From the NCBI GenBank assembly GCA_963777355.1, contig CAVZQK010000020.1, positions 1-64,000 on the forward strand: 64,000 nucleotides of DNA, in the 5' to 3' direction. Shown here one piece after another: positions 1 through 64,000 of the stretch (positions are counted from its first letter, which is position 1; each line of letters starts with the position of its first letter). The position numbers were made by a program, and so were the translations under genes. A model generated the notes under the pieces. It worked only from the letters and a program-made list of their open reading frames with translations, did not search any database and had not been told where the DNA came from. The stretch comes from an uncultured Chloroflexia bacterium. Lineage in GTDB: Bacteria > Chloroflexota > Ktedonobacteria > Ktedonobacterales > Ktedonobacteraceae.

Positions 1-13
1 GGCAGGTGCCTGT

Positions 14-200
14 TACGGGCAGCAACAAAGACGCCGCCCCAGAGTGCTGGGATAGCCTGTAATCAGTTGTAACCAGGTGATAAGAAGTGGTACCAGGAAG
101 GAAAATTCCTGAATGAGTAACCTGGTACCACTTCTTATCACCTGGTTACAACAATACGGCTATCCAGCACTCTGGGGCGGCGTCTTTGTTGCTGCCGTAG
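14..200. repeat. ~85-bp near-perfect inverted repeat: upstream arm (14-98) is reverse complement of dedA codons 4-29 (122-200); start codon lies in the 23-nt loop
   Basis: two blocks of 31 and 30 nt are identical in reverse complement, separated by a short divergent centre; spacer contains the palindrome GGAAAATTCC. Confidence 0.8.
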
Positions 201-913
201 GGATTCCACTGCCCATCAGCCTCGTCTTTCTGGGTGCTGGAGCATTCGCTGCGTTAGGCGATTTCAATCTTTTCCTTTTAGCCCTTATCGGTATCAGCGC
301 TTCAGTGAGCGGGGATAGTGTCGGCTATCTGATCGGTAAGAAATGGGGGAGTAAAGTATTTTACTGGCTCAGCCAACAGCAGAGGATACGCTTTCTCTCC
401 CCCCAAAGGCTAGAAAAATCGCGAGCCTATTTCAGCAAACGAGGAGGATTAGCCGTCTTTTTCAGCCGCTTTCTTTTCGCAGGTCTGGGCGGTACCATCA
501 ACATCATAGCAGGAGCAGAGTTTTATCCCTATCCCCATTTCTTGCTGTATGACCTGGGCGGAGAGTGCCTGGGCGCGCTTATTCCCCTGATTCTCGGCTA
601 CACGTTCGGAGCAAGTTGGGAAGCAGTCGGAGATATCCTCTCTACCTCCTCGCTGGCCATAGTCGCACTCCTCTGCACCGCTTATCTCACCTGGCGCTTT
701 ATCAAACAGCTCCAACGCGTTCCGCGTACGCAGATAGAGGTGAAGCAGATTGCGAAGGCGAAAAAAAGCCAGGATGAGGCGGAGGATCTGCAAAATTCTG
801 CCACTTTAGGCGGAAGTCAAACGTATAGTAAAGAAACAAATGCTTATTTACAACCCAGCTTAGATAGTTTGCCAGGAAACTACACCAAAAACGGGCCGGG
901 GGGACTAGAATGA
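113..913 (+). CDS. DedA/VTT-family (SNARE-associated) inner-membrane protein
   Basis: 266 aa, multiple TM helices; G/P-rich re-entrant motif 'VGIPLPISLVFLGAGA' and 'FFSRFLFAGLGG' typical of DedA family; RBS-like AGGAAGG 10 nt upstream of ATG. Confidence 0.6.
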   Translation: MSNLVPLLITWLQQYGYPALWGGVFVAAVGIPLPISLVFLGAGAFAALGDFNLFLLALIGISASVSGDSVGYLIGKKWGSKVFYWLSQQQRIRFLSPQRLEKSRAYFSKRGGLAVFFSRFLFAGLGGTINIIAGAEFYPYPHFLLYDLGGECLGALIPLILGYTFGASWEAVGDILSTSSLAIVALLCTAYLTWRFIKQLQRVPRTQIEVKQIAKAKKSQDEAEDLQNSATLGGSQTYSKETNAYLQPSLDSLPGNYTKNGPGGLE

Positions 914-1122
914 AAGGGGGTCTTGCGTTATAATTGGAGTAGGAATAATTTCCGACCTGGCTATGTTTCTCTTAGTAGGAACATAAAGCACGTCATTGAT
1001 TTCCTCCCACTCGGCACTCGGACAGTACGGTCCGAAGAAGACTCGCATCCCTGAGTGTAGGACCAGACTGACAAATGACATATCTTGCTGCTTAGGATAT
1101 TACTTTTCATGGAGGGCGCACA

Positions 1123-2364
1123 ATGATTGACACGAAGCGTGCCATGACGGGAACAACGCTTACCTTGCCAAAGACAAAAGATGATACAGGCCTTGACCAG
1201 AAACCGTTTGATATTGTCGAACAGCTTCTGACAAAAGACCTTGATTATACACCAGAGGAAGAAGATGGGGAGGAGACCGCAAAAGATGAGCCGGAGCTTG
1301 ACGAAGACTTTAACACGATGGAGACCGGCCCATTGGAACTAGAAACAGGCCCACTGGAACTAGAGGAAATTTCTGATCTTCACGAAGATATTCCTGCCGA
1401 AACCCATGAGATGGAAACTGGCTCTGTTCTCCCCCTGCCAACCAGCACAACCGAGACGGAACCTGCGGCCAGGCGTACAGCTACTATGCGCCGTCGTCGC
1501 TCAGAAGATCAGGATGAAAATGCGGTCAACGCGGCTGACGCTGGCGAGTCTGATGCCGTCATGACGTACTTGCGTGAGATCGGACGCGTGCCGATGATTA
1601 CTCATGAGCGAGAGATTGAACTGGCGAAGCGCATTGAGAGCGGTGATCGCGATGCGATGAAGCAGTTTATTCTGGCAAACTTGCGGCTCGTAGTGAGTAT
1701 TGCGAAGCGCTATGTGGGACGTGGGTTGACGCTCCTCGATCTGATTCAAGAAGGAAATATTGGCCTTATTCGAGCTGTCCAGCGTTACGACTGGCGGCGC
1801 GGACACCGCTTTTCGACCCATGCGACCTGGTGGATTCGCCAGGCAATTAGCCGGGCCGTGGCGGACAAAGGGCGTACTATTCGCCTTCCCGTCTATGTAA
1901 ATACCGCTTTAAACCGTATTCGTCGTGAACGCCAACGCCTCTTACAAGAACTGGGACGCGAGCCTACAGAGCTAGAGCTGGCCGACGCAACGGGGCTTGA
2001 TCCCCTGCGCATGGTAGAATTGCAAGCGGCCCCCGGCGCTCCTGTCTCACTGGAACTGCCGGTTGGTGAAGATGAAGAGCAAGAACTCGGCGATGTCCTG
2101 GCTGACACCGAATCTGCCTCTCCCGAAGACCTGGCTACGACGCAGACGCTGAAAGATGAGGTCCAGCGCGTCCTCGAATTAGTGCTCACACCCCGTGAAC
2201 AACTGGTCTTGCAGTTGCGTTTTGGTCTGGGAAATGGACAGGCTCATCCGTTAGAGCAGGTCGGACGCGAACTTGGTATTACCCGTGAGCGCGTGCGCCA
2301 GATTGAAGCCGGAGCACTGGCCAAGCTACGCCAGCCACCCGTGCTTGATCGCTTGCGCGGCTAG
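1123..2364 (+). CDS. RNA polymerase sigma-70 family factor (RpoD/SigA-like, group 1/2) with acidic N-terminal extension
   Basis: region 2 '[54 protein letters not shown]', region 4 HTH '[18 protein letters not shown]'; N-terminus D/E-rich with tandem 'ETGPLELE' repeat. Confidence 0.85.
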
Positions 2365-2387
2365 GATTAGATAAACGTCACGAGATT

Positions 2388-2446
2388 CCAGAATCCCCGC
2401 AGGAGGGCGGCTTTGAGAAAGGCCTTCGTCCTGCGGGGATTCTGCG
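2388..2446 (+). other. stable stem-loop (14-bp perfect stem GAATCCCCGCAGGA/TCCTGCGGGGATTC, 23-nt loop) downstream of sigma factor gene; no U-tract
   Basis: perfect inverted repeat read directly; lacks T-run on either strand so not a canonical intrinsic terminator. Confidence 0.5.
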
Positions 2447-2467
2447 TGCTTAGACTGATTAAAGAAA

Positions 2468-3431
2468 GTGAAGGGGTGCAGTATTTTGTCAGAGAGACAA
2501 TTTGATTGCTTTGAGGCCTGGAGGTACTTGCCTATCACACGCTGGCATAACCAGGATTGCCTGCTTGGCTATGTTCCTCCAGTTCCAATGGATGGTATGA
2601 CGCCTCCTCACATTGATGATGTCTATATGCTGTGGTTCATTTGTCAGGGTAAGATAGATCTGATAATTAATGACGCCTGTTTTCCAGTACCCCCTGGCTC
2701 CCTTCTTTGGACTAGTCCTTCTCTTTTGCATGCCCATCGAGCTGCTGGAAATATTGAAGTACTCTGGTGCTTTTTCTCACCTTCTTTTGTTCAAGAAGTA
2801 TGGCAGGATATATGGCCGAGAATCAACTCCCCACATGCGGCTATTATACCAGCAGCAAAACCACTATACATAACACTTCTCCGTCTCATCCATGAAATCA
2901 AGTATACTGATAGAACAAGTAGTCACCTCTTCTCACTGCTCTCACATATAACACTAGTTGATATATTGCGCATGTTTTTTTCGCAGCAGAAAACTTATAA
3001 CCCGATTTCTACCTCAGAGGTTTCTCTCGGTACCTCTTCTATCAGCGAATCTATCGCTCAAGCCATCATACTATTTCGTTCAGAATGTTGTCGCGAAGAA
3101 ATTACTCCAAAACAGGCTGCTGAACAGGTTGGTCTAAGCCTCTTTCACTTCACCCGGCGCTTCAAACAGGAAGTTGGTATTGCGCCTGGTCATTACTTAC
3201 GTGAACTTCGCCTCAATCAAGCCTCTCATCTTCTACTCAGCACTCGCCTTCCTCTTGATGAGATTGCACAACGCATGTGGCTTGAGCTCTGCTCGTCATC
3301 TCTCTGATCTTTGTCATGCTAGATTTGGAAAAAGCCCAACACAGATACGTCATTATCCTGGAAATACTACGATTATAACTCAACTTCCAGAGCAAAAAAT
3401 CGTTGGTAATGAGCAAAGAAATGTGTTGTGA
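2468..3431 (+). CDS. AraC-family transcriptional regulator (cupin-like N-domain + AraC HTH), interrupted by a +1 frameshift near 3275
   Basis: C-terminal 'LSLFHFTRRFKQEVGIAPGHYLRELRLNQASHLLL...DEIAQR' continues in other frame as 'CGLSSARHLSDLCHARFGKSPTQIRHY' (second AraC helix-turn-helix); removing one base at ~3275 restores a single ORF. Confidence 0.7.
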
Positions 3432-3507
3432 GCCCTCACCAGATTTGATACATTTCCCCAGGAACAAGTAACTTACTCAATTTGTAATAATTCTAGAGGA
3501 GAGAAAT

Positions 3508-4341
3508 ATGTCTGAAGGCAACCAGCCAGTCCATCATGGTTATATTGAAGTACCTGGGGCTCGACTCTACTATGAAAATGCAGGAGAAGGCAAACCTGTC
3601 GTCTTTCTTCATGGCGGCTTGCTCGATAGCCGCATGTGGGATGAACAGTTTCAAGTCTTTGCCCAACACTATCAGGTTATCCGCTACGATATGAGGCGCT
3701 CTGGCAAGAGTGAGGATACGGCTTCTACAGAGCCATATATGCCTATTCTTTATCGAGATTTACATGATCTGCTTCATACTCTCGTCGGTGAACCTGCCAC
3801 TCTCGTCGGTCTCTCCGGCGGCGCTCGCGTGGCTATTGATTTAGCAATAGCCTGCCCTGAGCTAATCCATAAGCTGGTGCTGGTTTCGCCTGGAATGAGT
3901 GGCTATGAGTTTGTCGATGAATGGACACATCAGCGTATTCAAGAACTTCAGGAAGCTGAGTCACAAGGAAATGTAGCAGGCGTGGTCGAGGCATCTATGA
4001 CAATGTGGACCGCTGGACCATATCGTACGCTTGAACAAATCCCACTTTCAATTCGGGAAAGTATTCATCTTATGGCAACGCGAGCAGTTTCACAGCATTT
4101 GCTTGACCTGGAGATAGGTGAGTTGGAGCCTTCTGCGATTACGCGTCTCACCGAAATTCAGGCTCCTACTTTAATAGTGCTTAGTGAAAAGGATACTTCT
4201 GATATTCACACGATTGGAAAGCTACTCCATGAGCATGTAGTCGGATCAGAATTGGTAACAATTGCTGATGTCGGGCACACGCTCACAATGGAGAATCCAT
4301 TTGAGTTTGATAGTCTTGTTGATCAATTTTTACGCGGATAG
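3508..4341 (+). CDS. alpha/beta-hydrolase fold protein
   Basis: 'VVFLHGG' oxyanion region, nucleophile elbow 'GLSGG', 277 aa; strong RBS GGAGAG upstream. Confidence 0.7.
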   Translation: MSEGNQPVHHGYIEVPGARLYYENAGEGKPVVFLHGGLLDSRMWDEQFQVFAQHYQVIRYDMRRSGKSEDTASTEPYMPILYRDLHDLLHTLVGEPATLVGLSGGARVAIDLAIACPELIHKLVLVSPGMSGYEFVDEWTHQRIQELQEAESQGNVAGVVEASMTMWTAGPYRTLEQIPLSIRESIHLMATRAVSQHLLDLEIGELEPSAITRLTEIQAPTLIVLSEKDTSDIHTIGKLLHEHVVGSELVTIADVGHTLTMENPFEFDSLVDQFLRG

Positions 4342-4568
4342 GTCTGATTTGCACCTTTCCCGGCGGTCTCCTTCTCCTCAGAATCTGCCGTTGTCTCTTT
4401 CCGTTGACCCAGCACTTCCCGTACAACCCCAAGAAATTCCTGAACCAGGGGCGAGGACTCTTCCCGACGCCAGACCACAACGGTCTCGACGGTGATATCA
4501 ATCGTCACATCGGCCAGAGGACGGTACACGATTCCCTGGGTATGCAGGGTCATCGCTGAAGCAGGCAA
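4323..4568 (-). CDS. small hypothetical ORF (possible gene fragment)
   Basis: 81-aa ORF in gap between convergent genes; protein-like composition but no recognisable motif. Confidence 0.2.
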   Translation of the reverse strand: MPASAMTLHTQGIVYRPLADVTIDITVETVVVWRREESSPLVQEFLGVVREVLGQRKETTADSEEKETAGKGANQTYPRKN

Positions 4569-4602
4569 AAGGGACTTCGCAGATAAGAATAAAAGCTCAT
4601 GC

Positions 4603-6225
4603 CTATTCGGGCGGTAACATTGCCAGTAAATTTCCTGGCGTTACTACTTCGTACTCGCTGCCTAATTGTGCTATCACCTGCGTTAGTTCTGTGGGACCAA
4701 GCTGCCAGGCTAGCACATAGAGATTGATAAAATAGGGCCGCTTTGCGGGCGTTGCTTGCTTAATCATATGCACGGCCTCAGCGACGCTTTTAGCGGTCCC
4801 CAAATTCTGGAAGATAGGGATGCCCGCCCGATAGATCCAGCTCACCCTGGTCAGGCCGCCGCCGCTTAAGATGCCATGTACGCCAAATTGTGACAGAACA
4901 CGAGCGAACTTACGCTGAAGACCCGGCTCAATCAGAGCTAATCCTGCACCCGTTGTCATCGCACGATAGATCAGAAGAGGATGCCGCCAATAGTTCGAGT
5001 CCAGCACCTGCAATACTTTCAGGTTCATCTGTTGCATTAGCCTTCCGCTATGTTCCAGATAGCCCTCAAGCTGACTGGCGGGCCATTTTGCGGGATAGCA
5101 GTAAGCTATGCCACTGGGGCCAGCGATAAATTCGTCGTTGGGCGAGGCGGTGCGTTGATAGTAATCTAGCAGCTCCGGAGCTGCCTGCGGCATCACTACC
5201 GAAATAGGCCAGCCAAGCGGCAACGAACCACGCTCCGGCTGCCGCCAGATATCTACCATGCGCTCCTGCACATATTGCAGGTTGTCTCCCTCGCTGAAAG
5301 TAAAAGAGAGATAGACCTTTTTCTCTAGCACTGCTACAGCATGAGCAGGGGGAGGAGAAGTAGGCTGAGCAGGTTGAGGTGGCGAGACGGCGCTCCAGAT
5401 TTCGAGATTGGAGAAATAGTCGGTGCAGACAACCGGAATGGCGGCCTTCGAGGTCATCGTCACTCCCGAACCTTCCTGCACAAACCAGCCAAGATGGACG
5501 GCTGAAGAGCGATAGCGGCGCAGAATGCGGCGCATCAAACCATACTCAGACTGCCACCTCTGCGCAGGCTGAGGCAAGAAGCCAAGCGGATTGAGCCAGT
5601 AGATAAATGTTTTCGTCGCCACCAGGAAAGGACGAATTCCAAGTGCATTTTTGGGGTCCATCCCAGCTACCAGACGATTCGTACAGAAGGGCAACAGGTT
5701 TTTATACGCCCAGCGATACGCCTGCAAACGCGTGCGCCAATGATATCTACGCAGGTCTTCATGAACGGTCAAAGAGTAAGGAGCCTGCTGGAGAGACTCG
5801 GCCTGCGCGGGAGAGACAATCACACAGTCAGTCAGTCCCGCCATCATCGTGGCGATATTGACAGAATCAGGTAGGGCCGGATCATAGATAATCAGCCCTT
5901 TCACATGTGAGTTCTCTTGCGTGAGAAGCTCATGCAGAATCTCTTCATCGTGCAGGGCAGAGAGTGTATGAGGGATAGCAGCAAGTGCTTCGGAGAGCAG
6001 GAAAGCATCATTCCTGCGGCTGAGCAGATAGATCCGAGGGCGAGGACGATTGAAGATGCCAGCCAGAGTTGCAATACTCAGTTGCAGCTCATATGGGGCT
6101 GTGCGCACATTATAGACGATCAGGTGCTCAGGTCGCTCAAACGCAGGCAAGAGACGCTCATTCGACCAGTCGAGTTGGAGATCCACCACAGAACTCTTCA
6201 TGCGAAGTCCTTTCTCTGCTAACAT
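4603..6225 (-). CDS. GxGYxYP-family protein (putative glycoside hydrolase-like domain)
   Basis: 540 aa; C-terminal 'GPSGIAYCYPAKWP' matches GxGYxYP motif. Confidence 0.45.
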   Translation of the reverse strand: MLAEKGLRMKSSVVDLQLDWSNERLLPAFERPEHLIVYNVRTAPYELQLSIATLAGIFNRPRPRIYLLSRRNDAFLLSEALAAIPHTLSALHDEEILHELLTQENSHVKGLIIYDPALPDSVNIATMMAGLTDCVIVSPAQAESLQQAPYSLTVHEDLRRYHWRTRLQAYRWAYKNLLPFCTNRLVAGMDPKNALGIRPFLVATKTFIYWLNPLGFLPQPAQRWQSEYGLMRRILRRYRSSAVHLGWFVQEGSGVTMTSKAAIPVVCTDYFSNLEIWSAVSPPQPAQPTSPPPAHAVAVLEKKVYLSFTFSEGDNLQYVQERMVDIWRQPERGSLPLGWPISVVMPQAAPELLDYYQRTASPNDEFIAGPSGIAYCYPAKWPASQLEGYLEHSGRLMQQMNLKVLQVLDSNYWRHPLLIYRAMTTGAGLALIEPGLQRKFARVLSQFGVHGILSGGGLTRVSWIYRAGIPIFQNLGTAKSVAEAVHMIKQATPAKRPYFINLYVLAWQLGPTELTQVIAQLGSEYEVVTPGNLLAMLPPE

Positions 6226-6329
6226 ATTTCATAACATTGAAACATGCTTATTTTACTGAGAGCGTGCCCAATCTCAATTTGTTCTTTTTCTTCTATTTAC
6301 ACTTTCTGTTTTTTGTCTGAATCAACATC

Positions 6330-6760
6330 TCCAATCGTCTTAGTATATCCTCAGCAGGGATATGATTTCTAGGGGGATATCTCTCTGGCTCGGTCATTCT
6401 CGCCTCTGCCATTTCTCGCAAGCAAGATAATGAGGCTTTCTTTGCGGTTCTCTATGATGCCAGACGCCATTTCGGTGTGCCAGAGGTGCTCGTTTCGGGC
6501 AATGGTACCATCTTTACCTCTCACGATACGCGCTGGATGTGTGAGCAGCTTGGAATTGAGAAAAAGGAAATTAAGAAGGGACGACCCTATTAAAATTATA
6601 TAGAAGCGGCATCTGGTTGTACAAAGACGTATAGCTGATTGGTCGTTTGAAAAAGCACAAACCTTGGAAGATTTGCTGGCAGCTCACGATAAATGGATGA
6701 GGGACTACAATTTCCAGCGCCATCTCGCTCATGAGAATCGTGACTGTGGAAGGTTGCTCA
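6330..6760 (+). mobile_element. DDE transposase/integrase remnant (rve core C-terminal part; IS3/IS481-like), disrupted by stops
   Basis: translation gives 'NEAFFAVLYDARRHFGVPEVLVSGNGTIFTSHDTRWMCEQLGIEKKEIKKGRPY*' (DDE 'SDNG'-like region with D->G) then, after stops, 'LEDLLAAHDKWMRDYNFQRHLAHENR' (integrase C-terminal YN..RPH motif); no intact ORF, no obvious terminal inverted repeats. Confidence 0.6.
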
Positions 6761-7624
6761 GAACCCACTTGAGACGCTTGATCTCGAAGATCGCAGTCGG
6801 GAGATTTTGGCTGGTGTATCTGCTTCGTCCAACGAGATGTAGACAGTCATGGTGAGATCTGGGGCGTCAAACACCTGAAACGTCACAAGCTCAAACACGA
6901 GATAGCCTACTTGCGGATGATTGAACGCTTTGTGACCTTCTGATGCACTGAGCACCTCATGATCTGGCCACCAGGCCCGAAATTCAGGGCTGGCACTCAT
7001 CAGATCATGGATCAACTCGGTTAACCAGGGATCACCAGGATAGCGACCACACGTGGCCCGGAATTGTGCTAAGAGCCGTCGCGCATGCCCTTCCCAATCG
7101 ACAAGAAATTGCCGATACATTGGTGAGGTAAACATTCGCCAGACGACATTGCGTTCGTGAGCGGTCATCTGCTCATAATCGCCAAAGACGACGCGGGCTG
7201 CTTCGTTCCAGGCCACCACATCCCATCGTCGTCCTGTCACAAAGGCAGGACTGAGACCCTGATGATCGAGGAAGAGCTGTAAGGCCGGACTCACAGTTTC
7301 AGGCTCCAGGGACCTCGCTGGAGGAGGTTGTTGGTGAGCTAAGAAGAAGAGATGTGCTCGCTCATCGGCATTCAAGCGTAAAGCCTGTACGAGGCTTTCT
7401 AAGACCTGCGTCGAAACGGTAATCGGGCGTCCCTGCTCCAACCAGGTGTACCAGTCCACACTGACGCCTGAGAGTTGGGCAACTTCTGCGCGTCTGAGTC
7501 CTGGGGCCCGCCGCCTGCTTCCTCGCGGCAGCCCTACATCTTCAGGTGCAATCCGGTTCCTCCTGGTGCGCAGGAAATCTCCCAGTTCTTGCAAGCGCTG
7601 CTCCTCCTGCTCATGTGCCATCAT
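6758..7624 (-). CDS. XRE-family HTH regulator with MmyB-like C-terminal domain
   Basis: 'LRRAEVAQLSGVSVDWYTWLEQGR' HTH; architecture and length typical of MmyB-like regulators; divergent to an SDR gene. Confidence 0.6.
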   Translation of the reverse strand: MMAHEQEEQRLQELGDFLRTRRNRIAPEDVGLPRGSRRRAPGLRRAEVAQLSGVSVDWYTWLEQGRPITVSTQVLESLVQALRLNADERAHLFFLAHQQPPPARSLEPETVSPALQLFLDHQGLSPAFVTGRRWDVVAWNEAARVVFGDYEQMTAHERNVVWRMFTSPMYRQFLVDWEGHARRLLAQFRATCGRYPGDPWLTELIHDLMSASPEFRAWWPDHEVLSASEGHKAFNHPQVGYLVFELVTFQVFDAPDLTMTVYISLDEADTPAKISRLRSSRSSVSSGF

Positions 7625-7934
7625 TTCCTCTCTTCTTTACTCGTAGATTGCGGGAATGTAGGAGTCTCACTCCTATGATAAATGCTCGTCTTGTTCTAGG
7701 TTCCCTTTCAGTATACACTTTCGATGTGTCGAAAACAACGCTCGCGCGACAAGGGCATGGTATCGATACCTATTCGGTCAAGGAACGCTTGTCGAAGGGC
7801 GTGATGCTGGCTGCATTGCTTGCCAGACCGGCGCACGCATGAGGGACGACACAAGCAATCATGCTGTACTACCTGACTTGATGTGTGGTCACACGACCGA
7901 AACCCTACCCTACGTTATGATGGAGGAATTTCCT

Positions 7935-8852
7935 ATGAAAGTTTTTGTTACCGGCGCGACCGGATATATCGGCTCGGCTATCGTTCGCGAGCTTTTAGCT
8001 GCCGGGCATCAGGTCCTCGGCCTGGCTCGCTCAGATGCCGCTGCCACATCGCTCACTTCTGTCGGAGCACAGGTACATCGCGGTTCCCTCGATGACCTTA
8101 ACAGCCTGCGCAGCGCAGCTGCGGCATCCGACGGCGTGATTCATACCGCCTACTTCACGGTATCTTCCGATCTTGCGAGGTCCGGTGAAGCGGATCTGCG
8201 CGCCATCAAGACGCTTGGCGCGGAACTTGCTGGCTCTAGTCGCCCGTTTGTCGTGACCTCCGCTATTGGTCTTCTCCTACCGGGTCGTCTTGGGACGGAG
8301 GAGGACGCAGCGTCTCCCAACTCATTTGGGGCGTCTCGCGTTGCCTCAGAAGAAGCGGCGCTGGAGCTTTCCTCGCGTGGTGTGCGCGTGTCAATCGTAC
8401 GACTGCCGCCAACGACCCATGGCGAGGGCGACCACGGTTTTGTCCCAACCCTCATCAGCGTTGCTCGCACGAAAGGCGTGTCTGCGTACCCAGGCGACGG
8501 ATCGAATCGTTGGCCTGCTGTGCACCGGCTCGATGCGGCACATCTGTACCGGCTGGCGCTGGAGAAGGCCCCAGCGAGATCAGTGCTGCACGCAGTCGCA
8601 GACGAAGGGGTGCCGGTGCGCGAGATCGCAGGCGAAATTTCCCGACGCCTGGGCGTTCCAGTCGTCTCTCTGCCTATCGAGGAAGCAGGCTCACACTTCG
8701 GCTGGATTGGGCACGTCTTCTCACTGGATATTCCGGCATCGAGCACGCTGACCCGACAACGGTTGGGATGGCAGCCCGTGCAACCCGGTTTGCTGGCTGA
8801 TCTCAACGGCGATTACTACTTTACGAACGAGGCATGGTCAAAATTGCGTTGA
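7935..8852 (+). CDS. NAD(P)-binding SDR-family oxidoreductase/epimerase (NmrA-like)
   Basis: 'MKVFVTGATGYIGSAIVRELLAAGHQV' Rossmann motif; GGAGG RBS 8 nt upstream of this ATG (ORF track extends to 7839). Confidence 0.75.
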   Translation: MKVFVTGATGYIGSAIVRELLAAGHQVLGLARSDAAATSLTSVGAQVHRGSLDDLNSLRSAAAASDGVIHTAYFTVSSDLARSGEADLRAIKTLGAELAGSSRPFVVTSAIGLLLPGRLGTEEDAASPNSFGASRVASEEAALELSSRGVRVSIVRLPPTTHGEGDHGFVPTLISVARTKGVSAYPGDGSNRWPAVHRLDAAHLYRLALEKAPARSVLHAVADEGVPVREIAGEISRRLGVPVVSLPIEEAGSHFGWIGHVFSLDIPASSTLTRQRLGWQPVQPGLLADLNGDYYFTNEAWSKLR

Positions 8853-9243
8853 CTGTTTCCACACAAGGAACTTCTAGAGAAATGCATTGTTCTTTTTCAT
8901 ATCCGTGCTGCCGGGCCACGTAAAATCCCGGCTTCCTCTTTCCACCCCTGAAGATGCCAACAAGTAGACACTGCAATAAGGCACATTGTCCAGCCAGGCT
9001 TGCGGCATCCTTACGATATGGTGCGGAATCGCGTACTACCGCTTTGAGCACAGGAAGATACGTAGATACACCATTGAAGGCCGGAGACAAATCATGTTCA
9101 TCATCGCCTTTACTTAACTCCCAACATACAGCAATCCCTGCTGCACATTGATTAATGATCTCTCTGGCGCGCGTTGCAATTGCCCTACAGGCAAAGTTGG
9201 CATCGCTATACATTGGAAAATGTCGAGGTAAATATACGAGCAC
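8821..9243 (-). CDS. hypothetical protein
   Basis: 140-aa ORF, no recognisable motif. Confidence 0.25.
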   Translation of the reverse strand: MLVYLPRHFPMYSDANFACRAIATRAREIINQCAAGIAVCWELSKGDDEHDLSPAFNGVSTYLPVLKAVVRDSAPYRKDAASLAGQCALLQCLLVGIFRGGKRKPGFYVARQHGYEKEQCISLEVPCVETVNAILTMPRS

Positions 9244-9750
9244 GAGCCAGCTGAAGATGATGTAGAAAGAGGGGAAACTATGCGATGAAAGAGCTATTGA
9301 GAGCTATCCTGTTACAACACTAGAAACTCCGCCATTTTTCTCTGCAATCGCTCCTATTATGCAGGATTTTAGCACGCCATGCGGTTAAAGTCGTTTCTCA
9401 CGAGATCAGTACCTGCTGACATTTCCTGAAGGCACATACAAAACCGAGCTACTACCACGCCTGCACAATGCCCTTTACTCTCTCCCGGATATATTCTGCT
9501 GGAGACGACTACAAGCGACGCGCCCCCTCAGCTATTTGCAATTTGAGGTCGATATGCTCCCGCGAAGATAGGTACGCGTCGGCTATTACTCGACCTCTCG
9601 ATGAGCGTTGCCTCTCGACCTACGAGACAAGCTACAGAGGGCAGACGAAGGCTGAGCGAGCTACAAGATTACTGTCACACGACGAGCAGGGCTTAGCCCG
9701 TGACGCTCCGTAACTCCCAGCAAGCTTTCTATAAGATGTTAATGTATTCC

Positions 9751-10728
9751 TTATTTGGCAACGAGGACTTTGCTATGCCAGCGCCAGGCGGTCTCTAGAA
9801 TGGTCTCCAGACCGTACTGTGCCTTCCAGCCCAGCTCCTGCTCGGCCCTGGCTGCATCAGCCCAGACGGCGGCAGGGTCTCCGGGGCGGCGCGGACCGTA
9901 GATGACTTTGAAATCAACACCGGTGATACGTTTGGCCTCTGTTACGACTTCCTGGACCGAATGACCCGTTCCCGTACCCAGATTGTAGAATGTACTACGG
10001 TCTTCTTTCACCAGTTGCTCCAGAGCTTTGACGTGCGCAACCGCCAGGTCTATGACATGGATATAATCGCGAATAGCGGTCCCGTCAGGAGTAGAATAGT
10101 CGGTTCCGAAAACCGTGATCGCCTCTGCATAGCCAGCCGCCGCCTTCATCACCAGAGGAATCAGGTTGTGCGTATTATTCCAATCCTCACCGATGCTAGC
10201 ATCCAGGGAGGCACCAGCGGCATTAAAATAGCGCAGTGAGCTGGAGCGAATATTCTTGGTGACGTCGTACCATTTCAAGATCGTCTCGCCCATCAACTTG
10301 GTCTCACCGTAGACGCTCTCTGGACCCTTCGGGGCATCCTCTGAGACTGGAAGCTGCTTTGGGTTTCCAAAGATTGAGCAGCTTGAGGAGAAAACGAGCG
10401 CATGCACATTATGGCGTACCATCGTATCCAACAAAGTGACTAAACCGCTCACATTATTGCGAAAGTATTTTGACGGCTCGGCCATTGATTCGCCCGGAGC
10501 CTTGTAGGCGGCAAAATGAATTACCGCATCCGGCTTCTCCTGCTCAAAGACGCTCTCCAGAAATGCCTCGTCCGTCACACTGCCTACACGCAACGGCACG
10601 CCCTGCACGGCTTCCTTACTGCTCAACTCCAATGTATCAACCACCACAACATCATAGCCGCGCTCAACCAGCTCGTGGACTGTATGCGATCCGATATAGC
10701 CCGCACCCCCAGTAACCAGTACTTTCAT
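9751..10728 (-). CDS. galE: UDP-glucose 4-epimerase
   Basis: 'MKVLVTGGAGYIGSHTVHELVERGYDVVVVD', 'YxxxK' region, full-length GalE similarity; GGAGGG RBS before this ATG. Confidence 0.85.
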   Translation of the reverse strand: MKVLVTGGAGYIGSHTVHELVERGYDVVVVDTLELSSKEAVQGVPLRVGSVTDEAFLESVFEQEKPDAVIHFAAYKAPGESMAEPSKYFRNNVSGLVTLLDTMVRHNVHALVFSSSCSIFGNPKQLPVSEDAPKGPESVYGETKLMGETILKWYDVTKNIRSSSLRYFNAAGASLDASIGEDWNNTHNLIPLVMKAAAGYAEAITVFGTDYSTPDGTAIRDYIHVIDLAVAHVKALEQLVKEDRSTFYNLGTGTGHSVQEVVTEAKRITGVDFKVIYGPRRPGDPAAVWADAARAEQELGWKAQYGLETILETAWRWHSKVLVAK

Positions 10729-10783
10729 GTCTTTTTTGCTCCCTCCTGAGTCTGATACAACTTCTTCCATAGCTAAGTATACT

Positions 10784-10829
10784 TGCATATTCGCGCAAAG
10801 TCAATGCGCGAATATGCAATATATTGCAC
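10784..10829. promoter_or_regulatory. perfect 15-bp-arm palindrome TTGCATATTCGCGCA-N7-TGCGCGAATATGCAA plus adjacent TGCAATAT/ATATTGCA palindrome in the divergent galE/isochorismatase promoter region
   Basis: read directly from sequence; location between two divergent starts suggests operator. Confidence 0.5.
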
Positions 10830-10942
10830 GAATAATTTAAGGGCAGATTCCAGGTAATATGCGATATTTTTTCAATCACTTCAACCTGGCTAGCTAAAAG
10901 TAAGATATACTCTTCTTGAGAACTTTTTCAAGGAGAAACAAG

Positions 10943-11527
10943 ATGCCACTATCCATTGCCAACGCCACATTGCTCATCATTGATGTCCAGCAGGGATTCG
11001 ATGATCCATTCTGGGGGAGACGCAACAATCCCCAGGCCGAAACCAATATTGCCCGTTTACTTGCGATCTGGCGAGACCTGCACTGGCCTATTATCCATGT
11101 CCAGCATCTCTCGCGCCTTCCCAATTCCCCACTCTCTCCCAATAACAAAACAGGCTCTGACTTCAAAGAGGTCGTCCGCCCACTCCCCGGAGAAACCATT
11201 ATTACAAAACACGTAAATAGCGCCTTTATTGATACACCCCTGGAAGCACTTCTTCACGAGCAGCAGGCAACAACGCTGGTTATCGTCGGCTTGACCACAA
11301 ACCACTGCGTGGAAACGACGACGCGTATGGCTGGCAACCTGGGATTTACCGTCTATCTGGTCGCCGATGCAACTGCGACCTTTGATCGCGTGGGACCTGA
11401 CGGTATCCTGTATCGTGCAGAAGAGATTCAAGCAATCAGTCTGGCTAGCCTGCACGACGAATTTGCCCAGGTTGTCTCCACAGAAACGCTTCTCAATGCC
11501 GCTGACTACACGTTGCCTCATGTCTGA
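10943..11527 (+). CDS. isochorismatase-family cysteine hydrolase
   Basis: 'LLIIDVQQGF' N-terminal motif, 'LVIVGLTTNHCVETTTR' catalytic Cys region. Confidence 0.75.
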   Translation: MPLSIANATLLIIDVQQGFDDPFWGRRNNPQAETNIARLLAIWRDLHWPIIHVQHLSRLPNSPLSPNNKTGSDFKEVVRPLPGETIITKHVNSAFIDTPLEALLHEQQATTLVIVGLTTNHCVETTTRMAGNLGFTVYLVADATATFDRVGPDGILYRAEEIQAISLASLHDEFAQVVSTETLLNAADYTLPHV

Positions 11528-13398
11528 GGCAGATAGCCGGCAGGGAGATAAATTGCATATCCATCTCTCAACAGACGTAGATAATGCAGAGTATGTTGTT
11601 CGTTGTATTGCAAGAACGTCTCATCCTGGCTAGAGTGCAAAGGAAATACATAGAATGGTTGCGAGGCATGAGACACGGCGTCGGCATAGGGTTGATAGCG
11701 ATTTAAGCCAGGCTCAAGATGGCTTTGCAAAACACCGCACTTGATCTCTTCGAGACTCTGAAACGCGAGACGATCACAGGTCGAATAGTCGGTATACAGA
11801 TAGCGAGCATTCATCTCACGCAGATCAATCAGCAGCGCAAATTGCTGCACATTCTGCGCTTCTGTAGAGCGAAATTGCTGAAAGATATTCAAGGTTCCGA
11901 TGAGAAACGTTACCGCTATTACTAGCAGCAACAAGTAGCTTGCGCCAGCCCTCAGTAGAGCCTGCCATTTAAGAGGTGAAACCAGACTGGTCTTCTCCCA
12001 AAGAAAAGCCAGAAGCGCTGGATAGACAATGAGCAGGCCAATCAGGTAGCGGGAAGAGGTCCAGGGCGAGAGCTCAGCCGGAGGGAAAAGGGTGTAGAAA
12101 AACCAGGTAAGAGCGGCACTGAACAATACAGCCAGTCTGGCAACCTGGCGAATCGTTGCCTGGCGCGCTGAAAGAGGCTGAGCGGGGGCGGGAGCACGAT
12201 ACCACAATCTAGCAGAGACCTGAAGCGCAAAAGGTTTTGTGGATTCTTCCCAGCGTTTCCAGTAGAGCTGATAGGCCGCTACTAGCGCCGTTAGCAACAG
12301 CGTCAGATAGCCCAGTCCCCAGACGCCATGTATCAGAGTACAGCGCAAGGTCGGTTCATCCATCTGTTCCAATGGCAGGTTTGCATTCTGCTCTGGAACG
12401 GCACAGAGAACACTTCCACCTGTTATCACAGGTATACTCACCATAATTGAGCCAGCAAGCTGTCCAAGCAGACTTGCCTGGCGCACCGGCTCAGCCTCAC
12501 CTGCACTCATCATAGCGGTACTTCCTGGCCCGGCCACATCTCCTTTTGGTTGGGCAGAAACAGCACTGCCAAAGATCGAGGCCGGCGGTGGCTGAACCTC
12601 TGTAGCTTTATAGATGATCTGGGGAGCAAGACCGAGCAGAAAGCCAAAGACGAGCAGGGCAATCACCGACATACGTAGCTCACTGCGGCAAAAAATGAAC
12701 AGCAGCAAAGCCGTTGTGAGCACAAAGGGCAGAATCAGGGGATTGCTCCAGATGGCCAGACCGGCAACCAGACTCCAGGCAAGATAGACCAGGGAACGTC
12801 GCAGGCGTATATGCAGGAGGTGTGGTCCCTGACGAGACGTGAGAGCGAGCCAGGAGGCCAGCACAAGCAGAAGTGAGCCAAAAAAAACAATCTCCCCGTA
12901 GCCAGCATTTGCCGTCAACTCGTGCAAAAGCAACTCCGGAGAGCCCAGACTCAAGATACAGAGCGCTAGCAGCGCAGCTTTCTGCGAATATAAGAGACTG
13001 ATCAGTAGATAAGTAGAAAGCAGGAACAGGGCAAAGAGCAGAACCATACCCAGACGTAGGGCAAAAACGCCGGGACCAAAGACAGTAAACGAAAGCGCGG
13101 CAAGATAGGCTTCAATCGTACCCATATAGTCTTGCCCATAAAAGACCAGGGGATGTGCACCATTTTTTAGAATATGCAGGGCCATCAGGCCCATCGTCGC
13201 TTCGTCACTATCAAGCGCAGGCCAACCTTTTTGCACGATCAGAAGTCGCAGTAGCGAGGCCAGCAAGATAACAACAAACGCGGCAAACCCATAGATACGA
13301 AAATGGCAACGTATTAATAGAGCTTTAAGATAGATACTCAGACGAGATTTCCCCGCCAGTGACCGCTCAGGTACTGGCTTCAAACGTTGTGTATCCAA
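11518..13398 (-). CDS. GT39/GT83-like membrane glycosyltransferase (ArnT/PMT_2-type, dolichyl-phosphate-mannose mannosyltransferase-like)
   Basis: 626 aa polytopic membrane protein; N-terminal 'LDSDEATMGLMALHILKNGAHPLVFYGQDYMGTIEAYL' matches the ArnT/PMT DE-motif loop. Confidence 0.55.
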   Translation of the reverse strand: MDTQRLKPVPERSLAGKSRLSIYLKALLIRCHFRIYGFAAFVVILLASLLRLLIVQKGWPALDSDEATMGLMALHILKNGAHPLVFYGQDYMGTIEAYLAALSFTVFGPGVFALRLGMVLLFALFLLSTYLLISLLYSQKAALLALCILSLGSPELLLHELTANAGYGEIVFFGSLLLVLASWLALTSRQGPHLLHIRLRRSLVYLAWSLVAGLAIWSNPLILPFVLTTALLLFIFCRSELRMSVIALLVFGFLLGLAPQIIYKATEVQPPPASIFGSAVSAQPKGDVAGPGSTAMMSAGEAEPVRQASLLGQLAGSIMVSIPVITGGSVLCAVPEQNANLPLEQMDEPTLRCTLIHGVWGLGYLTLLLTALVAAYQLYWKRWEESTKPFALQVSARLWYRAPAPAQPLSARQATIRQVARLAVLFSAALTWFFYTLFPPAELSPWTSSRYLIGLLIVYPALLAFLWEKTSLVSPLKWQALLRAGASYLLLLVIAVTFLIGTLNIFQQFRSTEAQNVQQFALLIDLREMNARYLYTDYSTCDRLAFQSLEEIKCGVLQSHLEPGLNRYQPYADAVSHASQPFYVFPLHSSQDETFLQYNEQHTLHYLRLLRDGYAIYLPAGYLPQT

Positions 13399-13526
13399 GC
13401 GATGCTCCCCTATATCGTTCTCGCAAACATGCAGCGCAAAGCAGTAATAAAGTATATGTGTCTCTATACAACGATGAGCCTGGAGAAGTCAAGTCATATT
13501 TTTCGATATAGTAAGCTTGCCACTAG

Positions 13527-16007
13527 TTACGCCGGTGTCTTATTCGATTTACCAAGATCTCGCTCTACATGGAGCACATCTTTTACACGTTCCAGGCGGG
13601 TAAAAAGTCGCTGGATCTGCTCAAGATCATATACCTCCACGGTTGTTGTCACCATTACCTGCTCACGACCATTGTGAGAATGTGAATTCACTGAGACCAG
13701 ATTAATATTACAGTCTGAGATGACAGTGGCAAGATCGCGAATCAGGCCGGGACGATCCTGTGCGGTAATGACTATAGGAGCAAGGTAGCGCGGCTGACTC
13801 ATGCCTACCCAGTTCACATGAATTAAACGTTCGCGGTCCCGCTCACGAAAACGAGCAATGTTCCGACAGTCCGAGCGATGGACGATCACACCTTTGCCGC
13901 GACTGATAAAACCGACGATCTCATCGCCCGGCAGGGGACAACAACAATTCGCCAGATGGGTCAAGAGTCCACTTACTCCTGCTACTTCCAAATCTGCCGA
14001 TATTGCCTGCTTGAGAGCTGGTGAAGGATGGACTATTTCGGTCTCTTCTTTGCTCTCTTTATGCTCTTTCGGACCTTCGCGCTGCTGCCAGTATTCAAAC
14101 AACTTGACAACTACAGCACGCGGACGCAGGTCGTCGGACCCGATGGCCGCCAGAATATCGGCGAGGTCATCCAGATGATATTCATGGCACAACCAGTTAG
14201 CGGCATCCTCGCTAATGTTCTCGGTGCTATTGCGTGAACCGGCATTCTTCAGCTCACGCTCCAGCCGCTCACGGCCAATCTGCACGTTAATATAGCGCTC
14301 GTGCATCTTCAGATAGCGGCGAATCTTGCTCTTTGCTGCCGCCGTGCGCGTAAAGCTGAGCCAGTCGCGGGTGGGATGGGCGGTACGACTCGTGACGATA
14401 TCAACTACTTCGCCATTTTTCAGCTCGTAGTCCAGAGGAACCATACGCGTGACCAGGCGATCTCCATCGCCACTTCCTACCTGGGAAATAATACGTGCGC
14501 CGGCACAGGCATCCCCAATCTTCGTATGGACGCGGTAGGCAAAATCAACCGGCGTGGAGCCTACGGGGAGATCCTTTACCTCGCCTTTCGGCGTGAAAAC
14601 AAAGATCTGCTCTTGAAAGAGATCATCTCTTACGACCTCAATAAATTCTGTCTCGCTATTGGTCGAGCGCAGCTCACGCTGCCATTCGGTCATCTGGCGC
14701 AACCAGGTAAGCAGCTCTTTGGCAGAGGCAGAGGCGGTATCCCCAACGTCTTTATAGTGCCAGTGCATCGCTACCCCATATTCGGCCAGTTCGTGCATTG
14801 CATGGGTGCGAATCTGTACCTCTACCAGTTGATTGTCCATGCAGAAGATCGTTGTATGGAGCGCCTGATAGCCGTTTGGCTTGGGATTGGCGATGAAATC
14901 TTTGATGCGGCCATCCTTTGGTCGCCAGAGACTATGCACATGACCGAGCGCAATATAACAATCGGAGGTCGTATCAACCAGGATGCGAAAGGCAATTAAA
15001 TCGTGAATCTGACTGATATCTGCGGCGGCTTTTAGCTCTTCAATTGTCGCAAATTCGCCGGTGGTACGCAGAATCTTCTTATAAAAACTATAGAGATGCT
15101 TGACCCGGCCAGAGATCTCCGCTTGCACATCTACCTGGGACATCTCCTGGCGCAGAATACCACAGACGCGCTCGACATAAGAGCGCCATTGCTTCCGCTC
15201 CAACTCGACAATCTCACGCACCCAGGCAAAGCTCTCCGGCTCCAGAATCTGAAATGCCAGATCATCCAGCTCGGATTCCACACGCGACATCCCCAGGCGA
15301 CCAGCCAACGGCGCATAGATCTCACGCGTCTCCAGGGCCATTGTCACCATCTCTTGCTGATCACCCTGATACTGGGGAGCACACATCATACGCACAGCAT
15401 GTAAACGATAGGCCAGCTTGAGCAGCACCACACGCGGATCTTCCGCCATCGCCACAAACATCTTCCGCACCGTCTCAGCCTGCTGGCGGCGCATCGCCTC
15501 CCGAATCCGTGGCTTTTTACTCTCGGCAGCGGAGCCACTCACCTCATCTCGCTCGTCACTGGACTTTTTTATCGCCGTCGTCTGCGAACCCTGAATAGCA
15601 AGTAAGGCTCCATCCGTAATACTCTGTTTTTTGCGCTCTAGAATATTCAGACGCCACATACTACCGACAACACGAGCCGTAGCAGCGCCAAGCACCTGCT
15701 CTACGACCTCTAACGCTAGCAATTCGGCATCTACCGCCTCAAAAACGAGTCCAGCGGCAATACCTATGGCATCAACATGCATCGTCTCGGCGAGAATAAT
15801 AGTGACCGCTAATGCATGATCCAGAGGGGGAAGAAGACGCTGGCCAGGCACGCCATGACACGTCTCTTGAGCCAGGCGATACGCGCGAATGACCTGGTTT
15901 ATCTCACTCTCATCCATGTATTCACGAATCAGAGTAAGAAGACTCTCCATCGCGCCTCCATATTCCTGTGGTACAGTCTGTTGTTCAACAAGCCTATCAT
16001 CAATCAT
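13527..16007 (-). CDS. long RelA/SpoT-homolog (p)ppGpp synthetase with degenerate HD hydrolase motif (HD->FE)
   Basis: HD-domain region 'LVFEAVDAE' instead of 'LLHDVVEDT'; intact synthetase motifs 'RPKDGRIKDF' and 'GYQALHT'; TGS and ACT regions present. Confidence 0.85.
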   Translation of the reverse strand: MIDDRLVEQQTVPQEYGGAMESLLTLIREYMDESEINQVIRAYRLAQETCHGVPGQRLLPPLDHALAVTIILAETMHVDAIGIAAGLVFEAVDAELLALEVVEQVLGAATARVVGSMWRLNILERKKQSITDGALLAIQGSQTTAIKKSSDERDEVSGSAAESKKPRIREAMRRQQAETVRKMFVAMAEDPRVVLLKLAYRLHAVRMMCAPQYQGDQQEMVTMALETREIYAPLAGRLGMSRVESELDDLAFQILEPESFAWVREIVELERKQWRSYVERVCGILRQEMSQVDVQAEISGRVKHLYSFYKKILRTTGEFATIEELKAAADISQIHDLIAFRILVDTTSDCYIALGHVHSLWRPKDGRIKDFIANPKPNGYQALHTTIFCMDNQLVEVQIRTHAMHELAEYGVAMHWHYKDVGDTASASAKELLTWLRQMTEWQRELRSTNSETEFIEVVRDDLFQEQIFVFTPKGEVKDLPVGSTPVDFAYRVHTKIGDACAGARIISQVGSGDGDRLVTRMVPLDYELKNGEVVDIVTSRTAHPTRDWLSFTRTAAAKSKIRRYLKMHERYINVQIGRERLERELKNAGSRNSTENISEDAANWLCHEYHLDDLADILAAIGSDDLRPRAVVVKLFEYWQQREGPKEHKESKEETEIVHPSPALKQAISADLEVAGVSGLLTHLANCCCPLPGDEIVGFISRGKGVIVHRSDCRNIARFRERDRERLIHVNWVGMSQPRYLAPIVITAQDRPGLIRDLATVISDCNINLVSVNSHSHNGREQVMVTTTVEVYDLEQIQRLFTRLERVKDVLHVERDLGKSNKTPA

Positions 16008-16453
16008 AGCATATATCGTTTATGGATATCTGGTCTATCCGGAAAGGAACTATCCAGTATGTGCGTTCCTTGACTAGAACGTGTCTTTAAGACCGCTCTC
16101 TGCATAAACGTTGCGTAAATGTTGTATAAACGCTCCACTCTTTCAGACACGCCCTAATATACGTTTTAAATTCTCTTTATTGAAACAACACTGGCAATGC
16201 TCGCTCATCCCGTCTCTCTACAGAGTATAACGTTTCTTTGCGATGTGCGAGTAAGCAGGACTAACAGAGTGCTTTCCTGTTTGCTTGATGAGCTACAAAG
16301 ACGTCCCACATGAACCTATAAAAAAACAGATTGTATTTATCTCTAACTCTAATATCGCATAAAATAGCCATAACAACACTGTTTTTATGCGCAAATTTTT
16401 GCGATGGCTTGAATTCTCCCTGGTGGAGGTACTTCTTTGTACCAGTTCCCCAA

Positions 16454-18928
16454 TTACTTTGTGAGGGCCCGTTCTACACTTACCACATGCTTCACCTGTT
16501 TCAGGCGACGGAGAAGACGCTCAAGCTGATCCAGCACGCTATCGTGGCTATCAATCTCTAGCGTTGCAGTGATGACTGCCTTTTGCAGCGATGTATTTGT
16601 TGTAGAGGTAACCGAGGTCATGTTAATGCCCGCGTCCGCGACTATCGCGGCTATGTCCCGCAACAGGCCAGAGCGATCATGGGCAACAATGTTGATTGGA
16701 ATCAGATATGACTCAGGATCAATCTGTCGCCAATGCATCTCTACCAGCGCGTTCGGTACATCGCGGTAACGCCGCAGGTTGCGGCAATCGTTCCGATGAA
16801 CCAGCATCCCTTTGCCAGGATGAATCAAGCCAGTAATTGTATCACCAGGGATAGGACAACAACATTGAGCCAGCTTGACATGGAGAGGACTGGCTGCGGC
16901 TTCCTCCTCAGGCTGTTCGTCCAGATCCATAACGTCAGCAGGCCCAGCAGGCAAGGCCGTTTGAGCGCTCACGGCTGGAAGCACATACGGCAATAAGCAC
17001 TCCAGCACGCGCTCAACGGGAAGATCTTCTCTGCCAATCGCAACATAGATATCCTCAAGCGTGGCATAGTTCTTGAGAGGAGTCTCGACATCTGAAAGGC
17101 GTAACTTCAAAATCTCTTCTTCAACGGAAGGAGATATGCCACTGACCACTCCAGAGGTCTTTAAGACCAGATCGAGACGCTCACGGCCAAGCTGAAGATT
17201 AATCTCGCGCTCATACGTTTTCAGGTAGCGCCGAATCTTATTGCGGGCCGCCGCCGTGCGCGTAAAACTTAACCAGTCGCGCGTAGGATGGACCGTCCGA
17301 TTCACCACAATATCGACGATCTCGCCACCCTTTAGTTCGTAATCCAGAGGCACCAGGCGTGTGACCAGGCGTCCACTATCATCCATGTTGGTGATGATGC
17401 GTGCCCCTGCACAATGGTCGCCGATATCGGTATGAATGCGATAGGCCATATCCAATGGAGTAGAGCCGCGTGGCAGATCTTTTACCTCCCCTTTAGGGGT
17501 AAAGACAAAAATCTGCTCTTGAAAGATATCGCCCTTGACCGCCTCTACAAACTCATCGGCTCCCTGGGGCAGTTCCCGCTGCCACTCGCGCAACTGCTCG
17601 ATCCAGGTCACCATTTCATGATAAGAGAGACGCCAGCTACTGGGCATACCCTCATTTTGCGCATCTGAGAGCTTCTCCGCCTGGCCCATGCGATCCTTTA
17701 GATACCAATAACTTGCAATTCCGTAGTCGGCGGTGCGCTGCATATCATAGGTGCGGATCTGAATCTCTGCCAGCCTGTTCTCCAGACAGAAGACGGTAGT
17801 ATGGAGAGACTGGTAGCCATTCAGTTTGGGAGTCGCGATAAAATCCTTGATGCGCCCATCCTTTGGACGCCATAAAGCGTGGATATGGCCAAGCGCAAGA
17901 TAGCATTCGTCATCAGAATCTACCAGAATACGAAAAGAGACCAGATCATGAATCTGACTCAGCTCGTCGCTGTTCTGCTCTTCTATTTTACGGTTAATAC
18001 TCGCCAGATGCTTCTGCCAGGCGACTACCTGGGCATGGATGCCGGCACGTTCCATCTCTTTGCGCAAGGCCCGGCAGACCTTTTCGATATATCCCTGACG
18101 GCGCTTCACTTCTTCTTCAACAGTACGGGCCAGGCGGGTAAATTTTTCTGGTTCAAGATAGCGCAGGGCCAGATCCTCAAGATCCGCCTGCACATTTGCC
18201 ATGCCCAGGCGGCGGGCCAGGGGAGCATAGATCTCGCTTGTCTCACGCGCCTTGTTCTGCTGTTGGGCAGAAGACATCGCGGAGAGGGTGCGCATATTAT
18301 GGAGCCGATCCGCCAGCTTTAAGACAACAACACGTGGATCTTCGGCCATTGCCAGCAGCATCTTACGCACTGTCTCCGTCAGAATGCGGCGCTTATCAAC
18401 AATAGAGGGGGGCGGTGAAATCTCAGCAGGCATCTCTTTATGTGCAATATCAGTAGGGGCGGGCTGAGGTCTTCCTGCCAGGGCATCGAATTTTGTGACA
18501 CCATCCACTATCGTCGCTACAGCAGCACCAAAAGCACTCTGAATATCCTCCAGAGAACAACTGGTATCCTCGACGACATCATGCAAAAGTGCGGAGACGA
18601 TCCCATCTGCATCAATACGCATATCTGCGAGGAGAAAGGCTACTTCGAGAGGATGTTGAATATAGGGCTCTCCTGAATTGCGCACAGCCCCCTGATGGGC
18701 TTTATTCGCCAGCTCATAGGCCCGACGAATCTTCTCCTGGTCGTCAGAGGTCAGGTACAGTCCCGTCTCTTGCAGTAGCTCTTTGAGCGTGAGCTTTGAA
18801 GGAGCCAGGGTTGCCCCTGAATAGGTACTTTCTGTACCTAATGATGCCTGAAACCTATTTGAGATATTATTGACGTTCATAGTCATAACACGTCCCTTGC
18901 GCTGCCTGGCATACCGTTTGTTCTGCAT
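16454..18928 (-). CDS. rel: bifunctional (p)ppGpp synthetase/hydrolase Rel/SpoT
   Basis: canonical 'HPLEVAFLLADMRIDADGIVSALLHDVVEDT' HD motif, 'RPKDGRIKDF', 'GYQSLHT', TGS and ACT domains; ~45-aa N-terminal extension so true start may be internal. Confidence 0.85.
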   Translation of the reverse strand: MQNKRYARQRKGRVMTMNVNNISNRFQASLGTESTYSGATLAPSKLTLKELLQETGLYLTSDDQEKIRRAYELANKAHQGAVRNSGEPYIQHPLEVAFLLADMRIDADGIVSALLHDVVEDTSCSLEDIQSAFGAAVATIVDGVTKFDALAGRPQPAPTDIAHKEMPAEISPPPSIVDKRRILTETVRKMLLAMAEDPRVVVLKLADRLHNMRTLSAMSSAQQQNKARETSEIYAPLARRLGMANVQADLEDLALRYLEPEKFTRLARTVEEEVKRRQGYIEKVCRALRKEMERAGIHAQVVAWQKHLASINRKIEEQNSDELSQIHDLVSFRILVDSDDECYLALGHIHALWRPKDGRIKDFIATPKLNGYQSLHTTVFCLENRLAEIQIRTYDMQRTADYGIASYWYLKDRMGQAEKLSDAQNEGMPSSWRLSYHEMVTWIEQLREWQRELPQGADEFVEAVKGDIFQEQIFVFTPKGEVKDLPRGSTPLDMAYRIHTDIGDHCAGARIITNMDDSGRLVTRLVPLDYELKGGEIVDIVVNRTVHPTRDWLSFTRTAAARNKIRRYLKTYEREINLQLGRERLDLVLKTSGVVSGISPSVEEEILKLRLSDVETPLKNYATLEDIYVAIGREDLPVERVLECLLPYVLPAVSAQTALPAGPADVMDLDEQPEEEAAASPLHVKLAQCCCPIPGDTITGLIHPGKGMLVHRNDCRNLRRYRDVPNALVEMHWRQIDPESYLIPINIVAHDRSGLLRDIAAIVADAGINMTSVTSTTNTSLQKAVITATLEIDSHDSVLDQLERLLRRLKQVKHVVSVERALTK

Positions 18929-19431
18929 TCCAGACCTTTCTCAAAATGCGTCCGGCAGCAAACAATGAAACAGAGTAACGGAACACCCTGCCCGACACAT
19001 CTAGATAAAGCAGCCCATACAATTAGAGACTGCCTTGAAACCCCCGAAATAAAAAAAATACCCCCCGGCATTCTTACCAGATAAGCTTTATGACAATTTT
19101 GAGTAAAAGGACATTCCTGCAAAACAAAGGTTACTTCTCTATTATAAGGTGCAACTCAGCGCTGTCAAGCAAAAATCAAAAATCTTTGGCTTTTGGATAC
19201 AGTCTTCCTTCTTTATTAATTTAGTATTGCCATAAATTGAGAAAAGATTGATTGGTTGGAGTCAGTGCGCTATGCTCTTTACTATAAGAACATCGGCACA
19301 TGGGGAGTTATTCCTGAGAGGAAACACGAACAAGGCAATGCCAAGAACATACCTTAGCTTTGCCTGTTATCATTTCACTATAGGGAGAAAACCACGAAAC
19401 TGTCGAAAGCTCATCCATGCGGAGGCTTTAT

Positions 19432-19746
19432 CTAATTGCGGGTGACCCGAACTTTATCATAGCAGGGACTGCAATAGACAGGGCGATCATTCTTAGGCAA
19501 GAATGGAACCTGTGTCTCAGTTCCGCACTCAGCACAAATAACCGTGTGCATCTCGCGCTCTCGCGGACGCTCACCACTGGTAGAACGGCCTCCACCGGCA
19601 GCAGCACGACGGGCGGCACGGCACGAGGAACAGCGGCTGGGCTGGTTCATCAGACCTTTTTGCTGGTAAAACTCTTGTTCTCCTGCGGTGAACACGAAGT
19701 CGTTTCCGCACTCACGGCATCTTAGGGTTTTGTCATCGAAGCTCAA
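19432..19746 (-). CDS. small double zinc-ribbon protein (two CxxC...CxxC units)
   Basis: 'CRECG...CSSC' and 'CAECG...CSPC'; AGGAGG RBS immediately upstream. Confidence 0.55.
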   Translation of the reverse strand: MSFDDKTLRCRECGNDFVFTAGEQEFYQQKGLMNQPSRCSSCRAARRAAAGGGRSTSGERPREREMHTVICAECGTETQVPFLPKNDRPVYCSPCYDKVRVTRN

Positions 19747-20265
19747 CTAGGGACCTCCTTATGATAGGGTGGTTATCCTCCGGGTCCATATCTTGCAGAT
19801 GTCACCAGTCGTTCTTTCCCCTACCAGCGTGGGATATGATAGCCTGGACGAGCACTGTATGCGAGACCGAGATTGGATACCGTTTGCAAGCATACACCAT
19901 CTTTTTCTGATTTGCAAGGGCTTTTGCGGGATTTACTGAGTAATAGCGATTATTTTTATGGATATTTTATATGGTGATTTTAGATGAGAAAAGTACTCAA
20001 AGATGCTGATTGTATCTCATCCCTAAATTCTTTTTTACATTGTCCATTTCTATTACACTCTTTATGCAGTTCCCATCACGCCTTCGTTGAAACCAACAAA
20101 CACGCCTTCGTTGAAACCAACAAAACGGCCTGGCTTGACGGTGGTGAGAAAATAAGCAGGAGAAAATTTTAGAATGTGTCTCAAGTTCGCTTGCTCTAAG
20201 CAATTTCTGTGCTCGCTCCAGACATATTCTGAGCGTTCGTTCTACATAATGCATCTGTTCAGTAA

Positions 20266-21459
<1,194 letters not shown>

Positions 21460-21498
21460 TTCTCTATCACTTTACGCTAACAGGCAAAAAGGAATTTC

Positions 21499-22325
21499 AT
21501 GGAGACAACACCCTATCGCTTTCTGACAACAGGCATACAGGATGCTGCAGTTAAATATGGCCATCGATGAGGCGATCCTGACGCATCATTTGCGCGACGA
21601 GGTCCCACCTACCTTGCGCGTCTTTCGCTGGTCCCAACCCGCTATCTCGCTGGGACGTTTCCAGAGCGTCGAACGCGAAATTGAGCAGGAGCTATGCACG
21701 CAGCAAGGCATCGCCCTGGTACAGGCGTCCAACTGGCGGCAGAGCCGTCTATCACCGCGATGAGTTCACCTATAGCATCGTCATCGGCAGACGCTATGGC
21801 ATACCTTCAGGCGTCGTAGCCGCTTATGCCTATCTCTCTCAAGGTATTCTGGCCGCCCTTCAGACGCTCGGTATACAAGCAGAGATCAGCGATGAACGTG
21901 TGAGCAAGCAGCCCTCAGCGGCCTGTTTTGCCTCCTCCACGCAGGCCGACCTGACGAGCGGCGGCTTCAAACTGGTTGGCAGCGCCCAGGTCTGGAAAGA
22001 TGATGCTCTTTTACAACAGGGCTCTCTGCCACTCGATGATCGCGCTGAAGAGTTTTTCGCCCTGCTGCGCTTTCCTTCCCCTGAAGCCCGACAAGAGGCG
22101 CTCAGACAGTATCGCGAGAAGACGACACCTCTCCATACCTTCTCTCCTGGCGCAAGCTGGGATGATGTGGCCTACGCTTTCCGTAGCGGATTTGCTCAGG
22201 CTTTCCAGCTGAATTTTGCACCCGGCGAACTCACCCCGTCAGAGTGGGATCTGGCCCGACAGCTTGTAGACGAAAAATATAGCAAGCTCAATTGGCGCAA
22301 AGAACGGATTTCTCTGCTAAAATAG
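21499..22325 (+). CDS. lipoate-protein ligase family protein (LplA/LipM-like BPL_LplA_LipB domain) with two frameshifts (~21551, ~21738)
   Basis: three frames give 'METTPYRFLTTGIQDAA', 'LNMAIDEAIL...GIALV', 'RRPTGGRAVYHRDE...FKLVGSAQ' (catalytic Lys motif). Confidence 0.7.
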
Positions 22326-22459
22326 GAGAGAAGAGATGGCTCTCTCTTCCTTGTCCATTCATACTATCTTGTGCAAAGGCTGTGCTATTATCCATTGCGT
22401 ACAAACAACAGGTGAGGTACAATGGGCCCGATGCATTGACCATCCGTTATATCAATACA

Positions 22460-23152
22460 ATGGAGCGCAATGTTTTCACTCAGAAAGAGAGCATAGGTAA
22501 GGAGCACCTGGTCGTGAGTATATCTGTAGATATGGCGCGTCGAGTTATGGAGGCCTGCAAGCAACGTGCCAGAGAATTACGGAGCCCTGTCAGCATCGCC
22601 ATTGTCGATGCAGGTGGACATCTGGTTCTTTTTGAGCGCATGATGGCCCCCTACGGCTGGGCAACTGGCAATATTAGTATTGCCAAAGCGACGACAGCCG
22701 TGATGTTTAACCAATCTACCGATGCGGTTGCGCAATGGGGCTCAGGCATACCAGGATTTGCCTCTAGCCTGGCGGCAATGACCGAAGGGAAGTTTATCAT
22801 GGCCGCTGGCGGCTGGCCGATCCATATGGGCGGCACGACGGTAGGCGGCATTGGTGTCAGTGGCGGCAATGCGCCGGGACGCGATGATGAAATCGCTCAT
22901 GCTGGCCTGGCTCTCCTCGGAGGGATACCCCCTGCCTATGCAGCGCCAGCGGCTCAGCCGTTCAATACACCCGGAAATACTCCACCAACTCCACAGCCGA
23001 TGCAGCCTCCAGCGTCTTACCCAGGTGCAACGCCGATGCAGCAATCTGGCTATCATCCACAACTCCCCCACGAGGGAGAGTTGCATAATAGTAGTACCCG
23101 GCACCTGGCCCCTGACCAGGATAACTATGGTGCAGAAACATTGAATAAGTAG
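22460..23152 (+). CDS. GlcG/HbpS-like (DUF336) heme-binding-family protein with Pro-rich C-terminal tail
   Basis: 'SIAIVDAGGHLVLFERMMAPYGWATGNISIAKATTAV' DUF336 core; C-terminus 'PPTPQPMQPPASYPGATPMQ'. Confidence 0.6.
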   Translation: MERNVFTQKESIGKEHLVVSISVDMARRVMEACKQRARELRSPVSIAIVDAGGHLVLFERMMAPYGWATGNISIAKATTAVMFNQSTDAVAQWGSGIPGFASSLAAMTEGKFIMAAGGWPIHMGGTTVGGIGVSGGNAPGRDDEIAHAGLALLGGIPPAYAAPAAQPFNTPGNTPPTPQPMQPPASYPGATPMQQSGYHPQLPHEGELHNSSTRHLAPDQDNYGAETLNK

Positions 23153-23178
23153 CATGCAAAAAGCCCAGGAGGCATATC

Positions 23179-23976
23179 ATGAGTCAGGAGTATAACGCCA
23201 CTCCCACCAAACGAGCAAAAAGCACCGCACGTGCCCAGCGCAATCGACCCGTCCTGGTCACCGACAACGCCGCAGAGCCAGTCGCTGTTGAGACTCTACC
23301 GGTAGAAGAGACGCCCGCGCCTATCGCAGCTTCTGCCCCCAAACGGAGATTGCCCAATTTCTTTTCAACGGTTGGCAAGAGTGCTCAAGAGGAGAGCAAC
23401 GCTAGCAAGCCTGAAGTCGATCCAGCTCAAGCTCGCCTGGCACGCGCAACCCGCACCCCCAAAGGGAGCACACAAAACGTCAAAGCGGCCAGCGTCGTCA
23501 GTAAAGAGACCACTTCAGAAAAAACAAAAGAAGCGGCGAAACCCGCCACGAAGTCAACCGCACCAGCAAAACCTGCCAGCGCATTTAAAACCAGGCATAT
23601 CATCGGTATTGCTATTTATCTCCTGGCGGCAAACTTCTTAGGTCTATTTGAATCGTCATTTCTGCGCAGCATTCACGCTGATTCCTTGCTGACCAAGTTT
23701 AATCTCTTCGGCAACCAGGTCTCGGTCTATACATCCACCTTGCTTTTCCTGGCAACCCTGATTATTATCCTGGTTTTATTGGCGAAATTCGACTTTATTC
23801 CCCGTAGCTTCGGTGCCGCTGCTCAACCACGTAATACGGGCAAAAGCACAGCCAGCACCAGAGGCACAGATTCGGTCAAAACGCCACCAGCGACGATTTG
23901 TCCAGGCGTGAAGGGCAGCGACGATAAGTTGTACGAAGCCTACCGTATGAACCAGAGACGCGAAAAGAAACGCTAA
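23179..23976 (+). CDS. hypothetical membrane protein with Lys/Ala/Thr-rich N-terminus
   Basis: 265 aa; low-complexity basic N-terminal half, two predicted TM helices. Confidence 0.45.
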   Translation: MSQEYNATPTKRAKSTARAQRNRPVLVTDNAAEPVAVETLPVEETPAPIAASAPKRRLPNFFSTVGKSAQEESNASKPEVDPAQARLARATRTPKGSTQNVKAASVVSKETTSEKTKEAAKPATKSTAPAKPASAFKTRHIIGIAIYLLAANFLGLFESSFLRSIHADSLLTKFNLFGNQVSVYTSTLLFLATLIIILVLLAKFDFIPRSFGAAAQPRNTGKSTASTRGTDSVKTPPATICPGVKGSDDKLYEAYRMNQRREKKR

Positions 23977-23979
23977 ACA

Positions 23980-24026
23980 AGCAAAAAGAGCCATCTGGCA
24001 CTCTGTCCGATGGCTCTTTTCCTTTC
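23980..24026. terminator. bidirectional intrinsic terminator between convergent genes
   Basis: stem AGAGCCATC/GATGGCTCT with TTTTCCTTTC downstream on + strand and CTTTTTGCTTG downstream on - strand. Confidence 0.6.
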
Positions 24027-24035
24027 TACAAGCTT

Positions 24036-26619
24036 TTAGATGAATGGGCTTTGCCACAATTTCCTCTCGCCTGTTGAGGATTGAAACATGAGGATTGAAA
24101 CAATCTTGATCGGTGCTTCCCCAAGCCCTTGCACATGAATGCGCTGCTCATCATCAGGAAGCATATCCAGCATATTATCGCTCCAGCTCAGCTCTTTATC
24201 GGCTGAGAAAAAAACCCCTTTGGCTGGACGCTTCACACGCACGCGTAAGATATCTTCTTCGTTGCGCTCGACAGTCAGATCGGGATCTTTCAAAGGCAGA
24301 TATTTTAAGGGTTCAGGCCAGTATGCAGCTCTTGCAAGGACCTCGTCATTTACCGAGTAAACGCATCCCAAAAATGATCTGCTCTCCCTGCCGCCCACTA
24401 CCAAAGTGCCCCAGTTCTGTAGCCTGGTTGGGTAAGAGCTCAACACGACGCAGCTCCTCCGCGACCAGTTTCCCATCCACTGTCCACGCACGCAGCTCCA
24501 TCTCAAACTGACGAGGTACGGTCAAGCCGTTCACTGCCCACGCTGCTACCCCCTGCTCGTCTTTTGCGAGACCGGCAACCAGGGGCGCGAGCTCTCGTTT
24601 GACGACATAATAGGCCGGTTTGGCACGCAGATAGTAATCAACCAGCGCCCAACTTGTCACAGGCCAGCAGTCATTCAATTGCCAGATGAGTGCTCCCGCT
24701 ACATACTCTCGCCCCTCACCCGACCAGCGCCTCCGCCAGCCGCGTATACCCGCACCCATTGCCTCTGCCTGCAAAAGCTGGAGTAATATAGGTGTATCCC
24801 TCCAGATCAGCAGGCATGCGGAAGTTCTCTACGACATATGCGGCTAATCGCGACGGACCACCAGCGCTTTTATTGTGATGGTCTAGCGTCCGGCTCTGGG
24901 CATAGCGCTCCTCCTCTGGCGTAAAAGGATTTCATCGTCCTTTTGTCAGGAAAGCCTTCCATGCCAAATTCGCTGACGAATTGCCCGGCAAACTTCGGGT
25001 AATCCTGGTACGGGACCATGCCATGCCAGATGGTCCAGATATGCTGGTCGCCAATCGTCAGGTTATTGGCATCGCTATCCGTACCCCCAAAGGGGCTGCT
25101 CGGCCAGTAGGGGCGCGTAGGATCATAGGAGCCACAAACATCTGGCAACACTTCTTCATAAAGAGCACGTGCCGGAAAAGCACTGGTTGCGAAATCTCCA
25201 GTAAAATCTGGGATCGTAGACATTGACAGACCTGGCAAGCAAGTAGTCTTCGTTATTTCCCGCCCAGATGACAATTGAGGGATGATGGCGTAGCCGTCTC
25301 ACATTGGCTATAGCTTCGGCCCGCACACTCGTCTGCATCCACTGGGGCGCGGGATAAAGTCCACAAGCAAACATAAAATCTTGCCAGACGAGTAGCCCCA
25401 GTTCGTCGCAGAGATCATAAAATACGTCTTCTTCATAGTATCCACCACCCCAGACCCGCAACATTGTCATGTTGCCCTCTGCCGCTAGCTCTAGCCAGCG
25501 ACGATACTTTTCAGCGGTAACACGCGGCCCAAATGAATCGGCAGGAATCCAGTTCGCCCCTCCGCAAAAAATTGGTGTGTTGTTGATCTCAAAAAAGAAT
25601 GTTTTCCCCGGTTCATCTAGCAGGGGACGCTGGATAAGTTGCAAACGGCGCAATCCTAAGCGCAGCTCCTGTCCTGTAAGCTCTCTCTCCCCATTACGCA
25701 AACTTACGACCAGGCGGTATAATGCCTGCTCCCCATACCCACGCGGCCACCAGAGCTGCGGTTGCTGAAGCTCGAATGTATGGGATAACGACGCAAGACT
25801 GGCTGGCAATATCGCTCGATCAACCAGCTTACCATCAGGACTATATACTTCCAGGTGCAGCGAGAGGCCGCTGGTGTGAATCTCACCATCCAGCAGTACC
25901 TGTACCGGCAGGAGTGCGCTCTCCAGATCTTCTACAACCTCAACTGGACAGTGGACCTCTACGATACGAGCGGCATAGGCCTCCAACCGCACTCCACGCC
26001 AGATACCAGCAGTTATTAGCGTCGGACCCCAATCCCAGCCATAATGATACTGCGCTTTCCTCACATAGAGACGACTACTATCTCCATTCCAGCAAGGATA
26101 AGATTTACCGGCCTCAGCCTCGCGCGTCTTGCCCTGCTGCCAGGCTGAGGCAAAATTTATGGTCAGCTCATTTTCTCCTGGCCGCAAAAGCCCGGTTACC
26201 TGCACTTGATGCGGCAGAAACATGTTCTCGCTTATGAGAATCTGCTGCTCATTCAACCATACGGTTGCAAACGTATCCAACCCATCAAAACAAAGGAGGA
26301 TATGTTCATCCAGGGAGAGGAAATCTTCTGGCAGGGTGAACTGGCAGCGGTATAGCCAGTCCTGCTCACCAACCCATTGCACCTCTTGTTCTTGTAATCC
26401 ATAAAATGGCTCAGGAATAAGCTCATGAGCCAGCAGATCCAGGTGCACACACCCAGGCACGCTGGCAGAGCGCCAATTCTCAGAGAATGCCAGATCATCC
26501 TTCAGGGAAAGAGCTGGAGTACGCTGTTTAAATTGCCAATGCTCGCTAAGATGCAGAATTTTCATCAGTGTGAGTTCAACGCCTTTCGTTTTAACAGCCG
26601 TGCTCTCACAATATACCAT
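24036..26619 (-). pseudogene. GH2 beta-mannosidase, fragmented into at least 4 ORFs by frameshifts
   Basis: N-terminal fragment has GH2 sugar-binding/TIM-barrel motifs incl. 'QPQLWWPRGYGEQALYRL' (beta-mannosidase signature); successive C-terminal fragments in other frames; 14-bp perfect tandem duplication at 24075-24102 inside coding sequence. Confidence 0.7.
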
Positions 26620-26699
26620 TGTTTTGACGAAGCTCGCATCTCATCGTTCCCTATTACCAGCTAACACCGACTCCAACACATTGCCAGGGGCAAAAGGGT

Positions 26700-26833
26700 T
26701 CGCCCCACGCCTTCTTGCCTCTCCGACCAACCCCTTGTAGGGCAGATCGGCTTGCCCGTCTCCTGTTCGCCCCACGTCTTCTTGCCTCTCCGACCAACCC
26801 CCTGTAGGGCAGATCGGCTTGCCCGTCTCCTGT
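26700..26833. repeat. 67-bp tandem direct repeat x2 containing hairpin core GTAGGGCAGATCGGCTTGCCCGTCTCCTG (REP/MITE-like unit)
   Basis: two consecutive near-identical 67-bp units read directly. Confidence 0.8.
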
Positions 26834-27060
26834 TCACCGAGCGCTGCTCTCGCCCCACAACGGAAACGCGAAAGATATCTTTTGCCTCTCTTTCCCTCCT
26901 CACCCGAAAGAAAAGGGAGGGAGGGAGACCATTCATCTTTTAATTCATCCCTCTCCACTTCGCCCAGCGCTCCTCTCGCTTTTCAAAAAAGGGTCCAGGT
27001 AAGAGGGGGCGAGAGCAGCGCTCGGTGAACAGGAGACGGCCTAGCCGATCTACCCTACGG
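26822..27060. repeat. nested palindromic element: 26-bp inverted repeat TGTTCACCGAGCGCTGCTCTCGCCCC (26822-26847 / 27004-27033) flanking an internal GGGAGGGAGGGA hairpin, followed by a partial inverted copy of the REP-like core (27037-27060)
   Basis: read directly; lies in the 950-bp intergenic region between GH2 start and DAHP synthase. Confidence 0.7.
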
Positions 27061-27170
27061 AATTCTGTGGGGGACTGATGCTAGTATTGATCTCTGACAG
27101 TAAGCTTCGGATATACAGAGTATCTGCTAAGAGAGGCATTTTAGTAGCAAAAGTAACCGGTCATGGCCCC

Positions 27171-27199
27171 TTGACACATTTCTCATGCTCCGCTATACT
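27171..27199 (+). promoter_or_regulatory. sigma-70-type promoter: -35 TTGACA, 17-bp spacer, -10 TATACT
   Basis: consensus hexamers with optimal spacing, 70 nt upstream of leader-peptide ATG. Confidence 0.6.
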
Positions 27200-27272
27200 T
27201 TTTATAAGCAAGTAAAGAGTCGTCTGCTAAAAATAGTGTAGCCAGACGCTCCGGAAGAATTGAGAGATTTTT

Positions 27273-27335
27273 ATGCTCAGCCAATACAACAACACACAAT
27301 CTAGCTTTTATTATTGGTTTAGCCCTCCAGCATGA
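27273..27335 (+). CDS. candidate attenuation leader peptide MLSQYNNTQSSFYYWFSPPA (aromatic run F-Y-Y-W-F)
   Basis: 20-codon ORF whose 5 consecutive aromatic codons sit just upstream of a large hairpin (27325-27381) and an intrinsic terminator, immediately upstream of DAHP synthase. Confidence 0.6.
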   Translation: MLSQYNNTQSSFYYWFSPPA

Positions 27336-27383
27336 TGGTGGGCCCTTTGGGCTGAGAAAAAAATCCACCAGCATGCTGGAGAA

Positions 27384-27418
27384 GCAGAGGACGAAATGAC
27401 CTCTGCTTTTTTGTTTCT
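27384..27418 (+). terminator. intrinsic terminator (attenuator) upstream of DAHP synthase
   Basis: stem GCAGAGG/CCTCTGC followed by TTTTTTGTTTCTC. Confidence 0.6.
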
Positions 27419-27578
27419 CTGGAAATGTTCTCTGTTCATTTCAGGATCGCGGATTTCATGATGCAATTGCATCTCGATTTTATTGTCGGCATTGAAAAAC
27501 TCGCACTCTATCTAGTAGATCACGAGCGTTGCCAGGAGTGAGCGGGTTCAAGACACGTTCTATGAGAGGATACATCTG

Positions 27579-28646
27579 ATGATTATTACAATTCGTAGCC
27601 AGGCTAGCAGTGAAGAACGCGCACATCTAATGGCACTACTCTGCCGTATTACCGGTAGTAAGTCTCCCTTCACCACCACACAGACGCAGCAGCATGAGGT
27701 TATCGCCCTGGATGGTACACGCATCGATGCCGAAGCCCAGGCAGCGCTGAGCCAGCAAGATGCAGTTGAACATATTTTACAGCCCAAAACTTCCTACCAA
27801 CTGGTGAGCCGCGCTTTTCAGGCAGAAGATAGCCAGGTTGTTATTGGCGCAGGACGTGCCTGCTCTACAGCTACTGTAGGGGGCAAGTCCGCATCTCCAG
27901 TCATCATGGCAGGACCCTGCGCCGTTGAAAGCCGTGAACAATTGCTAGAGACTGCTCACGGCGTCGCTCAGGCGGGAGGACAGGTTCTGCGTGGGGGTGC
28001 TTTCAAACCTCGCACCTCTCCATACCAGTTCCAGGGCCTGGGCATTGAAGGATTGCATATGTTGGCAGATGCCCGTGAAGAGACCGGATTGCCGGTGATT
28101 ACGGAAGTCATGGAGCCAGGCATGGTCGAGACGGTGGCAGAATATGCCGACGTGTTGCAAATCGGCGCTCGCAATATGCAGAATTACCCCCTCTTGATAG
28201 CCGCTGGACGCCAACAACTCCCGATCCTGCTCAAACGTGGCCTCTCCTCAACTATCGAGGAATGGCTGCTTGCAGCAGAATACATTGTCGCCGCTGGCAA
28301 TCCTAATGTTATTCTCTGCGAACGGGGCATCCGCAGTTACGATCCTCAGACCCGCAACGTGCTTGACCTCAGTTGTGTCCCCCTCTTAAAAGAACTTACG
28401 CACCTGCCCATCATCGTTGATCCCAGCCACGCCACTGGACGCAGAGAGCTCGTCCCCATCATGTCACGGGCCAGCATTGCCGCCAACGCCGATGGCTTGA
28501 TTATCGAGGTCCATCCCGATCCCAATACAGCCCTCTGCGACGGCAAGCAATCGATTACACCTGCCCAGTTAGAGCGTATCATCCACGAGACACAGATGCT
28601 AACCCGTATGCTCAAGGGTGCGTTCAGCCTGGTCTCAGTCGCTTGA
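27579..28646 (+). CDS. aroG: 3-deoxy-D-arabino-heptulosonate 7-phosphate (DAHP) synthase, type I-beta (KDO8PS-like) with N-terminal regulatory domain
   Basis: '[19 protein letters not shown]', '[10 protein letters not shown]' core motifs of DAHPS/KDO8PS family; ~90-aa N-terminal extension like ferredoxin-like/ACT regulatory domains of Thermotoga-type DAHPS. Confidence 0.8.
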
Positions 28647-28972
28647 TATTACGGTCTCTCTCTTTGCAAAAGCGCCCGGTTCCTTCCCGTTCAATGCTGA
28701 ACTCTCGACTCACTGGAATGGTTATGATATACTCTCTGTACTAGGGGTAGATGTAGAACATTTCTGAGATGAGCGCGGTTTTTGCTGAAAATGCGCTGAT
28801 TGCAGACATGGTTTTGCGTGAAGATTTCATCTCTACGTCATTCAGGGTTTAGTCGTTCCGCTGAAAAACGGCTCCCTACTAGTTACTAGAGGGCGTTTCA
28901 AAACCAAGAGAGAAACGGCAATCCTCTCTCCGCCTGCCGGTGGGAGGCTTCTTGCCGTAGGATGGTGACATT

Positions 28973-29545
28973 ATGCCAACACGTGTGATTATTGCAGATG
29001 ATGAGACGATCCAGCGCATGGACTTACGCGATGTGCTGACGAAACAGGGATATCTGGTGATTGGCGAGGCCGGCGACGGTCTGAGCGCGGTCAACCTGGC
29101 ACGGGAGCTACGCCCTGATCTGGTAATTATGGATATTCGTATGCCCGATATGGATGGCATTGCCGCCGCCGAAACCCTTACACAGGAAAAAATTGCACCG
29201 GTGCTCTTGCTTACTGCTTTCGGCGATCAGCAACTCGTTGAACGTGCTAAAGAGGCAGGTGTGGTCAATTATATCGTCAAGCCGCTCCGTGAAAGCGAAG
29301 TTACACCTGCAATTGAAGTAGCCCTGGCTCGCTACAACGAGTTCCGTGCTCTGGAAGATAAAGCGCGTACGCTGACCGAGCAACTAGAGACACGAAAGAT
29401 TGTCGAACGCGCCAAAGGCTTGCTGATGCAGAAGCAGGGTCTTACCGAGCAGGAAGCGTTCCGCAAAATTCAGAAGGCAAGCATGAATAACCGCAAATCG
29501 ATGCGGGAAGTTGCTGAGGCCATCTTGCTGACAGACGAAATGTAG
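28973..29545 (+). CDS. response regulator with ANTAR RNA-binding output domain (PdtaR/AmiR-like)
   Basis: REC 'VIIADDE...LVIMDIRMPDMDG...VNYIVKP'; C-terminal 'LETRKIVERAKGLLMQKQGLTEQEAFRKIQKASMNNRKSMREVAEAIL' ANTAR motif. Confidence 0.8.
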   Translation: MPTRVIIADDETIQRMDLRDVLTKQGYLVIGEAGDGLSAVNLARELRPDLVIMDIRMPDMDGIAAAETLTQEKIAPVLLLTAFGDQQLVERAKEAGVVNYIVKPLRESEVTPAIEVALARYNEFRALEDKARTLTEQLETRKIVERAKGLLMQKQGLTEQEAFRKIQKASMNNRKSMREVAEAILLTDEM

Positions 29546-29618
29546 GCCGAAGAGAGAGGTATAGCAAAGGGGCTATCTCCTTTTCTTTCTTTAGGACTGA
29601 CTAGATAGGCAACCTACG

Positions 29619-30575
29619 ATGTCATTGGCGACGAGTTCTCAAAAAACACAGATAGTCGGCATTCGTTTCCGCCCGGCTGGCCGTATCTACTACTTTGATC
29701 CCCAGGGACAGAGCTTTAGCACGGGCCAGTATGTCGTTGTTGAAACTGTTCGGGGTGTCGAAGCCGGACGGGTAGTGGTGGCCTCAAAATGGGTAGCCCC
29801 GGAGGATCTCAGCGATCCCCTGAAGCCAATTCTGCGTCTGGCAACTGAAGATGAACTGCGCATGATGCTCTCTTTCAAAAATAAGGAGAGGGATGCGCTA
29901 GCTCGTTGTGCCGAACGCGTGAAACAGCATAATCTACCTATGAAACTCGTTGAATCTGAGTATACCTTTGATGGTAGCCGCCTGACGTTCTACTTTACCG
30001 CCGACGAACGCGTCGATTTTCGCTCCCTTGTACGCGACCTGGCCGCGACGTTCCGCACACGCATCGAGCTGAGACAGATCGGCGCTCGCGACCAGGCGAA
30101 ACTACAAGGTGGCGTTGGTCCCTGTGGCAAAACACTCTGTTGTAGTTCCTGGATCACTGATTTTGGTATTGTTTCCATTAAAATGGCCAAAGAACAAGGC
30201 CTCCCACTTAATCCATCTAAAATTTCTGGCGTCTGTGGACGTTTAATGTGTTGTCTCTCGTATGAAAATGATAATTATATTCAAGCGAAACAGCAAATGC
30301 CTCAGCTTGGCACCATGCTGAATACTCCCAGCGGCAGTGGCAAGGTCGTCTCTGTCAATGTGCCACAAAACTCTGTTGAAGTTATGCTGGATAGCGGCGT
30401 TACTATTCAAATTCCCGTCGAGCCTCCGGCTGATCAACAAAAAAGTGGCGGCTCCTGTGCCAGTGGTGGCTGCGGTTCTTGCGGCTCTCAAGGGGGCTGT
30501 GGTTCTCAAGGGGGCTGTGGCTCATGCGGAGTCAAAAAGAAAGTCCAAAAAAATGATCTACTCCCTGAAGCATAA
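29619..30575 (+). CDS. PSP1 C-terminal domain protein (YaaT/RicT-like) with Gly/Cys-rich tandem-repeat tail
   Basis: PSP1 domain similarity through 'GKTLCCSSWITDFGIVSIKMAKEQGLPLNPSKISGVCGRLMCCLSYE'; tail 'GGCGSCGSQGGCGSQGGCGSCG' from 18-bp tandem repeat. Confidence 0.7.
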   Translation: MSLATSSQKTQIVGIRFRPAGRIYYFDPQGQSFSTGQYVVVETVRGVEAGRVVVASKWVAPEDLSDPLKPILRLATEDELRMMLSFKNKERDALARCAERVKQHNLPMKLVESEYTFDGSRLTFYFTADERVDFRSLVRDLAATFRTRIELRQIGARDQAKLQGGVGPCGKTLCCSSWITDFGIVSIKMAKEQGLPLNPSKISGVCGRLMCCLSYENDNYIQAKQQMPQLGTMLNTPSGSGKVVSVNVPQNSVEVMLDSGVTIQIPVEPPADQQKSGGSCASGGCGSCGSQGGCGSQGGCGSCGVKKKVQKNDLLPEA

Positions 30576-30601
30576 TTTCCTGGTGCTGAGATGAGAGGAA
30601 G

Positions 30602-32125
30602 GTGTATATATCTATGTCGTCAGACGGGAAGGAACCGGGTGCCGTTTGGCAAGATCCAGGTCCAATCAATTCACAATGGCAAGTTGCTGAAGAGCCTATA
30701 GATCAATCCCAGGCAGTTGATCAGGATGAGTACCTCCAACAGTCTGATGATGAGGCGCAGGCTCACGCGTTCCATCCTAGCACACCAGTCCCTGGCGAAG
30801 ATGAACCAGTAGGAACGTCAGGACGTGGCCGTGCCAGAGGCGCTGTCTCTGACCTGATAAAGCAGCTTGGCCAATATACGACGTTTTTCTTTATTCCACT
30901 CCTCTTTTTTCTTGTTTTCTCATTGATTGTCTTACCACTAATTGCTGTAAAACAAACAAATCCAGTCTGGCCCTTTCTGATTATCTTTCTTGTCCTGGCC
31001 ATTGCTCAAGGTGCCACTTCCTATTATCTCGGATCGACTAATGGACTCTGGATGCTGGCCGCGATAGTGAGCTTTTGCGCCTTTCTCGTTGTGAGTTGCT
31101 TTGCTCTGGCTGGCCTTTTCCCCAGCCTACTTATGCTCCTGGTGCTGATTGGCCTCTGTCTCCTCCTTGCACGCTATTATGTGCATCCGGTCTCAGAGGG
31201 CTACGTAGATATTGTCTACGCGTTTGGCAAATATCGCCGCACCCTCTATCCAGGCTTTAATATCTTATTGCCAACAGAAAAGGCGGGACCGCATTTAAAT
31301 GTTGGTGAAACCCAGTGGATCTGTCCCACCCAGCGCGTTCAGCTTTCACACACCGAGGATGTCGTTTTGCGTGCGGCTCTCTCTTACCAGCTCGTCCCCG
31401 AAGATGCGTATATGGCTGTGACGCAGATCAACCAGTGGGAAGAGAGCTTGCGCGAACTCCTCAAGGCTTCTCTCCAGACCATTGCGACAACCTTTATGCC
31501 TGAAGATTTTGTGGCCTGGCCCCAGGGCCTGCTAGGCCAGGCTCAACAATCCTCTCCCAGTGACGGCGCTCATTGGGATCGCGTGAACGCCTATCTGTTT
31601 CAACATCTGCGGGACCGTGTCGCCCTCTGGGGCGTCCAGGTGAATTGGCTGAGAATCCGCGACGTCTCTCTCGTGCCACATGGCTCTGCCGTTATGGAGA
31701 CCGGCCCCATTCCCACCGCCGAGGCCATAGAAGAGCGTCCGCCACGTTCAAATATGAGGGGATCTCGTCCTGGTATACTAAAGGGACGCAATGGGGCTGA
31801 ACCCATCAGTAAACCCGAAGATACAACCCAGGCCGATATGCCATCACCCGTCAAGCTTCCTCCTGAAGAGGCGCTTATTAAAGCCTACAGAGAGGTACAG
31901 AGCGGCAATGTGACCGATCCAGAAACAATCCGCTCTATAGCCCAAAAATTTGCCTATATCGCTAGCAATCCAGAAAAAAGCGCCCATGTCAGCTTTGATG
32001 CGGAACGCGCCTCCGCCAATCTCTTCGAGCAAGCCAGAAAATATGAGGAGCAGTACGGCCCAGAGCCAATCTACGAAGATCAGACGAATCCCGAATGGCA
32101 TATACAGAAACACAATGTCCCGTAG
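30602..32125 (+). CDS. hypothetical polytopic membrane protein with C-terminal cytoplasmic domain
   Basis: 507 aa, acidic N-terminus, 4-5 TM helices; no confident motif. Confidence 0.45.
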   Translation: MYISMSSDGKEPGAVWQDPGPINSQWQVAEEPIDQSQAVDQDEYLQQSDDEAQAHAFHPSTPVPGEDEPVGTSGRGRARGAVSDLIKQLGQYTTFFFIPLLFFLVFSLIVLPLIAVKQTNPVWPFLIIFLVLAIAQGATSYYLGSTNGLWMLAAIVSFCAFLVVSCFALAGLFPSLLMLLVLIGLCLLLARYYVHPVSEGYVDIVYAFGKYRRTLYPGFNILLPTEKAGPHLNVGETQWICPTQRVQLSHTEDVVLRAALSYQLVPEDAYMAVTQINQWEESLRELLKASLQTIATTFMPEDFVAWPQGLLGQAQQSSPSDGAHWDRVNAYLFQHLRDRVALWGVQVNWLRIRDVSLVPHGSAVMETGPIPTAEAIEERPPRSNMRGSRPGILKGRNGAEPISKPEDTTQADMPSPVKLPPEEALIKAYREVQSGNVTDPETIRSIAQKFAYIASNPEKSAHVSFDAERASANLFEQARKYEEQYGPEPIYEDQTNPEWHIQKHNVP

Positions 32126-32165
32126 CAGTAAAAGTATCTTGCTCTAGCTCAAAATAGTTCAAAAA

Positions 32166-32200
32166 AGAAGCGGATCAAAGGAGACCGCTTCTTCTTCTTT
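32166..32200 (+). terminator. intrinsic terminator
   Basis: stem AGAAGCGG/CCGCTTCT followed by TCTTCTTTC. Confidence 0.5.
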
Positions 32201-32283
32201 CAACTATAGTGCGGTTTCTCTCCGCGATTTTTGCCTTCTTTTAAAGAAAAAAAGAAAGAGCCCCAGAAAAAGGAGCTGCGCCT

Positions 32284-33168
32284 ATGAGGCCCGAATTTCT
32301 TAGCATCGGACATGTGACCCGCGATCTGCACGCAAACGCTTCCTATACGCTGGGCGGCACCGTGACATTTGCTGCCCTGACCGCCTATCGTTTAGGATTA
32401 GTGGCTGCAATTGTGACCTGTGCAGACTCCGAACTACTTGCAGAACTGCCAGCGCATCTCCCCAATATCGCTCTACACGTTCGCCCCTCACAGGAGACGA
32501 CCACGTTTGTCAATCAATACGTTGATGGCTTCCGCACACAACATCTTCGTGCACGCAGCGAAGATATAGAGCCACAAGATATCCCTGAAGACTGGCGCTC
32601 CGCCCCGATTGTGCTGCTCGGTCCCCTGGCCCAGGAGCTCTCTCCAGAGCTTGTGCAGATCTTCCCACATCAACCAGGCCGCATTGTTGCTGCGACCCCT
32701 CAAGGCTGGCTACGGCGCTGGGATTCCAGCGATGGCCGCGTCTGGCCCACTCCCTGGAATGCCGCCGAAGAGGTGCTGCCCTCTCTCGATGTGCTGATCT
32801 TGAGCCATGATGATCTTTTACCATTCGCCAATGGCGAACGCAGCGCCGCCGACGCCATTCTGACACGCTGGAGTATGCATGTCCCTCTCCTTGTCGCCAC
32901 CGATGGCCGCCACGGCGCGACCCTGTTCCAACACGGCAAAACACAGCGCTTTCCAGCCTATCCAATTCAAGAGGTCGATCCGACAGGCGCAGGTGATGTC
33001 TTCGCAGCCGCGTTTCTTACCCATCTCTACCGCCATAACGATCCCGCTCAAGCGATAGATTTCGCCAACTGTGTCGCCTCTTTTTCCATCGAGAAACAAG
33101 GTATCGAGGGGATTCCCGATCTTGCTCAGGTGTCTACACGCCTGCGCCTGCAAAACAGCAAACCTTAG
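32284..33168 (+). CDS. PfkB-family carbohydrate kinase (ribokinase-like)
   Basis: 'EVDPTGAGDVFAAAF' PfkB signature 2. Confidence 0.75.
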   Translation: MRPEFLSIGHVTRDLHANASYTLGGTVTFAALTAYRLGLVAAIVTCADSELLAELPAHLPNIALHVRPSQETTTFVNQYVDGFRTQHLRARSEDIEPQDIPEDWRSAPIVLLGPLAQELSPELVQIFPHQPGRIVAATPQGWLRRWDSSDGRVWPTPWNAAEEVLPSLDVLILSHDDLLPFANGERSAADAILTRWSMHVPLLVATDGRHGATLFQHGKTQRFPAYPIQEVDPTGAGDVFAAAFLTHLYRHNDPAQAIDFANCVASFSIEKQGIEGIPDLAQVSTRLRLQNSKP

Positions 33169-33282
33169 ACCCTATAAAAATCCCCCCTCTCCCAACTGAA
33201 GGAAAGGGGGATTATCTTCATCAGAAAAGGTCTTTAAGGAAGGAAACAATGGGAGTGAGTGGGGTAGTAAACTTCGCTCTCG

Positions 33283-33582
33283 TCAATTTGCATAGGTTGT
33301 GCAGACCAGCACCTCGTAAAGAGCTACACAACTCTGGCACATCGTCACGATGCCCTTCTTGTTCATCTGCACCTTTCGCTGGTGCTCACGGCACACAATT
33401 TCATTGCAATAAGCACAACGGGCGGTTAATTGCTGCTTGCTATCACAAACGCAGCATGTCTGGGCATCCAACCCTGCGGACTGTTTTATCTGGGTATAAA
33501 GCATCCTGGTCATAGAGAGATTCCTCCTGCTTGCTGGAAATTTCTGGGTTGATGTCGTTAACGCTCTACAGCTCTGGTGCAA
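33283..33582 (-). CDS. small Cys-rich zinc-finger-like protein
   Basis: 'CCVCDSKQQLTARCAYCNEIVCREH...CQSC' AN1/treble-clef-like spacing; start may be internal Met. Confidence 0.35.
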   Translation of the reverse strand: MHQSCRALTTSTQKFPASRRNLSMTRMLYTQIKQSAGLDAQTCCVCDSKQQLTARCAYCNEIVCREHQRKVQMNKKGIVTMCQSCVALYEVLVCTTYAN

Positions 33583-34013
33583 CTATTCACGGCCACGATG
33601 ATAATGAACGGCAATGGGAAGCAGGAACAACACTGTACATGCAACAATATCCGGGTGGCTAGCTGGGCTCAGCAGAAGCTGATAACTACGGCTGTGAATA
33701 GCGAGATATACTTCTCAAACAAGATTGGTTGCTCTGCCGCCATGTACCGTGAAGAGAGTCAGCAGAACCAGGATACCTTTTGCCGTGACGCCTACGTAAA
33801 ATGCGAACGAGAGAGGAGGGGAAAAATAACGTCTGCGCCGCGTGCAATCCTCCTGTGTAAGAAATATCTTGTGTTGGCTGATATAAACAAGGTACCATTT
33901 TTTTCGCAAGAAAGCAACTGAGCAGGGCGGTTTTTTAATAAAAATTAACCTGCTCTCTAATTTTCTCTAATATAGCTTCCTCGGAAAGCTCTTACGGGTG
34001 CTTTAGACAAGAT

Positions 34014-35288
34014 TTAAGCACGCATAAGTTCGGCAACATAAGGCACTGTCACCGGCCCCTCTGGCAAGACGGCGATACGACTGTGGGGACCATACTGCTG
34101 GATGAGCGCATCGACAGTGGCCTGGAGATCCACCACAGGCAGAAGCTTCGCCGCAGATACCATCTCTTCAGGCAAGCTAGAATACAGATAGACGGTGGCA
34201 TGCAACTGTACAAGGACCTGCTTCTGCACCTGCCACTGATCGTTCATCTGGAATCCTGGCTCATTAATCAGTGTTAAAAGTTCACCAGGCGTCTCCCGCA
34301 TCTGAAGCAGGGTCTTATAATTGCCATGATTTGGTAGACCATCCCGGCATTCAGCTATCGCGACAATTGCTCCGCCAGGGCGTACAATCTGCGCCGCCGC
34401 AGTCATGCCTTTGACGGTCTGATACAGATTCTGGTCGAGCGGATAGCCATTGTTGCTTGTAATGACTATATCAAAAGGAGCCTCAACCGCTCGCGTTGCA
34501 CTCTGTCCCACCTGCTCACAGCCAACAAGATGCGCCGCCAGATAATCCCCTGCATAGACCCCTGTGATATGCCGCTCCTGGTCCAGTGTGACGTTCACCA
34601 TAAATTCTGGCGCGGCAAAGGCAACCGCCTCGCGAATCCCTTGCTGCACCGGATTCTCATCCATTACCGCCCAGGTTGACTGCGGATCTCCAATCAAAGG
34701 GGCATTATGCAGCGCCTGAATCGTCTCAATACCCGCAAGACCGGGTATAATACCTTTTGCCCCGCCAGAGAAACCGGCAAAAAAATGCGGCTCAATAAAA
34801 CCAGTCACAATACGGAAATCCGCTTCTAGATAGCGCTTATTCAACCAGACAGGCGCACCCGAAGCGAGCATACCAACCTGGGTCAGCGTCTCAGGAGCAA
34901 AGGCGTCATGATTCACAATCTCGACACTCTCAACGATCTCCTCACCCAGCATCCGAATCAGTTCTTCCCGCGTATTGGCCCGGTGCGAACCCGTCCCATT
35001 GAGAATCACAAACTGCCCACGAGGCACAAAAGCCAGCTCTTCCAACAACCAGGGAACCATTCTCTCATTCGGCGTTGGACGCGTAATATCTGAAATCACA
35101 ATAGCAACCCGGTCCGTAGCCCGCACGCGCCGCGCTAGAGGCTCACTGGCAATAGGATTGCGCAATGCTGTAAGAAAGGCTGTACGCTCATCCTTCAGAG
35201 GAACGACAGCTTGCGCACGAATAACGGTGGTCTGCTCCGGGAGCGTCAATGCCACCTGCGTACTTCCATAGGGAACAGCAATCTCCAT
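34014..35288 (-). CDS. LarA-family nickel-pincer-nucleotide dependent racemase/epimerase homolog (DUF2088 + C-terminal domain)
   Basis: 'VAIVISDITRPTP', 'ILNGTGSHR', overall 424 aa LarA architecture; no larB/C/E nearby. Confidence 0.65.
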   Translation of the reverse strand: MEIAVPYGSTQVALTLPEQTTVIRAQAVVPLKDERTAFLTALRNPIASEPLARRVRATDRVAIVISDITRPTPNERMVPWLLEELAFVPRGQFVILNGTGSHRANTREELIRMLGEEIVESVEIVNHDAFAPETLTQVGMLASGAPVWLNKRYLEADFRIVTGFIEPHFFAGFSGGAKGIIPGLAGIETIQALHNAPLIGDPQSTWAVMDENPVQQGIREAVAFAAPEFMVNVTLDQERHITGVYAGDYLAAHLVGCEQVGQSATRAVEAPFDIVITSNNGYPLDQNLYQTVKGMTAAAQIVRPGGAIVAIAECRDGLPNHGNYKTLLQMRETPGELLTLINEPGFQMNDQWQVQKQVLVQLHATVYLYSSLPEEMVSAAKLLPVVDLQATVDALIQQYGPHSRIAVLPEGPVTVPYVAELMRA

Positions 35289-35319
35289 AGTCGGGTCCTT
35301 CTTTCAGCCAGTTAAAAGC

Positions 35320-36216
35320 TTAACCTCCAAATTTATAGCGCTCTAGCCCCCTGAACTCGGTCCGCAGACGCAAGAGGTCGCCAGAGTAGGGATATTGCTT
35401 GAGCTGCTCTTCACTTAGATTGGCCGCTGAAGAGGTTATATACAGCTCGTTTAGCTTGGGTCCACCGAAAATACAACTGGTGGGACGAAGCGCCGCCACT
35501 TCAATGATACGCTCGATATTTCCCTGAGGATCATAACGCACAATCTTTGCACCATCCCAGCACGCACTCCAAATATATCCCTGCTCGTCCATACACAGAC
35601 CATCCGGCGAGCCCATCTCTTCGGCAGGAGAAACAAAAACACGGCGATTACTGAGCGTGCTATCGATAATAGAAAAATCATAGGCGTAGATTGTACGCGT
35701 CATCGAATCCGTGAAATACATCGTCCGGTTGTCAGGACTCCAGCCAATTCCGTTGGGAATCCCCACACCATGTTCCATCGCCTGCACAGAGCCATCTGGA
35801 TCAAGGCGATAGAGTGTCCCCACCTGTTTCTGCTGCCCTTCATCATCAAGCATAGAGCCTGCCCAGAAACGCCCCATACAATCAACCGCCCCATCGTTGA
35901 AACGCATGTAGGGCTTTCCCTCTTCGGGATTGACAAGAAACTTTATCTGACGCGTCTCCGGTTCCCAGAAAGCAAAACCCTGGCGTGTTGCCATAACAAT
36001 GCCACCAGAAGTACGCAGTGCCAGCACACCTATCGATACTCCCACATCAATCCGCTCATGCACACCCGTTGCAGGTACCAGACGCCAGAAGCACTGCTCA
36101 ACAATATCTACCCAGTAGAGCGCCTGCTCATCCACACTCCAGACTGGGCCCTCGCCCAGACGATTATGGACCGTCAAAACGCGTTCAACATTGCTCACTA
36201 TTGTACCTCCATACAA
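35320..36216 (-). CDS. SMP-30/gluconolactonase/LRE-like (regucalcin-family) beta-propeller lactonase
   Basis: 'GEGPVWSVDEQALYWVDI', 'FNDGAVDCMGRFW', 'PNGIGWSPDNRTMYFTDS' SGL repeats. Confidence 0.75.
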   Translation of the reverse strand: MYGGTIVSNVERVLTVHNRLGEGPVWSVDEQALYWVDIVEQCFWRLVPATGVHERIDVGVSIGVLALRTSGGIVMATRQGFAFWEPETRQIKFLVNPEEGKPYMRFNDGAVDCMGRFWAGSMLDDEGQQKQVGTLYRLDPDGSVQAMEHGVGIPNGIGWSPDNRTMYFTDSMTRTIYAYDFSIIDSTLSNRRVFVSPAEEMGSPDGLCMDEQGYIWSACWDGAKIVRYDPQGNIERIIEVAALRPTSCIFGGPKLNELYITSSAANLSEEQLKQYPYSGDLLRLRTEFRGLERYKFGG

Positions 36217-36285
36217 AATATTCGCGCTTATACGCTGAAATACATAGTTGGTTTACCAGGAGCAAGCTTCTCTCCAAGCCATACT

Positions 36286-36922
36286 TTATCCTTGAACACA
36301 GGCTTGTATATAACGTCTGGCCAGATCGGTAAGCGCCGACCAGTCTTTTCTCGCCACCAGTTCTTTCCCCACCAGTTGGCTACCAATAGCAACCGTATAA
36401 GCACCAGCCGCCAGAAAAGCCGCACAGTTCTCCAGATTGACACCGCCCGTAGGCACAAGAGGAATATTCGGCAGAGGGGCCAGCACATCTTTAATATAGC
36501 CAGGACCCAACTGCCCGGCAGGAAATACCTTTACCAGAGATGCCCCCTGACTCCAGGCTGCTAAAATCTCTGTCGGCGTAAAAGCGCCACAGACAACAGG
36601 AATATCATCCTTGCGTCCAACACGAATTACCTCAGGCAGCAGAGCAGGTGTCACCAGAAATTGTGCGCCCCCGCGAATCGATTCCTCAGCCATCGCTTCA
36701 TTCAGGACAGTGCCAGCACCTATCAACAACGTGTCAGCAAACTCTTTTCGCGCCTTCTCAATCACACTGATTGCCTGAGAATTTGTCAGCGTAAACTCCA
36801 ACACCGGTAATTCCACCTGCGAGCAGGGCCTCACAGAGATTCAGACTGTGCGCCAGTGACTCCAGGCGGATAATCGCAATCGGGTTGCGCGGTTGCAATC
36901 CAGAAACATTTTTCTCTACCAT
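36286..36922 (-). CDS. eda: KDPG/KHG aldolase with single-base frameshift near 36838
   Basis: 'GAGTVLN', 'VKVFPA', 'PTGGV' motifs; N-terminal 30 aa 'MVEKNVSGLQPRNPIAIIRLESLAHSLNLCEALLAGGI' is in a different frame and rejoins as 'PVLEFTLT' if one A is removed from ATTACCGG. Confidence 0.75.
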
Positions 36923-36950
36923 GATAATGGCGGCGCGGGTACCCCCAGTT

Positions 36951-38252
36951 TCAACAGGGGGAGGAAGCGCCGCCCTCCTTTCTGCGTTCTTCCAGACGGG
37001 GCTGCTGCGTGATCATCCAGCCGTGTGTGGGACGCGCTCTTCGTTCTACTTTGCCTGGGACCACCTCCAGCAGTTTCTTCCCACTCCTGACGTCTTTGAT
37101 GAGAAATGCACCTTTCTCTCGCCGTCCTGCGATGTAGCCGCTCTTCCCTTTCGCCTTGACCAGTTCGTAGAGCTTGAAGCCATGCACTTTGCGCGGAGAC
37201 CAACACTTGTGCTCACTGTGTCGCCCATTGAAGCGCTGATACTGCCCTCGTGGCAGACAACGGATCTGAAAAACGTTCGCCGATGGCTTCACCCTTTCAC
37301 CGATCTCGCAAGCAATGGCCACCGCATCGTTGCTGTGGGACTTCGGTAGGGCAAGCACCTGAATCCGTTGGTATTTTGTCTGATACCCAAACCTAATGCG
37401 TACCTGCTCCTCCCCAAACTGCCCTCGAAGGTGTCCCACAACAGCGGTCTTGATCGAGGAGACATGGGCTGCATCTTTGAGCGGCACGCGAGCCTGTGCC
37501 TGGATCGCGGGGAAACCAAACTCAGCGGCGGTTTGGGTTCCTTTTTTGCGATTACAGGGTTCACACGCCAGGGTGAGATTGCAGACGCGATCACTGCCGC
37601 CTCTCGCTTTGGGAAGGATATGTTCTAGTTGCAGGGGGATGCCCGTCGCCTGACAGTAGGCGCACCGCCGCTGCCACTTCGCCAGCACATATTCACGCAC
37701 CAGATACCCCTGCAACTCCCCCTGTTGATAGGACACCCCCGTAATCTCCGGGTGCTGCATCTTCTGGGTATCGAAACTGCCAATTTCCACATTGACCTGC
37801 TTCACCGGCAGCAGTGAGGCCACAAACCGCACCGCCTTGACCGTGGAGTCTGCTTTCGCGCGTAAGGAAGGTGGTAACCACCCGGCTTTGCGGCGACGAT
37901 TGGCCCATCGCGGCGCACGATAGCGCGTCTTGCGACTTCGACGCGTGTGCCGATAGTGCCGTCGCTGTGTCATCTTCTTGGTGATATCATCACGCAGATG
38001 CACCTCGGCTTGCAAGACCACCGCACCATTGGTGAGAGCGGCGATCCCCACTCCTTTTGAGCCGGTATCCACTCCCACGCTGACCGCCTGGGTGTAGGAG
38101 GGGGTCTGGAAGCGGAGGCGAATAGTGAAAGGCTCACGACTGATGAGACGAGCCTGACGCGTGCGCAGCCAATACCACACTTTCTTCTGCCGCCTGGTGG
38201 GCATGAGAGGCTGCCCTTCGCTATTTTGCACGTAGATGATGGATTGCTCCAT
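36951..38252 (-). CDS. iscB: IscB (OMEGA RNA-guided endonuclease; PLMP-RuvC-BH-HNH-RuvC architecture)
   Basis: N-terminal 'GQPLMPT' (PLMP), RuvC-I 'VGVDTGSKGVGIAAL', Arg-rich bridge helix 'RRHYRHTRRSRKTRYRAPRWANRRRK', RuvC-II 'VNVEIGSFD', HNH 'CAYCQ...LEHILPKARGGSDRVCNLTLACEPCNRKKG', RuvC-III 'KSHSNDAVAIA'; 433 aa. Confidence 0.85.
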   Translation of the reverse strand: MEQSIIYVQNSEGQPLMPTRRQKKVWYWLRTRQARLISREPFTIRLRFQTPSYTQAVSVGVDTGSKGVGIAALTNGAVVLQAEVHLRDDITKKMTQRRHYRHTRRSRKTRYRAPRWANRRRKAGWLPPSLRAKADSTVKAVRFVASLLPVKQVNVEIGSFDTQKMQHPEITGVSYQQGELQGYLVREYVLAKWQRRCAYCQATGIPLQLEHILPKARGGSDRVCNLTLACEPCNRKKGTQTAAEFGFPAIQAQARVPLKDAAHVSSIKTAVVGHLRGQFGEEQVRIRFGYQTKYQRIQVLALPKSHSNDAVAIACEIGERVKPSANVFQIRCLPRGQYQRFNGRHSEHKCWSPRKVHGFKLYELVKAKGKSGYIAGRREKGAFLIKDVRSGKKLLEVVPGKVERRARPTHGWMITQQPRLEERRKEGGASSPC

Positions 38253-38600
38253 AAATCTTCCTTTCGGAGTGAAACGTTCCCCTCGACAAAGATGAGCAGG
38301 CGGGACATGGCCTCTTCACGGTGGCTGACCTCACCACGGTTAAAAGAGACCTTCCAGTGCTGGAAACTGAGGCAGCATTTCCAGGTGGGAGCTTGACCGC
38401 TTCCTGCTATCGTAGTTCTCTCCTCGAACGACAAGACGCACGCTTGCTCGACTTGTCGTTCTCAAGAACTGAGTCTGGTCAATCCGGCTTGCACGGGGCG
38501 AACCCCTCACAAGCCTCCCCACTCTGTGGGGAGGTCATTGACCTCTTCTGTCCTTTATAATCGCTCGCAATCTATTATACCTTCCCACTTTCTCCAGACT
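38253..38600 (-). ncRNA. candidate IscB omega-RNA scaffold (structured GC-rich region directly upstream of iscB, same strand)
   Basis: multiple strong hairpins (GAACGACAAG/CTTGTCGTTC, CCTCCCCA/TGGGGAGG, GGGG/CCCC) and no credible ORF; position matches known IscB-omegaRNA arrangement. Confidence 0.5.
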
Positions 38601-38764
38601 CAAGCGCCCACCTCAAGAGGGATGAGGCAATACCCTCACGTTTGCTCCACATTTCTCGTTCGCGATATGATGAATATATCTAGCCACCTGTCCGGCTCAT
38701 ATATAGCGTAATCTTGAGATGGCTGTGAGAGTGCGTAGATGGCAAAAAGAAAGGAACTCTCTCT

Positions 38765-39766
38765 ATGTCTAGCGATATTGTAAGTTTTGGCGAAACCATG
38801 CTGCGTCTCACTGCTTCCAGCGACCACAGACTCGAAACAACGCCGCTGCTCCATATCTCCGTTGCAGGAACAGAATCAAATACGCTCGCGTGTCTGGCCC
38901 GGCTCAACTTTCATGTCAAATGGCTTTCAGCCTTACCTGCAACCCCTTTAGGAAAACATATAGAGACCGAGCTAAAACGACATGGCATTGATACCAGCAA
39001 TATAGTCTGGAGTGCAAACACAGCGCGGGTGGGGACCTTTTATGCCGAAGAAGGACCCGCTCCCCTGGGCATTCAAGTCTATTATGACCGCGCCAATTCG
39101 GCCTGCGCATTGATCGATCCTGATGCAATAGACTACAGCATTATCGATACTACCCGCTGTCTTCATCTCACGGGCATTACACCAGCTCTGAGCGAAAACG
39201 CACGTGAGGTATTTCAGCGCTTCCTCGCTCATGCTCGCCAACACCAGATTCCGCTCTCTTTTGACGTCAACTATCGGGCCAAACTCTGGTCTACGCAAGA
39301 AGCCGCAAAACAGCTTGAAGCCGCCTGCCGCCAGGCAGCAATTCTCTTCTGTACCCGTGCCGATGCCGCCGAGATCTGGGGCTTCCAGGGCACGCCGGAG
39401 GAGACGTTACAACAGATGGCGGAGCACTTTACAAGCGAGAATCCCTATAAGACGCTGGTCCTGACCCTGGGTAGCGCAGGCTCAGCTCATTTGCAGCATG
39501 GAACATATCTCCACGCACCAGCCATTCCTACAGAAGGTAGAGCACGCTTCGGCTCAGGGGATGCCTTCTCAGCCGGCTATCTCTACGCCTACTTCAACGG
39601 TCCCCTCTATCAGGAGATCAAGCAGGCATACGCTGATAGTAATCCACTGCTGTTCGGCAACGCCCTGGCGGCCCTGAAGCGCTGTATCCCCGGCGATATC
39701 GCTATCATTACTCCCGACGACGTGCGAGCCCTGTTTCAGCGCCAGGAAGGCCAGCGTTTCCGCTAG
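38765..39766 (+). CDS. kdgK: 2-dehydro-3-deoxygluconokinase-like PfkB kinase
   Basis: 'FGETMLRL', 'GTESNTLACLARL', C-terminal 'GSGDAFSAGYL' PfkB motif; divergent eda nearby. Confidence 0.7.
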   Translation: MSSDIVSFGETMLRLTASSDHRLETTPLLHISVAGTESNTLACLARLNFHVKWLSALPATPLGKHIETELKRHGIDTSNIVWSANTARVGTFYAEEGPAPLGIQVYYDRANSACALIDPDAIDYSIIDTTRCLHLTGITPALSENAREVFQRFLAHARQHQIPLSFDVNYRAKLWSTQEAAKQLEAACRQAAILFCTRADAAEIWGFQGTPEETLQQMAEHFTSENPYKTLVLTLGSAGSAHLQHGTYLHAPAIPTEGRARFGSGDAFSAGYLYAYFNGPLYQEIKQAYADSNPLLFGNALAALKRCIPGDIAIITPDDVRALFQRQEGQRFR

Positions 39767-39961
39767 CCTCACACGAATGACAAAATAGTACTCTTTGTTA
39801 TAAATTTTCTTTTTCTTCTCGCTCATTTCTTTACAAAGGGCATAGTTAAAGGCGTCCAGGCCTCACACTGTTATCATTTCTGCTAATTCTCGTCAATATA
39901 AATAAAAGAATGAGAATATCCTCAACATTTAATAGATATATGTAAGGAAAGGGCCCACAAG

Positions 39962-41102
39962 ATGAATATTCTTTTTTCTTCATCTGACTCTGATGAAACT
40001 GAACCACGCTTGCCTAGTGTCTTGCTAAATGAACACGATCCCACTGAAAAAGTTCCGCTGGTAGAACTTACTCAGAGAGACCCCGATCTGCCAGAGGATA
40101 ATTTTGCTTCGGCGGCTCATTTCCAGGCCGCCTTATCACCAGATATATCTACTATGCCAACATTACCAGAAATCATTCCAGATATTTCTATGCAGCCAAC
40201 ATTGGCAGGTGCCTATCCGGATATTTCTACGCTACCAACATCGGCAGGTGCCTATCCAAATCTTCCAGCGAAACTCTCTGCACCAGTTATATCAACCATG
40301 TTCAGTGGCGCACCACCCCCGCCTCAACCACTATCCGAAGGTCCATTTGAGTGGTATAAGCACCAGGACCCAGGTAAAAGACTGTGGCTTGGCGGTGGTG
40401 CAATAGCGCTCTTATTAACCATCATTGGCTATCTTTTTTTGCTAGTAGCCCTTAATCACGTTCCTGCCCCGACTATCGTCACACCCTATGCAACTCCAGC
40501 TATAACATCAATAAAACATCTAACATCTACACCAACTAGCCCTTTTATTGGACTTATTCCTGTTACTCCTACACAAGGACCAGCGAACACCTCAATACCC
40601 ACGCAGATCACAACACCATCGGCCAATCCTACCCAACCACCCTCTAATCCTACTCAACCACCTACTCATCCTACTCCAACCGCCCTCTGATCCTACCCAA
40701 CCACCTTCTGATCCTACCCAACCACCTTCTGAGCCTACCCAACCGCCTACTCACTCTACTCATCCGAAACCACCTGAGCCTACCCAACCACCCGACCTAC
40801 CCAGCCACCTGAGCCTACTCAGCCGCCCGCAAACCGACACCTACACCGATACCTACGCCTATTCCGACACCTACACCGGTCACAGGCATTAATGGTAATC
40901 CCTGGGGCTATGATTTTAATCCCGGAATGTACATTACCCATCCGCCTCCGGCATTTTGTTCTTACTTTTCCTGCACAAGAGACTTCTATTTCGGGCATGG
41001 CTACGTTGTGGAATGTACCGATAGCAAATTTAGCCTCTGGGGCGGTTCAAGATTTGCCTGCTTCTGGGATGGAGGAGTTGTGACTCCCCTCTATTCACAT
41101 TA
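39962..41102 (+). CDS. hypothetical single-pass membrane protein with Pro/Thr-rich 'PTQPPS' repeat linker and conserved Cys-containing C-terminal domain; two frameshifts inside the repeat (~40685, ~40795)
   Basis: three consecutive frames encode N-terminal+TM, (PTQPPS)n repeats, then 'NGNPWGYDFNPGMYITHPPPAFCSYFSCTRDFYFGHGYVVECTDSKFSLWGGSRFACFWDGG'. Confidence 0.5.
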
Positions 41103-41142
41103 ATTTTCGGTTGCTCTTTATAAGCAAACGAGCAAGCAAGCA

Positions 41143-41571
41143 TTAAGAGACTGAGATTCCTTTTACATGCACCATCGTTTTTACTAAGTGCAATAAAGCG
41201 GCCTCTGGATCTTTACAGAGGCCGCTATGTGTCGGCGAGGTCTGAATGATCGTGCTACGCGGTGCCACAAGCCAGTGGAAGCGCTCAGATTGCGAAAGTT
41301 CTCCAATCACACCAGAACGAGTCCCCCCCTCACACACGCGCTCAAAATGGTCAAGGTGCTCTCGAATCAGGGCAACATCACTATCTGGAGCAATAGCTAA
41401 CAAGCGTTGTATATCCAGGTGAATCACTGATCTCAGGAAGCGGCGTGTACGGCAAAACAAGATTACCCCAACGTTAAGACATTCACCACGCTCTATTGAG
41501 GGGATAATACGAATAAGAGCATAATCATATGAGCTGAGCGCGTGCATGTACAGCTTCCTCCACAAAAACAT
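41143..41571 (-). CDS. small DUF3037-like protein
   Basis: 'YALIRIIPSIERGECLNVGVILF' resembles DUF3037 N-terminal motif; overlaps upstream HipA-like gene by ~47 bp. Confidence 0.4.
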   Translation of the reverse strand: MFLWRKLYMHALSSYDYALIRIIPSIERGECLNVGVILFCRTRRFLRSVIHLDIQRLLAIAPDSDVALIREHLDHFERVCEGGTRSGVIGELSQSERFHWLVAPRSTIIQTSPTHSGLCKDPEAALLHLVKTMVHVKGISVS

Positions 41572-42310
41572 GAGAATGCTCCAGGCGATCCTGGAAGTAC
41601 GCTACATAGGCTAATCGATGGGCTGCACTATCCACAAAATGGGGGGTATTCTCTTCAAGCCAGCTATCCGGAATCAGATGAACGATATCTTGCAGGACAG
41701 AAAGGGATAAACGGCTCTTGAGCAGCGTATCAACCTCCTCCAGCGCACTCGCTACAGGCAGCAGGACATGGCCTTTAATCGAAGTAAACGAGATACGGCT
41801 GCGCTCAAGGTAGTCGCCCTCAATATGATGAAAATAGAGAGCAGCCCCCTGATCGATGAGCAGCAGACGATTATGCCACCAGAGCATGTTCGTATTGCGA
41901 GGTGTCCGATCAACATTGGTGACAAAGGCGTCAAACCAGACAATGGACGAGGCTAGCAGAGGATCAAGCTTATAGGCATCCAGAGCATCAAAAGCTATCG
42001 CACCGGGAAGGTAGTCTAGCGCCAGGTTGAGACCAGCGCTCGCCTTAATCAATGCCTGAATCTCAAAATCTGGTTCAGAACGTCCAAGCAGAGGATCAAG
42101 CTCGATAAAGACTATCTCAGGCACCGGCAGATCCAGGGCACGCGCCAGTTCACCGGCAACCAGCTCGGCAATCAACGCCTTCGGCCCCTGGCCCGCTCCG
42201 CGAAATTTTAGCACATACAGCCCATCATCATCTGCCTCAACGATAGCCGGAAGCGACCCCCCCTCACGAAGAGGCGTCACATAGCGTGTAGCAGTAAGTG
42301 TTCTCAGCAT
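41525..42310 (-). CDS. HipA-like C-terminal kinase-domain protein (no HipA N-terminal domain)
   Basis: 'VLKFRGAGQGPKA' P-loop-like, 'DAFVTNVDRTPRNTNMLWW' catalytic-loop-like and 'IDQG' DFG-like motif. Confidence 0.5.
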   Translation of the reverse strand: MLRTLTATRYVTPLREGGSLPAIVEADDDGLYVLKFRGAGQGPKALIAELVAGELARALDLPVPEIVFIELDPLLGRSEPDFEIQALIKASAGLNLALDYLPGAIAFDALDAYKLDPLLASSIVWFDAFVTNVDRTPRNTNMLWWHNRLLLIDQGAALYFHHIEGDYLERSRISFTSIKGHVLLPVASALEEVDTLLKSRLSLSVLQDIVHLIPDSWLEENTPHFVDSAAHRLAYVAYFQDRLEHSHVFVEEAVHARAQLI

Positions 42311-42364
42311 ACTGCTATTCTAACATAAGAAAGAGAAAAACAGTATCTGCGCCGGCTCAAAAAT

Positions 42365-43399
42365 GTGATATCCTTTTTAGAAATAGGCAAAAGAAGAAGA
42401 AGAAGGAGAAACGCTTTGGAAGAGAGAAGATTAGGCCGCACCGGCTGGCAGGCATCAGAGATGGGCTTCGGCACCTGGGCAATCGGCGGAAGCTGGGGCA
42501 AAACCGATGACCGCGAGGGGATTGCGGCTTTACATAAAGCGATAGAACTGGGCGTCAATTTTATCGATACCGCCGATGGCTACGGCGATGGCCATTCTGA
42601 GCAGCTCATAGCACAGGTACGCAAAGAGCATAAAGAGCAGCTTTTTATCGCTACCAAAGCCGGGCGGCGGCTCGACCCCCATGTAGCAGATGGCTACAAT
42701 CGGGCAAATCTCACTAAATTTGTTGAGCGCAGTCTACAAAATCTGCAAATGGAGAGCCTGGACCTGCTCCAATTGCATTGTCCGCCCTCTGAAGTCTACG
42801 ATAGACCCGAAGTCTTTGCCATTCTCGATGACCTCGTCCAGCAAGGAAAGATTCGCTATTACGGTGTCAGCGTCGAGAAGGTTAATGAAGCCCTCAAGGC
42901 CATTCAGTATCCCAACGTTCAGACCGTGCAGATCATCTTCAATATGTTCCGTCTGAAGCCCGCTGAAACATTTTTCGCAGCTGCGCGTGCACGCCAGGTA
43001 GGAATTATCGTGCGCGTACCCCTGGCGAGCGGTCTGCTTACCGGGAAAATGCGCCCGGATTCACAGTTTAGCCCTGACGACCACCGCAATTTTAATCGTC
43101 ATGGCGAGTCATTCGATCAAGGCGAGACTTTTTCGGGCGTTGATTATGAAAGCGGTCTAGCGGCTGTAGAGGAGCTACGCACTCTGGTCCCTGAAGGCTT
43201 TACGCTGGCCCAATTCGCCTTGCGCTGGATTCTGATGTTCCCCGAAGTCACTACGGTCATTGCCGGCGCAAAGAATCCTCGCCAGGCAAAAGAGAACACC
43301 CAGGCAGCTACGATGCCGCCTCTCAGCGACGAAACAATGCGCCGTGTCCAGGATCTCTATGAGCGCCGCATTAAGGCCCAGGTGCAGAATCGCTGGTAA
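42365..43399 (+). CDS. aldo/keto reductase family oxidoreductase
   Basis: 'GFGTWAIGG...DTADGYGDGHSE' AKR motifs; real start probably TTG at 42413 after AAGGAG. Confidence 0.8.
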   Translation: MISFLEIGKRRRRRRNALEERRLGRTGWQASEMGFGTWAIGGSWGKTDDREGIAALHKAIELGVNFIDTADGYGDGHSEQLIAQVRKEHKEQLFIATKAGRRLDPHVADGYNRANLTKFVERSLQNLQMESLDLLQLHCPPSEVYDRPEVFAILDDLVQQGKIRYYGVSVEKVNEALKAIQYPNVQTVQIIFNMFRLKPAETFFAAARARQVGIIVRVPLASGLLTGKMRPDSQFSPDDHRNFNRHGESFDQGETFSGVDYESGLAAVEELRTLVPEGFTLAQFALRWILMFPEVTTVIAGAKNPRQAKENTQAATMPPLSDETMRRVQDLYERRIKAQVQNRW

Positions 43400-43515
43400 C
43401 AAGCCGCTATCCAAAAGAGTGTGAGATTGGTGAAGGTCCGTTGTAGGGCGAACAGAGATGCCTGATAGCATCTCTTCCCATCTTCTTAATGGGCCCTACA
43501 ACAAAAAAGGATTAC

Positions 43516-45090
43516 CTAACTGACATTGGCAACAACGCCACTATCAGTCGGTGAGGCATGAGTAGACAAGATTGGGAGCGGAGTAGAGCGGTCCAACAGT
43601 TCATTGAGATCCTGAATCTGACGCGTCAGCCAGGTAATCAGATCACTGCGCTCTACAGCCTGGCGTGCCAGCATCGCTTTCGTCCGCCGTTCCTCTGGAG
43701 AAAGCGTCAAAGCTTTATATAAAGCCTGCGAGGTTTCGTAGACATCCGTAGGAGAGGTAGGAATCGAGCCTTTCGCCAGTTGATGAAAAGCACCAGCGGT
43801 CCGCGAGAGTACCAATACTCCGTTCGTTTGATTAACGACCGGTCCCTCTTTTGCAACCAGGTTCATACCATCGATAATTGGATTTACCAGGAGGACGTCA
43901 TAAAACTGCATTGCCGCTAAAGCACGCGTCCGATCATTGTCACAGAAGGCATGGATCGGCGTCCATTCATCAGTGCCATACTTATTATTGATATCTTCAA
44001 TCGACGCCATTACCTCAGAGGTGGTTCGACGATAAATAGGCAGAGACTGGCGAGATGGCACCAGAAAGGCCAGGAATGTCACTTTCTCATGCAACTCAGG
44101 ATGGTCCTGAAGTAGCTCGTCATAGGCCTGAAAGCCGCGTAGAATATTCTTGGTCGGCTCCAGACGGTCCACACGCATAATGGTCTTTTCAGCTAGCAAT
44201 GGCTTGATCTTTTCGGCAGCACGCTTGCCTGCTACGCTGTTGACGACACGGCGCTCTTCTGTCACAGAGATAGAGATAGGATACGCTCTGGCCTGGGTAC
44301 GATGACCCTGCCACCAGACCGCGCCCTCCTCAAAATCGACTACTGCCCCATCCAGGATGGTCCGTGCGCCTTCCAGGAAGTTTCGCGCATCACGCTCGGT
44401 CTGAAAACCAATGATGTCGTTACCAACCAGACCGCTATAGATCTCTTGCGCAATATTGCTAGGCAGAAAATGCCAGCAACGCACATCGGGCCAGGGAATA
44501 TGAATAAACTGCTGAATGATTATCGAAGGATGGCTCTGGCGAATCATAGATGAAGCCAGATACAGGTGATAATCCTGTAACATCACCACCGGACGCGTAT
44601 CCTCACGCTCAATCTCTTCGATAACAGCGTCCGCCACGGCTTGATTCGCCACACGATATCCGGTATTCCAGGCGTCCTGTAGCTGCCGAACAGAATCTTG
44701 TACCGGATCATACATGTAGTGCTGGAGAAACCAGAGGAGTTCATTGCTGATTTTTTCGTAGTGCTTTCGATATGCGGCCTTTGGAATAGCGACATAACGC
44801 AGTTGCATGTTCTGACCACGCAGCGGAGACTTCAAGAGCCCCCCATTCTGCTGCGCCTCTTTTACGGCTCGCCGGTCTCCTTCTGTCATCGTCATCGCAA
44901 CCCAGGTCACATCCATACGATTACCTGCATCGATAAGAGCCGTAACCATCCCACCAGCACCGCGACGAGGCTTGAGTGAATTATCCTGACTCAGTTGATA
45001 CTCGACGGGGCCACGATTTGAAGCAATAATGAGGCGACGTGCATGCATCAACTGCGGAGGATGAACTTCATTCGTCATCCGCGAAGGCAT
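43516..45090 (-). CDS. otsA: alpha,alpha-trehalose-phosphate synthase (GT20)
   Basis: 'LIIASNRGPVEY', 'DIIGFQT', full-length GT20 similarity. Confidence 0.8.
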   Translation of the reverse strand: MPSRMTNEVHPPQLMHARRLIIASNRGPVEYQLSQDNSLKPRRGAGGMVTALIDAGNRMDVTWVAMTMTEGDRRAVKEAQQNGGLLKSPLRGQNMQLRYVAIPKAAYRKHYEKISNELLWFLQHYMYDPVQDSVRQLQDAWNTGYRVANQAVADAVIEEIEREDTRPVVMLQDYHLYLASSMIRQSHPSIIIQQFIHIPWPDVRCWHFLPSNIAQEIYSGLVGNDIIGFQTERDARNFLEGARTILDGAVVDFEEGAVWWQGHRTQARAYPISISVTEERRVVNSVAGKRAAEKIKPLLAEKTIMRVDRLEPTKNILRGFQAYDELLQDHPELHEKVTFLAFLVPSRQSLPIYRRTTSEVMASIEDINNKYGTDEWTPIHAFCDNDRTRALAAMQFYDVLLVNPIIDGMNLVAKEGPVVNQTNGVLVLSRTAGAFHQLAKGSIPTSPTDVYETSQALYKALTLSPEERRTKAMLARQAVERSDLITWLTRQIQDLNELLDRSTPLPILSTHASPTDSGVVANVS

Positions 45091-45854
45091 GGGTTTGTCC
45101 TTTCTAACAGGTGCTTACTGTTTTGCCCTTGGGACCGTGGAACTTGTAGGACCTCTGGGTACGGCAGCGGACCTGGAGCAATGTCTCTGGCACGGTCTGA
45201 TTTAGAACTCTACCTAATCATGTACAACGGCGACATGCAAGGCACCATCTGTAATGTTACCACACAATGAAGCAGAATTCCTGACAATTCTGTAATTTGC
45301 TTGTTTTGTTTCCTCATCCAGCCCCCGCCCAACCTGTACTAGCGCACATCAGCAAATACAATACCGAAACATCCCTTCTCTCTAGTAAACACGTCCTGAC
45401 AAACCCTCCTGGTTTCAAATTGGCTTCTCTTCTCTCTGTTTTCTTGCCGTTTTCTTTAGGAAAAACTATACCAGACAGTACCATAGTACCGTTTTTATGA
45501 GTATCACTGCTGAGGATTCGTTGATGATGTAGTGAGCAGCGAAACAGGCAGCAAGCCGTTGATTTCGCAATCGTATTATTTATAGCAAGTCAGTTCTATG
45601 CTTTTTTCTGTGAGTACTATGAAAATTATGCTAAAAGAGACTCTATAGTTTCTCTCTTTCTTACCCATAATTCCCTTTTAGTTGCGAATTGAGAAGAAAA
45701 CATGCTAGAATTGCCCGCAAGGTGCCAGAAATTCCCAGAAATTCTTAGAAGTAATACAGAAAATTTGGATGAAGATGGTCGCTAACTTAGCACGTTCATC
45801 CTTCAGAGGTAGAAGAACCTTGCCGGTCCAGCCGCAAATCGAGAGGAGCGCACA

Positions 45855-47012
45855 TTGGAAGTTACAACAGGCAGGAAGTTACTGTGGCGCATTATAGATT
45901 TTATTAATCCACTTCGTGACCCCAGCCTGACAGTCGCAGCAGTACTGACTTTCATCGAAGAGGTCGGGCAGCATAACGCCTGGTATTGGATTATTGTTAT
46001 TGCGCTCGTCAACTGGATTGCGGTACGCGGCGTCGTCTGGCTTGTGGTGAATTTTACTTTTGCGTCTACTTTTGTTGCCCGCCGCCTCTGGTGGGCCATC
46101 CAGCATCCACGCCTGGCCTGGCGTATTCTGGATGCAGTAGGCCATGAAGAGATTGTGATCGGTGGTGGCCTGCCAGCTTTTCCTGAAGGGATTTTGCTGC
46201 AAGATGGCACTACGATTATGAATCCTATGCTCGGCGCAAGTGGGATGCACGTCATCGGCGAGCTACCAGCCGGGACCGAGGTGCCGATGCTGGGTATGCC
46301 CGGCGGTCAGATGTCAGCCGATCTCTCCACTTTTGGTAATAATGGCTTCTTCCCCGGCGTCGCTCCTGACGGCATGAATCCTTTTGCCGCTCAACCTAAT
46401 ATGGGCTTTCAGCAGATGAACCAGAATGGCTTCGTTAGCCCACAGAGCACCGATGGCTTCCCTCAATCTTTCCCGCAACGCCCTTCAGAAGAGGAAGAAC
46501 GCCTGCGCCAACAGATGGCTACTTATATTCGCCTGATGGACGATTGGATTCAGTTTACTGAGGAGAAATGGCGCACGATCAGCGATAGCCAGCTCGGCTG
46601 GAAGCCCTTGCGGGGCCGCTGGGGCAATTGGGACGATATCTTCCAGGATGCCTATGCCGCCAAGACCTCTGATCCGATGGCCCAGGCCGCTCAGGTCGCA
46701 GGCGAGGCGACTGCACGCCGCTATGATAGCTCAAAAGATAAAGGCTCGGCTGCCTCCGCTGTGGCCTGCTTTATGCGCGATATGATGACTTTACGTCAAG
46801 GTATGGAGCTGCTCCAACAGACCGCCGAACACAGCCCGGCAACGTTTGATACTCCACCCGCTATGACAAACACAGGCGGACGCTTCGGGGCCGCTAAAGC
46901 TAATAGTGGAAATCTGCGCAATAATACCACAGGGAGCGGCCTGCTACGCAACGGTGGCCTGATCCGTCGCCCAGCTCAGATCTTTGTCGATGCAGATACC
47001 GAAAGTAAGTAG
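45855..47012 (+). CDS. hypothetical membrane protein, Gly/Met/Pro/Gln-rich central region
   Basis: 385 aa ORF with 2-3 TM helices, followed by intrinsic terminator. Confidence 0.4.
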   Translation: MEVTTGRKLLWRIIDFINPLRDPSLTVAAVLTFIEEVGQHNAWYWIIVIALVNWIAVRGVVWLVVNFTFASTFVARRLWWAIQHPRLAWRILDAVGHEEIVIGGGLPAFPEGILLQDGTTIMNPMLGASGMHVIGELPAGTEVPMLGMPGGQMSADLSTFGNNGFFPGVAPDGMNPFAAQPNMGFQQMNQNGFVSPQSTDGFPQSFPQRPSEEEERLRQQMATYIRLMDDWIQFTEEKWRTISDSQLGWKPLRGRWGNWDDIFQDAYAAKTSDPMAQAAQVAGEATARRYDSSKDKGSAASAVACFMRDMMTLRQGMELLQQTAEHSPATFDTPPAMTNTGGRFGAAKANSGNLRNNTTGSGLLRNGGLIRRPAQIFVDADTESK

Positions 47013-47060
47013 CACGCTTGCCAGGGACCAGCCGTTGTCAGGCTGGTCCCTACCTATTTT
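47013..47060 (+). terminator. intrinsic terminator
   Basis: stem CAGGGACCAGCC/GGCTGGTCCCT then ACCTATTTTTCCTCTCTTTTCTC. Confidence 0.6.
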
Positions 47061-47152
47061 TCCTCTCTTTTCTCTCCCTTGTGGAAGGATTGCACATAGC
47101 TATTACCTTGCCAACACCCTCTCTGCGATGTACAATAATCCGCGCAGGATGA

Positions 47153-48556
<1,404 letters not shown>

Positions 48557-48651
48557 AACGCGCTATAGTATTCCTGTAGGGACTGCGATACCTCTTCGCT
48601 TATCCTGCCAGCAGCCTCTACAGGTATCTTATAGTAGCAAAGAGAGGATTT

Positions 48652-49530
48652 ATGCCAGATACGACTACTCATACAAAATATACGCGTGAGCGGCGCACCG
48701 GACGCGCTATTCACTATGACCTTAGTTATCTTGTCCAGGGCGCTGAGCATGGTACCGATGGCGCACTTATTTTGCTCCATGACTTTCCCGCCGGCGCTTT
48801 TGCCTGGGAAGAGGTCCTACCCCAACTCGCCGGTCTTGGACGCGCTGTCTATGCCTTCGATATGCTTGGCTATGGACTCTCCGATCATCCCTGGCCCGCC
48901 GATACTTCGATGTGGGGACAGGCTGACGCCCTTAGCTATCTTCTCAAAGATCTTCATTTGACGAATGTTGTCCTGGTTGGACATGGCTTCGGCGGCGCTG
49001 TGGCCCAGATCCTGGCTACACGCCTCTATCGCGACCAGACTCAGGCGATTGTGCTGATCGATACGCTCTGCTATCAACATGCGTACGCTGCTAATTGGCC
49101 CCTACCCGATATGGAGAAACGCCAGGATTTCGACGCTCCTAAACAGACTGCGTTAGAGGACGTTCTGCGCGATCTGCGTGCAACTCTCCCTCAGGCGGTC
49201 TCTCACCCTGAAGACTTTAAGAATAGCATCGATAGCTATCTCGCTCCCTGGAGTACAGAAGAAGGGAAAGAGCTGCTTTTCCAACATCTTCGCTTGCTGG
49301 TCCCCAATTATATCAATGCTGTCTCTACTGATATGCAGGTTGTCAAAAAACCAACTTTGATTATCTGGGGAGAAAATGATGAGGTTATGCCGCTGAAATT
49401 AGGCCAGCGCCTGAATCGCGAGATCTCTACTTCAAGTTTGGTGGTGGTGCCAGGGGCCGCACATCTGATCCTCTTTGATGCTCCTGATGCTGTCGCTGAG
49501 GCTATTGGAGATTTCGTGAAGGGTCTCTAA
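48652..49530 (+). CDS. alpha/beta-hydrolase fold protein with Ser->Gly substitution at nucleophile elbow (GHGFGG)
   Basis: 'LILLHDFPAG' and 'VVLVGHGFGGAVA' where GxSxG serine is replaced by Gly. Confidence 0.65.
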   Translation: MPDTTTHTKYTRERRTGRAIHYDLSYLVQGAEHGTDGALILLHDFPAGAFAWEEVLPQLAGLGRAVYAFDMLGYGLSDHPWPADTSMWGQADALSYLLKDLHLTNVVLVGHGFGGAVAQILATRLYRDQTQAIVLIDTLCYQHAYAANWPLPDMEKRQDFDAPKQTALEDVLRDLRATLPQAVSHPEDFKNSIDSYLAPWSTEEGKELLFQHLRLLVPNYINAVSTDMQVVKKPTLIIWGENDEVMPLKLGQRLNREISTSSLVVVPGAAHLILFDAPDAVAEAIGDFVKGL

Positions 49531-49726
49531 GCATCTGTCGCAAGCTAGCTCATACGCTACAACCAGCGAGCGAACTTCTACGCTGTTTGCCAGACGCTAA
49601 GCCGCTCAAGAAGCAAAGATACCCACAAGAGCCACCATGGTTGAGGAACTTCTTGTGGGTACTTTAATAATATACAATTTCACACTTATTACACAATCCC
49701 ACTCCCAATTACAAGCACATCGCTAG

Positions 49727-49990
49727 CTATGATGCCTTTTTTTTCCCAGATCCTTCCCCTTGCGCAACGGATTTTTTTGCCGGTTTCGGCTTTTGCTCTT
49801 CTTCCTGCATAGAGGTACATCGATTGAACTCCTCTACGGCTAACATATACGCGCTATACATGCGCTCAAGAACCGGTACCGCTGCCCCCCTCTGCTCCGC
49901 CATCACGAGATCGTGCCATTTTTGCTGCATACGCTTTTCAGCATACTCAAGCTCTTTTGAAACCATGCTATCCTCTTTCTCACACTCCAC
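49727..49990 (-). CDS. small hypothetical protein (Lys-rich C-terminus; contains A8 homopolymer)
   Basis: 87-aa ORF only. Confidence 0.3.
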   Translation of the reverse strand: MECEKEDSMVSKELEYAEKRMQQKWHDLVMAEQRGAAVPVLERMYSAYMLAVEEFNRCTSMQEEEQKPKPAKKSVAQGEGSGKKKAS

Positions 49991-50044
49991 CGTTCGTCAG
50001 TCAGAAAGTAGGCCTGGGAGGGCGCTGCTGTATATCTGGTGGGA

Positions 50045-50785
50045 CTACGAAGCTCTGGTACTGGTATGCTGCTGACGATATTCTGCCGTCAGTTGCTGGA
50101 TGAGTTTCTTGGCATTCAGATAGCTCATGGCGGCTATGTTCTCTGGTTCGGCCTTCCCCAGCACTTCACAGAGCTTGCGAATACTGCTCAACTGGCGCTC
50201 GCTAATTCCAGCACTGGCCTCATCAAACACCTCTGCCGGTTGACTATTTCCATTGCTGGCTGCGGAACGGCTGCTCTGTCCCGCCACAGGCGTGCTGCCA
50301 TTTCCATTTCCATTTCCATTTCCGTTGCTATGCGCGGCGGCAGATTGGAAGTCAACGGGGGCATCAACGATCCGGTGTCCCTCATTTAATTCAGGTGCAA
50401 ACTGCGTGCCAAATCCCAGCCCTGCCAGCGCTCGCCCGATAGCTTTCGTCTCGGCTTTTTCGATAAAGTCGGGAAAGTCTACGGCACTCTCTGAACCGGT
50501 TGCTGTGGCACTGCCCCCCTGGCCCGTCTTCACTGTCGCCTTAAAACAGGCAAATCCTTTGCCGCTCTTAAGGACCTTCTCGTTGCGACGTTTCTCAGCG
50601 TTCCAGACAAATTGTTCGGCCTCGATGACTCTATCCAGATCTATCATTACGATCTCTGTTTCAATCGATCCTTCGGGAAATTCATTCCTGAACCAGACTA
50701 ACCGCCACTGGACGGGCAAATAGTCTGAGACTCCCTGTCTACTTTTGATGTTCATCAAGTGCTCACGAGGATTGAAACTACCCAT
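50045..50785 (-). CDS. Rad52/Rad22/DdrA-like single-strand annealing protein with (NG)5 linker
   Basis: 'FACFKATVKTGQGGSATATGSE...FIEKAETKAIGRALAGLGFG' resembles Rad52 core 'FYVGVCAFVRV...GYG...[24 protein letters not shown]'; (CCATTT)4-5 repeat at 50298-50326. Confidence 0.4.
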   Translation of the reverse strand: MGSFNPREHLMNIKSRQGVSDYLPVQWRLVWFRNEFPEGSIETEIVMIDLDRVIEAEQFVWNAEKRRNEKVLKSGKGFACFKATVKTGQGGSATATGSESAVDFPDFIEKAETKAIGRALAGLGFGTQFAPELNEGHRIVDAPVDFQSAAAHSNGNGNGNGNGSTPVAGQSSRSAASNGNSQPAEVFDEASAGISERQLSSIRKLCEVLGKAEPENIAAMSYLNAKKLIQQLTAEYRQQHTSTRAS

Positions 50786-51228
50786 TAATCAATGCTCCTT
50801 GTTCTCTACTCTTTAAGAAGAACCTGTCTGCAAGCGGCTTATTTCTATCCGCTTCTGTCTACTTTTTTTCTCTACACCGACAACTATCAACAAGGTGCTC
50901 AAACATCTTTGCCCTATTACTCTCATGTGCAATATGGAATATTTGTTCTAGACCGTCTCTACAGTATAGAATTTCTGCACGCTTTCGTCAAGTTTTGGAC
51001 ACTCTCCTATTCTTTCTGCTAGAACAAATTACGGTAATTTTTGTCTGCTCGTCTGCTTCTTTTCCCTTCCAAAAAAACAGGCCAATCTTCGCTTTTGTGC
51101 GCAAGTTGTCTGCCCATAAAATAGATAGGCGTTGTACAATAGAGCCTGATCGTGAAATTACTCAATGTCTGAGTAAGCAACAGAAAAACGTAGAGCAAAC
51201 TAACTCAAGCTAGCTAAGGAACAAACAG

Positions 51229-52059
51229 ATGAACGTCACAACTATGTATCAGGAAATTCAGACGGCTATACAGCGTGGTGAGCAGATAGTGGTGGCGACG
51301 GTGGTAAAAACTTCTGGCTCGGCTCCCTGCGAGATCGGCAGTAAGCTTTTGATTCGCGCTAATGGCTCCTCTTACGGGAGCTTTGCGGGACCCACGACGG
51401 ATGGCAAAGTGCTGAAAGAGGGGTTGAATGCTCTGCACGAGGGCCGTAGTTACACTACCCATATCCACATTGATGCCGATCAGGGTGAGGCTGTGGGAAG
51501 CTGCGGGGCAACGCTGGAAGTTTTTTTTGAGGCCCTTCGTCCAGAACCCCGTTTAATTATTGCGGGCGCAGGCTATGTGGCTCAAGCCCTGGCTCGCCTG
51601 GCTCTACGCCTCGATTTCCATATTGATGTAATTGATGACCGCCGCGATCTGGCTAATCCCGCTGTCTTTGATGAGAGGGTTCAATTAATCTTTGGTGATA
51701 TAGCCGAGACTATTCGCGCTCTTGAACCTGGAGAAACAAGCTGGATTGTGATTGTAACACGCGGTCATACTCTGGATAAGGATACGCTTCGTGCCGCTCT
51801 TGCTACCCGCGCTAGCTATATCGGCATGATTGGTAGTCCGAGTAAGGTGAGAAATATTTTTAAAGAGCTGCTCAAAGAAGGTGTGACACGCGAGCGCCTG
51901 GAGCAGATTCATGCCCCTATTGGTCTGGATCTCGGTGCTGAGACTCCTGATGAGATTGCTCTGAGTATTGCCGCTGAGATGGTTATGTTGCGCCGCAAGG
52001 GGACAGGTATCTCTCTCAACTCTCATCATAAGATTTTAGATGAGGTGGCCCATGCGTAA
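51229..52059 (+). CDS. XdhC/CoxI-family molybdenum cofactor insertion chaperone
   Basis: 'VVATVVKTSGSAP' N-domain and Rossmann 'LIIAGAGYVAQALARLA' C-domain. Confidence 0.7.
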   Translation: MNVTTMYQEIQTAIQRGEQIVVATVVKTSGSAPCEIGSKLLIRANGSSYGSFAGPTTDGKVLKEGLNALHEGRSYTTHIHIDADQGEAVGSCGATLEVFFEALRPEPRLIIAGAGYVAQALARLALRLDFHIDVIDDRRDLANPAVFDERVQLIFGDIAETIRALEPGETSWIVIVTRGHTLDKDTLRAALATRASYIGMIGSPSKVRNIFKELLKEGVTRERLEQIHAPIGLDLGAETPDEIALSIAAEMVMLRRKGTGISLNSHHKILDEVAHA

Positions 52060-52966
52060 GCTTGTCTCTATGGCGGAAGCTGTCAGCCGCTATATTCCCG
52101 ATGGCAGCTCGATTGCCCTGGGACTGGCTCTGGAGGCGCTGATTCCCTTTGCGGCAGGCCATGAGCTTATTCGCCAACACCGCCAGAATCTTACGCTGAT
52201 TGGCCCTATCTCCGATATCCTTTTCGATCAGCTTATCGGCGCTGGCTGTGTCCAGAAAATTACGGCGGCCTGGGTCGGCAATGTGAGCGAAGGTCTTGGC
52301 CACTGCTACCGCCGCGCTTTTGAGAAAAATCTACCCCGTCCTCTTATTGTTGAAGAGCAAAGCAATCAGACTATTGCTCTGGCCCTCCTGGCTGCCAGTC
52401 TTGGCGCTCCCTATATCCCCACCCGCACTTTACTCGGTAGCGATATCCCGGCTCAGAATCCGACTTTTCTTCAGGCTACCTCGCCGTTTGACCAGACACC
52501 CCTCCTGCTCGTTCCGGCCCTGAAACCCGATATTACGATCCTCCATGTTCAACGCTGCGATGAGGAGGGTAACGCTCACGTCTGGGGCAATCTGGGTATG
52601 ATGGAAGAGGCTATGCTCGCCGCCCACAAAGTCATTCTTGTTACAGAAGAGATCGTGCCACGAGCAGTCATCAGTAGCGACCCCAACCGCGTTATCGGCC
52701 CGTCCTTCAAGGTCTGTGCCGTGGTCCATGAACCCTGGGGAGCCTATCCATCGACGGTACAGGGCTACTATAACCGCGACCACGCCGCCTACCACGAATA
52801 CCATACGCGTACACGCACCAGCGATGGCTTCCAGCAATGGCTCACAGAATCGGTCCTTCAAGTCTCTGACCGTCATGAATATATAAAAAATATCAACGAA
52901 GAGCGCATAAAAAACCTGGGCATACAAAAACATCTTTATGCGGCCTCGGTGGACTACGGCTATTAA
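52052..52966 (+). CDS. CoA-transferase subunit A (glutaconate/3-oxoacid CoA-transferase family)
   Basis: subunit A family similarity; overlaps xdhC stop and B-subunit start. Confidence 0.65.
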   Translation: MRKLVSMAEAVSRYIPDGSSIALGLALEALIPFAAGHELIRQHRQNLTLIGPISDILFDQLIGAGCVQKITAAWVGNVSEGLGHCYRRAFEKNLPRPLIVEEQSNQTIALALLAASLGAPYIPTRTLLGSDIPAQNPTFLQATSPFDQTPLLLVPALKPDITILHVQRCDEEGNAHVWGNLGMMEEAMLAAHKVILVTEEIVPRAVISSDPNRVIGPSFKVCAVVHEPWGAYPSTVQGYYNRDHAAYHEYHTRTRTSDGFQQWLTESVLQVSDRHEYIKNINEERIKNLGIQKHLYAASVDYGY

Positions 52967-52983
52967 TGAGGAGAAAACGCCTT

Positions 52984-53763
52984 ATGGATTATACTCCACG
53001 CGAAATGATGGTCGTCTGTGCAGCACGCCAGATACAAGACGGAGAACAGGTCTTTGTCGGTATGCGCCTCCCTTTGCTGGCCTTTGCTCTCGCTAAACGC
53101 ACGCACGCCCCCAACTGTACCGGCCTCTTTGAATCCGGTGTACTACGCGATACGCCTGCCGCCGAACTGCTCTATACGATGGGAGATGCCGCCAATATCG
53201 CCGGAGCAAGCTGGGCTACCCGCAGTATCAACCTCCTCGGTCTGCTGGCTGCGGGTGAGGTAGACCTGGGCTTTATCGGCGGCGCTGAGATTGATCGCTA
53301 CGGTAATCTCAATACGTCATTGATAGGCGATAGCCAGCATCCACGCGTTCGCCTGCCCGGCAGCGGCGGGGCCGCAGACATTGCTTCACAATCACGACGT
53401 CTCGCAATTATTATGCCCCATGAGCGGCAACGCTTCCGCGAGCGGGTCGATTTCATTACCAGTCCAGGCTATGGCTATCCGGACCAGGCTGGCCCTGCCG
53501 GTCTCCGCTGGCGTGAGCGAACAGGTCTCCCACGTGGCGGCCCTGCGGTACTAATAACTACCCTGGCAATTTTCAACTTTGATCCCCAGAATGGCGAGGC
53601 GGTTCTCCATTCCTATCATCCAGGGAGCAGCATCGCACAGATTCAGGAGCAAACGGGTTGGCCTTTGCGTACCGCAGCCGATTGCGCTGAAACTCCGCCC
53701 CCTGATCCTGAAGAGCTGCGCCTGATCCGCGAATGCGATCCCCAGGGCGTCTGGACAAGTTGA
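52984..53763 (+). CDS. CoA-transferase subunit B
   Basis: 'GLLAAGEVDLGFIGGAEIDRYGNLN...PGSGGAADIA' B-subunit motifs incl. catalytic Glu region. Confidence 0.65.
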   Translation: MDYTPREMMVVCAARQIQDGEQVFVGMRLPLLAFALAKRTHAPNCTGLFESGVLRDTPAAELLYTMGDAANIAGASWATRSINLLGLLAAGEVDLGFIGGAEIDRYGNLNTSLIGDSQHPRVRLPGSGGAADIASQSRRLAIIMPHERQRFRERVDFITSPGYGYPDQAGPAGLRWRERTGLPRGGPAVLITTLAIFNFDPQNGEAVLHSYHPGSSIAQIQEQTGWPLRTAADCAETPPPDPEELRLIRECDPQGVWTS

Positions 53764-53785
53764 TGCCTGAGCAGAGAGAGCCATC

Positions 53786-56476
53786 CTAAATACTCCGTTG
53801 CACCCAGACCTTGAAAATGGGTGCAGCGATGCGATAGCAGTTCCCACTACTCTCCACAAGATCACGCCTTTGGAGACGTTGCAAGGCACGGCGCATCGAG
53901 AGATCTGCCAGGCTTGATTGCGCCTGGATAGCGGCACCGTTGGCTGTATCCAGAACCAGCAGACTACGCAAACAGGCGCGTTGCTCTTCATCAGTCCGCT
54001 CCCAGAGATCGCGGAAATAGTTATCCTCCCATTTCTGAAACATCTCTTCAACCGCGTTAGTAATATCTGCCTCTTCCGCCTGCTCACGCATAGCTGTGTT
54101 TAGTCGCGTCACAATGATCGAGCAGACCGCCTGAATAAGAAAAGGATGACCACCCGTCTCTCGAATAATAGACGCTACAATCTGCTCAGAGAAGATAAGC
54201 TCTCCTGGGAAATTGGCAACAGGATGTGTAATCAAATGCCTGGCTTCCCCTGGCTGCAAAAAGCTGACTTTGAGCGTCTCCACATTGACAAAATAACCCG
54301 ACCAGTTGGCCCCCATCTCGCCCACTGATTTGACACCGCTGAAGAGCAGCGCAATGCGAGGCCGATTCTGAATCGTGCTACGCAACCAATCCAACAAAAG
54401 CACCAGATCGATATGGCCTTTATGTCCCGCCTCTTCCAGTTTCTCAAATTCATCAAATGTCAGCAGCAGGACACGCCCTTCCTTCTCCAACAATTGCTCA
54501 ATATCTTTCAACCAGCGCCCAAAACGATGATAGGCTACAGCCTCATTCTGCCGCTGATCCTCTCGCAACTGCTCATATTCCAATTTCTTGAGCAGCATCC
54601 CACGAGCCATGAGGAGATCATAGATTCCTTCAGCAATGGCGGCAAGCAGGGCGGCTGTGCTGGAAGCGATTCCCGTTGATTGTAGATCATAAAAGACGGG
54701 AAGATACTGCGAACCTAGCAGGTCCGGCAGTTGCTTGAGAATACTGCTTTTTCCCATTCTGCGCTCTCCAGAAAGAAAAAAAGTCGGACGGCGCGGACGC
54801 AAAAGCGCCTCACCCAACTGCTGGGCCACGTCTTTGCGCCCGACGAAGAGGGGATCACGCAGCTCAAGGACAAGACCAGGAACATAAGGATTGGTAATCG
54901 AACCAAAATCTTCGTTATCCCGGCTCACATTCTCCTGCTCATGCTTCGCCACTATACGCCAGCGCTGCATCAATTGTTCAAGACGGCGATTTAAACGCGC
55001 CTCCCGAAAGACTGTTGTTGAATAGATTCCCTGGAGATCTGTCAACATGTTTTCCAACGCTTCATAGCGGGCCTGGCGGTTTATACGTGAATAGTAACTG
55101 GCCGCATCCCGGCTGGCGTCTTCTATATGCCGAAACAGACGCGCAGCCTGCGGATTGAACAAGCGTACCTCGTGCGGTAACGTGACCTGGAGACGCTGAT
55201 GAGCATGGCTAATGTCCCGCAGGCCCTCACATAAACACAGATCACCCAGGGCAATCTCAAGCGCAGTCGCTAGCACGGCGATTCGTTGCTGCGGACGCTC
55301 ATGCAGAAGGAAATCAATTTCCCGCAACGCCAGCTCAACATTCTGATTAGCAGCTATCAAGAGGAGAGGACGAACATACGGCAAAGGCAAAAAGACGCAC
55401 TCATCCCAAAAGAGCGCACAATGGCGCAGATTATAAAAAATTCTCTCAGGATGTTTTTGACTGTCCAGGTAGACCTTGAGCATGGATGCTGCATTGAAGG
55501 GGTACAGCAACAGACGGTAATAGTTAGGAATGTAGCTGACCAGAAAGGCCAATCCTACAATCAATGTGTTGATCCAGCCAGCAGAGATTCCAGTCCATAG
55601 GTTGGCTTGCATTAAACCAACATCTCCAACAGACGAGCCAACCGAGAGACCAAAGGCTCCTGCTACGACAACCCCAATACGCGTGCTCGCCTCAATCACC
55701 TCGGTATGACTATTCACACTGCTCTGCACAATTGCGCCTACCAGACGAACAAGCAAAGCCGCAGTAAGACCACCAACGACCAGCCCCGCAATGCTACCAG
55801 TTATATTCGTCGAACTTCGTTGAACTTCCGGTCCACCAATGAGACCTACCAGCAAACCAGACCAATAGCCCCCAAATGTGCCCGTCAATAAACCAACCCC
55901 TATGCCTGTGAGGGTTCCAACTCCAGCCCCAAGCGTCATCCTCCCCAGACCACTCCGTCTTATTGCCTCTATATTATTAAATGTGAGACTTAAAAAACTG
56001 CCAAAAGAGAGACCAAATATCACACCGACAAGCGCATCATTCTGATTATTAATCGCAATTCCACTGGCCAGAGCTAATGCCAGTGCCGCAGCTACTCCAT
56101 ACACAACACTCAAAAGACTCCCAAAAACCCCACCTAGCAGGCAGCTAAGAAACGTTGCCCAGAGGCAATCAAAAGCAAAGAGCAAAACAGCAGGCTCAAA
56201 ACTCAATAGAGTATGAATAGGATAATATGGGCGAAAGGTTGCTGGCAAATAAAGATAGACTACGATACGCAGGAAGAGAGCAAGGGGATAGATAAACAAA
56301 AATAAAGGTATCATCAGACGCAGTGTCAGACGTAAGCGCCCGGCAATTGTCTCTCGTTCTACGTCTCTTTGAAAACTAGCCGGTTGAAAAAAACATCGTA
56401 GCAGCCAGATAGTCGGCTCAACAAACCAGGAATGCCAGAAGTTCTGCCGTAAGTTTATAAAAATAGGTATCCTCAA
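53786..56476 (-). CDS. large polytopic membrane protein with C-terminal Arch_ATPase/AAA P-loop NTPase and winged-helix domain
   Basis: N-terminal ~450 aa with ~10 Gly-zipper TM helices; C-terminal 'FVGRKDVAQQLGEALLRPRRPTFFLSGERRMGKSSIL' Walker A and 'LLLTFDEFE' Walker B; start overlaps upstream gene stop (ATGA). Confidence 0.7.
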   Translation of the reverse strand: MRIPIFINLRQNFWHSWFVEPTIWLLRCFFQPASFQRDVERETIAGRLRLTLRLMIPLFLFIYPLALFLRIVVYLYLPATFRPYYPIHTLLSFEPAVLLFAFDCLWATFLSCLLGGVFGSLLSVVYGVAAALALALASGIAINNQNDALVGVIFGLSFGSFLSLTFNNIEAIRRSGLGRMTLGAGVGTLTGIGVGLLTGTFGGYWSGLLVGLIGGPEVQRSSTNITGSIAGLVVGGLTAALLVRLVGAIVQSSVNSHTEVIEASTRIGVVVAGAFGLSVGSSVGDVGLMQANLWTGISAGWINTLIVGLAFLVSYIPNYYRLLLYPFNAASMLKVYLDSQKHPERIFYNLRHCALFWDECVFLPLPYVRPLLLIAANQNVELALREIDFLLHERPQQRIAVLATALEIALGDLCLCEGLRDISHAHQRLQVTLPHEVRLFNPQAARLFRHIEDASRDAASYYSRINRQARYEALENMLTDLQGIYSTTVFREARLNRRLEQLMQRWRIVAKHEQENVSRDNEDFGSITNPYVPGLVLELRDPLFVGRKDVAQQLGEALLRPRRPTFFLSGERRMGKSSILKQLPDLLGSQYLPVFYDLQSTGIASSTAALLAAIAEGIYDLLMARGMLLKKLEYEQLREDQRQNEAVAYHRFGRWLKDIEQLLEKEGRVLLLTFDEFEKLEEAGHKGHIDLVLLLDWLRSTIQNRPRIALLFSGVKSVGEMGANWSGYFVNVETLKVSFLQPGEARHLITHPVANFPGELIFSEQIVASIIRETGGHPFLIQAVCSIIVTRLNTAMREQAEEADITNAVEEMFQKWEDNYFRDLWERTDEEQRACLRSLLVLDTANGAAIQAQSSLADLSMRRALQRLQRRDLVESSGNCYRIAAPIFKVWVQRSI

Positions 56477-57546
56477 TAGACAACCTCACGATACAGCACT
56501 TCCAGACGCTGCTCAAATTGCTGCCAGAAGTGCTCACTTTCCTGAAGAGGCTCTTCGGTGAGGAGCTTCCCTACCAGTTGCAGACGCAGTGGCGGCCAGC
56601 GACCAGGACTTAACTCCCCATAACGCCAGAGGGCCTCTGTTTCACGCGCTCCAAATCCAGCTTGACTACTCTTCGCAAGAATAAATGCTTCTGCCTCCCG
56701 CTGTTGAAATGGCTCCAGCATAATTTGCTCAAAGATATTAAAAAAGCCGCTCGTCTCCATATCCTTTCCAATTATCGCACTAATTGGCTGTCGGCTAATA
56801 ACAATTAAAACGAGGCCAAAGATTTGCGTCATCGCACGCAGGCCGCGAAAAAAGTCGAGCGAAAACTCGCGTCGATTCCCCATACCTTCAAATTCATCAA
56901 TGCACAATACAGGCGTTTCCTGCTTCGCCTTCAGCAGCTTCAGCCCCTTTTCCAGACCTAAAAGACCTGTCGCCGGATTAGCCGGCAGACTCAGCGCCTC
57001 CAGGGCTTCACTGGCAAAACCGGTTACGGTCTGACAACTCGGCATTGTCGCATCCAGATAGCCAATATGGAAACGCCTACCAAACTCATGCTCAGCCATT
57101 AAACGCAGATAACTGGCCAGCCAGGTCTTGCCAATACGGCGCGGACCAATAATCGAGGTCGAGGCATGTCGATAGGTCCGATTGAGCAGGGTCTCCCGCT
57201 CACGCCTGCGTCCATAACATTCTTGAGGAGCCAGCAATGGCTCATTAAAAAAAAATAGCGTTTTCACATGTTGACGCGAATGCTCAACCACAGGCAAGCT
57301 TTCTTCTTTTGACTCTGGCTTTTGCCGTTTCTCCTCAACCAGGCCGAGTTCAGCAATGCTCATACCGTAAAGAATACTGAGTTTTCTCCGAAAATGTCGA
57401 CTGGGAAAGGTTATCCCACTCTCCCAACGACTAACCGTTACGCTTGTTGTGCCAAGCTTCTCCGCAAGTTCTTCTTGCGTCCAGCCCTGGCTTTCTCGTG
57501 CAAGACGCAAATATGCTTTAGGGAAAGCATCATCAGGCTTTCTCAC
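56473..57546 (-). CDS. XRE-family HTH fused to Arch_ATPase/AAA P-loop NTPase
   Basis: N-terminal 'LRLARESQGWTQEELAEKLGTTSVTVSRWESG' HTH_3; 'CYGRRRERETLLNRTYRHASTSIIGPRRIGKTWLASYL' Walker A; 'VLCIDEFE' Walker B. Confidence 0.7.
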   Translation of the reverse strand: MRKPDDAFPKAYLRLARESQGWTQEELAEKLGTTSVTVSRWESGITFPSRHFRRKLSILYGMSIAELGLVEEKRQKPESKEESLPVVEHSRQHVKTLFFFNEPLLAPQECYGRRRERETLLNRTYRHASTSIIGPRRIGKTWLASYLRLMAEHEFGRRFHIGYLDATMPSCQTVTGFASEALEALSLPANPATGLLGLEKGLKLLKAKQETPVLCIDEFEGMGNRREFSLDFFRGLRAMTQIFGLVLIVISRQPISAIIGKDMETSGFFNIFEQIMLEPFQQREAEAFILAKSSQAGFGARETEALWRYGELSPGRWPPLRLQLVGKLLTEEPLQESEHFWQQFEQRLEVLYREVVY

Positions 57547-57847
57547 AAAATAATCCCCCTTTAGAGTCAGTCTGACTTACAACGCTACACAAAAATAAAA
57601 CCTGACTTATCTCTAGCTTCTATCGGCAAATTTGATAAGGAATATATGAAGATGATATTATCATCATTTTATCATCCTGTTTCAATGTTGTATACTTATT
57701 GACGATTTTTCCTCAAAAATGCAAATATAGCCCCACCTTTCCTCCTATCCCACTCTCTTCATTCTTCAGGCAAGCGCTAATGATCTGGCTCTCTTGCACG
57801 GGTGATATACTAGTACCATGACCGTCCTCATTTGAACTGTGAGAATC

Positions 57848-57882
57848 CCGTAGGGCAGATCGGCTTGCCCGTCTCCTGCTCA
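57848..57882. repeat. dispersed copy of REP-like core CCGTAGGGCAGATCGGCTTGCCCGTCTCCTG (also at 26727-26766 and 26794-26833)
   Basis: 31/32 nt identity to the 26.7-kb copies; intergenic. Confidence 0.8.
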
Positions 57883-57998
57883 CTTATCACGCTCTCGCCG
57901 GATGTTGTCTCTCCTACAAAGGAAGGTGGTCACGGTACTAGAAAAGATATTTCGTACAAGGATTGTGTAGCAGCAATACGAAAAGATGGAGTATTTGG

Positions 57999-58773
57999 AT
58001 GACAGAATACCAGTATATCCTCGTCGAACGTGCTGAAAATGTTGGCATCGTGACGCTCAATCGCCCTAAAGAACTTAATGCTTTGAGTATGGCGCTGATA
58101 AAAGAGCTGGCCGACGCGCTGGAGGATTTTGATCGCGATGATGCGGTCCATTGTATTATTATCACGGGTTCAGGTGAAAAGGCGTTTGCCGCGGGAGCGG
58201 ATATCAAGGAGATGTCGGGAAAACTCCGATAGAGATGTTTATGGGCGACGGCGAGGCCTGGGGACGTATCCGCCGCCTCCATACACCCCTGATTGCCGCT
58301 GTGAATGGTTACGCTTTGGGCGGCGGCTGTGAACTCGCTCTGCATTGCGATATGATTGTGGCCTCAGAAAACGCTCGCTTTGGCCAGCCTGAAATACTCA
58401 TCGGCATAATTCCGGGCGCTGGTGGTACCCAAAGACTTGCCCGCGTCCTCGGTAAATATCGCACAATGGAGATGGTCCTCACAGGCGCACAGGTCACAGC
58501 CCAGGAACTCGCAAGCCTGGGACTCGTCAACCGCGTCGTCCCCAAAGGCGAACACCTGCACGAAGCCCTGAAACTTGCGCAAACAGTAGCGCCCAGGCCC
58601 CCCTCGCCGCCCGCATGGCCAAAGAGGCTGTCCTCGCCGCCTTTGAAACCTCCCTCGAAGAGGGACTGGAGGCCGAGCGCAAAAACTTCTTCCTGCTCTT
58701 CTCTACCGAAGATATGCGCGAAGGGATGCGAGCCTTTATCGAAAAACGCAAACCCGACTTCAAAGGCAAATAA
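57999..58773 (+). CDS. enoyl-CoA hydratase/isomerase (crotonase) with two frameshifts (~58225, ~58590)
   Basis: '[18 protein letters not shown]', '[50 protein letters not shown]', then '[17 protein letters not shown]' in third frame. Confidence 0.75.
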
Positions 58774-59222
58774 CCCTATCGTTTTCCTTCTCCCTCTTAG
58801 ACCCTTATATCGGTTATTGTCCGTAAAACGCGTATCGTTGTCAATCCCTAGCAAAATTCTTCTCTCTCTTAGGAACTCTCGAAGAATAAAATATCCGAGA
58901 GGCGATGGTGAACTGGCGTTTTGGAAGAAGACAAAGCTCATCTTTCAAAACGCATTTCTCTTGACACAGAATACTCTTTAGGGCTAAAATAAAGCACATT
59001 ACGCAAAGGAGGACTACTCTCATGAATACGACTTTTGCTTGCTTCGACCTTATGGAAGGTGTATTGGCTTAGTCAGAGGCGAAAATGATTCCCAGTTCTC
59101 CGGCTTTGCTCCCGTGAAAAGGCCGGTTTGCCACTGCTCTGTGCATGCTTCTCATGTACCTCTGTCTGCCACTCCTTCCCCTCAGCTTTGCTGTTCCACT
59201 TTTCTTGTGAAAAGGAGTGACT

Positions 59223-60131
59223 ATGCCCGTTTTTGTTTCTGGTCTTGATCTGAGTCGCCGTTTTTTCAAGGAGATTGTTCGCCCTCTCCTTGCAACAGCT
59301 TTTCCCGATTTGCACTACGCAGCCGCTCTGCTTGGCCCAGGGAGCGAGGTTCTCGGTTTTGATACAGAGATATCCGTTGATCACGATTGGGGACCGCGTC
59401 TGTTCATCTTCCTGCGCGAAGAAGACGCAGAACAAGGTGACGCTATTGGCAATCTGTTGAGCCAACAACTCCCAGAGAGATTCGCCGATTTTCCCGTCTC
59501 ACTCCCTGTTCCCATTGAACCAAGAACGCGTATCATGACCCGACCACTCGTTGGGCCGGTGAAACATCGCGTCATCCCGATTACCGTGCGCAATTTTGTG
59601 CGCGTCCAACTCGGCTATGATCTGACCCTGCCATTGGAGGCAGCAGACTGGCTCACGTTTCCGTCGCATGCTCTGGGCGAGTTGGTGGCGGGAGAGGTCT
59701 ATCACGACGATGTGGGCGACCTGACGGCATTACGCATGCGTTTTGCATGGTATCCCTATGATGTCTGGCTCTACATGCTCGCCTCTAGCTGGCAACGGAT
59801 TGGTCAAGAGGAGCATCTCATGCCGCGTGCTGGCAGCGTCGGAGATGAACTTGGCTCGGCTCTTATCGGCTCGCGCCTCGTGCGCGATATCATGAATCTG
59901 TGCTTTCTTATGGAGAAGCAATACGCTCCCTACCCGAAATGGTTTGGCACGGCCTTTCAGCGATTGCGCTGCGCACAGGAGGTAGGACCTCTCCTCTGGC
60001 GTACCCAGCAGGCGAGCACCTGGAAGGAACGCACTGAGGCTCTCGCCCGCTCCTATGAGGTGCTCGCTCGCCTACAGAACGAGTTACAGGTGAGTCGCCC
60101 CCTACCCACAACCGTCTTCTCTCTTTTATGA
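59223..60131 (+). CDS. hypothetical protein (DUF4037-like)
   Basis: 303-aa ORF; family assignment tentative. Confidence 0.35.
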   Translation: MPVFVSGLDLSRRFFKEIVRPLLATAFPDLHYAAALLGPGSEVLGFDTEISVDHDWGPRLFIFLREEDAEQGDAIGNLLSQQLPERFADFPVSLPVPIEPRTRIMTRPLVGPVKHRVIPITVRNFVRVQLGYDLTLPLEAADWLTFPSHALGELVAGEVYHDDVGDLTALRMRFAWYPYDVWLYMLASSWQRIGQEEHLMPRAGSVGDELGSALIGSRLVRDIMNLCFLMEKQYAPYPKWFGTAFQRLRCAQEVGPLLWRTQQASTWKERTEALARSYEVLARLQNELQVSRPLPTTVFSLL

Positions 60132-60525
60132 TCGTCCGTTCCCCGTCATTCACGGAGAAGTGTTTACTCAGGCTCTTGTCGAACAGATTACAGACCCAGC
60201 AGTACAACACATTGCAGCACAGCGGGTCATTGGGAACATCAATCAGTGGAGCGATAACACAGATATGGAAGGAGTTGAAAGAGAAAAACTCCGACAGCTC
60301 TATGCGTAACTGACGATAGACAGGGTGACGAACGTTTGAGCAAGGTTCAAACGCTCACCACCCTTTTCATCCTGACCAATAGAGCCATGCGAGTCATTGA
60401 GCTCAGAGAAGCCATCACTTGCATACTGCGAGGCTGAGCTTTTCTAGCAAATAGGCAGAGAGATCTTCCGCATTTACATAAACGCACGCTGGCTTCATCC
60501 TTGTTTCTTTGAGGACCAAATAGCA

Positions 60526-61320
60526 TTAACGGCCCATGCGGCTATCTCGCCAGCGTACCGCTCGTTTTACTGCCTCGAAATTCCAGGGCGCACCCATACC
60601 AACAATCAGATGCGTAAGACCTTGCCTCAGCAACACATCCCGTTGTTCATCGGTGGCATCAATATTGGTAGTGGTCGAGCGCTCGATTTCAGCGGGATTG
60701 CGTCCAACCTCTTTACACCAGTTATCAAGGACCTCCATTTTGTGCCGCAAGGTTCCCGGATCACCGAAGCCATGCCATATATCGGCATACTGAGCGGTCA
60801 GGCGCAGCGTCTTTTTCTCGCCGCCACCACCTATGAGTATCGGGATCTTGTGGAGTGGTCTCGGCACATCCGTCTCCCAGCGATGTTTGATGATTGGTAA
60901 GGCAGCATCTAACGCAGCCAGACGACTGCCAGGGGTGCCAAGATCGTAGTTATACTCTTCATAGTCACGCTCAAACCAGCCTGCACCAATACCCAGCATC
61001 GCCCGACCATTGCTGATATGGTCAAGTGTCTTCGCCATATCGGCGAGCAATGAGGGATTGCGGTACGTATTACACGTCACCAACGTGCCAATCTGAGCCC
61101 GCGAAGTGAGCGTCGCTATCGCGGTCAGCAGCGTCCACCCCTCGAAATGATTGCCCTGCGGATCTCCATAAAGCGGAAAGAAATGGTCCCAGTTCCAGAT
61201 AGTATCAACGCCGAGATCCTCAACGCGCCGTACAGCATCTGCATACTCTTGATAACTCACATGTTGCTGACGAAGTTGTACTCCAACGCGGATTGCGTGT
61301 GTTGTCTGTTGTTGTACCAT
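60526..61320 (-). CDS. LLM-class (luciferase-like) F420/flavin-dependent oxidoreductase
   Basis: 'IRVGVQL', 'GRAMLGIGAGW', 'IPILIGGGGEKKTLRLTAQYADIW' LLM motifs. Confidence 0.7.
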   Translation of the reverse strand: MVQQQTTHAIRVGVQLRQQHVSYQEYADAVRRVEDLGVDTIWNWDHFFPLYGDPQGNHFEGWTLLTAIATLTSRAQIGTLVTCNTYRNPSLLADMAKTLDHISNGRAMLGIGAGWFERDYEEYNYDLGTPGSRLAALDAALPIIKHRWETDVPRPLHKIPILIGGGGEKKTLRLTAQYADIWHGFGDPGTLRHKMEVLDNWCKEVGRNPAEIERSTTTNIDATDEQRDVLLRQGLTHLIVGMGAPWNFEAVKRAVRWRDSRMGR

Positions 61321-61635
61321 CAGTATCTACCTTTCATAATCAGCTAATCCTGTTTTGCTCTTCCTCTAATAGTTCAGGTACACGTATATTGCTTGCTCAT
61401 GCAAGCAATATATCATACGTAACCAGAATTTACAAGGCGTTGCTCAGGAGATTTCGTCGGAACCTGAATGTTGAGCAGAGCATGAGTGGACTATCTCAAA
61501 ACCGTTCGTTTCTTGCGACAACAAAGACATCTTCCTGCCACATCAGGGCCTCTTTGTGCTCTTGACACCAAAGAGGAGAAGCGCCACAATCTGCTCAGGC
61601 AGCTGATCATCAAGCGGTTGAGCGGTAGCAATCGT

Positions 61636-62178
61636 TCAAACCAGGATTGGTCCAATCGCAGCTTCCATCAAAAGACGCGCATCAATCTCCTCGGGAAGTT
61701 CACCACGGTCTTTTGCTCGCTGAATGAGCACTTCGGCGCTGTTGAAGCTATCTTCCCAATAGACCCGGCGCACCTCTGCTAGCTCCGGTTGCGGATAGTG
61801 ACCCACCACAATCTGGTCAACGACTTTTCCCATAGGGGTCTGGATGCGTGTGATAATCCCACGGAGCAACTCTAGCATATCGGTTTGCAAGGTTCCGGTA
61901 TCCGGTATGGGCGTCTCGGTGGCGCTGTAGTCTTGCAACGCCTCCGCCACAATGGCCGCTTTGGTTCCCCATCGGCGAAACAAGGTGACTTCGTTGACCC
62001 CAGCCACCGAGGCGATCTCTTTCGTCGTCATCGCCTCATAGCCGCGCTGACTCAACAGATCAAGCGTGGCCGCAAGCACTGCCGCTCGCAGGCCATCCCC
62101 TCGTTTCCCGACAGGTGCCTCGGAACGAGGGGATGGGGGCTTTTCTCTGGCTGATGGTTCATCTCTTCTTTTTTTCAT
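61636..62178 (-). CDS. TetR-family transcriptional regulator
   Basis: 'LDLLSQRGYEAMTTKEIASVAGVNEVTLFRRWGTKAAIV' TetR HTH. Confidence 0.8.
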   Translation of the reverse strand: MKKRRDEPSAREKPPSPRSEAPVGKRGDGLRAAVLAATLDLLSQRGYEAMTTKEIASVAGVNEVTLFRRWGTKAAIVAEALQDYSATETPIPDTGTLQTDMLELLRGIITRIQTPMGKVVDQIVVGHYPQPELAEVRRVYWEDSFNSAEVLIQRAKDRGELPEEIDARLLMEAAIGPILV

Positions 62179-62207
62179 TCTCAGAGTATACCAGGGGTTC
62201 TTTAAGG

Positions 62208-62272
62208 GAGCAAGTACCACTTGCATTCTCACAGAATGGCTGGTATACTATGAATGCAAGTACCACTTGCTC
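62208..62272. promoter_or_regulatory. two copies of palindromic box GCAAGTACCACTTGC (62210-62224, 62256-62270) in inverted arrangement in tetR/amidohydrolase divergent intergenic region: putative TetR operators
   Basis: read directly; classic TetR operator placement. Confidence 0.6.
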
Positions 62273-62294
62273 TCATCAAGGAAGGAGAAAACTG

Positions 62295-63294
62295 ATGAAG
62301 ATCATTACGCTGGAAGAGCATTTTGAAATAGCTGAAATCAAAAAAGCCGTGGCCAGGTTTCTTCCTGATTCCCGTGAACAATTCTATCAACCACCCACCA
62401 AGCAACTTGAAGATCTGGGGGTTCATCGTCTGGCAGAGATGGATGCCATGGGCATTGATGTCCAGGTCCTCTCTCATACCTCGTCGGGGATACCATCGAT
62501 CCCGGCAGCAGAGGCGGTTTCGCTGGCGCGAGAGATCAACGACCGGCTCGCGGCAGTCATTCGTACTCATCCTGACCGATTTGTGGGCCTTGCGACCCTG
62601 CCCACGCCTGATCCAGAAGCTGCCGCTGCCGAATTGGAGAGGTCGGTGAACACTCTGGGTTTCAGGGGCGCGATAATTCATGGACAGACCAATGGTCGTT
62701 TTCTGGACGATCCCGCGTTTCGCCCCATACTCGCAATGGCAGCCATACTTGATGTTCCCATTTACCTGCATCCTGCGCCCCCGCCCAAAGCTGTAGTGGA
62801 AGCCTACTATGCTGGCTTTGGGCCTGCCGTCAGTGGAAGCTTTGCCACCTTTGGGTGGGGGTGGCACCTGGATACCGGTATTCATGCGCTACGCATGGTT
62901 CTGGGAGGCGTCTTCGATCTTTATCCAGGTCTGCAAATCATTCTCGGTCACTGGGGAGAAATGATACCCTTCTACCTGGCTCGTTTTGCCGAGGCTCTCA
63001 CCCCGGCAGCCAGCCAGTTACAGCGGCCTGTGGCGGACTACTTCGTTCAGCAAATGTATGTCACTCCCAGCGGGATGTTTACGCTTCCCCCATTCTTGCT
63101 GGCCATGCAGGTAGTGGGAGCTGAGCGCATTCTGTATTCCGTTGATTATCCCTTTCACTTTCAGGAGGAGGCAAGCCAGAGCGTTTCTAGAGCATGCCCC
63201 AATCAGTCCTGCTGACAAAGAAAAAATTGCCCACAGCAACGTCGAAGGGCTGCTCAAACTTTCTTCGCTGTATCATAGCGATGTCGACAAATGA
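62295..63294 (+). CDS. amidohydrolase-2 family protein (ACMSD-like metal-dependent decarboxylase/hydrolase) with C-terminal frameshift (~63190)
   Basis: 'MKIITLEEHF', 'DAMGIDVQVLS', 'SVDYPFHF', then 'ADKEKIAHSNVEGLLKL' in next frame; GAAGGAG RBS. Confidence 0.7.
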
Positions 63295-63457
63295 CATCAC
63301 TATTTCGTCTTGCCTCTCTTTCCAAGAGAGTTCTTATAGGAGATTTTTCTATGCGTATCTTTGTTACTGGTGCGACCAGACACACCGGCACTTTCGTCGT
63401 AGCTGAGTCGCTTACTACTGGCCTTGATGAGGGCCGCTACTTTGAAGGGAAAGCGTC

Positions 63458-64000
63458 ATGAAACAGCAGCAACATCAGATAGAAACGATCGGCACTTCGC
63501 AGGTCGAGCGTGCTCTCGTTCTCAGCGGCGGCGGTCCGGTTGGATACGCCTGGATGGCGGGTCTGGTCGGAGGTCTGGCCGCTCATGATGTTGACCTTGA
63601 CCGTGCGGAGCTCATCGTTGGAACCTCCGCAGGTTCCATTGTCGGTGCCCAACTTGCTCTCGGTCTGGATGTCGCGGCCCTCTGGCCGAAACGAACCGGC
63701 ACTCCGAGCTAAACATCTACTTGTCCGCTGGCCCCGGACTCGGAAACCAGCTCGTCGAATGGGTCAACGCCGCCCACGCCGCAAATCCCGACGAGGCGCG
63801 AGCAGCAATCGGCCGCAAAGCATTGGCGGCAGCGACCATTGGTGAAGACGCCTTCGTGGCAATGTCAGGGTTCTCGGTGCTCGCAGGACGGGAATGGCCG
63901 CCAACGTTTCGCGCTACAGCGGTCAGCACGACCACCGGCCAACTGGTCACATGGTCCAGGAACTCCCACGTTGACCTTGCAAGAGCGCTCGCTGCGAGTT
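63458..64000 (+). CDS. patatin-like phospholipase (partial; runs off window; frameshift ~63700)
   Basis: 'LVLSGGGPVGYAWMAGL' oxyanion and 'GTSAGSIVGA' GxSxG motifs. Confidence 0.65.

Follow-up and report, generated by a model that had tools for sequence, protein, structure and literature searches.

Disrupted genes in the window

The window, by which we mean the whole 64,000-nt stretch analyzed here, holds roughly 55 genes, ten of which are affected by lesions (Table 1). Across ten conserved genes we confirmed 16–17 small indels (~0.27 per kb), each of 1 nt except for one loss of 2 nt, and at all of these events protein homology resumes seamlessly in an adjacent frame, as seen in profile, tblastn, and DNA alignments. 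An earlier note on this DNA had reported at least 15 single-base frameshifts. Every site that it listed exists and lies within ~30 nt of where it had been placed, and the description as single-base holds for all of them except the site in the amidohydrolase gene. The nonsense codon in the TetR-family regulator (tetR) is a further lesion, absent from that note. Truncated products of tgt (225 aa), the GH2 gene (487 aa), the patatin gene (84 aa), and the Pro/Thr-rich (PT) protein gene (242 aa) are present in the public protein collection and all trace to a single 259,207-bp NCBI contig from Ktedonobacteraceae (Chloroflexota); the lesions are thus part of the sequence as deposited.

Table 1. Affected genes, their coordinates in the window, and the lesions that they carry
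Gene	Coordinates	Strand	Lesions	Number
AraC-family regulator (araC)	2468..3431	+	one +1 frameshift ~3270-3280, between IAQR and CGLSSARH of the second HTH	1
tgt (queuine tRNA-ribosyltransferase)	20278..21459	+	extra base 20906 (+1); missing base 21055-21058 (-1), beside GGGG	2
lplA (lipoate-protein ligase)	21499..22325	+	extra bases at 21546-21547 (+1) and 21721-21723 (+1)	2
GH2 beta-mannosidase-like gene	24036..26619	-	four +1 insertions: 25209-25213, 24922, 24780-24782, 24349-24352	4
eda (KDPG/KHG aldolase)	36286..36922	-	extra base 36804-36807 (CCGG), +1	1
Pro/Thr-rich-linker membrane protein, C-terminal NPWGYDF...GYVVEC domain	39962..41100	+	frame changes	2-3
Enoyl-CoA hydratase (crotonase)	57999..58773	+	missing base 58215-58220 (-1) and 58589-58591 (-1)	2
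TetR-family regulator (tetR)	61543..62226	-	premature stop CGA>TGA at 61636-61638	1 (nonsense)
Amidohydrolase (Amidohydro_2)	62295..63294	+	2-nt loss at 63168-63170	1
Patatin-like phospholipase	63458..64000, runs off window	+	missing G at 63682 (-1)	1

The sites in tgt and lplA were located by DNA alignment to the orthologs in the relative L081 (an intact 394-aa tgt and a 275-aa lplA) and by frameshift-aware rescoring. The Pfam TGT profile is matched in three frames (3–193, 190–245, and 245–355), and the tblastn matches of lplA also fall in three frames, with contiguous query coordinates. For the GH2 gene the earlier note had given three or more frameshifts, and four are found: with an 803-aa homolog from L006 as tblastn query, the match passes seamlessly through frames -2, -3, -1, -2, and -3, the Pfam domains are scattered over the fragments, and in frameshift-aware rescoring the removal of one base outscores the addition of two at each site. 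In eda the Pfam Aldolase profile is matched only at 34–195 of 196, in the ORF at 36289–36840; against the L082 ortholog, residues 1–39 lie in frame -1 and residues 40–208 in frame -2, and the site was placed by DNA alignment and frameshift-aware rescoring.

In araC the HTH is split between two frames, with Pfam HTH_18 matched at 2–53 of 80 in the ORF at 2459–3304 and HTH_AraC at 17–42 of 42 in the ORF at 3174–3431. The lesion was read from the three-frame translation, and its direction from canonical HTH spacing only. Three-frame reading of the Pro/Thr-rich protein gene places its events at ~40680–40889, the first before 40688 and the rest at ~40790–40889, with positions and directions taken from repeat continuity only; the ORF in frame 2 ends at 40687 and that in frame 1 does not begin until 40813, so that at least two events must be assumed. 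The tail in the third frame is a genuine conserved C-terminal domain, with 789 homologs, almost all of them C-terminal in proteins with TM and PT-linker regions.

Above 57 kb, alignment of the crotonase gene to L093, L094, and L095 shows that in both losses a C has gone from a CC of the relatives. The ECH_1 profile is matched in three frames (2–64, 79–195, and 188–251), and the corrected product of 257 aa matches 258-aa homologs over 100% of their length at up to 87% identity. In the amidohydrolase gene, CAGGAGG[C]AGG[A]CAAGCC in relatives reads CAGGAGGAGGCAAGCC in the window; multiple alignment shows an intact 333-aa gene in the independent assemblies L089, L090, and L092. Frameshift-aware rescoring was also applied to both of these genes. 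At the patatin site CTCGTGG in relatives has become CTCTGG; L089–L092 all have an intact 304-aa gene, and the 84-aa fragment clusters with 304-aa proteins at 90% identity.

Continuation of homology in an adjacent frame could also reflect programmed recoding, in which ribosomal frameshifting or transcriptional slippage restores the frames in vivo. Apart from this continuation nothing specific favors it. The orthologs are single-frame in every relative examined, inspection of the site contexts by eye showed no slippery heptamers or long A/T runs, and the shifts go in both directions, with up to four per gene. Recoding thus appears extremely improbable and, on the sequences compared, effectively refuted by the intact orthologs.

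Several other candidates were rejected. An apparent frame switch at ~1046 lies upstream of the sigma-70 gene and reflects a conserved 5′ leader that stop-to-stop ORFs take in; the start codon of this gene is the ATG at 1123, and all of its regions are present. The signal at ~19750 in a zinc-finger gene is spurious, as the 104-aa ORF matches the L081 ortholog end to end at 95%, and the luciferase-like gene (60526–61320) and the PfkB gene (32284–33168) are both intact. A homology-free codon-usage HMM, too weak to call direct frame switches, rendered the known breaks as separate segments and gave no sign of others in the long genes. Counting stops inside tblastn HSPs was swamped by shadow ORFs and proved useful only for the tetR nonsense codon. 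The "GT39" label used in the earlier note is unconfirmed, with no GT39/PMT Pfam match among the ORFs scanned; the 626-aa ORF at 11518–13398 has no Pfam match.

Lesion spectrum and clustering

Some of the frameshifts had been described as lying in homopolymers, the GGGG run in tgt being the example. The tgt deletion does touch this run, but no other site does so, and there is no overall enrichment: the longest run that touches a site averages 2.46, compared with 2.19 at random positions (P = 0.2). Runs as long as 5 contain no lesion site, and the 27 runs of 6–9 nt elsewhere have introduced no frame break in the ORFs checked. Since the indels are not homopolymer-linked, the homopolymer check that had been proposed does not separate assembly error from decay. 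Indels outside homopolymers fit neither the classic 454/R9 homopolymer error nor replication slippage; they do match random indels left behind in a long-read consensus of low coverage and are compatible with R10-type or PacBio CLR data.

Ten of the 15 resolved events are insertions. In bacterial mutation accumulation, deletions outnumber insertions two- to threefold and indels occur mainly in simple repeats (PMC5854121); if insertions make up 25%–33% of events, as this predicts, the excess has P = 0.0008–0.008. Most events below 37 kb are insertions, and most above 58 kb are deletions (P = 0.004).

The lesions fall in tight patches, with 10 of the 16 inter-lesion gaps shorter than 1 kb (P = 0.00015), so that the nonuniformity remarked on earlier, alongside intact long ORFs, is statistically real. 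The patches are of sub-kilobase size, cover parts of genes, and span gene borders, as in the 3′ half of tgt together with the 5′ part of lplA, and the clustering thus does not simply follow single genes. Repeats were ruled out as their cause, the only internal repeats being the RSH paralogs and a 67-bp tandem at 26698–26838. Genes with at least two lesions make up six of the ten hit genes, compared with about 10% of real pseudogenes in the MTBC (P = 1.7e-4; PMC9676053).

These features bear on whether the window has undergone genuine, very recent pseudogenization, with dispensable genes lost via real small indels and neutral lesions then accumulating in the dead genes. We consider this unlikely, although several observations agree with it. 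The lesions are concentrated in some genes only, and conserved long ones (two RSH genes, enolase, sigma-70, and the 896-aa ATPase) are untouched; the adjacent tetR, amidohydrolase, and patatin genes are all lesioned, one of them by a nonsense substitution; the GH2 and Pro/Thr-rich protein genes are accessory and absent from the closest syntenic relatives, L081 and L082; and frameshifts are the commonest real pseudogenizing lesion (66.5% in the MTBC; PMC9676053). However, indels of 1–2 nt that are insertion-rich and lie outside repeats are the opposite of measured bacterial spectra, which are repeat-associated and deletion-biased, and patches that cover only gene parts and cross borders also argue against decay. 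Moreover, tgt and the crotonase gene are highly conserved across the class, the latter with more than 120 homologs at least 78% identical. To our knowledge, Ktedonobacteria are free-living bacteria with large genomes and not a setting known for mass pseudogenization, and we count this lifestyle against recent decay.

Selection and decay signatures

If decay were under way, a mixed lesion spectrum of nonsense codons, larger deletions, IS insertions, and truncations would be expected of the pseudogenes; the window has its 16–17 small indels and a single nonsense codon. With five substitutions per indel, however, finding at most one nonsense codon would not be improbable (P = 0.15), and the argument against decay from a deficit of nonsense codons is weaker than expected. 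Among the corrected genes checked (tgt, lplA, eda, crotonase, and patatin) there are 0 internal stops, and dN/dS is 0.065–0.12 for corrected tgt (0.065), lplA (0.099), and eda, against 0.015–0.117 for intact neighbors, a test that excludes only old decay, dS to the nearest relatives being saturated for most genes. Raised dN/dS, as under relaxed selection, was thus not found in these three disrupted genes, and 60% of the affected genes being multiply hit without added stops or raised dN/dS speaks against recent decay. So does the fact that no larger deletion or IS disruption was noticed in the genes aligned to relatives; the IscB/HEARO element sits between genes and inside none.

Related assemblies

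Frame switches were compared across 81 related Ktedonobacteria loci by scoring seamless switches in rsh1, rsh2, tgt, and hbpS. Of the 14 Nanopore-only Microflora Danica MAGs, which are Flye assemblies given one Medaka round without short reads (PMC12313526), 6 show such switches, versus none of 67 loci from isolates or other, mostly short-read, MAGs (P = 9e-6, Fisher's test). One Nanopore-only relative, L077, has five switches in 8.2 kb. Among relatives the phenomenon therefore tracks assembly technology and not lineage, and the confinement of similar rsh and tgt "decay" to Nanopore-only MAGs weighs against real decay in the window. Nanopore consensus at low coverage has been documented to leave genes split by frameshifts (PMC9262707).

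No second assembly of this strain was found: the exact RSH1 and P0001 proteins led to no indexed contig, and for the exact response-regulator protein the contigs reached were those of relatives at 83%–90% DNA identity. When metagenomes were scanned with the CoA-transferase subunit, all relatives retrieved were at ≤66% identity. The amidohydrolase and patatin indels are not shared with related assemblies. Over 2.5 kb in which four independent assemblies, all intact at 63168 and 63682, are 91%–94% identical to the window in DNA (~98% in tetR), the indels at these two sites are the only ones.

Around tetR, window-specific substitutions and lesions stand in a ratio that neutral evolution could produce. 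The match to Pfam TetR_C_11 covers 1–91 of 113 and stops at the end of the tetR ORF. A mixture is conceivable in which most lesions are consensus errors and a few are real strain-specific mutations, with the tetR nonsense codon and length changes in the PT linker as candidates. The nonsense codon arose by a C>T transition at a CpG, the kind of substitution most common in nature; the PT linker is a DNA repeat in which slippage is plausible; and the block from tetR to patatin adjoins mobile-element genes in L092 and contains a recombinant tract. Low-coverage long-read consensus, however, also yields substitution errors, the tetR stop shares a 2.1-kb stretch with the indels at 63168 and 63682, which begin ~1.5 kb downstream of it, and alignment with L089 and L090 shows the 29 codons past the stop to be identical in protein to the relatives. 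We regard such a mixture as very unlikely.

Origin of the lesions

The earlier note had posed assembly errors and real decay as alternatives without choosing between them. From the comparisons of assembled sequence above we infer, with a probability of about 85%, that the frameshifts are assembly indel errors and not real gene decay, and that in the organism itself tgt, lplA, eda, araC, and the genes for the GH2, crotonase, amidohydrolase, patatin, and PT proteins are most probably intact. The source is most likely a long-read assembly, from Nanopore or another single-molecule platform, and a 259-kb contig from an uncultured soil bacterium fits a long-read MAG. Residual consensus errors would have been left in the long-read assembly of this metagenome-derived Ktedonobacteraceae contig, in patches of ~0.15–0.9 kb where the consensus was poorly supported or unpolished, perhaps through low local coverage or a failed polishing window. 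Within the patches single-base insertions and deletions would survive at roughly the raw-read indel rate, ~0.5%, with the rest of the contig clean, and gene callers would then split each affected gene into two to five fragments.

Some observations count against assembly error. Clustering and intact long genes are also expected if selection let only dispensable genes decay, the tetR nonsense codon lies beside two frameshifted genes in the region whose substitution-to-lesion ratio agrees with neutral evolution, and the division between insertions and deletions along the window is not obviously predicted by consensus error. Were the indels real, they would represent sub-kilobase "showers" of single-base insertions and deletions at nonrepeat positions in a free-living Ktedonobacterium, a reading that we think quite unlikely. 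Error-prone double-strand-break repair by NHEJ or a translesion polymerase could be their source, and ~18% of the genes in the region would have been knocked out too fast for any substitution signal; such clustered indel mutagenesis would be unusual in a free-living bacterium.

The main value of attributing the lesions to assembly error is in quality control. Ten of ~55 genes are at risk of being miscalled as pseudogenes or as two to five short "hypothetical" fragments, which would distort pathway inference for queuosine modification, lipoylation, the KDPG aldolase step, beta-oxidation, and mannoside use; we recommend treating all ten as intact. Truncated fragments are already public as singleton clusters, inflating apparent novelty. 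Absence of a homopolymer association does not clear a long-read assembly, and patchy indels in random contexts are a residual error mode to be sought.

Comparison with known systems

Programmed frameshifting or slippage, as in prfB, dnaX, and IS transposases, resembles the window in that a protein is encoded across two frames, but in the window the shift is not conserved in orthologs, there is no slippery motif, and genes carry multiple shifts, in both directions. Reductive decay, as in Mycobacterium leprae, the M. tuberculosis complex, and host-restricted Salmonella and Shigella, is alike in having many disrupted genes in one region, with frameshifts commonest and conserved long genes spared. 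The window differs from it in that lesion types are not mixed, dN/dS is not raised, and repeats are not involved; it has an insertion rather than a deletion bias, 60% rather than ~10% multiply hit genes, and lesions that are absent from four closely related assemblies. Long-read indel artifacts, known from Nanopore and PacBio CLR assemblies and MAGs, gauged by the IDEEL test, and mended with tools such as proovframe or by short-read polishing, share with the window the splitting of genes into adjacent frames by single-base indels, a density within the range of Nanopore-only relatives, and a long soil contig. Their classic description stresses homopolymers (PMC9262707), whereas the errors in the window lie at ordinary positions in tight patches, which points to local low coverage or unpolished windows.

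Frameshift sites in the window

Frameshifts in several genes were detected by Pfam scans of stop-to-stop ORFs, as single domains running on through adjacent frames, and the events were placed and typed by DNA alignments to relatives together with frameshift-aware rescoring. Homologs of intact neighbor genes gave us syntenic relatives: L081 and L082 (loci from JGI sample 3300066018, ~85% amino-acid identity), with L093-L095 as references for the crotonase gene and L089-L092 for the tetR-amidohydrolase-patatin block. Each orthologous gene in these loci is one intact ORF. In the window, the TGT profile of tgt (positions 3-193, 190-245, and 245-355) and the ECH_1 profile of the crotonase (2-64, 79-195, and 188-251) are divided among frames, the eda match lacks the first 33 profile positions, and in araC and GH2 the domain continues across adjacent frames. 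No fewer than two events are needed in the membrane protein with a Pro/Thr-rich linker (PT protein), where the first frame is shut at 40687 and the last is open only from 40813.

In total, 16-17 small indels and one nonsense codon fall in 10 of ~55 genes. The frameshifts listed in an earlier note, which included three or more in GH2, were all recovered and the list slightly extended, with four sites now placed in GH2. The description of the events as single-base holds except for a 2-nt loss in the amidohydrolase, and that list lacked the tetR nonsense codon, the only such lesion found, beyond which 29 codons are unchanged in protein. Once corrected, the crotonase aligns over 100% of its length with 258-aa homologs, at up to 87% identity. 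Apparent breaks at a sigma-70 leader, a zinc-finger gene, and a luciferase-like gene were judged false.

Small lesions placed in genes of the window
Gene	Position	Event	Remark
araC	~3275	+1	typed by canonical HTH spacing
tgt	20906	+1	
tgt	21055-21058	-1	
lplA	21546-21547	+1	
lplA	21721-21723	+1	
GH2	24349-24352	+1	
GH2	24780-24782	+1	
GH2	24922	+1	
GH2	25209-25213	+1	
eda	36804-36807	+1	
crotonase	58215-58220	-1	
crotonase	58589-58591	-1	
tetR-family gene	61636-61638		minus strand; premature TGA; CGA (Arg) in relatives
amidohydrolase	63168-63170	-2	
patatin	63682	-1	

The last-frame segment of the PT protein (40813-41100, plus strand) is a real and widespread C-terminal domain with 789 homologs, in nearly all of which it lies at the extreme C terminus, after a TM segment and Pro/Thr linker. 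Pfam offers no match to this domain, which carries the motif NPWGYDF...GYVVEC...GG...PLY(S/A)H and appears to be an uncharacterized domain family. On the minus strand at 41143-42310, genes for a HipA_2-like kinase and for a DUF3037 protein overlap, a pairing that is kept in L082.

The window has ~52% GC and contains no N. The first RelA/SpoT (RSH) gene, used as a genome-scan query, retrieved 80 loci, Ktedonobacteria (Chloroflexota) throughout, with a top protein identity of 85%. It belongs to a tandem pair of paralogs (13527-18928, minus strand; 824-826 aa, ~43% mutual identity) whose arrangement is also kept in L081. The intact RSH2, LarA, and enolase have exact, unannotated copies in a public protein collection, from one NCBI contig (259,207 bp). 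Truncated fragments of tgt (225 aa), GH2 (487 aa), patatin (84 aa), and the PT protein (242 aa) come from that same contig, and the frameshifts therefore belong to the deposited sequence.

Sequence context and spacing of the lesions

The earlier note had proposed checking whether the indels coincide with homopolymers; they lie no closer to them than random positions do (mean longest run touching the site, 2.46 vs. 2.19; P = 0.2), and no lesion site is inside a run of ≥5 nt. Elsewhere there are 27 runs of 6-9 nt, including in RSH2, LarA, enolase, and the ATPase, with no frame break in those ORFs. These intact long runs agree with R10-type chemistry, which calls homopolymers well to ~10 nt (PMC9262707).

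Insertions make up 10 of the 15 resolved events. The lesions are strongly clustered: six of the 10 affected genes have at least two, and 10 of the 16 gaps between lesions are <1 kb (P = 0.00015), while other stretches of 17.6, 11.6, and 17.4 kb are lesion-free. Two patches stand out, one of four events in 815 bp covering the 3′ half of tgt and the 5′ part of lplA, and one of four events in the GH2 gene (2.5 kb), confined to ~860 bp; the internal repeats of the window do not account for them. Under real, recent decay, selection would also be expected to cluster the lesions and to leave conserved long genes untouched; we nevertheless consider decay unlikely. The ratio of insertions to deletions is 10:1 below 37 kb vs. 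0:4 above 58 kb (P = 0.004, Fisher's exact test). Neither decay nor assembly error directly predicts this switch in direction; under assembly error it may reflect different supporting reads.

The GH2 gene (beta-mannosidase-like; 24036-26619, minus strand) is missing in the closest syntenic relative, L081, and occupies the same position in the Dictyobacter loci L006, L007, L014, and L025; it is accessory by behavior. Just upstream of its start is a 67-bp direct tandem repeat (26698-26838; two copies, 96% identical). Between eda and pfkB, an element at 36951-38542 (minus strand) consists of an intact IscB-like ORF (433 aa, RRXRR and HNH domains) and, directly upstream on the same strand, a HEARO RNA (38271-38542; Rfam RF02033, 94 bits). 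L082 does not have the element, its eda-pfkB spacing being 373 bp; the window appears to carry an IscB/omega-RNA insertion of recent date.

Selection and divergence from close relatives

Of the corrected genes, five were checked for internal stops (tgt, lplA, eda, crotonase, and patatin), and none has any. Corrected tgt, lplA, and eda have dN/dS values of 0.065-0.12 to the nearest ortholog, the same range as intact neighbors (0.015-0.117); patatin has 0.315, calculated against a much closer relative on 25 differences. Approximately 3.6% of substitutions in the affected genes would yield stops, so that three to six nonsense lesions are expected and one is observed (P = 0.15 to 0.009), a deficit that by itself only hints at artifact over decay. 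On non-systematic inspection, no large deletions or IS disruptions were noticed in the genes examined.

Over 61.5-64 kb, four independent assemblies share 91%-94% DNA identity overall with the window (tetR ~98%, patatin ~95%). A tract of ~500 bp inside the amidohydrolase (62400-62900) is ~25% divergent from L089 and L090, with pN/pS of 0.17, and looks like a recombination tract. Besides a gap specific to L089 at its alignment end, the only indels against the four assemblies are the two frameshift sites, in the amidohydrolase and patatin. In favor of decay, the adjacent trio tetR, amidohydrolase, and patatin are all struck, once by substitution.

Frame switches in related assemblies

As a control, we scanned rsh1, rsh2, tgt, lplA, hbpS, and two neighboring genes in 81 Ktedonobacteria loci. 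Seamless frame switches occur in six of the 14 loci from Microflora Danica MAGs (L077, L012, L073, L019, L074, and L005; in rsh1, rsh2, tgt, and hbpS) and in none of the 67 from isolates or other, mostly short-read, MAGs (P = 9e-6, Fisher's exact test), where the lone apparent switch is an N gap. Microflora Danica MAGs are Nanopore-only assemblies made with Flye and one round of Medaka (PMC12313526), and frameshift-split genes at low coverage are documented for Nanopore consensus (PMC9262707). Their breaks run in both directions, even in RelA/SpoT genes, and seem, to judge from the surrounding sequence, to sit at ordinary positions; L077, with five in 8.2 kb, exceeds the density of the window. 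This control is the strongest circumstantial evidence for artifact. Public proteins from the affected MAGs probably show the same fragmentation.

Origin of the lesions

We conclude, with a probability of roughly 0.85, that the lesions are residual indel errors of a long-read consensus assembly. The contig would probably be such a consensus, clean wherever support sufficed, with sub-kilobase patches retaining indels at ~0.5% per base, near the raw-read rate; coverage dips, strain mixing, and unpolished windows are candidate causes. Gene callers would then split the affected genes. A mixture of errors with a few real lesions seems very unlikely, and programmed recoding barely credible. In our view the frameshifts are no feature of the organism's biology, and they serve as a caution in annotating the window and the proteins derived from it.

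The choice between assembly error and decay, which the earlier note left open, resolves toward error on the indel spectrum, the multiply hit genes, and the control in relatives. In a large survey, pseudogenes had frameshifts in 66.5%, incomplete genes in 32%, and internal stops in 16%, with multiple events in only ~10% (PMC9676053); in the window, 60% of the affected genes are hit more than once (P = 1.7e-4). Bacterial indels occur at about one-fifth of the substitution rate and mainly in simple repeats, deletions exceeding insertions two- to threefold and single-base events concentrating in homopolymers (PMC5854121). The window shows the opposite of these measured spectra: an excess of insertions (P = 0.0008-0.008) without repeat association.

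Follow-up and report, generated by a model that had tools for sequence, protein, structure and literature searches.

Tandem long RSH genes of Ktedonobacteria suggest an independent repeat of the RelA/SpoT division of labour

Divisions of labour among long RSH enzymes of the RelA/SpoT family are already known in Beta- and Gammaproteobacteria, Bacteroidetes and plants. E. coli RelA has an extended loop between helices alpha6 and alpha7 (H-loop), through which its synthetase activity is controlled (PMC8012599). The sections of two reports that deal with Rel and RshB of Bacteroidetes describe a lineage-specific duplication, in which one copy is devoid of key hydrolase residues and judged a monofunctional synthase, whereas the hydrolase-competent copy is bifunctional and hydrolysis apparently depends on it; those sections make no mention of a tandem order or of a remodelled donor pocket (PMC3153485; PMC6994654). 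In plants, RSH1 carries a Gly→Ser substitution in the synthetase (SYNTH) domain, and the His-Asp dyad of the HD domain is replaced with Ser and Glu in CRSH (PMC8509286). SpoT[Hs] of A. baumannii (Moraxellaceae, PDB 7QPR) has lost D272, Q347, R277 and Y329, and R249 is substituted (Rel_Tt numbering) (PMC9974481). The survey of RshA-D, i.e., divergent long RSHs nested within Rel and found in one lineage, sampled no Ktedonobacteria (Atkinson 2011; PMC3153485).

Two long RSH genes, referred to as copy A and copy B, lie head-to-tail on the minus strand of the window, i.e., the entire 64-kb stretch of DNA analysed here:

16454..18928, minus strand: copy B, long RSH of 824 aa; hydrolase site intact, donor pocket of the synthetase remodelled (most likely SpoT-like)
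13527..16007, minus strand: copy A, long RSH with an 826-aa ORF; hydrolase site dead, synthetase canonical (predicted RelA-like)

As described in the initial annotation, both ORFs encode RSH proteins of ~825 residues with TGS and ACT domains. HD_4, RelA_SpoT, TGS, RelA_AH_RIS and ACT_4 each score above the Pfam cut-offs in both copies, in the order HD–SYNTH–TGS–AH/RIS (zinc-finger region)–ACT, and both keep the ligands of the zinc finger as well as the His of the TGS domain that senses tRNA. The HD_4 score is 159 bits for copy B versus 82 bits for copy A, and PF01966 is matched by copy B and not by copy A. Both proteins pass the TIGR00691 model of long RSHs of the RelA/SpoT family (A, 549 bits; B, 624 bits; cut-off 499) and fail the equivalog models of proteobacterial RelA (NF008124; A, 470.6 bits; B, 421.2 bits; cut-off 728) and proteobacterial SpoT (NF008303; B, 510.5 bits; A, 464 bits; cut-off 947). 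The two copies share 44% identity across ~800 residues (BLASTP, E = 0), which excludes a chance likeness. Copy A probably starts at ATG 15950, which is preceded by GGAGG 6 nt upstream and yields 807 aa, the length of a database protein (P0001). Full-length AlphaFold2 models of the two proteins have a pTM of 0.46-0.50, with pLDDT < 50 in the TGS and zinc-finger regions, and differ from full-length RelA and SpoT by an rmsd above 18 Å.

[quoted passage not shown] The Mn2+ ligands of Rel_Seq are H53, H77 and D144, and either R44Q or D78A abolishes hydrolysis (PMC13299517). The following regions were delimited in copy A:

15288..15884, minus strand: pseudo-HD domain (residues 42-240), including GQRLLPPLDH (15816-15845), LVFEAVDAE (15723-15749) and LKLAYRLHAVR (15390-15422)
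15468..15653, minus strand: H-loop insertion between alpha6 and alpha7 of the pseudo-HD domain, 60 residues versus 16, low pLDDT
14748..15110, minus strand: SYNTH domain, including GRVKHLYSFYKK (15075-15110), RIKD (14898-14909) and EVQIRT...AMHWHYK (14751-14822)

At the positions of R44, H53, H77, D78, E81, D82, D144 and N148, copy A features G, H, F, E, D, A, Y and A; Y50 is also replaced, with P. Of the three Mn2+ ligands, only H53 thus remains (H77F, D144Y), and R44 and D78 are replaced as well (R44G, D78E), along with E81D, D82A and N148A. LVFEAVDAE takes the place of the HD motif, as originally proposed, in the same register as HDVVED of copy B in three independent alignments (BLASTP; phmmer, with M. 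smegmatis RelA as the reference; MAFFT, B. subtilis Rel included). The A family comprises at least 120 orthologues; the hydrolase site that marks bifunctional Rel[HS] is absent from all 121 members scored per position, and the replacements are fixed or nearly so. The pseudo-HD domain is still modelled as helical with high confidence (pLDDT 88-94). The stand-alone hydrolases MESH1, RelH and SAH are recovered with the B model and not with the A model. Both copies carry the HD insertions noted at the outset: the H-loop is 60 residues long in A and 40 in B. In B. subtilis Rel, as in most representatives, it has 16 residues, and in E. coli RelA 22.

The synthetase residues of copy A are canonical at every scored position (G240-R241-x-K243, S247, K251, D264, R269, Y308, H312, E323/324, Q325/326 and H343), and the catalytic loop contains a fixed 12-residue insertion. 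D264G and E323Q are known synthetase null mutations, and both D264 and E323 are invariant in A. Because the hydrolase residues are lost and the synthetase residues intact, we predict that copy A is RelA-like ([hS]) and would only synthesise (p)ppGpp, in keeping with the initial annotation. A decaying pseudogene is rejected given the intact ORF, the invariant synthetase and the at least 120 orthologues.

Copy B shows the converse, which the initial annotation did not note, with the hydrolase site kept and the synthetase changed:

18200..18721, minus strand: HD domain (residues 70-243), including RNSGEPYIQH (18653-18682), HDVVED (18566-18583) and LKLADRLHNMRT (18287-18322)
18371..18490, minus strand: H-loop insertion between alpha6 and alpha7 of the HD domain, 40 residues versus 16 in typical Rel, low pLDDT at residues 150-173
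17693..18016, minus strand: SYNTH domain, including the variant motif 1 AWQKHLASINRK (17987-18022), RIKD (17843-17854) and EIQIRT...ASYWYLK (17696-17767)

The equivalents of R44, H53, H77, D78, E81, D82, D144 and N148 are kept in 120-121 of the 121 B-family members scored per position (at least 120 orthologues), so that B has the hydrolase site of bifunctional Rel[HS]; its HD domain is modelled with a pLDDT of 80-93. Both copies had been described as keeping the synthetase motifs, which holds for RIKD and GYQ(A/S)LH; in B, however, motif 1 and the MHxxAEyGvAAHWxYK region are altered. Copy B features AWQKHLAS where GRxKHxYS is expected, with W304 as the equivalent of R241, and MQRTADYGIASYWYLK in place of the second motif. 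The donor-pocket substitutions are G240A, R241W, Y246A, H333Q, E334R, E337D, H343Y and Y346L. W occurs at position 241 in 121/121 family members, and Y at position 343 in 120/121. Among 150 long-RSH representatives, by comparison, R is found at position 241 in 147 and H at position 343 in 144, and all but one of the exceptions at each position fall inside the Ktedonobacterial clade. R241 is retained in one relative (L004_B), and G240 is not strictly invariant among other long RSHs.

In RelP, the equivalents of R241 and R269 pi-stack on the adenine of ATP, whose ribose is held by a His (PMC5794853). In E. coli RelA, G251E abolishes and H354Y reduces synthesis (PMC4154780); counted on the phmmer alignment, these residues correspond to G240 and H343. 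At the positions of the canonical synthetase site, copy B has A240, W241 and Y343, with the Mg2+, catalytic and GDP/GTP (acceptor) site residues kept. Since the adenosine subsite of the ATP donor is rebuilt despite the retained catalytic residues, B is most likely SpoT-like: hydrolysis would dominate, and the synthetase would be altered and probably weakened. The B synthetase is under strong constraint, with no sign of relaxation (mean SYNTH identity 0.86 in B vs 0.82 in A).

A model with A as synthetase-only and B as an ordinary Rel with both activities in full, the B substitutions being neutral or the result of compensatory repacking, is in our view unlikely. Copy B could be a fully active synthetase, as K243, S247, K251, D264, R269, RxKD, K304, N306, Y308, Q309, H312, E324, Q326 and R328 are all kept, including the catalytic, Mg2+ and acceptor-site residues, and conservation of the SYNTH domain equals that of A. 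The N-terminal model of B also matches S. aureus Rel with a TM of 0.90, and the W and Y changes may be functionally conservative, since a Trp is able to stack on adenine and a Tyr to form a hydrogen bond with ribose, which would preserve both capacities. However, eight substitutions at positions invariant in Rel/RelA were fixed together in the B family, two of them at the otherwise near-invariant R241 and H343, and the RelA mutants mentioned above lose activity in part (H354Y) or completely (G251E). Outside the HD domain, moreover, B is farther from the outgroups than A (1.28 vs 1.20). The view of B as an ordinary Rel, taken in the initial annotation, is not borne out by these family-wide changes, which make the divergence of A and B reciprocal.

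Subfunctionalisation might instead be complete, with B reduced to a hydrolase carrying a non-catalytic pseudo-SYNTH domain, as in Moraxellaceae SpoT[Hs] or plant RSH1. The loss of the adenine-stacking Arg (R241W) and the changes H343Y and G240A, at positions whose mutation impairs RelA, would fit, as would the precedent of plant RSH1, which is held synthetase-dead through Gly→Ser (PMC8509286), and the further decay of a divergent, truncated B-type paralogue of Ktedonobacter robiniae (P0250; R241Q, R269D, R295G, Q326H). We regard this as improbable: constraint on SYNTH is not relaxed, and the equivalents of the catalytic D272 and Q347 and of the substrate-stacking R277 and Y329, the residues lost in A. 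baumannii SpoT, are kept (117-121/121; D264 in 120/121, Q326, R269 and Y308 in 121/121 each), with the R249 equivalent (R241) alone replaced, which places B outside the definition of a dead pseudo-SYNTH.

Also improbable is the idea that the synthetase of B is more than weakened, its donor pocket having been rebuilt to accept another donor, to yield another product or to form a new allosteric nucleotide site, and that the hydrolase-first tandem acts as an antitoxin-like safeguard. R241W, H343Y and E334R are fixed class-wide under strong purifying selection, with the catalytic residues kept; if the idea were true, a rebuilt donor pocket combined with a hard-wired safeguard for a RelA-like partner would represent a new route to alarmone homeostasis.

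The gene pair is a fixed feature of the class Ktedonobacteria, which are soil bacteria, in the loci sampled. The B→A tandem, with the same residue signatures, was found in 9/9 Ktedonobacteria genome loci, Thermogemmatispora included. These nine are the loci among the matches listed and constitute the synteny sample, obtained by a profile search of genome contigs for the A-specific pseudo-HD; the pseudo-HD search pattern QAETVRKM proved generic, as it also matches Streptomyces Rel. A and B additionally share an insertion in the TGS domain:

17342..17404, minus strand: TGS segment of copy B with the ~10-residue insertion common to A
14427..14498, minus strand: TGS segment of copy A with the shared ~10-residue insertion

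This insertion is present in A, B and seven related representatives, of which the five named carriers are Ktedonobacteria/Chloroflexota, and is absent from 143 other long-RSH representatives. In a distance-based NJ tree, A and B are monophyletic (100/100 bootstrap); among the 150 representatives the clade is confined to Ktedonobacteria/Chloroflexota, and it splits at its base into A-type and B-type branches. The best reading is that an ancestral Rel underwent an ancient, class-wide duplication, after which A and B would have subfunctionalised. The local duplication postulated initially is lineage-specific, on the strength of the clade and the shared insertion, but it is not recent, given the tandem in 9/9 loci and at least 120 orthologues of each copy. 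Horizontal gain of A from a RelA lineage is rejected, since A has the RxKD motif and the TGS insertion found in B, and groups with B at 100/100 in the NJ tree. It is improbable that the pair is accessory to a canonical Rel and has a specialised role, e.g., in development or sporulation of these filamentous bacteria: the class does have further RSH paralogues, among them P0246 (a fusion of 1303 aa) and P0250, but no RSH gene other than A and B was found within the 64-kb window, the named carriers of the TGS insertion are all Ktedonobacteria/Chloroflexota with no insertion-free representative, among the minority that are named, tied to the class, and named species have one A and one B orthologue each among the matches listed.

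The two genes are accompanied by the following elements:

19141..19168, minus strand: sigma-70-type promoter TTGACA-16-TATAAT (12/12 consensus), ~210 nt upstream of copy B
15951..16453, minus strand: spacer between B and A, 446 bp from ORF to ORF or 503 bp up to the probable start of A

The block CTGCTTGACAG...CCTTATAATAGAG at the B promoter is kept in the closest relative (L001), Dictyobacter alpinus (L003) and Thermogemmatispora (L005), and is the only conserved promoter-like element at the locus. The spacer had been described as AT-rich and 445 bp long; it is AT-rich (GC 0.40-0.41 vs 52% for the window), but its length needs the correction given above. Its sequence resembles that of L001 only, and its length ranges from 55 to 751 bp among relatives. 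Separate promoters, suggested earlier from the spacer, find no backing: the promoter-like site at 16197-16170 is a 9/12 match and is not conserved, and one relative has a spacer of 55 bp. A scan of the minus strand of the spacer for terminators revealed nothing convincing. An Rfam scan of 13000-20300 (E ≤ 1) yielded two chance matches to eukaryotic families and no known riboswitch or leader, and the folds of the leader and of the region after B are no more stable than shuffled sequences (z = -0.8 and -1.3). We infer that A may be co-transcribed with B, although the length and AT-richness of the spacer and its weak promoter-like match speak against it.

Taken as a whole, the model in which a duplicated Rel gave rise to a RelA-like synthetase (A) and a SpoT-like hydrolase (B) has, in our estimate, a probability of roughly 0.7. 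An ancestral bifunctional Rel would have undergone tandem duplication on the stem of Ktedonobacteria (Chloroflexota). The pseudo-HD domain of A, with its extended alpha6-alpha7 H-loop, would presumably serve as a regulatory module, and B would be the (p)ppGpp hydrolase of the locus, with a weakened or altered synthetase; these activities are deduced from residue states. The gene of the predicted hydrolase comes first, behind the conserved strong promoter, with that of the predicted synthetase next on the same strand. Such linkage would help to keep a potentially toxic synthetase from being inherited or expressed without its hydrolase.

If so, the pair adds a deep-branching Chloroflexota replicate of RelA/SpoT-type subfunctionalisation, and would serve as a natural test of the residue changes that a long RSH tolerates while still under selection. 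The W241/Y343 donor pocket of B-type proteins provides a specific variant for studying how the balance between synthetase and hydrolase is tuned. The label "bifunctional (p)ppGpp synthetase/hydrolase" attached to A-type proteins of Ktedonobacteria is probably wrong as to hydrolysis.

Of the known systems, RelA[hS]/SpoT[HS] of Beta-/Gammaproteobacteria is alike in that Rel was duplicated, one copy is non-hydrolysing with a conserved pseudo-HD domain, and the other, as B, keeps a full HD site. Copy A has both the degenerate HD site and the extended H-loop of proteobacterial RelA. The convergence is striking, as positions 77, 81 and 82 are occupied by F, D and A in E. coli RelA and copy A alike (LLFPLADA vs LVFEAVDA). 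In contrast, copy A keeps a Rel-type RxKD motif (RIKD) rather than ExDD, and the origin of A and B is independent, as they are each other's closest relatives. Furthermore, relA and spoT are unlinked in E. coli, whereas the A and B genes are neighbours in conserved synteny throughout the class. R241W/H343Y occur in 0/143 representatives outside the Ktedonobacterial clade, a set that may or may not include proteobacterial SpoT. Copy B resembles Moraxellaceae SpoT[Hs] in being hydrolase-competent with the adenosine-coordinating Arg (R249 = R241) replaced. Plant RSH1 (hydrolase-only) and CRSH (synthetase-only) are likewise long RSH paralogues specialised by point substitutions, and D78E of copy A recalls the Asp→Glu change of CRSH; those proteins, however, are eukaryotic, non-tandem and differ in domain complement. 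Compared by description, the Rel/RshB pair of Porphyromonas and Bacteroides belongs to a different phylum and results from a separate duplication. Also by description, A and B together match the concept of RshA-D, forming one clade confined to Ktedonobacteria/Chloroflexota among the 150 representatives, a lineage other than those of RshA-D. A RelA-like/Rel-like split outside Gamma- and Betaproteobacteria, first noted here as unusual, is indeed uncommon, but is documented in RshA-D (PMC3153485) and, in the sections cited above, in Bacteroidetes (PMC6994654). The tandem pair is thus best read as an independent repeat of the RelA/SpoT split rather than as a new kind of system.

Two long RelA/SpoT homologue (RSH) genes lie on the minus strand, exactly where the initial annotation had placed them, and no further RSH genes are present within the 64-kb window.

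RSH genes of the window
13527-16007, minus strand: copy A (RelA-like), ORF of 826 aa
16454-18928, minus strand: copy B (SpoT-like), ORF of 824 aa

Each copy carries the full set of long-RSH domains (HD_4, RelA_SpoT, TGS, RelA_AH_RIS and ACT_4) and passes TIGR00691, the NCBIfam RelA/SpoT subfamily model; the two are 44% identical end to end (E = 0). The HD_4 score of copy A is about half that of copy B (82 vs 159 bits), and only copy B, of the two, matches the generic HD model PF01966. The likely start of copy A is ATG 15950, preceded by GGAGG at a distance of 6 nt and in agreement with the 807-aa database protein P0001. The B-A spacer measures 446 bp from ORF to ORF and 503 bp to this ATG, and has a GC content of 40-41% vs 52% in the window.

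Active sites were scored in both copies, each with 120 orthologues (121 per family), using as numbering reference B. subtilis Rel, which coincides with Rel_Seq numbering through the HD domain. In Rel_Seq, H53, H77 and D144 are Mn2+ ligands, N148, T151, K45 and S46 contact the guanine, and hydrolysis is abolished by R44Q and also by D78A (PMC13299517). Residues R44, H53, H77, D78, E81, D82, D144 and N148 are all intact in copy B, and in 120-121 of the 121 B-family members. The same positions in copy A are occupied by G, H, F, E, D, A, Y and A, respectively, and these replacements are themselves at or close to fixation among A-family members (E78, D81 and Y144 in 121/121 members, A148 in 115/121, F77 in 107/121). 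The degenerate HD motif initially noticed in copy A is thus genuine. A mere shift of the motif is excluded, since BLASTP, phmmer against M. smegmatis RelA and MAFFT give the same register and no alternative His/Asp pair is found near the motif.

Decay of the pseudo-HD of copy A is ruled out by its conservation (mean pairwise identity 0.72-0.80 in the A family) and by the confident helical fold predicted for it (pLDDT 88-94), which together indicate a maintained pseudo-enzyme domain. At three of the replaced HD positions (F77, D81 and A82), copy A and E. coli RelA match, a likeness that we read as convergence. HD-domain insertions, also reported initially for both copies, map to the alpha6-alpha7 loop, which has 60 residues in copy A and 40 in copy B vs 16 in a typical Rel (family medians, 50 in A and 42 in B). 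The corresponding "H-loop" of E. coli RelA is longer than in Rel/SpoT and controls synthetase activity (PMC8012599).

In AlphaFold2 models (mean pLDDT, 66 for copy A and 62 for copy B) the HD and synthetase cores are confident and the alpha6-alpha7 insertions have low confidence; global conformations are too uncertain to be interpreted. The N-terminal half of copy B fits S. aureus Rel (TM 0.90) and Rel_Seq (TM 0.84), and also recovers the stand-alone hydrolases MESH1, RelH and SAH. That of copy A fits Rel catalytic fragments with TM 0.70-0.75; the best-ranked structural matches of the copy A model are ribosome-bound E. coli RelA, and no stand-alone hydrolases occur among its matches. The TGS histidine that senses tRNA and the Cys/His ligands of the zinc finger are retained in both copies, which leaves ribosome association possible in principle for either.

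The two copies also differ in the synthetase domain. Copy A is canonical at G240, R241, K243, S247, K251, D264, R269, RxKD, K304, N306, Y308, H312, E324, Q326, R328, H333, H343, W344, Y346 and K347, and nearly all scored positions are invariant over the 121 A-family members. D264G and E323Q are known synthetase null mutations (PMC13299517). A fixed 12-residue insertion is found in the catalytic loop of copy A. The initial statement that both copies keep the synthetase motifs holds fully for copy A and, in copy B, for RxKD and GYQ(A/S)LH, but copy B carries eight family-wide substitutions, all at positions where B. subtilis Rel and E. coli RelA are identical.

Synthetase substitutions in copy B, with the number of B-family members sharing them
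G240 to A: 113
R241 to W: 121/121
Y246 to A: 118
H333 to Q or E: 121 (85 Q, 36 E)
E334 to R: 121
E337 to D: 114
H343 to Y: 120
Y346 to L: 117

In a set of 150 long-RSH representatives (50% identity clusters), just 3 lack R at position 241 and just 6 lack H at position 343; apart from P0313 (position 241) and P0296 (position 343), all exceptions fall inside the Ktedonobacterial clade. S. aureus RelP holds the ATP adenine by pi-stacking between its R241 and R269 equivalents and uses a His to hydrogen-bond the ribose (PMC5794853), while R249 of Rel_Tt (R241) coordinates adenosine (PMC9974481). In E. coli RelA, G251E abolishes and H354Y reduces synthesis (PMC4154780); these residues correspond to G240 and H343, as counted in the phmmer alignment against M. 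smegmatis RelA. From its motif position, the ribose-binding His of RelP would be H343; if so, copy B has its changes concentrated in the adenosine subsite for the donor.

Phosphate, Mg2+, catalytic and acceptor residues of copy B are unchanged, with K243, S247, K251, D264, R269, RxKD, K304, N306, Y308, Q309, H312, E324, Q326 and R328 retained. In contrast to the dead pseudo-synthetase of A. baumannii SpoT, defined by loss of D272, Q347, R277 and Y329 (PMC9974481), copy B shows none of these losses. Because these residues are kept and the domain is as conserved as that of copy A (mean identity 0.86 in the B family vs 0.82 in the A family), the synthetase of copy B is probably altered and attenuated rather than dead.

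Named orthologues of the pair come from Dictyobacter, Tengunoibacter, Ktedonosporobacter, Thermosporothrix and Ktedonospora, which places the window in Ktedonobacteria. The B→A order on one strand is invariant in nine genome loci (spacers, 55-751 bp), among them Dictyobacter alpinus, Thermogemmatispora and several MAGs. Reciprocal residue signatures are present in 9/9 loci, the sole exception being copy B of L004, the single B-type sequence with Arg at 241. Copy B ORFs are seemingly truncated or interrupted in two MAG loci (L002 7728-9659, 650 aa; L004 802-2529, 594 aa).

Copies A and B share a TGS insertion of ~10 residues that is otherwise found in seven representatives, five of which, with named clusters, are Ktedonobacteria/Chloroflexota, and is absent from 143 others. 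In distance-based NJ trees, A, B and divergent relatives form a clade with 100/100 bootstrap support, with HD columns in or out. Its basal split separates an A-type branch (degenerate HD, canonical synthetase) from a B-type branch (variant synthetase), in which HD is intact in the core B family, P0244 and P0250 and lost in the fusion protein P0246. Acquisition of copy A as a proteobacterial relA is ruled out by the clade and the shared insertion. Sequence comparisons thus indicate that the pair is a duplication within the Ktedonobacterial lineage, tandem ever since; such an origin also fits copy A having RxKD instead of ExDD, and RelA and SpoT equivalog scores below threshold. The local duplication proposed initially is lineage-specific, as the clade and the insertion attest, but it is not recent, given the nine loci.

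Other proteins show that the long-RSH repertoire of Ktedonobacteria is expanded. P0246 (1303 aa), a third paralogue from Ktedonobacteraceae/Chloroflexota MAGs placed inside the B-type clade, matches the N-terminal two-thirds of the A+B profile over its first ~510 residues; it features a degenerate HD site, a B-type-like synthetase with R241, the shared TGS insertion and a C-terminal region of ~750 residues, and one partial sequence in its cluster bears the annotation "AAA family ATPase". P0250 (Ktedonobacter robiniae WP_201375448, 609 aa) is truncated and B-like, with a further decayed synthetase (R241Q, R269D, R295G and Q326H). Two divergent proteins of A type, P0242 and P0245, have degenerate HD motifs of other kinds. 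These genomes may also carry a third, canonical Rel elsewhere.

A putative promoter precedes copy B, in a sequence block conserved in the closest relative (L001), Dictyobacter and Thermogemmatispora.

Putative promoter upstream of copy B
19168-19141, minus strand: perfect TTGACA-16-TATAAT, ~210 nt upstream of copy B

The B-A spacer is conserved in the nearest relative only; its best resemblance to a promoter is 9/12, and its coding strand shows no convincing terminator. Copy A may be transcribed together with copy B or from a promoter of its own. The ~210-nt leader of copy B (18929-19140, minus strand), running from the conserved promoter to the gene, includes a hairpin resembling a terminator, with T8 behind it (19081-19064); L001 has a similar element. 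The hairpin may act as an attenuator or belong to a small RNA; the leader has no Rfam match and folds no better than shuffles (z = -0.8).

The gene directly preceding copy B (19432-19746, minus strand) encodes a 104-aa protein carrying two treble-clef zinc-finger domains (zf_Tbcl, zf_Tbcl_2); it keeps this place and orientation in 9/9 Ktedonobacteria loci and, at 72-97% identity, is better conserved than either copy. Next downstream of copy A comes a 626-aa membrane protein, polytopic and without a Pfam match (11518-13398, minus strand); it probably lies outside the RSH unit, as it is conserved there in L001 only. The tgt gene (queuine tRNA-ribosyltransferase; 20278-21459, plus strand) is split: Pfam TGT profile positions 3-193 fall in ORF 20278-20955 and 250-355 in ORF 21070-21459, and the middle part lies in the +1 frame, so that two compensating frameshifts are required within ~170 nt. 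In L001, both terminal matches share one frame, consistent with an uninterrupted gene; the split is either a sequencing/assembly error or a pseudogene.

Copy A would be a starvation-activated (p)ppGpp synthetase unable to degrade its own product, and copy B the source of hydrolase activity, perhaps with low or modified, SpoT-like synthetase activity. In E. coli, spoT is essential while relA is active (PMC8012599). Permanent linkage, in which the gene for the hydrolase comes first after a strong conserved promoter, would plausibly serve as a comparable safeguard.

Subfunctionalised long-RSH duplicates are documented in several lineages. They include RelA/SpoT in Beta- and Gammaproteobacteria, with subfunctionalisation complete in Moraxellaceae (PMC3153485, PMC9974481); RshA-D, the HD of Bacteroidetes RshB being as divergent as that of RelA (PMC3153485); plant RSH1 and CRSH (PMC8509286); and a Porphyromonas/Bacteroides pair with one monofunctional synthase, a copy from which key hydrolase residues are missing (PMC6994654). 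The 2011 census did not sample Ktedonobacteria and reported a single Rel[HS] in other Chloroflexi classes (PMC3153485); in the literature searched, no paper ties Ktedonobacteria to (p)ppGpp enzymology. By its sequence features, the Ktedonobacterial pair is therefore another of these known systems, distinguished by class-wide tandem linkage, by a dead HD motif and H-loop that converge with RelA, and by the W241/Y343 donor pocket in the hydrolase-competent copy B.

Follow-up and report, generated by a model that had tools for sequence, protein, structure and literature searches.

A short GTAG-headed repeat beside aroG in a Ktedonobacteraceae genome: a possible REP/REPIN-like cluster with a solitary copy 31 kb away

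What is a group of structured, non-coding repeats doing in the spacer between two bacterial genes: does it belong to a mobile family, does it serve the genes on either side, or does it record a duplication that took place on the spot? The question is raised by a short repeat present as four units at two loci in a 64-kb stretch of DNA from a soil bacterium of the Ktedonobacteraceae, the whole of which was analysed and is called the window in what follows. The main element occupies the spacer between a GH2 gene (- strand) and aroG (+ strand), whose product, a DAHP synthase, is up to 85% identical to proteins of Ktedonobacteraceae (Chloroflexota). The original prediction, made from the letters of the sequence, had seen in it a REP/BIME-like structure or a small MITE, with a second copy near 57.85 kb, and had suggested that it might act as a promoter, as a terminator or in RNA stabilisation.

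The basic unit is about 55-60 nt long and consists of GTAG, a short stem-loop and an inner segment, GTAGGGCAGATCGGCTTGCCCGTCTCCTGTTCACCGAGCGCTGCTCTCGCCCC. All four units (c1 to c4; Table 1) start with GTAG, the GTAG columns are invariant in their alignment, and 28 nt are identical in three of the copies. With up to three mismatches allowed, this 28-nt core has four matches in the window against 0.00 expected (100 shuffles), and nhmmer, run over the whole 64 kb with a profile built from the four arms, adds to the known copies only a weak internal fragment at about 26952-26980.

Two of the units, c2 and c3, stand head-outward at 26.8-27.06 kb and make up a doublet of 255 bp (26804-27058). A 26-bp inverted repeat and a partial inverted copy of the core had been described here as separate features; both sequences are present, but they turn out to be parts of one contiguous 53-nt inverted repeat (26804-26856 / 27006-27058, 94% complementary), with 149 nt between the arms. 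The complementarity of the arms stops exactly at GTAG/CTAC, the CTAC lying at 27058. Between c3 and the solo unit c4 similarity runs 8 nt past CTAC (AGAATYCC, 7/8 identical), and this extension, common only to these two units, could be a preferred target or part of a slightly longer unit. The three differences between c2 and c3 all fall within the 18-nt hairpin zone (chance probability about 0.04), a confinement that is reminiscent of REP 'heterodimers'.

A third unit is placed beside the doublet by a 67-bp reiteration of one unit together with flanking DNA. TRF recovers this tandem duplication (period 67, 2.1 copies, score 262, 97% identity) and thus bears out the prediction, with the boundaries moved from 26700-26833 to 26698-26831. 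No direct repeat qualifying as a target-site duplication was found at either pair of possible boundaries (flanks CCCCCT and GGAATT at 26804/27058, AAAAGG and GTGGGG at 26698/27066), an absence that is not conclusive because the tandem unit obscures the left boundary. The open reading frames that cross the element on both strands had been called spurious from the start, and none has a Pfam match. One of them, a 105-aa ORF on the - strand (26641-26958), is called as a gene in a public protein collection, where it forms the singleton cluster P0137; its annotation as a gene is spurious and due to the repeat.

Table 1. Coordinates of the repeat units and associated features in the window.
Feature	Position	Strand	Observation
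First 67-bp tandem unit	26698-26764	+	TRF period 67, score 262; core 28-mer exact
Pyrimidine-rich 39-nt 'tail' of first tandem unit	26698-26736	+	
Repeat unit c1, within first tandem unit	GTAG start at 26737	+	
Second 67-bp tandem unit	26765-26831	+	97% identical to first; carries c2, GTAG at 26804
Left 53-nt arm of inverted doublet	26804-26856	+	c2 plus inner arm GTTCACCGAGCGCTGCTCTCGCCCC; GTAG head outward
149-nt doublet spacer	26857-27005	.	Contains palindrome, 14-bp hairpin and degenerate inner-arm copy
Right doublet arm, unit c3, inverted	27006-27066	-	
Solo unit c4	57842-57900	+	nhmmer E = 2.6e-19
25-nt inverted repeat enclosing c4	57810-57834 / 57917-57941	.	80% complementary, unrelated to the repeat; DNA fold z = -2.1

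The structure of the element is dominated by its arms. The whole element folds far better than shuffled sequences (z = -9.3 on the + strand and -7.8 on the - strand; -85 kcal/mol as DNA), and the two head-outward units with their 149-nt spacer can, as predicted by folding, close into one long single-stranded DNA hairpin. The spacer is itself structured: it holds a small palindrome (26863-26890), a 14-bp hairpin formed by CTCTTTCCCTCC and GGGAGGGAGGGAG at about 26887-26928, and, at 26959-26979, one more and degenerate copy of the inner arm, able to pair with positions 27008-27028 of the right arm. The 14-bp stem carries the GGGAGGGAGGGA run, and the hairpin that had been proposed for that run is therefore real. 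The hairpin core of the single unit, GGGCA-N8-TGCCC, is likewise present where it had been described, but it is weak: a 5-bp stem with an 8-nt loop reaches only -4.6 kcal/mol as DNA (z = -1.5), and two of the five pairs are lost in c3, the inverted copy. An alternative 6-bp stem, AGA(t)CGG/CCGTCT, is intact and invariant in all four copies, and draws no support from covariation because it is invariant across only four sequences. A search against Rfam returned no match to the element, the only similarities being to miRNA-like hairpins, far below threshold, at 26949-27039.

The dispersed copy announced for 57.85 kb exists, at a distance of 31 kb from the 26.8-27.06-kb cluster. Positions 57850-57883 of c4 are identical to 26804-26837 of c2 at 33 of 34 positions, and a weaker similarity takes in the whole of 57842-57900; the two units diverge in the inner arm. 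The unit sits between the arms of an inverted repeat of its own (Table 1) and is read as a decayed singlet that occupies the loop of a palindrome already in place. A 'double-foot' reading of c4, GTAGG...CCTAC at 57850-57918, is possible but weak (-5.5 kcal/mol). On the - strand its neighbour is an XRE-HTH/AAA-ATPase gene starting at 57546, upstream of which the copy had rightly been placed, and about 98 bp further on from c4 a divergent gene, by eye an enoyl-CoA hydratase, starts near 57998 on the + strand. The former is one of two adjacent, operon-like genes (53786-57546, - strand), encoding an XRE-HTH plus AAA/STAND-like ATPase of 357 aa and a protein of 896 aa in which a multi-pass membrane N-terminus and an ATPase domain can be recognised by eye. 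This gene pair, the 'ATPase operon' downstream of the solo repeat, could be a defence- or signalling-type module.

Could the repeat act on its neighbours? Both loci lie between divergently transcribed genes, that is in divergent promoter regions, and neither is therefore at a 3' end. The aroG promoter is a strong, sigma-70-type site (TTGACA-17-TATACT, 27171-27199), and the element remains outside the aroG transcript, as it ends about 105-113 bp before the -35 box. A scan for consensus sites found no promoter-like site inside the element; the only site of any kind within it is a weak terminator-like hairpin at 26868-26885, and the number of sites in the region does not exceed that in shuffled sequences. 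On the other side of the spacer, the GH2 gene (24102-26565, - strand) is broken by at least four frameshifts into at least five frame segments when compared with an intact 824-aa orthologue, its true start being near 26565.

The closest available relatives provide four syntenic aroG loci (L001, L002, L102 and L103), with aroG genes 77-84% identical to that of the window. An intact GH2 gene adjoins aroG across a 624-bp spacer in L001 and L002, and the gene order RelA-RelA-zf-Tgt-LplA-HbpS-membrane protein-aroG-ANTAR of the window is found, without GH2, in L102 and L103. Conservation of the aroG promoter, leader and attenuator extends to all four (window positions 27256-27421 are 93% identical to L001), and no trace of the repeat was found in about 65 kb of syntenic DNA from these relatives. 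Since relatives that share both the synteny and the aroG control region lack the repeat, the element is, on this sequence comparison, an insertion or a lineage-specific gain and not a conserved regulatory feature. The promoter, terminator or RNA-stabilising role suggested at the outset is thus left unsupported, given the divergent spacers, the position outside the aroG transcript, the absence of any site above chance and the relatives that do without the element.

The aroG control region deserves a description of its own. A leader ORF of 20 codons (27273-27335), MLSQYNNTQSSFYYWFSPPA followed by a stop, precedes alternative hairpins and then a terminator, GCAGAGG...CCTCTGC with a T-run (27384-27413). 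The leader motif SFYYWFSPPA recurs in conserved form, like the hairpins, in each of the four relatives, the control region extending over 27171-27415 in the window, 3085-3340 in L001, about 2340-2590 in L002, 9669-9910 in L102 and 5925-6190 in L103. As far as sequence allows one to judge, this looks like a classical ribosome-mediated attenuator that would sense Phe, Tyr and Trp together in Ktedonobacteraceae.

How far does the repeat extend beyond the window? A degenerate 27-mer had no match in 185,579 GTDB species-representative genomes. In the JGI metagenomes, a 24-mer with three free positions hit a single coding sequence (two samples), in which similarity ends after the 24 nt. A relaxed scan of genomes with 18 specified bases was uninformative, yielding at least 93 single chance matches in GC-rich taxa; among the matches listed, none extends past about 20-33 nt and none spans a whole arm. 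Viral contigs, plasmids and phages contained nothing real, and the P0137 ORF had no relative among 5.8 billion protein clusters, where no more than 18 proteins have as much as a 5-residue word in common with it. These negative results show a sequence that is not shared with other sampled lineages. They have little bearing on the number of copies in the source genome, unless that genome was among those searched with just the window masked, in which case the 27-mer result would point to very few copies and to no additional near-exact ones.

A gene for a Y1 transposase of the RAYT type was recognised neither in the 17 window ORFs scanned with Pfam (Y1_Tnp) nor, by eye, in the other ORFs of the window, where the only transposon-type gene is an IscB accompanied by a HEARO RNA. 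In the latter locus (36951-38542, - strand), the HEARO/omega RNA (RF02033, 94 bits, with the gathering score at 83) is found immediately upstream of an IscB-type ORF of 433 aa (RRXRR plus HNH). No TnpA gene stands beside it, and its neighbours are, by eye, an Eda-like aldolase fragment and a sugar kinase gene.

REP units are imperfect palindromes of 20-40 bp with a stem of usually 6-13 bp (minimum 5). The class is recognised by a conserved 5' GT[AG]G at the foot of the structure, by tens to hundreds of extragenic copies, and by a cognate single-copy RAYT gene (Y1 HUH) that is usually flanked by the same REPs. The GTAG-tagged superfamily, the main one among REPs, occurs in Chloroflexi; its dimers are predominantly head-outward ('HH'), with conserved, often structured spacers, its clusters reiterate singletons or dimers plus flanking DNA, and several of its families are inserted inside palindromes (PMC3733652). 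Spacers of REP dimers usually measure 20-100 bp, and REPs are mostly found between convergent or unidirectional genes, divergent spacers being under-represented (PMC3733652). For REPINs, the inverted doublet has been described as the replicative unit and singlets as its decayed remnants (PMC3116915), and GTAG REPs as well as REPINs/BIMEs are mobilised by RAYT (TnpA-REP) Y1 transposases (PMC2817692, PMC3116915, PMC3733652, PMC6006769).

The element under study shares with GTAG REPs and REPINs its GTAG heads, its extragenic site, a head-outward doublet able to form one long hairpin, tandem reiteration together with flanking DNA, a singlet in a palindrome, the absence of a target-site duplication, and a lineage-specific sequence. 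In contrast to the usual REPs, the stem of its single unit has only 5-6 bp, with a loop of 5-8 nt and a stability that is not significant; its arms (53 nt) and spacer (149 nt) are longer; both of its loci lie between divergent genes, although the preference of REPs is a tendency and not a strict rule; and no RAYT was recognised among the window ORFs, with four units known at two loci, all within 64 kb. Two described systems come close in other respects. The GTAG-23 REPs of Thermomicrobium roseum, a member of the same phylum, form blocks at few loci and are inserted in small palindromes (PMC3733652); the likeness is one of description only, and T. roseum, a GC-rich organism, is only a distant relative of Ktedonobacteria. 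Families of TIRs associated with RAYT-like 'TIRYT' genes consist of moderately abundant long inverted repeats, arranged as dimers or clusters and mobilised by Y1 enzymes (PMC3733652), but these TIRs are described as unrelated to GTAG repeats (PMC3733652).

The best reading of the locus, held tentatively and at a little less than an even chance, is a lineage-specific, GTAG-tagged REP/REPIN (BIME-like) cluster together with a singlet inside a palindrome, which would be selfish, non-autonomous and moved in trans by a RAYT-type Y1 transposase. The mobile entity would be the doublet, which a RAYT/TnpA(REP)-type Y1 (HUH) enzyme encoded elsewhere in the genome would cut out and insert in single-stranded form, recognising GTAG at the base of the hairpin. 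Slippage or unequal recombination would have produced the tandem unit, the singlet c4 would be an immobile remnant, and no role for the neighbouring genes would be needed to explain the element. The class named in the original prediction, REP/BIME-like or small MITE, was the right one, as the GTAG heads, the head-outward doublet, the tandem reiteration and the singlet in a palindrome testify. The element is nevertheless not classed as a confirmed REP/REPIN, because of its weak and partly broken hairpin, its long spacer, its divergent loci and the fact that no Y1 gene was recognised among the window ORFs.

The main rival, doubtful but to be taken seriously, is a MITE derived from a DDE-type insertion sequence, which would span the 255 bp at 26804-27058 between 53-nt TIRs and be moved in trans by its parent IS, the 57.85-kb copy being a solo terminal repeat left by a deletion and the 67-bp duplication a secondary event. 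Such an element would account for a structure governed by long, near-perfect terminal repeats rather than by the hairpin of the single unit, which is not significant; the size of 255 bp, the lack of coding capacity (neither Pfam matches nor homologues for the ORFs), the intergenic position beside a decayed gene, and the presence/absence differences with relatives that lack it also suit a MITE. Yet the termini are GTAG/CTAC, the signature of REPs, and TIRs of 53 nt are longer than bacterial MITEs usually have; the window has no IS whose ends match, and there is no plasmid or phage match. Among REPs there is better precedent for a solitary end lying exactly within a palindrome (PMC3733652), and no target-site duplication is seen at 26804/27058 or 26698/27066, so that single-strand transposition by a Y1 enzyme fits better than a DDE mechanism, with the reservation already made for the obscured left boundary. 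A GTAG-tagged REP/REPIN is, on these points, the better fit. A further explanation, which we regard as unlikely, dispenses with a mobile family altogether and invokes slippage and fold-back duplication within a decaying intergenic region, followed by a single ectopic repair or gene conversion event that created the 57.85-kb copy. A 67-bp tandem is indeed a typical product of slippage, the adjacent GH2 gene is broken by at least four frameshifts, the two loci are just 31 kb apart, and nothing was found outside the window in any collection searched. These outside negatives are, however, probably blind to the source genome. A near-perfect 34-nt copy in the loop of an unrelated palindrome, with eight shared outer bases, would be hard to obtain without a targeted mechanism, and if a multi-megabase genome had no other loci, it would be most improbable for both to fall within one 64-kb window, short of copying that is strongly local.

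Host function offers a different kind of explanation, and one that appears quite improbable: the repeat would be a shared operator, or a structured DNA or RNA element co-regulating two divergent promoter regions, or else a small RNA gene. It finds some footing in the position of both loci in such regions, in the 28 nt kept identical in three copies and in the strong predicted structure, but it fits poorly with an element that is not conserved, relatives keeping the aroG promoter, leader peptide and attenuator without it. Nor does the repeat have an Rfam match, its miRNA-like hairpins being sub-threshold; it contains no promoter-like site, and its sole terminator-like hairpin is at the level of chance. 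Moreover, the flanking genes are functionally unrelated and the copies occur in mixed orientations. That the repeat is an artefact of assembly is highly improbable. Frameshifts in Tgt, GH2 and the putative enoyl-CoA hydratase gene, and a perfect nested palindrome at window positions 18-196, might raise this suspicion. Fold-back artefacts are, however, perfect and located at contig ends, not 26 kb inside, whereas the copies of the repeat are imperfect in a structured way (97% identity in the tandem, 94% in the arms, whose differences all lie in the hairpin zone) and the solo copy lies in unique sequence.

Several more specific candidates were tried and rejected. In a CRISPR array, direct repeats of 28-37 nt alternate with unique spacers, usually near cas genes; the 67-bp period would suit such an array, but here the two 'spacers' show about 95% identity to each other, the direct units number only two while a third is inverted, and a cas gene was not recognised among the genes of the window. 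A PATE derived from IS200/IS605 and related to the resident IscB element was dismissed after blastn and nhmmer searches with the element gave nothing significant at 36.9-38.6 kb, and an integron attC site on the sole grounds that the motif does not fit and that no integrase was recognised in the window. Synteny with the relatives continues uninterrupted across the left 'end' of a supposed 31-kb genomic island delimited by the direct copies at 26.8 and 57.85 kb, and the island was discarded for that reason. Finally, alignment lends no support to a derivation of the 39-nt 'tails' from the interior of the doublet by deletion.

Other parts of the window hold frame changes, palindromes and duplications that are reported here as separate observations. 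In the Tgt gene (20278-21459, + strand) two or more inferred frame changes, one located at a G4 run, compensate each other so that the gene reads through. The putative enoyl-CoA hydratase gene (about 57998-58981, + strand) has one frameshift near 58230; the state of the GH2, Tgt and hydratase genes suggests long-read indel errors, real pseudogenes, or both. The nested palindrome at 18-196 is made of two pairs of arms (18-50/164-196 and 66-97/121-152), both 100% complementary, and a reverse-complement copy of roughly the first 85 nt of a DedA-like gene (by eye; start at 113) is found directly upstream of that gene; this palindrome looks like a fold-back artefact at the contig end. Just upstream of Tgt, a perfect 24-bp tandem duplication, CACGCCTTCGTTGAAACCAACAAA, occurs as two copies and a partial third (20077-20124). 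Tandem repeats with periods of 21, 18 and 6 bp at 40594-40877 encode a Pro/Thr-rich segment, with frame changes within the stretch, across the ORFs at 39962-40690 and 40548-40892. Adjacent paralogues of the RelA/SpoT family (13527-18928, - strand; 826 and 824 aa, by eye) share DNA blocks that are 71-75% identical, and the same tandem pair, with RelA_SpoT Pfam domains, is present in L102.

What would a GTAG-tagged REP/REPIN mean for these bacteria? No report linking REP or RAYT elements to Ktedonobacteria was found in the library of papers searched. In a bolder version of this reading, to which we give a low probability, the element would be the visible tip of a REPIN-RAYT-type system in Ktedonobacteria, distinguished by arms and a spacer of unusual length and by a tendency to occupy palindromes of divergent promoter regions in preference to 3' ends. 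As matters stand, the element is a small repeat specific to its lineage, without a demonstrated effect on the adjacent genes, and its main use is in annotation. Confirmation across the genome would bring the large, actinomycete-like genomes of Ktedonobacteria into the known range of GTAG-REP/REPIN elements, and the repeat would then serve as a compact marker both in strain typing and in studies of vertically inherited selfish DNA outside Proteobacteria.

Follow-up and report, generated by a model that had tools for sequence, protein, structure and literature searches.

How transcription of a DAHP synthase gene, which encodes the entry enzyme of the shikimate pathway, might be matched to the supply of aromatic amino acids in Chloroflexota is the question raised by the DNA upstream of aroG in the stretch analysed here (64,000 nucleotides from an uncultured Ktedonobacteraceae bacterium, hereafter the window). 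The gene lies on the forward strand at 27579..28646 and encodes a type I-beta DAHP synthase of 355 amino acids, identified by its matches to Pfam DAHP_synth_1 (2.5e-79) and NCBIfam NF006421 (residues 1-346) and by alignment of residues 36-342 to the Thermotoga maritima enzyme 1RZM. This alignment includes part of the N-terminal regulatory domain of that enzyme and, with the NF006421 match, bears out the N-terminal allosteric domain that a first-pass annotation of this DNA had proposed. The nearest AroG proteins are from Dictyobacter (74-75% identity), and in 18 Ktedonobacteria loci aroG is followed, in synteny, by genes for an ANTAR response regulator, 86-95% identical among these loci, and for PSP1. 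To our knowledge, leader-peptide attenuation has been worked out almost wholly in Proteobacteria, Firmicutes and a few Actinobacteria, and we know of almost no experimentally studied gene regulation in Chloroflexota.

A leader family upstream of aroG

A covariance model, R1, matched the window and 59 further loci with scores of 61-101 bits, all on the aroG strand and just upstream of this gene, in Ktedonobacteria, Limnocylindria and other Chloroflexota. The first-pass annotation had named conservation upstream of aroG orthologs as a check on its reading, and the aromatic ORF, the helix at its stop codon and the terminator are indeed kept in all 59 of these loci. Because this set of elements is conserved across Chloroflexota, the sequence comparison indicates that the aroG element is almost certainly a genuine feedback switch. 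Two subtypes are distinguished below, the Ktedonobacteria type, which includes the window, and a high-GC type. A search of positions 26000-29000 against Rfam with cmscan, at E-values up to 10, returned four chance matches only (two miRNA precursor families, a hairpin ribozyme and a snoRNA), which excludes a T-box and the known leader families (Trp_leader, Phe_leader, His_leader and others). Our literature search found no earlier description of such an element in Chloroflexota or Ktedonobacter.

The consensus promoter claimed in the first-pass annotation is present at 27171..27199 of the forward strand as a sigma-70-type site, TTGACA-17 nt-TATACT, with 11 of 12 consensus matches (-35 box at 27171-27176, -10 box at 27194-27199). 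By itself this site is not significant, since shuffles of the 1.4 kb searched yield an equal count (1.1 sites expected, 1 seen). TTGACA-17/18-TAnnnT is found at the equivalent position before the leader in relatives, and transcription would start near 27206. A weak Shine-Dalgarno-like GAGAGA (27262..27267, forward strand) can be read from the sequence 6-11 nt 5' of the leader AUG, where Ktedonobacteria relatives carry GGA or GAG about 10-13 nt 5' of theirs. The corresponding site of aroG is GAGAGGA (27564..27570, forward strand), which in relatives reads GAGAGGA or GAAAGGA.

Also found, at 27273..27335 of the forward strand, was the 20-codon ORF for which five consecutive aromatic codons had been claimed (MLSQYNNTQSSFYYWFSPPA, followed by UGA). 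Codons 12-16 (27306..27320) read UUU UAU UAU UGG UUU, that is, Phe-Tyr-Tyr-Trp-Phe, and just 3 of the 1323 small ORFs in the 64-kb window hold at least four consecutive aromatic residues. An in-frame AUG, an aromatic run and a stop are kept in 57 distinct sequences, which follow the pattern [F/Y/W]3-5-x-x-Pro-Ala-UGA behind a variable N-terminus. The aromatic runs among relatives include FYYWF, FWYWF, YWYWF, FYFYYWF, WYYYYF, FYF and YWF; their codons differ by synonymous UAU/UAC swaps and by aromatic-for-aromatic replacements, some of which require two nucleotide changes. Judged from these comparisons, the leader ORF is under coding selection, and its translation is predicted. Leaders of the high-GC type have only 11 codons and are apparently leaderless, with the aromatic codons at positions 4-7 and F-Y-F as the commonest run.

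Beyond the aromatic run, the end of the peptide is nearly constant. The last aromatic codon lies four codons (x-x-P-A) from the stop in 51 of the 57 sequences, Pro-Ala-UGA closes 50, and the stop is UGA in 54; exceptions to the C-terminal motif are P-T-UGA (L097), P-A-R-stop (L050, L102) and SPPT... (L013, L014). Three Ala codons (GCA, GCC, GCU) and two Pro codons encode the conserved Pro-Ala, and wherever the Ala codon differs, the 3' arm of the stop-codon helix, here called P_c, has changed to match. As the bases of Pro-Ala-UGA also pair in P_c, constraint at the RNA level and constraint at the peptide level are inseparable at this site. An AUG overlaps the leader stop in 51 of the 57 sequences, and in 44 of these 51 it opens a mini-ORF of 6-7 codons; the putative copy in the window, mini-ORF2 (AUG-AUG-GUG-GGC-CCU-UUG-GGC-UGA, MMVGPLG; 27332..27355, forward strand), begins within AUGA, where the two frames overlap, and has its own stop in the apical region of the helix.

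Stop-codon helix, terminator and long-range pairing

Folding places a strong helix over the end of the leader ORF. The 5' arm of P_c (27325..27341, forward strand) takes in the Pro-Pro-Ala codons together with the UGA (27333-27335), and its 3' arm (CCACCAGCAUGCUGGAG) occupies 27365..27381 of the same strand; the hairpin had been described as 17 bp overlapping the stop, and it comprises 16 bp and one A.G mismatch. Atop it sits a 4-bp inner hairpin, GCCC-UUU-GGGC (27342..27352, forward strand), whose apical pair covaries (CG 16, UA 3, AU 1). P_c folds at -32.3 kcal/mol (z -4.5), a value equalled by none of 200 shuffles, and none of the 57 distinct relatives lacks the helix. Compensatory changes in P_c include UA/CG, AU/GC and GC/AU, and in the consensus fold such changes affect 9 of 21 pairs, P_c and terminator flanks taken together. 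By folding and covariation, P_c is a real helix. Family-wide, it begins 1-5 nt past the last aromatic codon (4 nt in the window) and carries the stop codon within its 5' arm. Codon choice for Phe is skewed in high-GC members: all 25 final Phe codons are UUU, whereas UUC accounts for 30 of the 33 others; because the bias to UUU in the last codon fits pairing with the linker, a basal extension of P_c is supported for these members, in which this codon would pair with the linker adjoining the terminator (UUUCG:CGAAG).

Both arms of P_c also have local alternatives. The sequence at 27322..27343 of the forward strand can form a hairpin, H_stop (GCCCUCCA-GCAUGA-UGGUGGGC, -11.3 kcal/mol), with Ala-UGA in its loop, and L087 has a compensated form of it (GCCCUCCG-GCCUGA-CGGAGGGC). 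H_stop could act as a kinetic trap once the ribosome has been released. Within the 3' arm, the palindrome CCAGCAUGCUGG can form a weak local hairpin, H_4 (-4.1 kcal/mol), which has equivalents in the high-GC type (GGCACG-GGU-CGUGCC) and in family C, a sister family.

Directly after P_c, at 27382..27416 of the forward strand, stands an intrinsic terminator of -13.0 kcal/mol, in agreement with the stem and U6 previously noted some 160 nt before aroG. Its GC-rich stem of 9 bp (AAGCAGAGG/CCUCUGCUU; 27382-27390 paired with 27400-27408) encloses a 9-nt loop and runs into U6-G-UUU (U6 at 27407-27412, then GUUU). A simple terminator scan missed it, since the loop limit there was 8 nt; in a strict scan it was the only perfect-stem terminator in the 64 kb. 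The 7-bp core GCAGAGG/CCUCUGC is identical in 56 of 56 sequences, the flanking pairs covary (AU/GU/GC), and the loop varies in sequence and in length (5-9 nt). P_c and the terminator are separated by a linker of 0-4 nt in 57 of 57 sequences and by 0 nt in 27; in the window, too, it is 0 nt. The same abutment is seen in the sister families B and C, in which the sequences of helix and terminator are unrelated. A hairpin arm in the 5'-UTR of the window (GUCGUCUGCU), complementary at 9 of 10 positions to the terminator arm, occurs in no relative and was taken as chance.

A further pairing, P0, is supported by covariation and would bring the apex of P_c into contact with the 5' end of the ORF. Its 5' strand (UGCUCAGCC; 27274..27282, forward strand) overlaps the start codon and pairs with GGCUGAGAA at 27350..27358 of the forward strand, in the apical loop of P_c, where it competes with the inner hairpin. 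In alignment A1 the cells of this helix (helix 2) are 90% paired, with a CAC/GUG compensation in L007, and L087, L094, L013 and L014 carry unrelated yet complementary sequences at both places. The P0 duplex is better than that of shuffles (fraction at most 0.05) in 10 of 12 leaders. A helix P1, between the 5' end of the ORF and the aromatic codons, appears in the minimum-energy fold of the window; it was considered as a family feature and rejected, being significant in the window only (fraction at most 0.01) and not in 11 others.

A proposed route from ribosome position to termination

Leader-peptide attenuators are expected to switch between exclusive folds, and the first-pass annotation had likened this layout to the pheA and trp leaders. 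The part of this claim that stands is a leader-peptide attenuator for DAHP synthase, whose parts are conserved in 59 loci; the pheA/trp-like overlap does not. No nucleotide is common to P_c and the terminator. The two are additive in energy (-32.3 and -13.0 kcal/mol alone, -47.1 kcal/mol together) and stand side by side in the minimum-energy fold at -47.1 kcal/mol. By the refuting condition named in the first-pass annotation, hairpins unable to alternate, a simple alternation thus fails, and the coupling of the two hairpins must be steric or kinetic, or is still to be found. Folds computed with either the aromatic codons or the stop codon covered by a ribosome footprint lead to a similar view, as freeing the 5' arm of the terminator then costs just about 1-5 kcal/mol. 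With the footprint on the aromatic codons this arm is essentially free in both subtypes, and no structure was found that would sequester a terminator arm during such a stall. Frameshifting at hungry U-rich codons, carrying translation through the terminator, was likewise rejected: of the 26 leaders of the Ktedonobacteria type, 11 close the +1 frame before the terminator, and an early stop ends the -1 frame in every case.

On grounds of geometry, the arrangement fits a scheme in which one RNA fold or another is chosen according to whether the ribosome stands on the regulatory codons or has reached the stop. Probably, we think, the element belongs to the broad class of ribosome-controlled attenuators with P_c as the switch helix, and it probably couples transcription of aroG to the supply of charged Phe-, Tyr- and Trp-tRNA. 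From the parts observed, their conservation, covariation and geometry, we infer the following direction of regulation. After transcription from about 27206, a ribosome would translate the 20-codon leader. When aromatic aminoacyl-tRNAs are ample, it would reach UGA and unwind P_c, because UGA lies within the 5' arm; the freed arms could then fold into H_stop and H_4, the terminator at 27382-27416 would be completed, and transcription would stop before aroG. When an aromatic codon is hungry, the ribosome would wait at 27306-27320 with P_c intact, since the helix begins 4 nt past the last aromatic codon, beyond the leading edge of the ribosome. The strand 27274-27282, lying behind the stalled ribosome, could then pair with the apex of P_c as P0 and lock the structure.

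The last step is the most tentative. As the end of P_c is the start of the terminator stem, an intact P_c might keep the last base pairs of the terminator from closing in the exit channel of RNA polymerase and so permit read-through to aroG, the block being steric (by abutment) and requiring no sequence overlap. In E. coli, a terminator hairpin is repressed when a ribosome comes to within about 10-15 nt of it, and termination requires that the last 2-3 bp of the hairpin close (PMC4824070). We found no direct precedent for steric exclusion within the exit channel itself, and the abutment model leaves the invariant 7-bp core of the terminator unexplained. Taken on its own, we give this step somewhat less than an even chance of being correct. 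That it amounts to a general design, in which a helix spared by the stalled ribosome and melted at the stop sterically blocks the adjacent terminator because the exit channel has no room for two helices, with P0 ringing the mRNA around the stalled ribosome, and which is common to three sequence-unrelated Chloroflexota families, is possible and, on present sequences, a little less probable still.

Four other readings were weighed against this one. An attenuator of the canonical trp/pheA or his type, in which an antiterminator sharing nucleotides with the 5' arm of the terminator forms when the stalled ribosome masks a competitor, would draw on the same parts list of regulatory-codon leader, stop-proximal helix and terminator; H_stop and H_4 recall the local alternatives of multi-segment attenuators, and overlapping designs do precede aroG in other phyla (e.g. 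L099, L059). We regard it as quite unlikely nonetheless. P_c does not overlap the terminator here, and a his-like relay from the freed 3' arm of P_c to the 5' arm of the terminator was rejected, their complementarity being at shuffle level (mean -5.2 against -4.8 kcal/mol). A pseudoknot between the loop of the inner hairpin (CCUUUG) and the terminator arm (CAGAGG) reaches -8.2 kcal/mol in most main-type leaders and is missing in L085, L089 and the high-GC type, and a position-anchored scan yielded no conserved partner for either terminator arm that is common to both subtypes and accessible during a stall. An arrest or slow-termination peptide, which we hold to be improbable, would instead use an antiterminator made only on the ribosome-free leader, a composite helix with the aromatic codons and the 5' arm of P_c on one strand and, on the other, the 3' arm of P_c and the 5' arm of the terminator. 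In abundance the ribosome would be held at Pro-Ala-UGA, by poor termination context or by TnaC-like peptide sensing of the free amino acid, and the helix would stay open until termination; in scarcity the ribosome would leave fast, either released promptly or lost at a hungry codon when its very short peptidyl-tRNA drops off, and the helix would bring read-through. Such a scheme gains from the high-GC members, where the sole structure sequestering the 5' arm of the terminator, at a cost of 5-9 kcal/mol, uses the aromatic codons, so that it requires a leader free of ribosomes; by itself it predicts the wrong sign for a stalled one, which tells against the main reading. It would also account for the invariant purine-rich terminator arm as the complement of Phe/Tyr codons, and it is in keeping with the constant distance from the aromatic residues to the C-terminus, with the short, leaderless-looking ORFs of the high-GC type and with a Pro-Ala-UGA conserved as amino acids through three Ala and two Pro codons, the stop being UGA in 54 of 57. 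In the Ktedonobacteria type, window included, the pairing of aromatic codons with the terminator arm is weak, however, at 0.2-4 kcal/mol (0.3-3.2 kcal/mol with P0 imposed, a form rejected on that ground). Moreover, the aromatic run is free in order and length, as is typical of regulatory codons and not of a ligand-binding arrest peptide, the C-terminal motif has the exceptions given above, and CCN-GCA-UGA is constrained by pairing in P_c too, which leaves conservation of the peptide itself unproven.

In a third reading the terminator could be constitutive or merely leaky and the leader and P_c would act elsewhere, with P_c as a pause hairpin that synchronises transcription and translation, or with translational control through pairing of the 3' arm of P_c to sequence past the terminator, near the ribosome-binding site of aroG. 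Resemblances of this kind exist: in the high-GC type, sequences after the terminator are complementary to the 3' arm of P_c when read by eye (e.g. CGGGC/GCCCG, GGUCG/UGACC), and AGAGGA in the terminator arm is similar to the aroG Shine-Dalgarno GAGAGGA. In many relatives, however, aroG starts only 28-60 nt past the U-tract, which leaves no room for a second promoter, so that read-through must feed aroG; in the Ktedonobacteria type the spacer between terminator and aroG is unconserved, and we judge this reading very unlikely. Less probable still, with hardly any chance in our estimate, is a trans-acting RNA-binding protein that sets read-through on the leader hairpins or the invariant stem. ANTAR regulators are known antiterminators whose targets are two hexaloop hairpins in tandem, the second overlapping the terminator. 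The candidate is the ANTAR regulator encoded directly downstream of aroG; its synteny in Ktedonobacteria speaks for it, and contact with a protein could account for the invariant stem. Yet the ANTAR gene is absent from the fetched flanks of high-GC members, which have the same stem, and no Rfam family was matched. The loop of H_stop has 6 nt (GCAUGA), whereas that of the terminator varies between 5 and 9 nt.

The probable attenuator set beside known systems

With this element, the Chloroflexota gain a defined attenuator family of 60 instances, described by a covariance model, at the entry enzyme of the shikimate pathway. The R1 model may help annotators of Ktedonobacteria and Limnocylindria genomes to find small ORFs and premature terminators that have gone unannotated, and the leader offers a handle for deregulating aromatic biosynthesis in these producers of secondary metabolites. 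The first-pass annotation remarked, fairly, that such leaders are seldom annotated outside Proteobacteria and Firmicutes, but aromatic leaders before DAHP synthase genes have already been described in Corynebacterium (aroR; PMC11802643, PMC4046766) and Acholeplasma (uORFC-13-1; PMC8632094). In Corynebacterium glutamicum, aroR, a leader with Phe-Tyr-Phe, attenuates aroF, with increased read-through under Phe limitation (Neshat et al. 2014, as related in PMC11802643 and PMC4046766). In Acholeplasma, uORFC-13-1 is a computationally identified uORF, U-rich and with Phe codons, directly before the intrinsic terminator of the DAHP synthase gene aroF and with one further conserved base-paired substructure (PMC8632094). 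It differs from the Chloroflexota element in lineage and sequence and has no known relation to an architecture of P_c, P0 and invariant stem. The Corynebacterium leader, which we set beside this family by description only, shares a Phe-Tyr-Phe run before a DAHP synthase gene and belongs to another phylum, Actinomycetota. Its target enzyme may be of a different class.

The trp, pheA and his attenuators of E. coli resemble the aroG leader in having a short ORF with codons for the end product and a terminator before the structural gene, and in that the downstream fold depends on whether the ribosome is at the regulatory codons or has come to the stop. In the aroG leader, unlike in these, the stop-codon helix and the terminator abut (0-4 nt) and do not overlap, a covarying helix, P0, bridges the 5' end of the ORF and the P_c apex, the terminator core is invariant in sequence, and no Rfam leader family is matched. 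The textbook expectation of overlap between antiterminator and terminator is broken here, either by a new physical principle (abutment with steric exclusion) or by a stall at the level of the peptide. For the latter, TnaC offers a likeness, with conserved residues before UGA (Pro-UGA in TnaC, Pro-Ala-UGA in the leader) and aromatic residues a fixed distance upstream. TnaC acts through Rho-dependent termination and induces a catabolic operon. The aroG leader, in contrast, has an intrinsic terminator and precedes a biosynthetic gene, and the nucleotides in question are constrained by P_c as well.

For the former, a likeness lies in pyrBI and in the repression that a ribosome close by exerts on intrinsic terminators (Li et al. 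2016, PMC4824070), where a bulky object prevents the bottom of the terminator hairpin from closing. There, the ribosome itself adjoins the hairpin on a continuous coding sequence, whereas in the aroG leader 46 nt separate the stop codon from the terminator stem downstream of it, and the blocker that we propose is an RNA helix dependent on the ribosome. If true, abutment would be a third way of coupling ribosome position to intrinsic termination, besides overlapping hairpins and direct occlusion by the ribosome.

An aromatic leader family upstream of aroG

The promoter, short ORF, hairpin, terminator and aroG gene reported by the first-pass annotation are all present at the positions that it gave. 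The promoter (TTGACA-17-TATACT, 27171-27199, + strand) matches 11 of 12 consensus positions, although a consensus promoter by itself has a frequency no lower than in shuffled sequence. By translation, the leader ORF (27273-27335, +) encodes the peptide MLSQYNNTQSSFYYWFSPPA, which carries the run FYYWF; at least four consecutive aromatic residues occur in only 3 of the 1323 small ORFs of the whole window. Downstream, aroG (+ strand, start 27579, ~160 nt past the terminator) encodes a type I-beta DAHP synthase. The source of the window is a member of the Ktedonobacteria (Chloroflexota), and the closest AroG is that of Dictyobacter (74-75% identity). The N-terminal allosteric domain previously attributed to this enzyme is real, since the matches to NF006421 (residues 1-346) and to Thermotoga maritima 1RZM (from residue 36) reach it.

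Conservation of the FYYWF ORF in related genomes, which the same annotation had proposed to examine, was found: all orthologous Ktedonobacterales loci retrieved with their upstream flank intact carry, 100-320 nt before aroG, a short ORF whose end reads ...FYYWFSPPA-UGA. The leader is absent before more distant aroG paralogues of the same order (L072, L080). The same module occurs in high-GC Chloroflexota (Limnocylindria, MAGs labelled 'Chloroflexia' and one MAG labelled Polarisedimenticolia), where the leaders have 11 codons (for example MNHFFYFRCPA, MSHFFYFPSPA and MNAPYWFTPPA), and in soil metagenomes. The covariance model R1, built from the 56 distinct sequences of the family alignment A2, gives the window 79.9 bits and 59 other loci 61-101 bits; every hit lies directly before aroG and on the same strand as that gene. 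R1 also matches two weaker sister families, B and C, at 20-42 bits (leaders such as MQKRPQAYSYWFTYGMTGLPRRR and MTFQWFYG, respectively). Their helix and terminator sequences differ from those of the main family, but in both a helix beginning at or just past the aromatic codons abuts the terminator with a gap of 0-2 nt. The leader family is clearly real, and it spans a phylum in a poorly studied group.

Several features point to the aromatic run being read as codons. Neither the sequence nor the length of the N-terminal part of the leader is constant (20-35 codons in the Ktedonobacteria type, to which the window belongs, and 11-12 in the high-GC type), and despite this the AUG, the aromatic run and the stop are always in frame. 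UAU and UAC interchange within the run, and some aromatic-for-aromatic replacements among the runs seen (FYYWF, FWYWF, YWYWF, FYFYYWF, WYYYYF, FYF, FFYF, YWF, WFYF) require two nucleotide changes. Phe, Tyr and Trp are all represented, which suits a common-pathway enzyme. The consensus leader end is [F/Y/W]3-5-x-x-Pro-Ala-UGA, with exactly four codons between the last aromatic codon and the stop in 51 of 57 members; Pro-Ala is retained with the Ala codons GCA, GCC (L087) and GCU (L094), each compensated on the opposite strand. In high-GC members (L015-L070, L097-L148) the AUG lies ~10-14 nt past the -10 box and no Shine-Dalgarno precedes it, which gives these 11-codon leaders a leaderless appearance.

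An AUG that overlaps the leader stop (AUGA) opens a 7-codon ORF, MMVGPLG (27332-27355, +), with its UGA in the apical region. Of 57 family members, 51 have such an overlapping AUG, and its ORF has 6-7 codons in 44 of these. By eye, every high-GC inner-hairpin loop inspected contains a stop triplet, and the leader ORF itself extends to the apical loop in L013, L014 and sister family B.

Past aroG lie a REC+ANTAR response regulator gene (28973-29545, +) and a PSP1-domain gene (29619-30575, +), an order common to 18 Ktedonobacteria loci, among which the regulator is 86-95% identical, far above the conservation of AroG. ANTAR regulators also adjoin aroG leaders of another type in L105, L115 and L151. 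A GC-rich imperfect inverted repeat of ~90 nt (26949-27039, +) lies in the divergent intergenic region that separates the leader promoter from the GH2 gene (25156-26619, minus strand); it gave a spurious mir-609 match of 25 bits in the Rfam search. The 160-nt spacer before aroG, longer than that of most relatives, contains a second small terminator-like hairpin, GAUGCAAUUGCAUC, with a U-rich tail (27460-27482, +); no counterpart is visible in the relatives' spacer sequences.

Stop-codon helix, terminator and long-range pairing

The stop-codon helix P_c (27325-27341 / 27365-27381, +) has 16 bp, one mismatch and a 4-bp inner hairpin cap (-32.3 kcal/mol, z -4.5). Its 5' arm carries x2-Pro-Ala-UGA and hence the leader stop. 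P_c is predicted in 57 of 57 family sequences, always beginning 1-5 nt past the last aromatic codon and with the stop codon within its 5' arm. Pairs covary at positions -7 (UA 22, CG 34), -4 (AU 20, GC 35) and -3 (GC 49, AU 3, GU 5), as does the apical pair of the inner hairpin (CG, UA, AU), and RNAalifold finds compensatory changes in 9 of the 21 consensus pairs of P_c and the terminator flanks. Each arm also has a local alternative: H_stop (27322-27343; -11.3 kcal/mol), which has a compensated form in L087, and H_4 in the 3' arm (-4.1 kcal/mol).

The intrinsic terminator (27382-27416, +) consists of a 9-bp stem, AAGCAGAGG / CCUCUGCUU, followed by U6-G-UUU (-13.0 kcal/mol). It was the sole match in 64 kb to a strict scan (perfect stem of at least 6 bp, loop of 3-9 nt, at least 5 U), and terminators of the canonical kind may be scarce in the genome. 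Its flanking pairs covary (AU, GU, GC), as does the neighbouring helix, whereas 56 of 56 distinct leaders share one 7-bp core (GCAGAGG/CCUCUGC) and one tail (UUUUUUGUUU; A2 columns 96-130), although they come from lineages with AroG identity of only ~50-75%. The gap between the P_c 3' arm and the terminator stem is 0-4 nt, and 0 nt in 27 of 57 sequences, the window among them.

A long-range helix, P0, pairs 27274-27282 (UGCUCAGCC, overlapping the start codon) with 27350-27358 in the P_c apical loop (+). Its cells are paired in 90-98% across 21 main-type sequences, where slid controls of the whole structure give 31-56%, and its duplex is better than shuffles (fraction at most 0.05) in 10 of 12 sequences tested. 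L007 shows a CAC/GUG compensation, and four divergent members have unrelated yet complementary strands in the two corresponding positions (AACCCAAC:GUUGGGUU, ACCACA:UGUGGU, ACCAAGCCC:GGGCUUGGU and ACCAGGCCCAAG:CUUGGGCUGGGU). Because P0 crosses P_c, a structure with both helices would be a pseudoknot. In every case the P0 5' strand precedes the aromatic run by 6-27 nt, which places it just to the rear of a ribosome stalled on those codons.

Candidate switching mechanisms

Likening this leader to pheA and trp held for its kind, a leader-peptide attenuator, and failed for its layout: P_c and the terminator have no common nucleotide, and they are additive in energy (-32.3 and -13.0 kcal/mol apart, -47.1 kcal/mol together). 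No position-conserved partner of either terminator arm was supported as a family feature, and neither were a relay via the P_c 3' arm, a pseudoknot between loop and terminator, a partner in the 5'-UTR, or frameshifting through the terminator. Geometry, not overlap, is what the family conserves. A 5'-UTR hairpin (27217-27251, +) has a 5' arm, GUCGUCUGCU, complementary at 9 of 10 positions to the terminator arm AGCAGAGGAC; relatives' UTRs carry different hairpins, and the complementarity is probably chance.

A translating ribosome unwinds the mRNA as far as roughly +11 to +13, counted from the P-site. While it waits at any aromatic codon P_c would stay intact, its leading edge just touching the P_c base at the last one; at the UGA it would unwind the whole 5' arm. 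P_c would therefore distinguish the two states, and since stalling at a biosynthetic gene must mean read-through, the helix, when intact, must work against termination. We consider it fairly likely that the element is a ribosome-mediated attenuator switched by P_c. With abutment as the sole conserved link, and no nucleotide in common, we infer tentatively, as a step less likely than not, that P_c blocks the terminator sterically. Closure of the last 2-3 bp of a terminator hairpin is essential (discussed in PMC4824070). The hairpin base has to close deep within the RNA exit channel, where a rigid, GC-rich P_c, joined without a linker to the terminator 5' strand, could not follow that strand. 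With the ribosome over the aromatic codons, P0 could form and would clamp the P_c apex; after its passage, H_stop and H_4 would trap the P_c arms, committing the transcript to termination.

The main rival makes a ribosome-free composite helix the antiterminator, with the conserved Pro-Ala-UGA holding the ribosome by arrest or slow termination when aromatic amino acids are abundant and, optionally, ribosome drop-off at hungry codons in very short leaders. It accounts better for the invariant purine-rich terminator arm. We calculated the cost of freeing the terminator 5' arm under three ribosome footprints, in transcripts truncated before the 3' arm. In the high-GC type this costs 5-9 kcal/mol only without a ribosome, when the aromatic and the two next codons pair with the linker and terminator arm (CUUCU:AGAGG, UUUCG:CGAAG), extending P_c; once a ribosome occupies the first aromatic codon, the cost falls to ~1 kcal/mol. 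On codon usage, the basal part of this extension is probably real, because the last Phe codon is the rare UUU in 25 of 25 high-GC leaders, versus UUC for 30 of 33 other Phe codons. The arrest model fits the Ktedonobacteria type poorly; there every state costs 0.2-6 kcal/mol (0.6-1.5 in the window). With its unusual architecture, the leader allows the mechanistic question to be put to a direct test on an RNA of 110 nt.

Relation to known attenuators

As a category, attenuation of a DAHP synthase through an amino-acid leader is already known. Precedents with the same target are aroR of C. glutamicum (Phe-Tyr-Phe; PMC11802643, PMC4046766) and the uORFC-13-1 motif of Acholeplasma (PMC8632094). No Rfam family matches the element, and our search found no account of such a leader for Chloroflexota in the literature that it covered. 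Unrelated aromatic-rich leader ORFs with terminators (for example MSRFDAKSFTYWYWGFTRSG and MAAYAxSFxWFRFW...) precede aroG in Acidobacteriota (Bryobacteraceae), Calditrichota, Phycisphaerae and other phyla (L026, L033, L049, L051, L059, L078, L079, L099, L105, L134, L138, L144, L145, L157), so the control of type I-beta DAHP synthases by aromatic leaders seems widespread and largely unannotated. Several of these, from Acidobacteriota and other phyla, have canonical overlapping antiterminators, in contrast to the Chloroflexota families. By function the element belongs with the leader-peptide attenuators. It departs from the trp/pheA class in one defining feature, since in that class the antiterminator overlaps the terminator, and adds the P0 pairing and the invariant terminator core.
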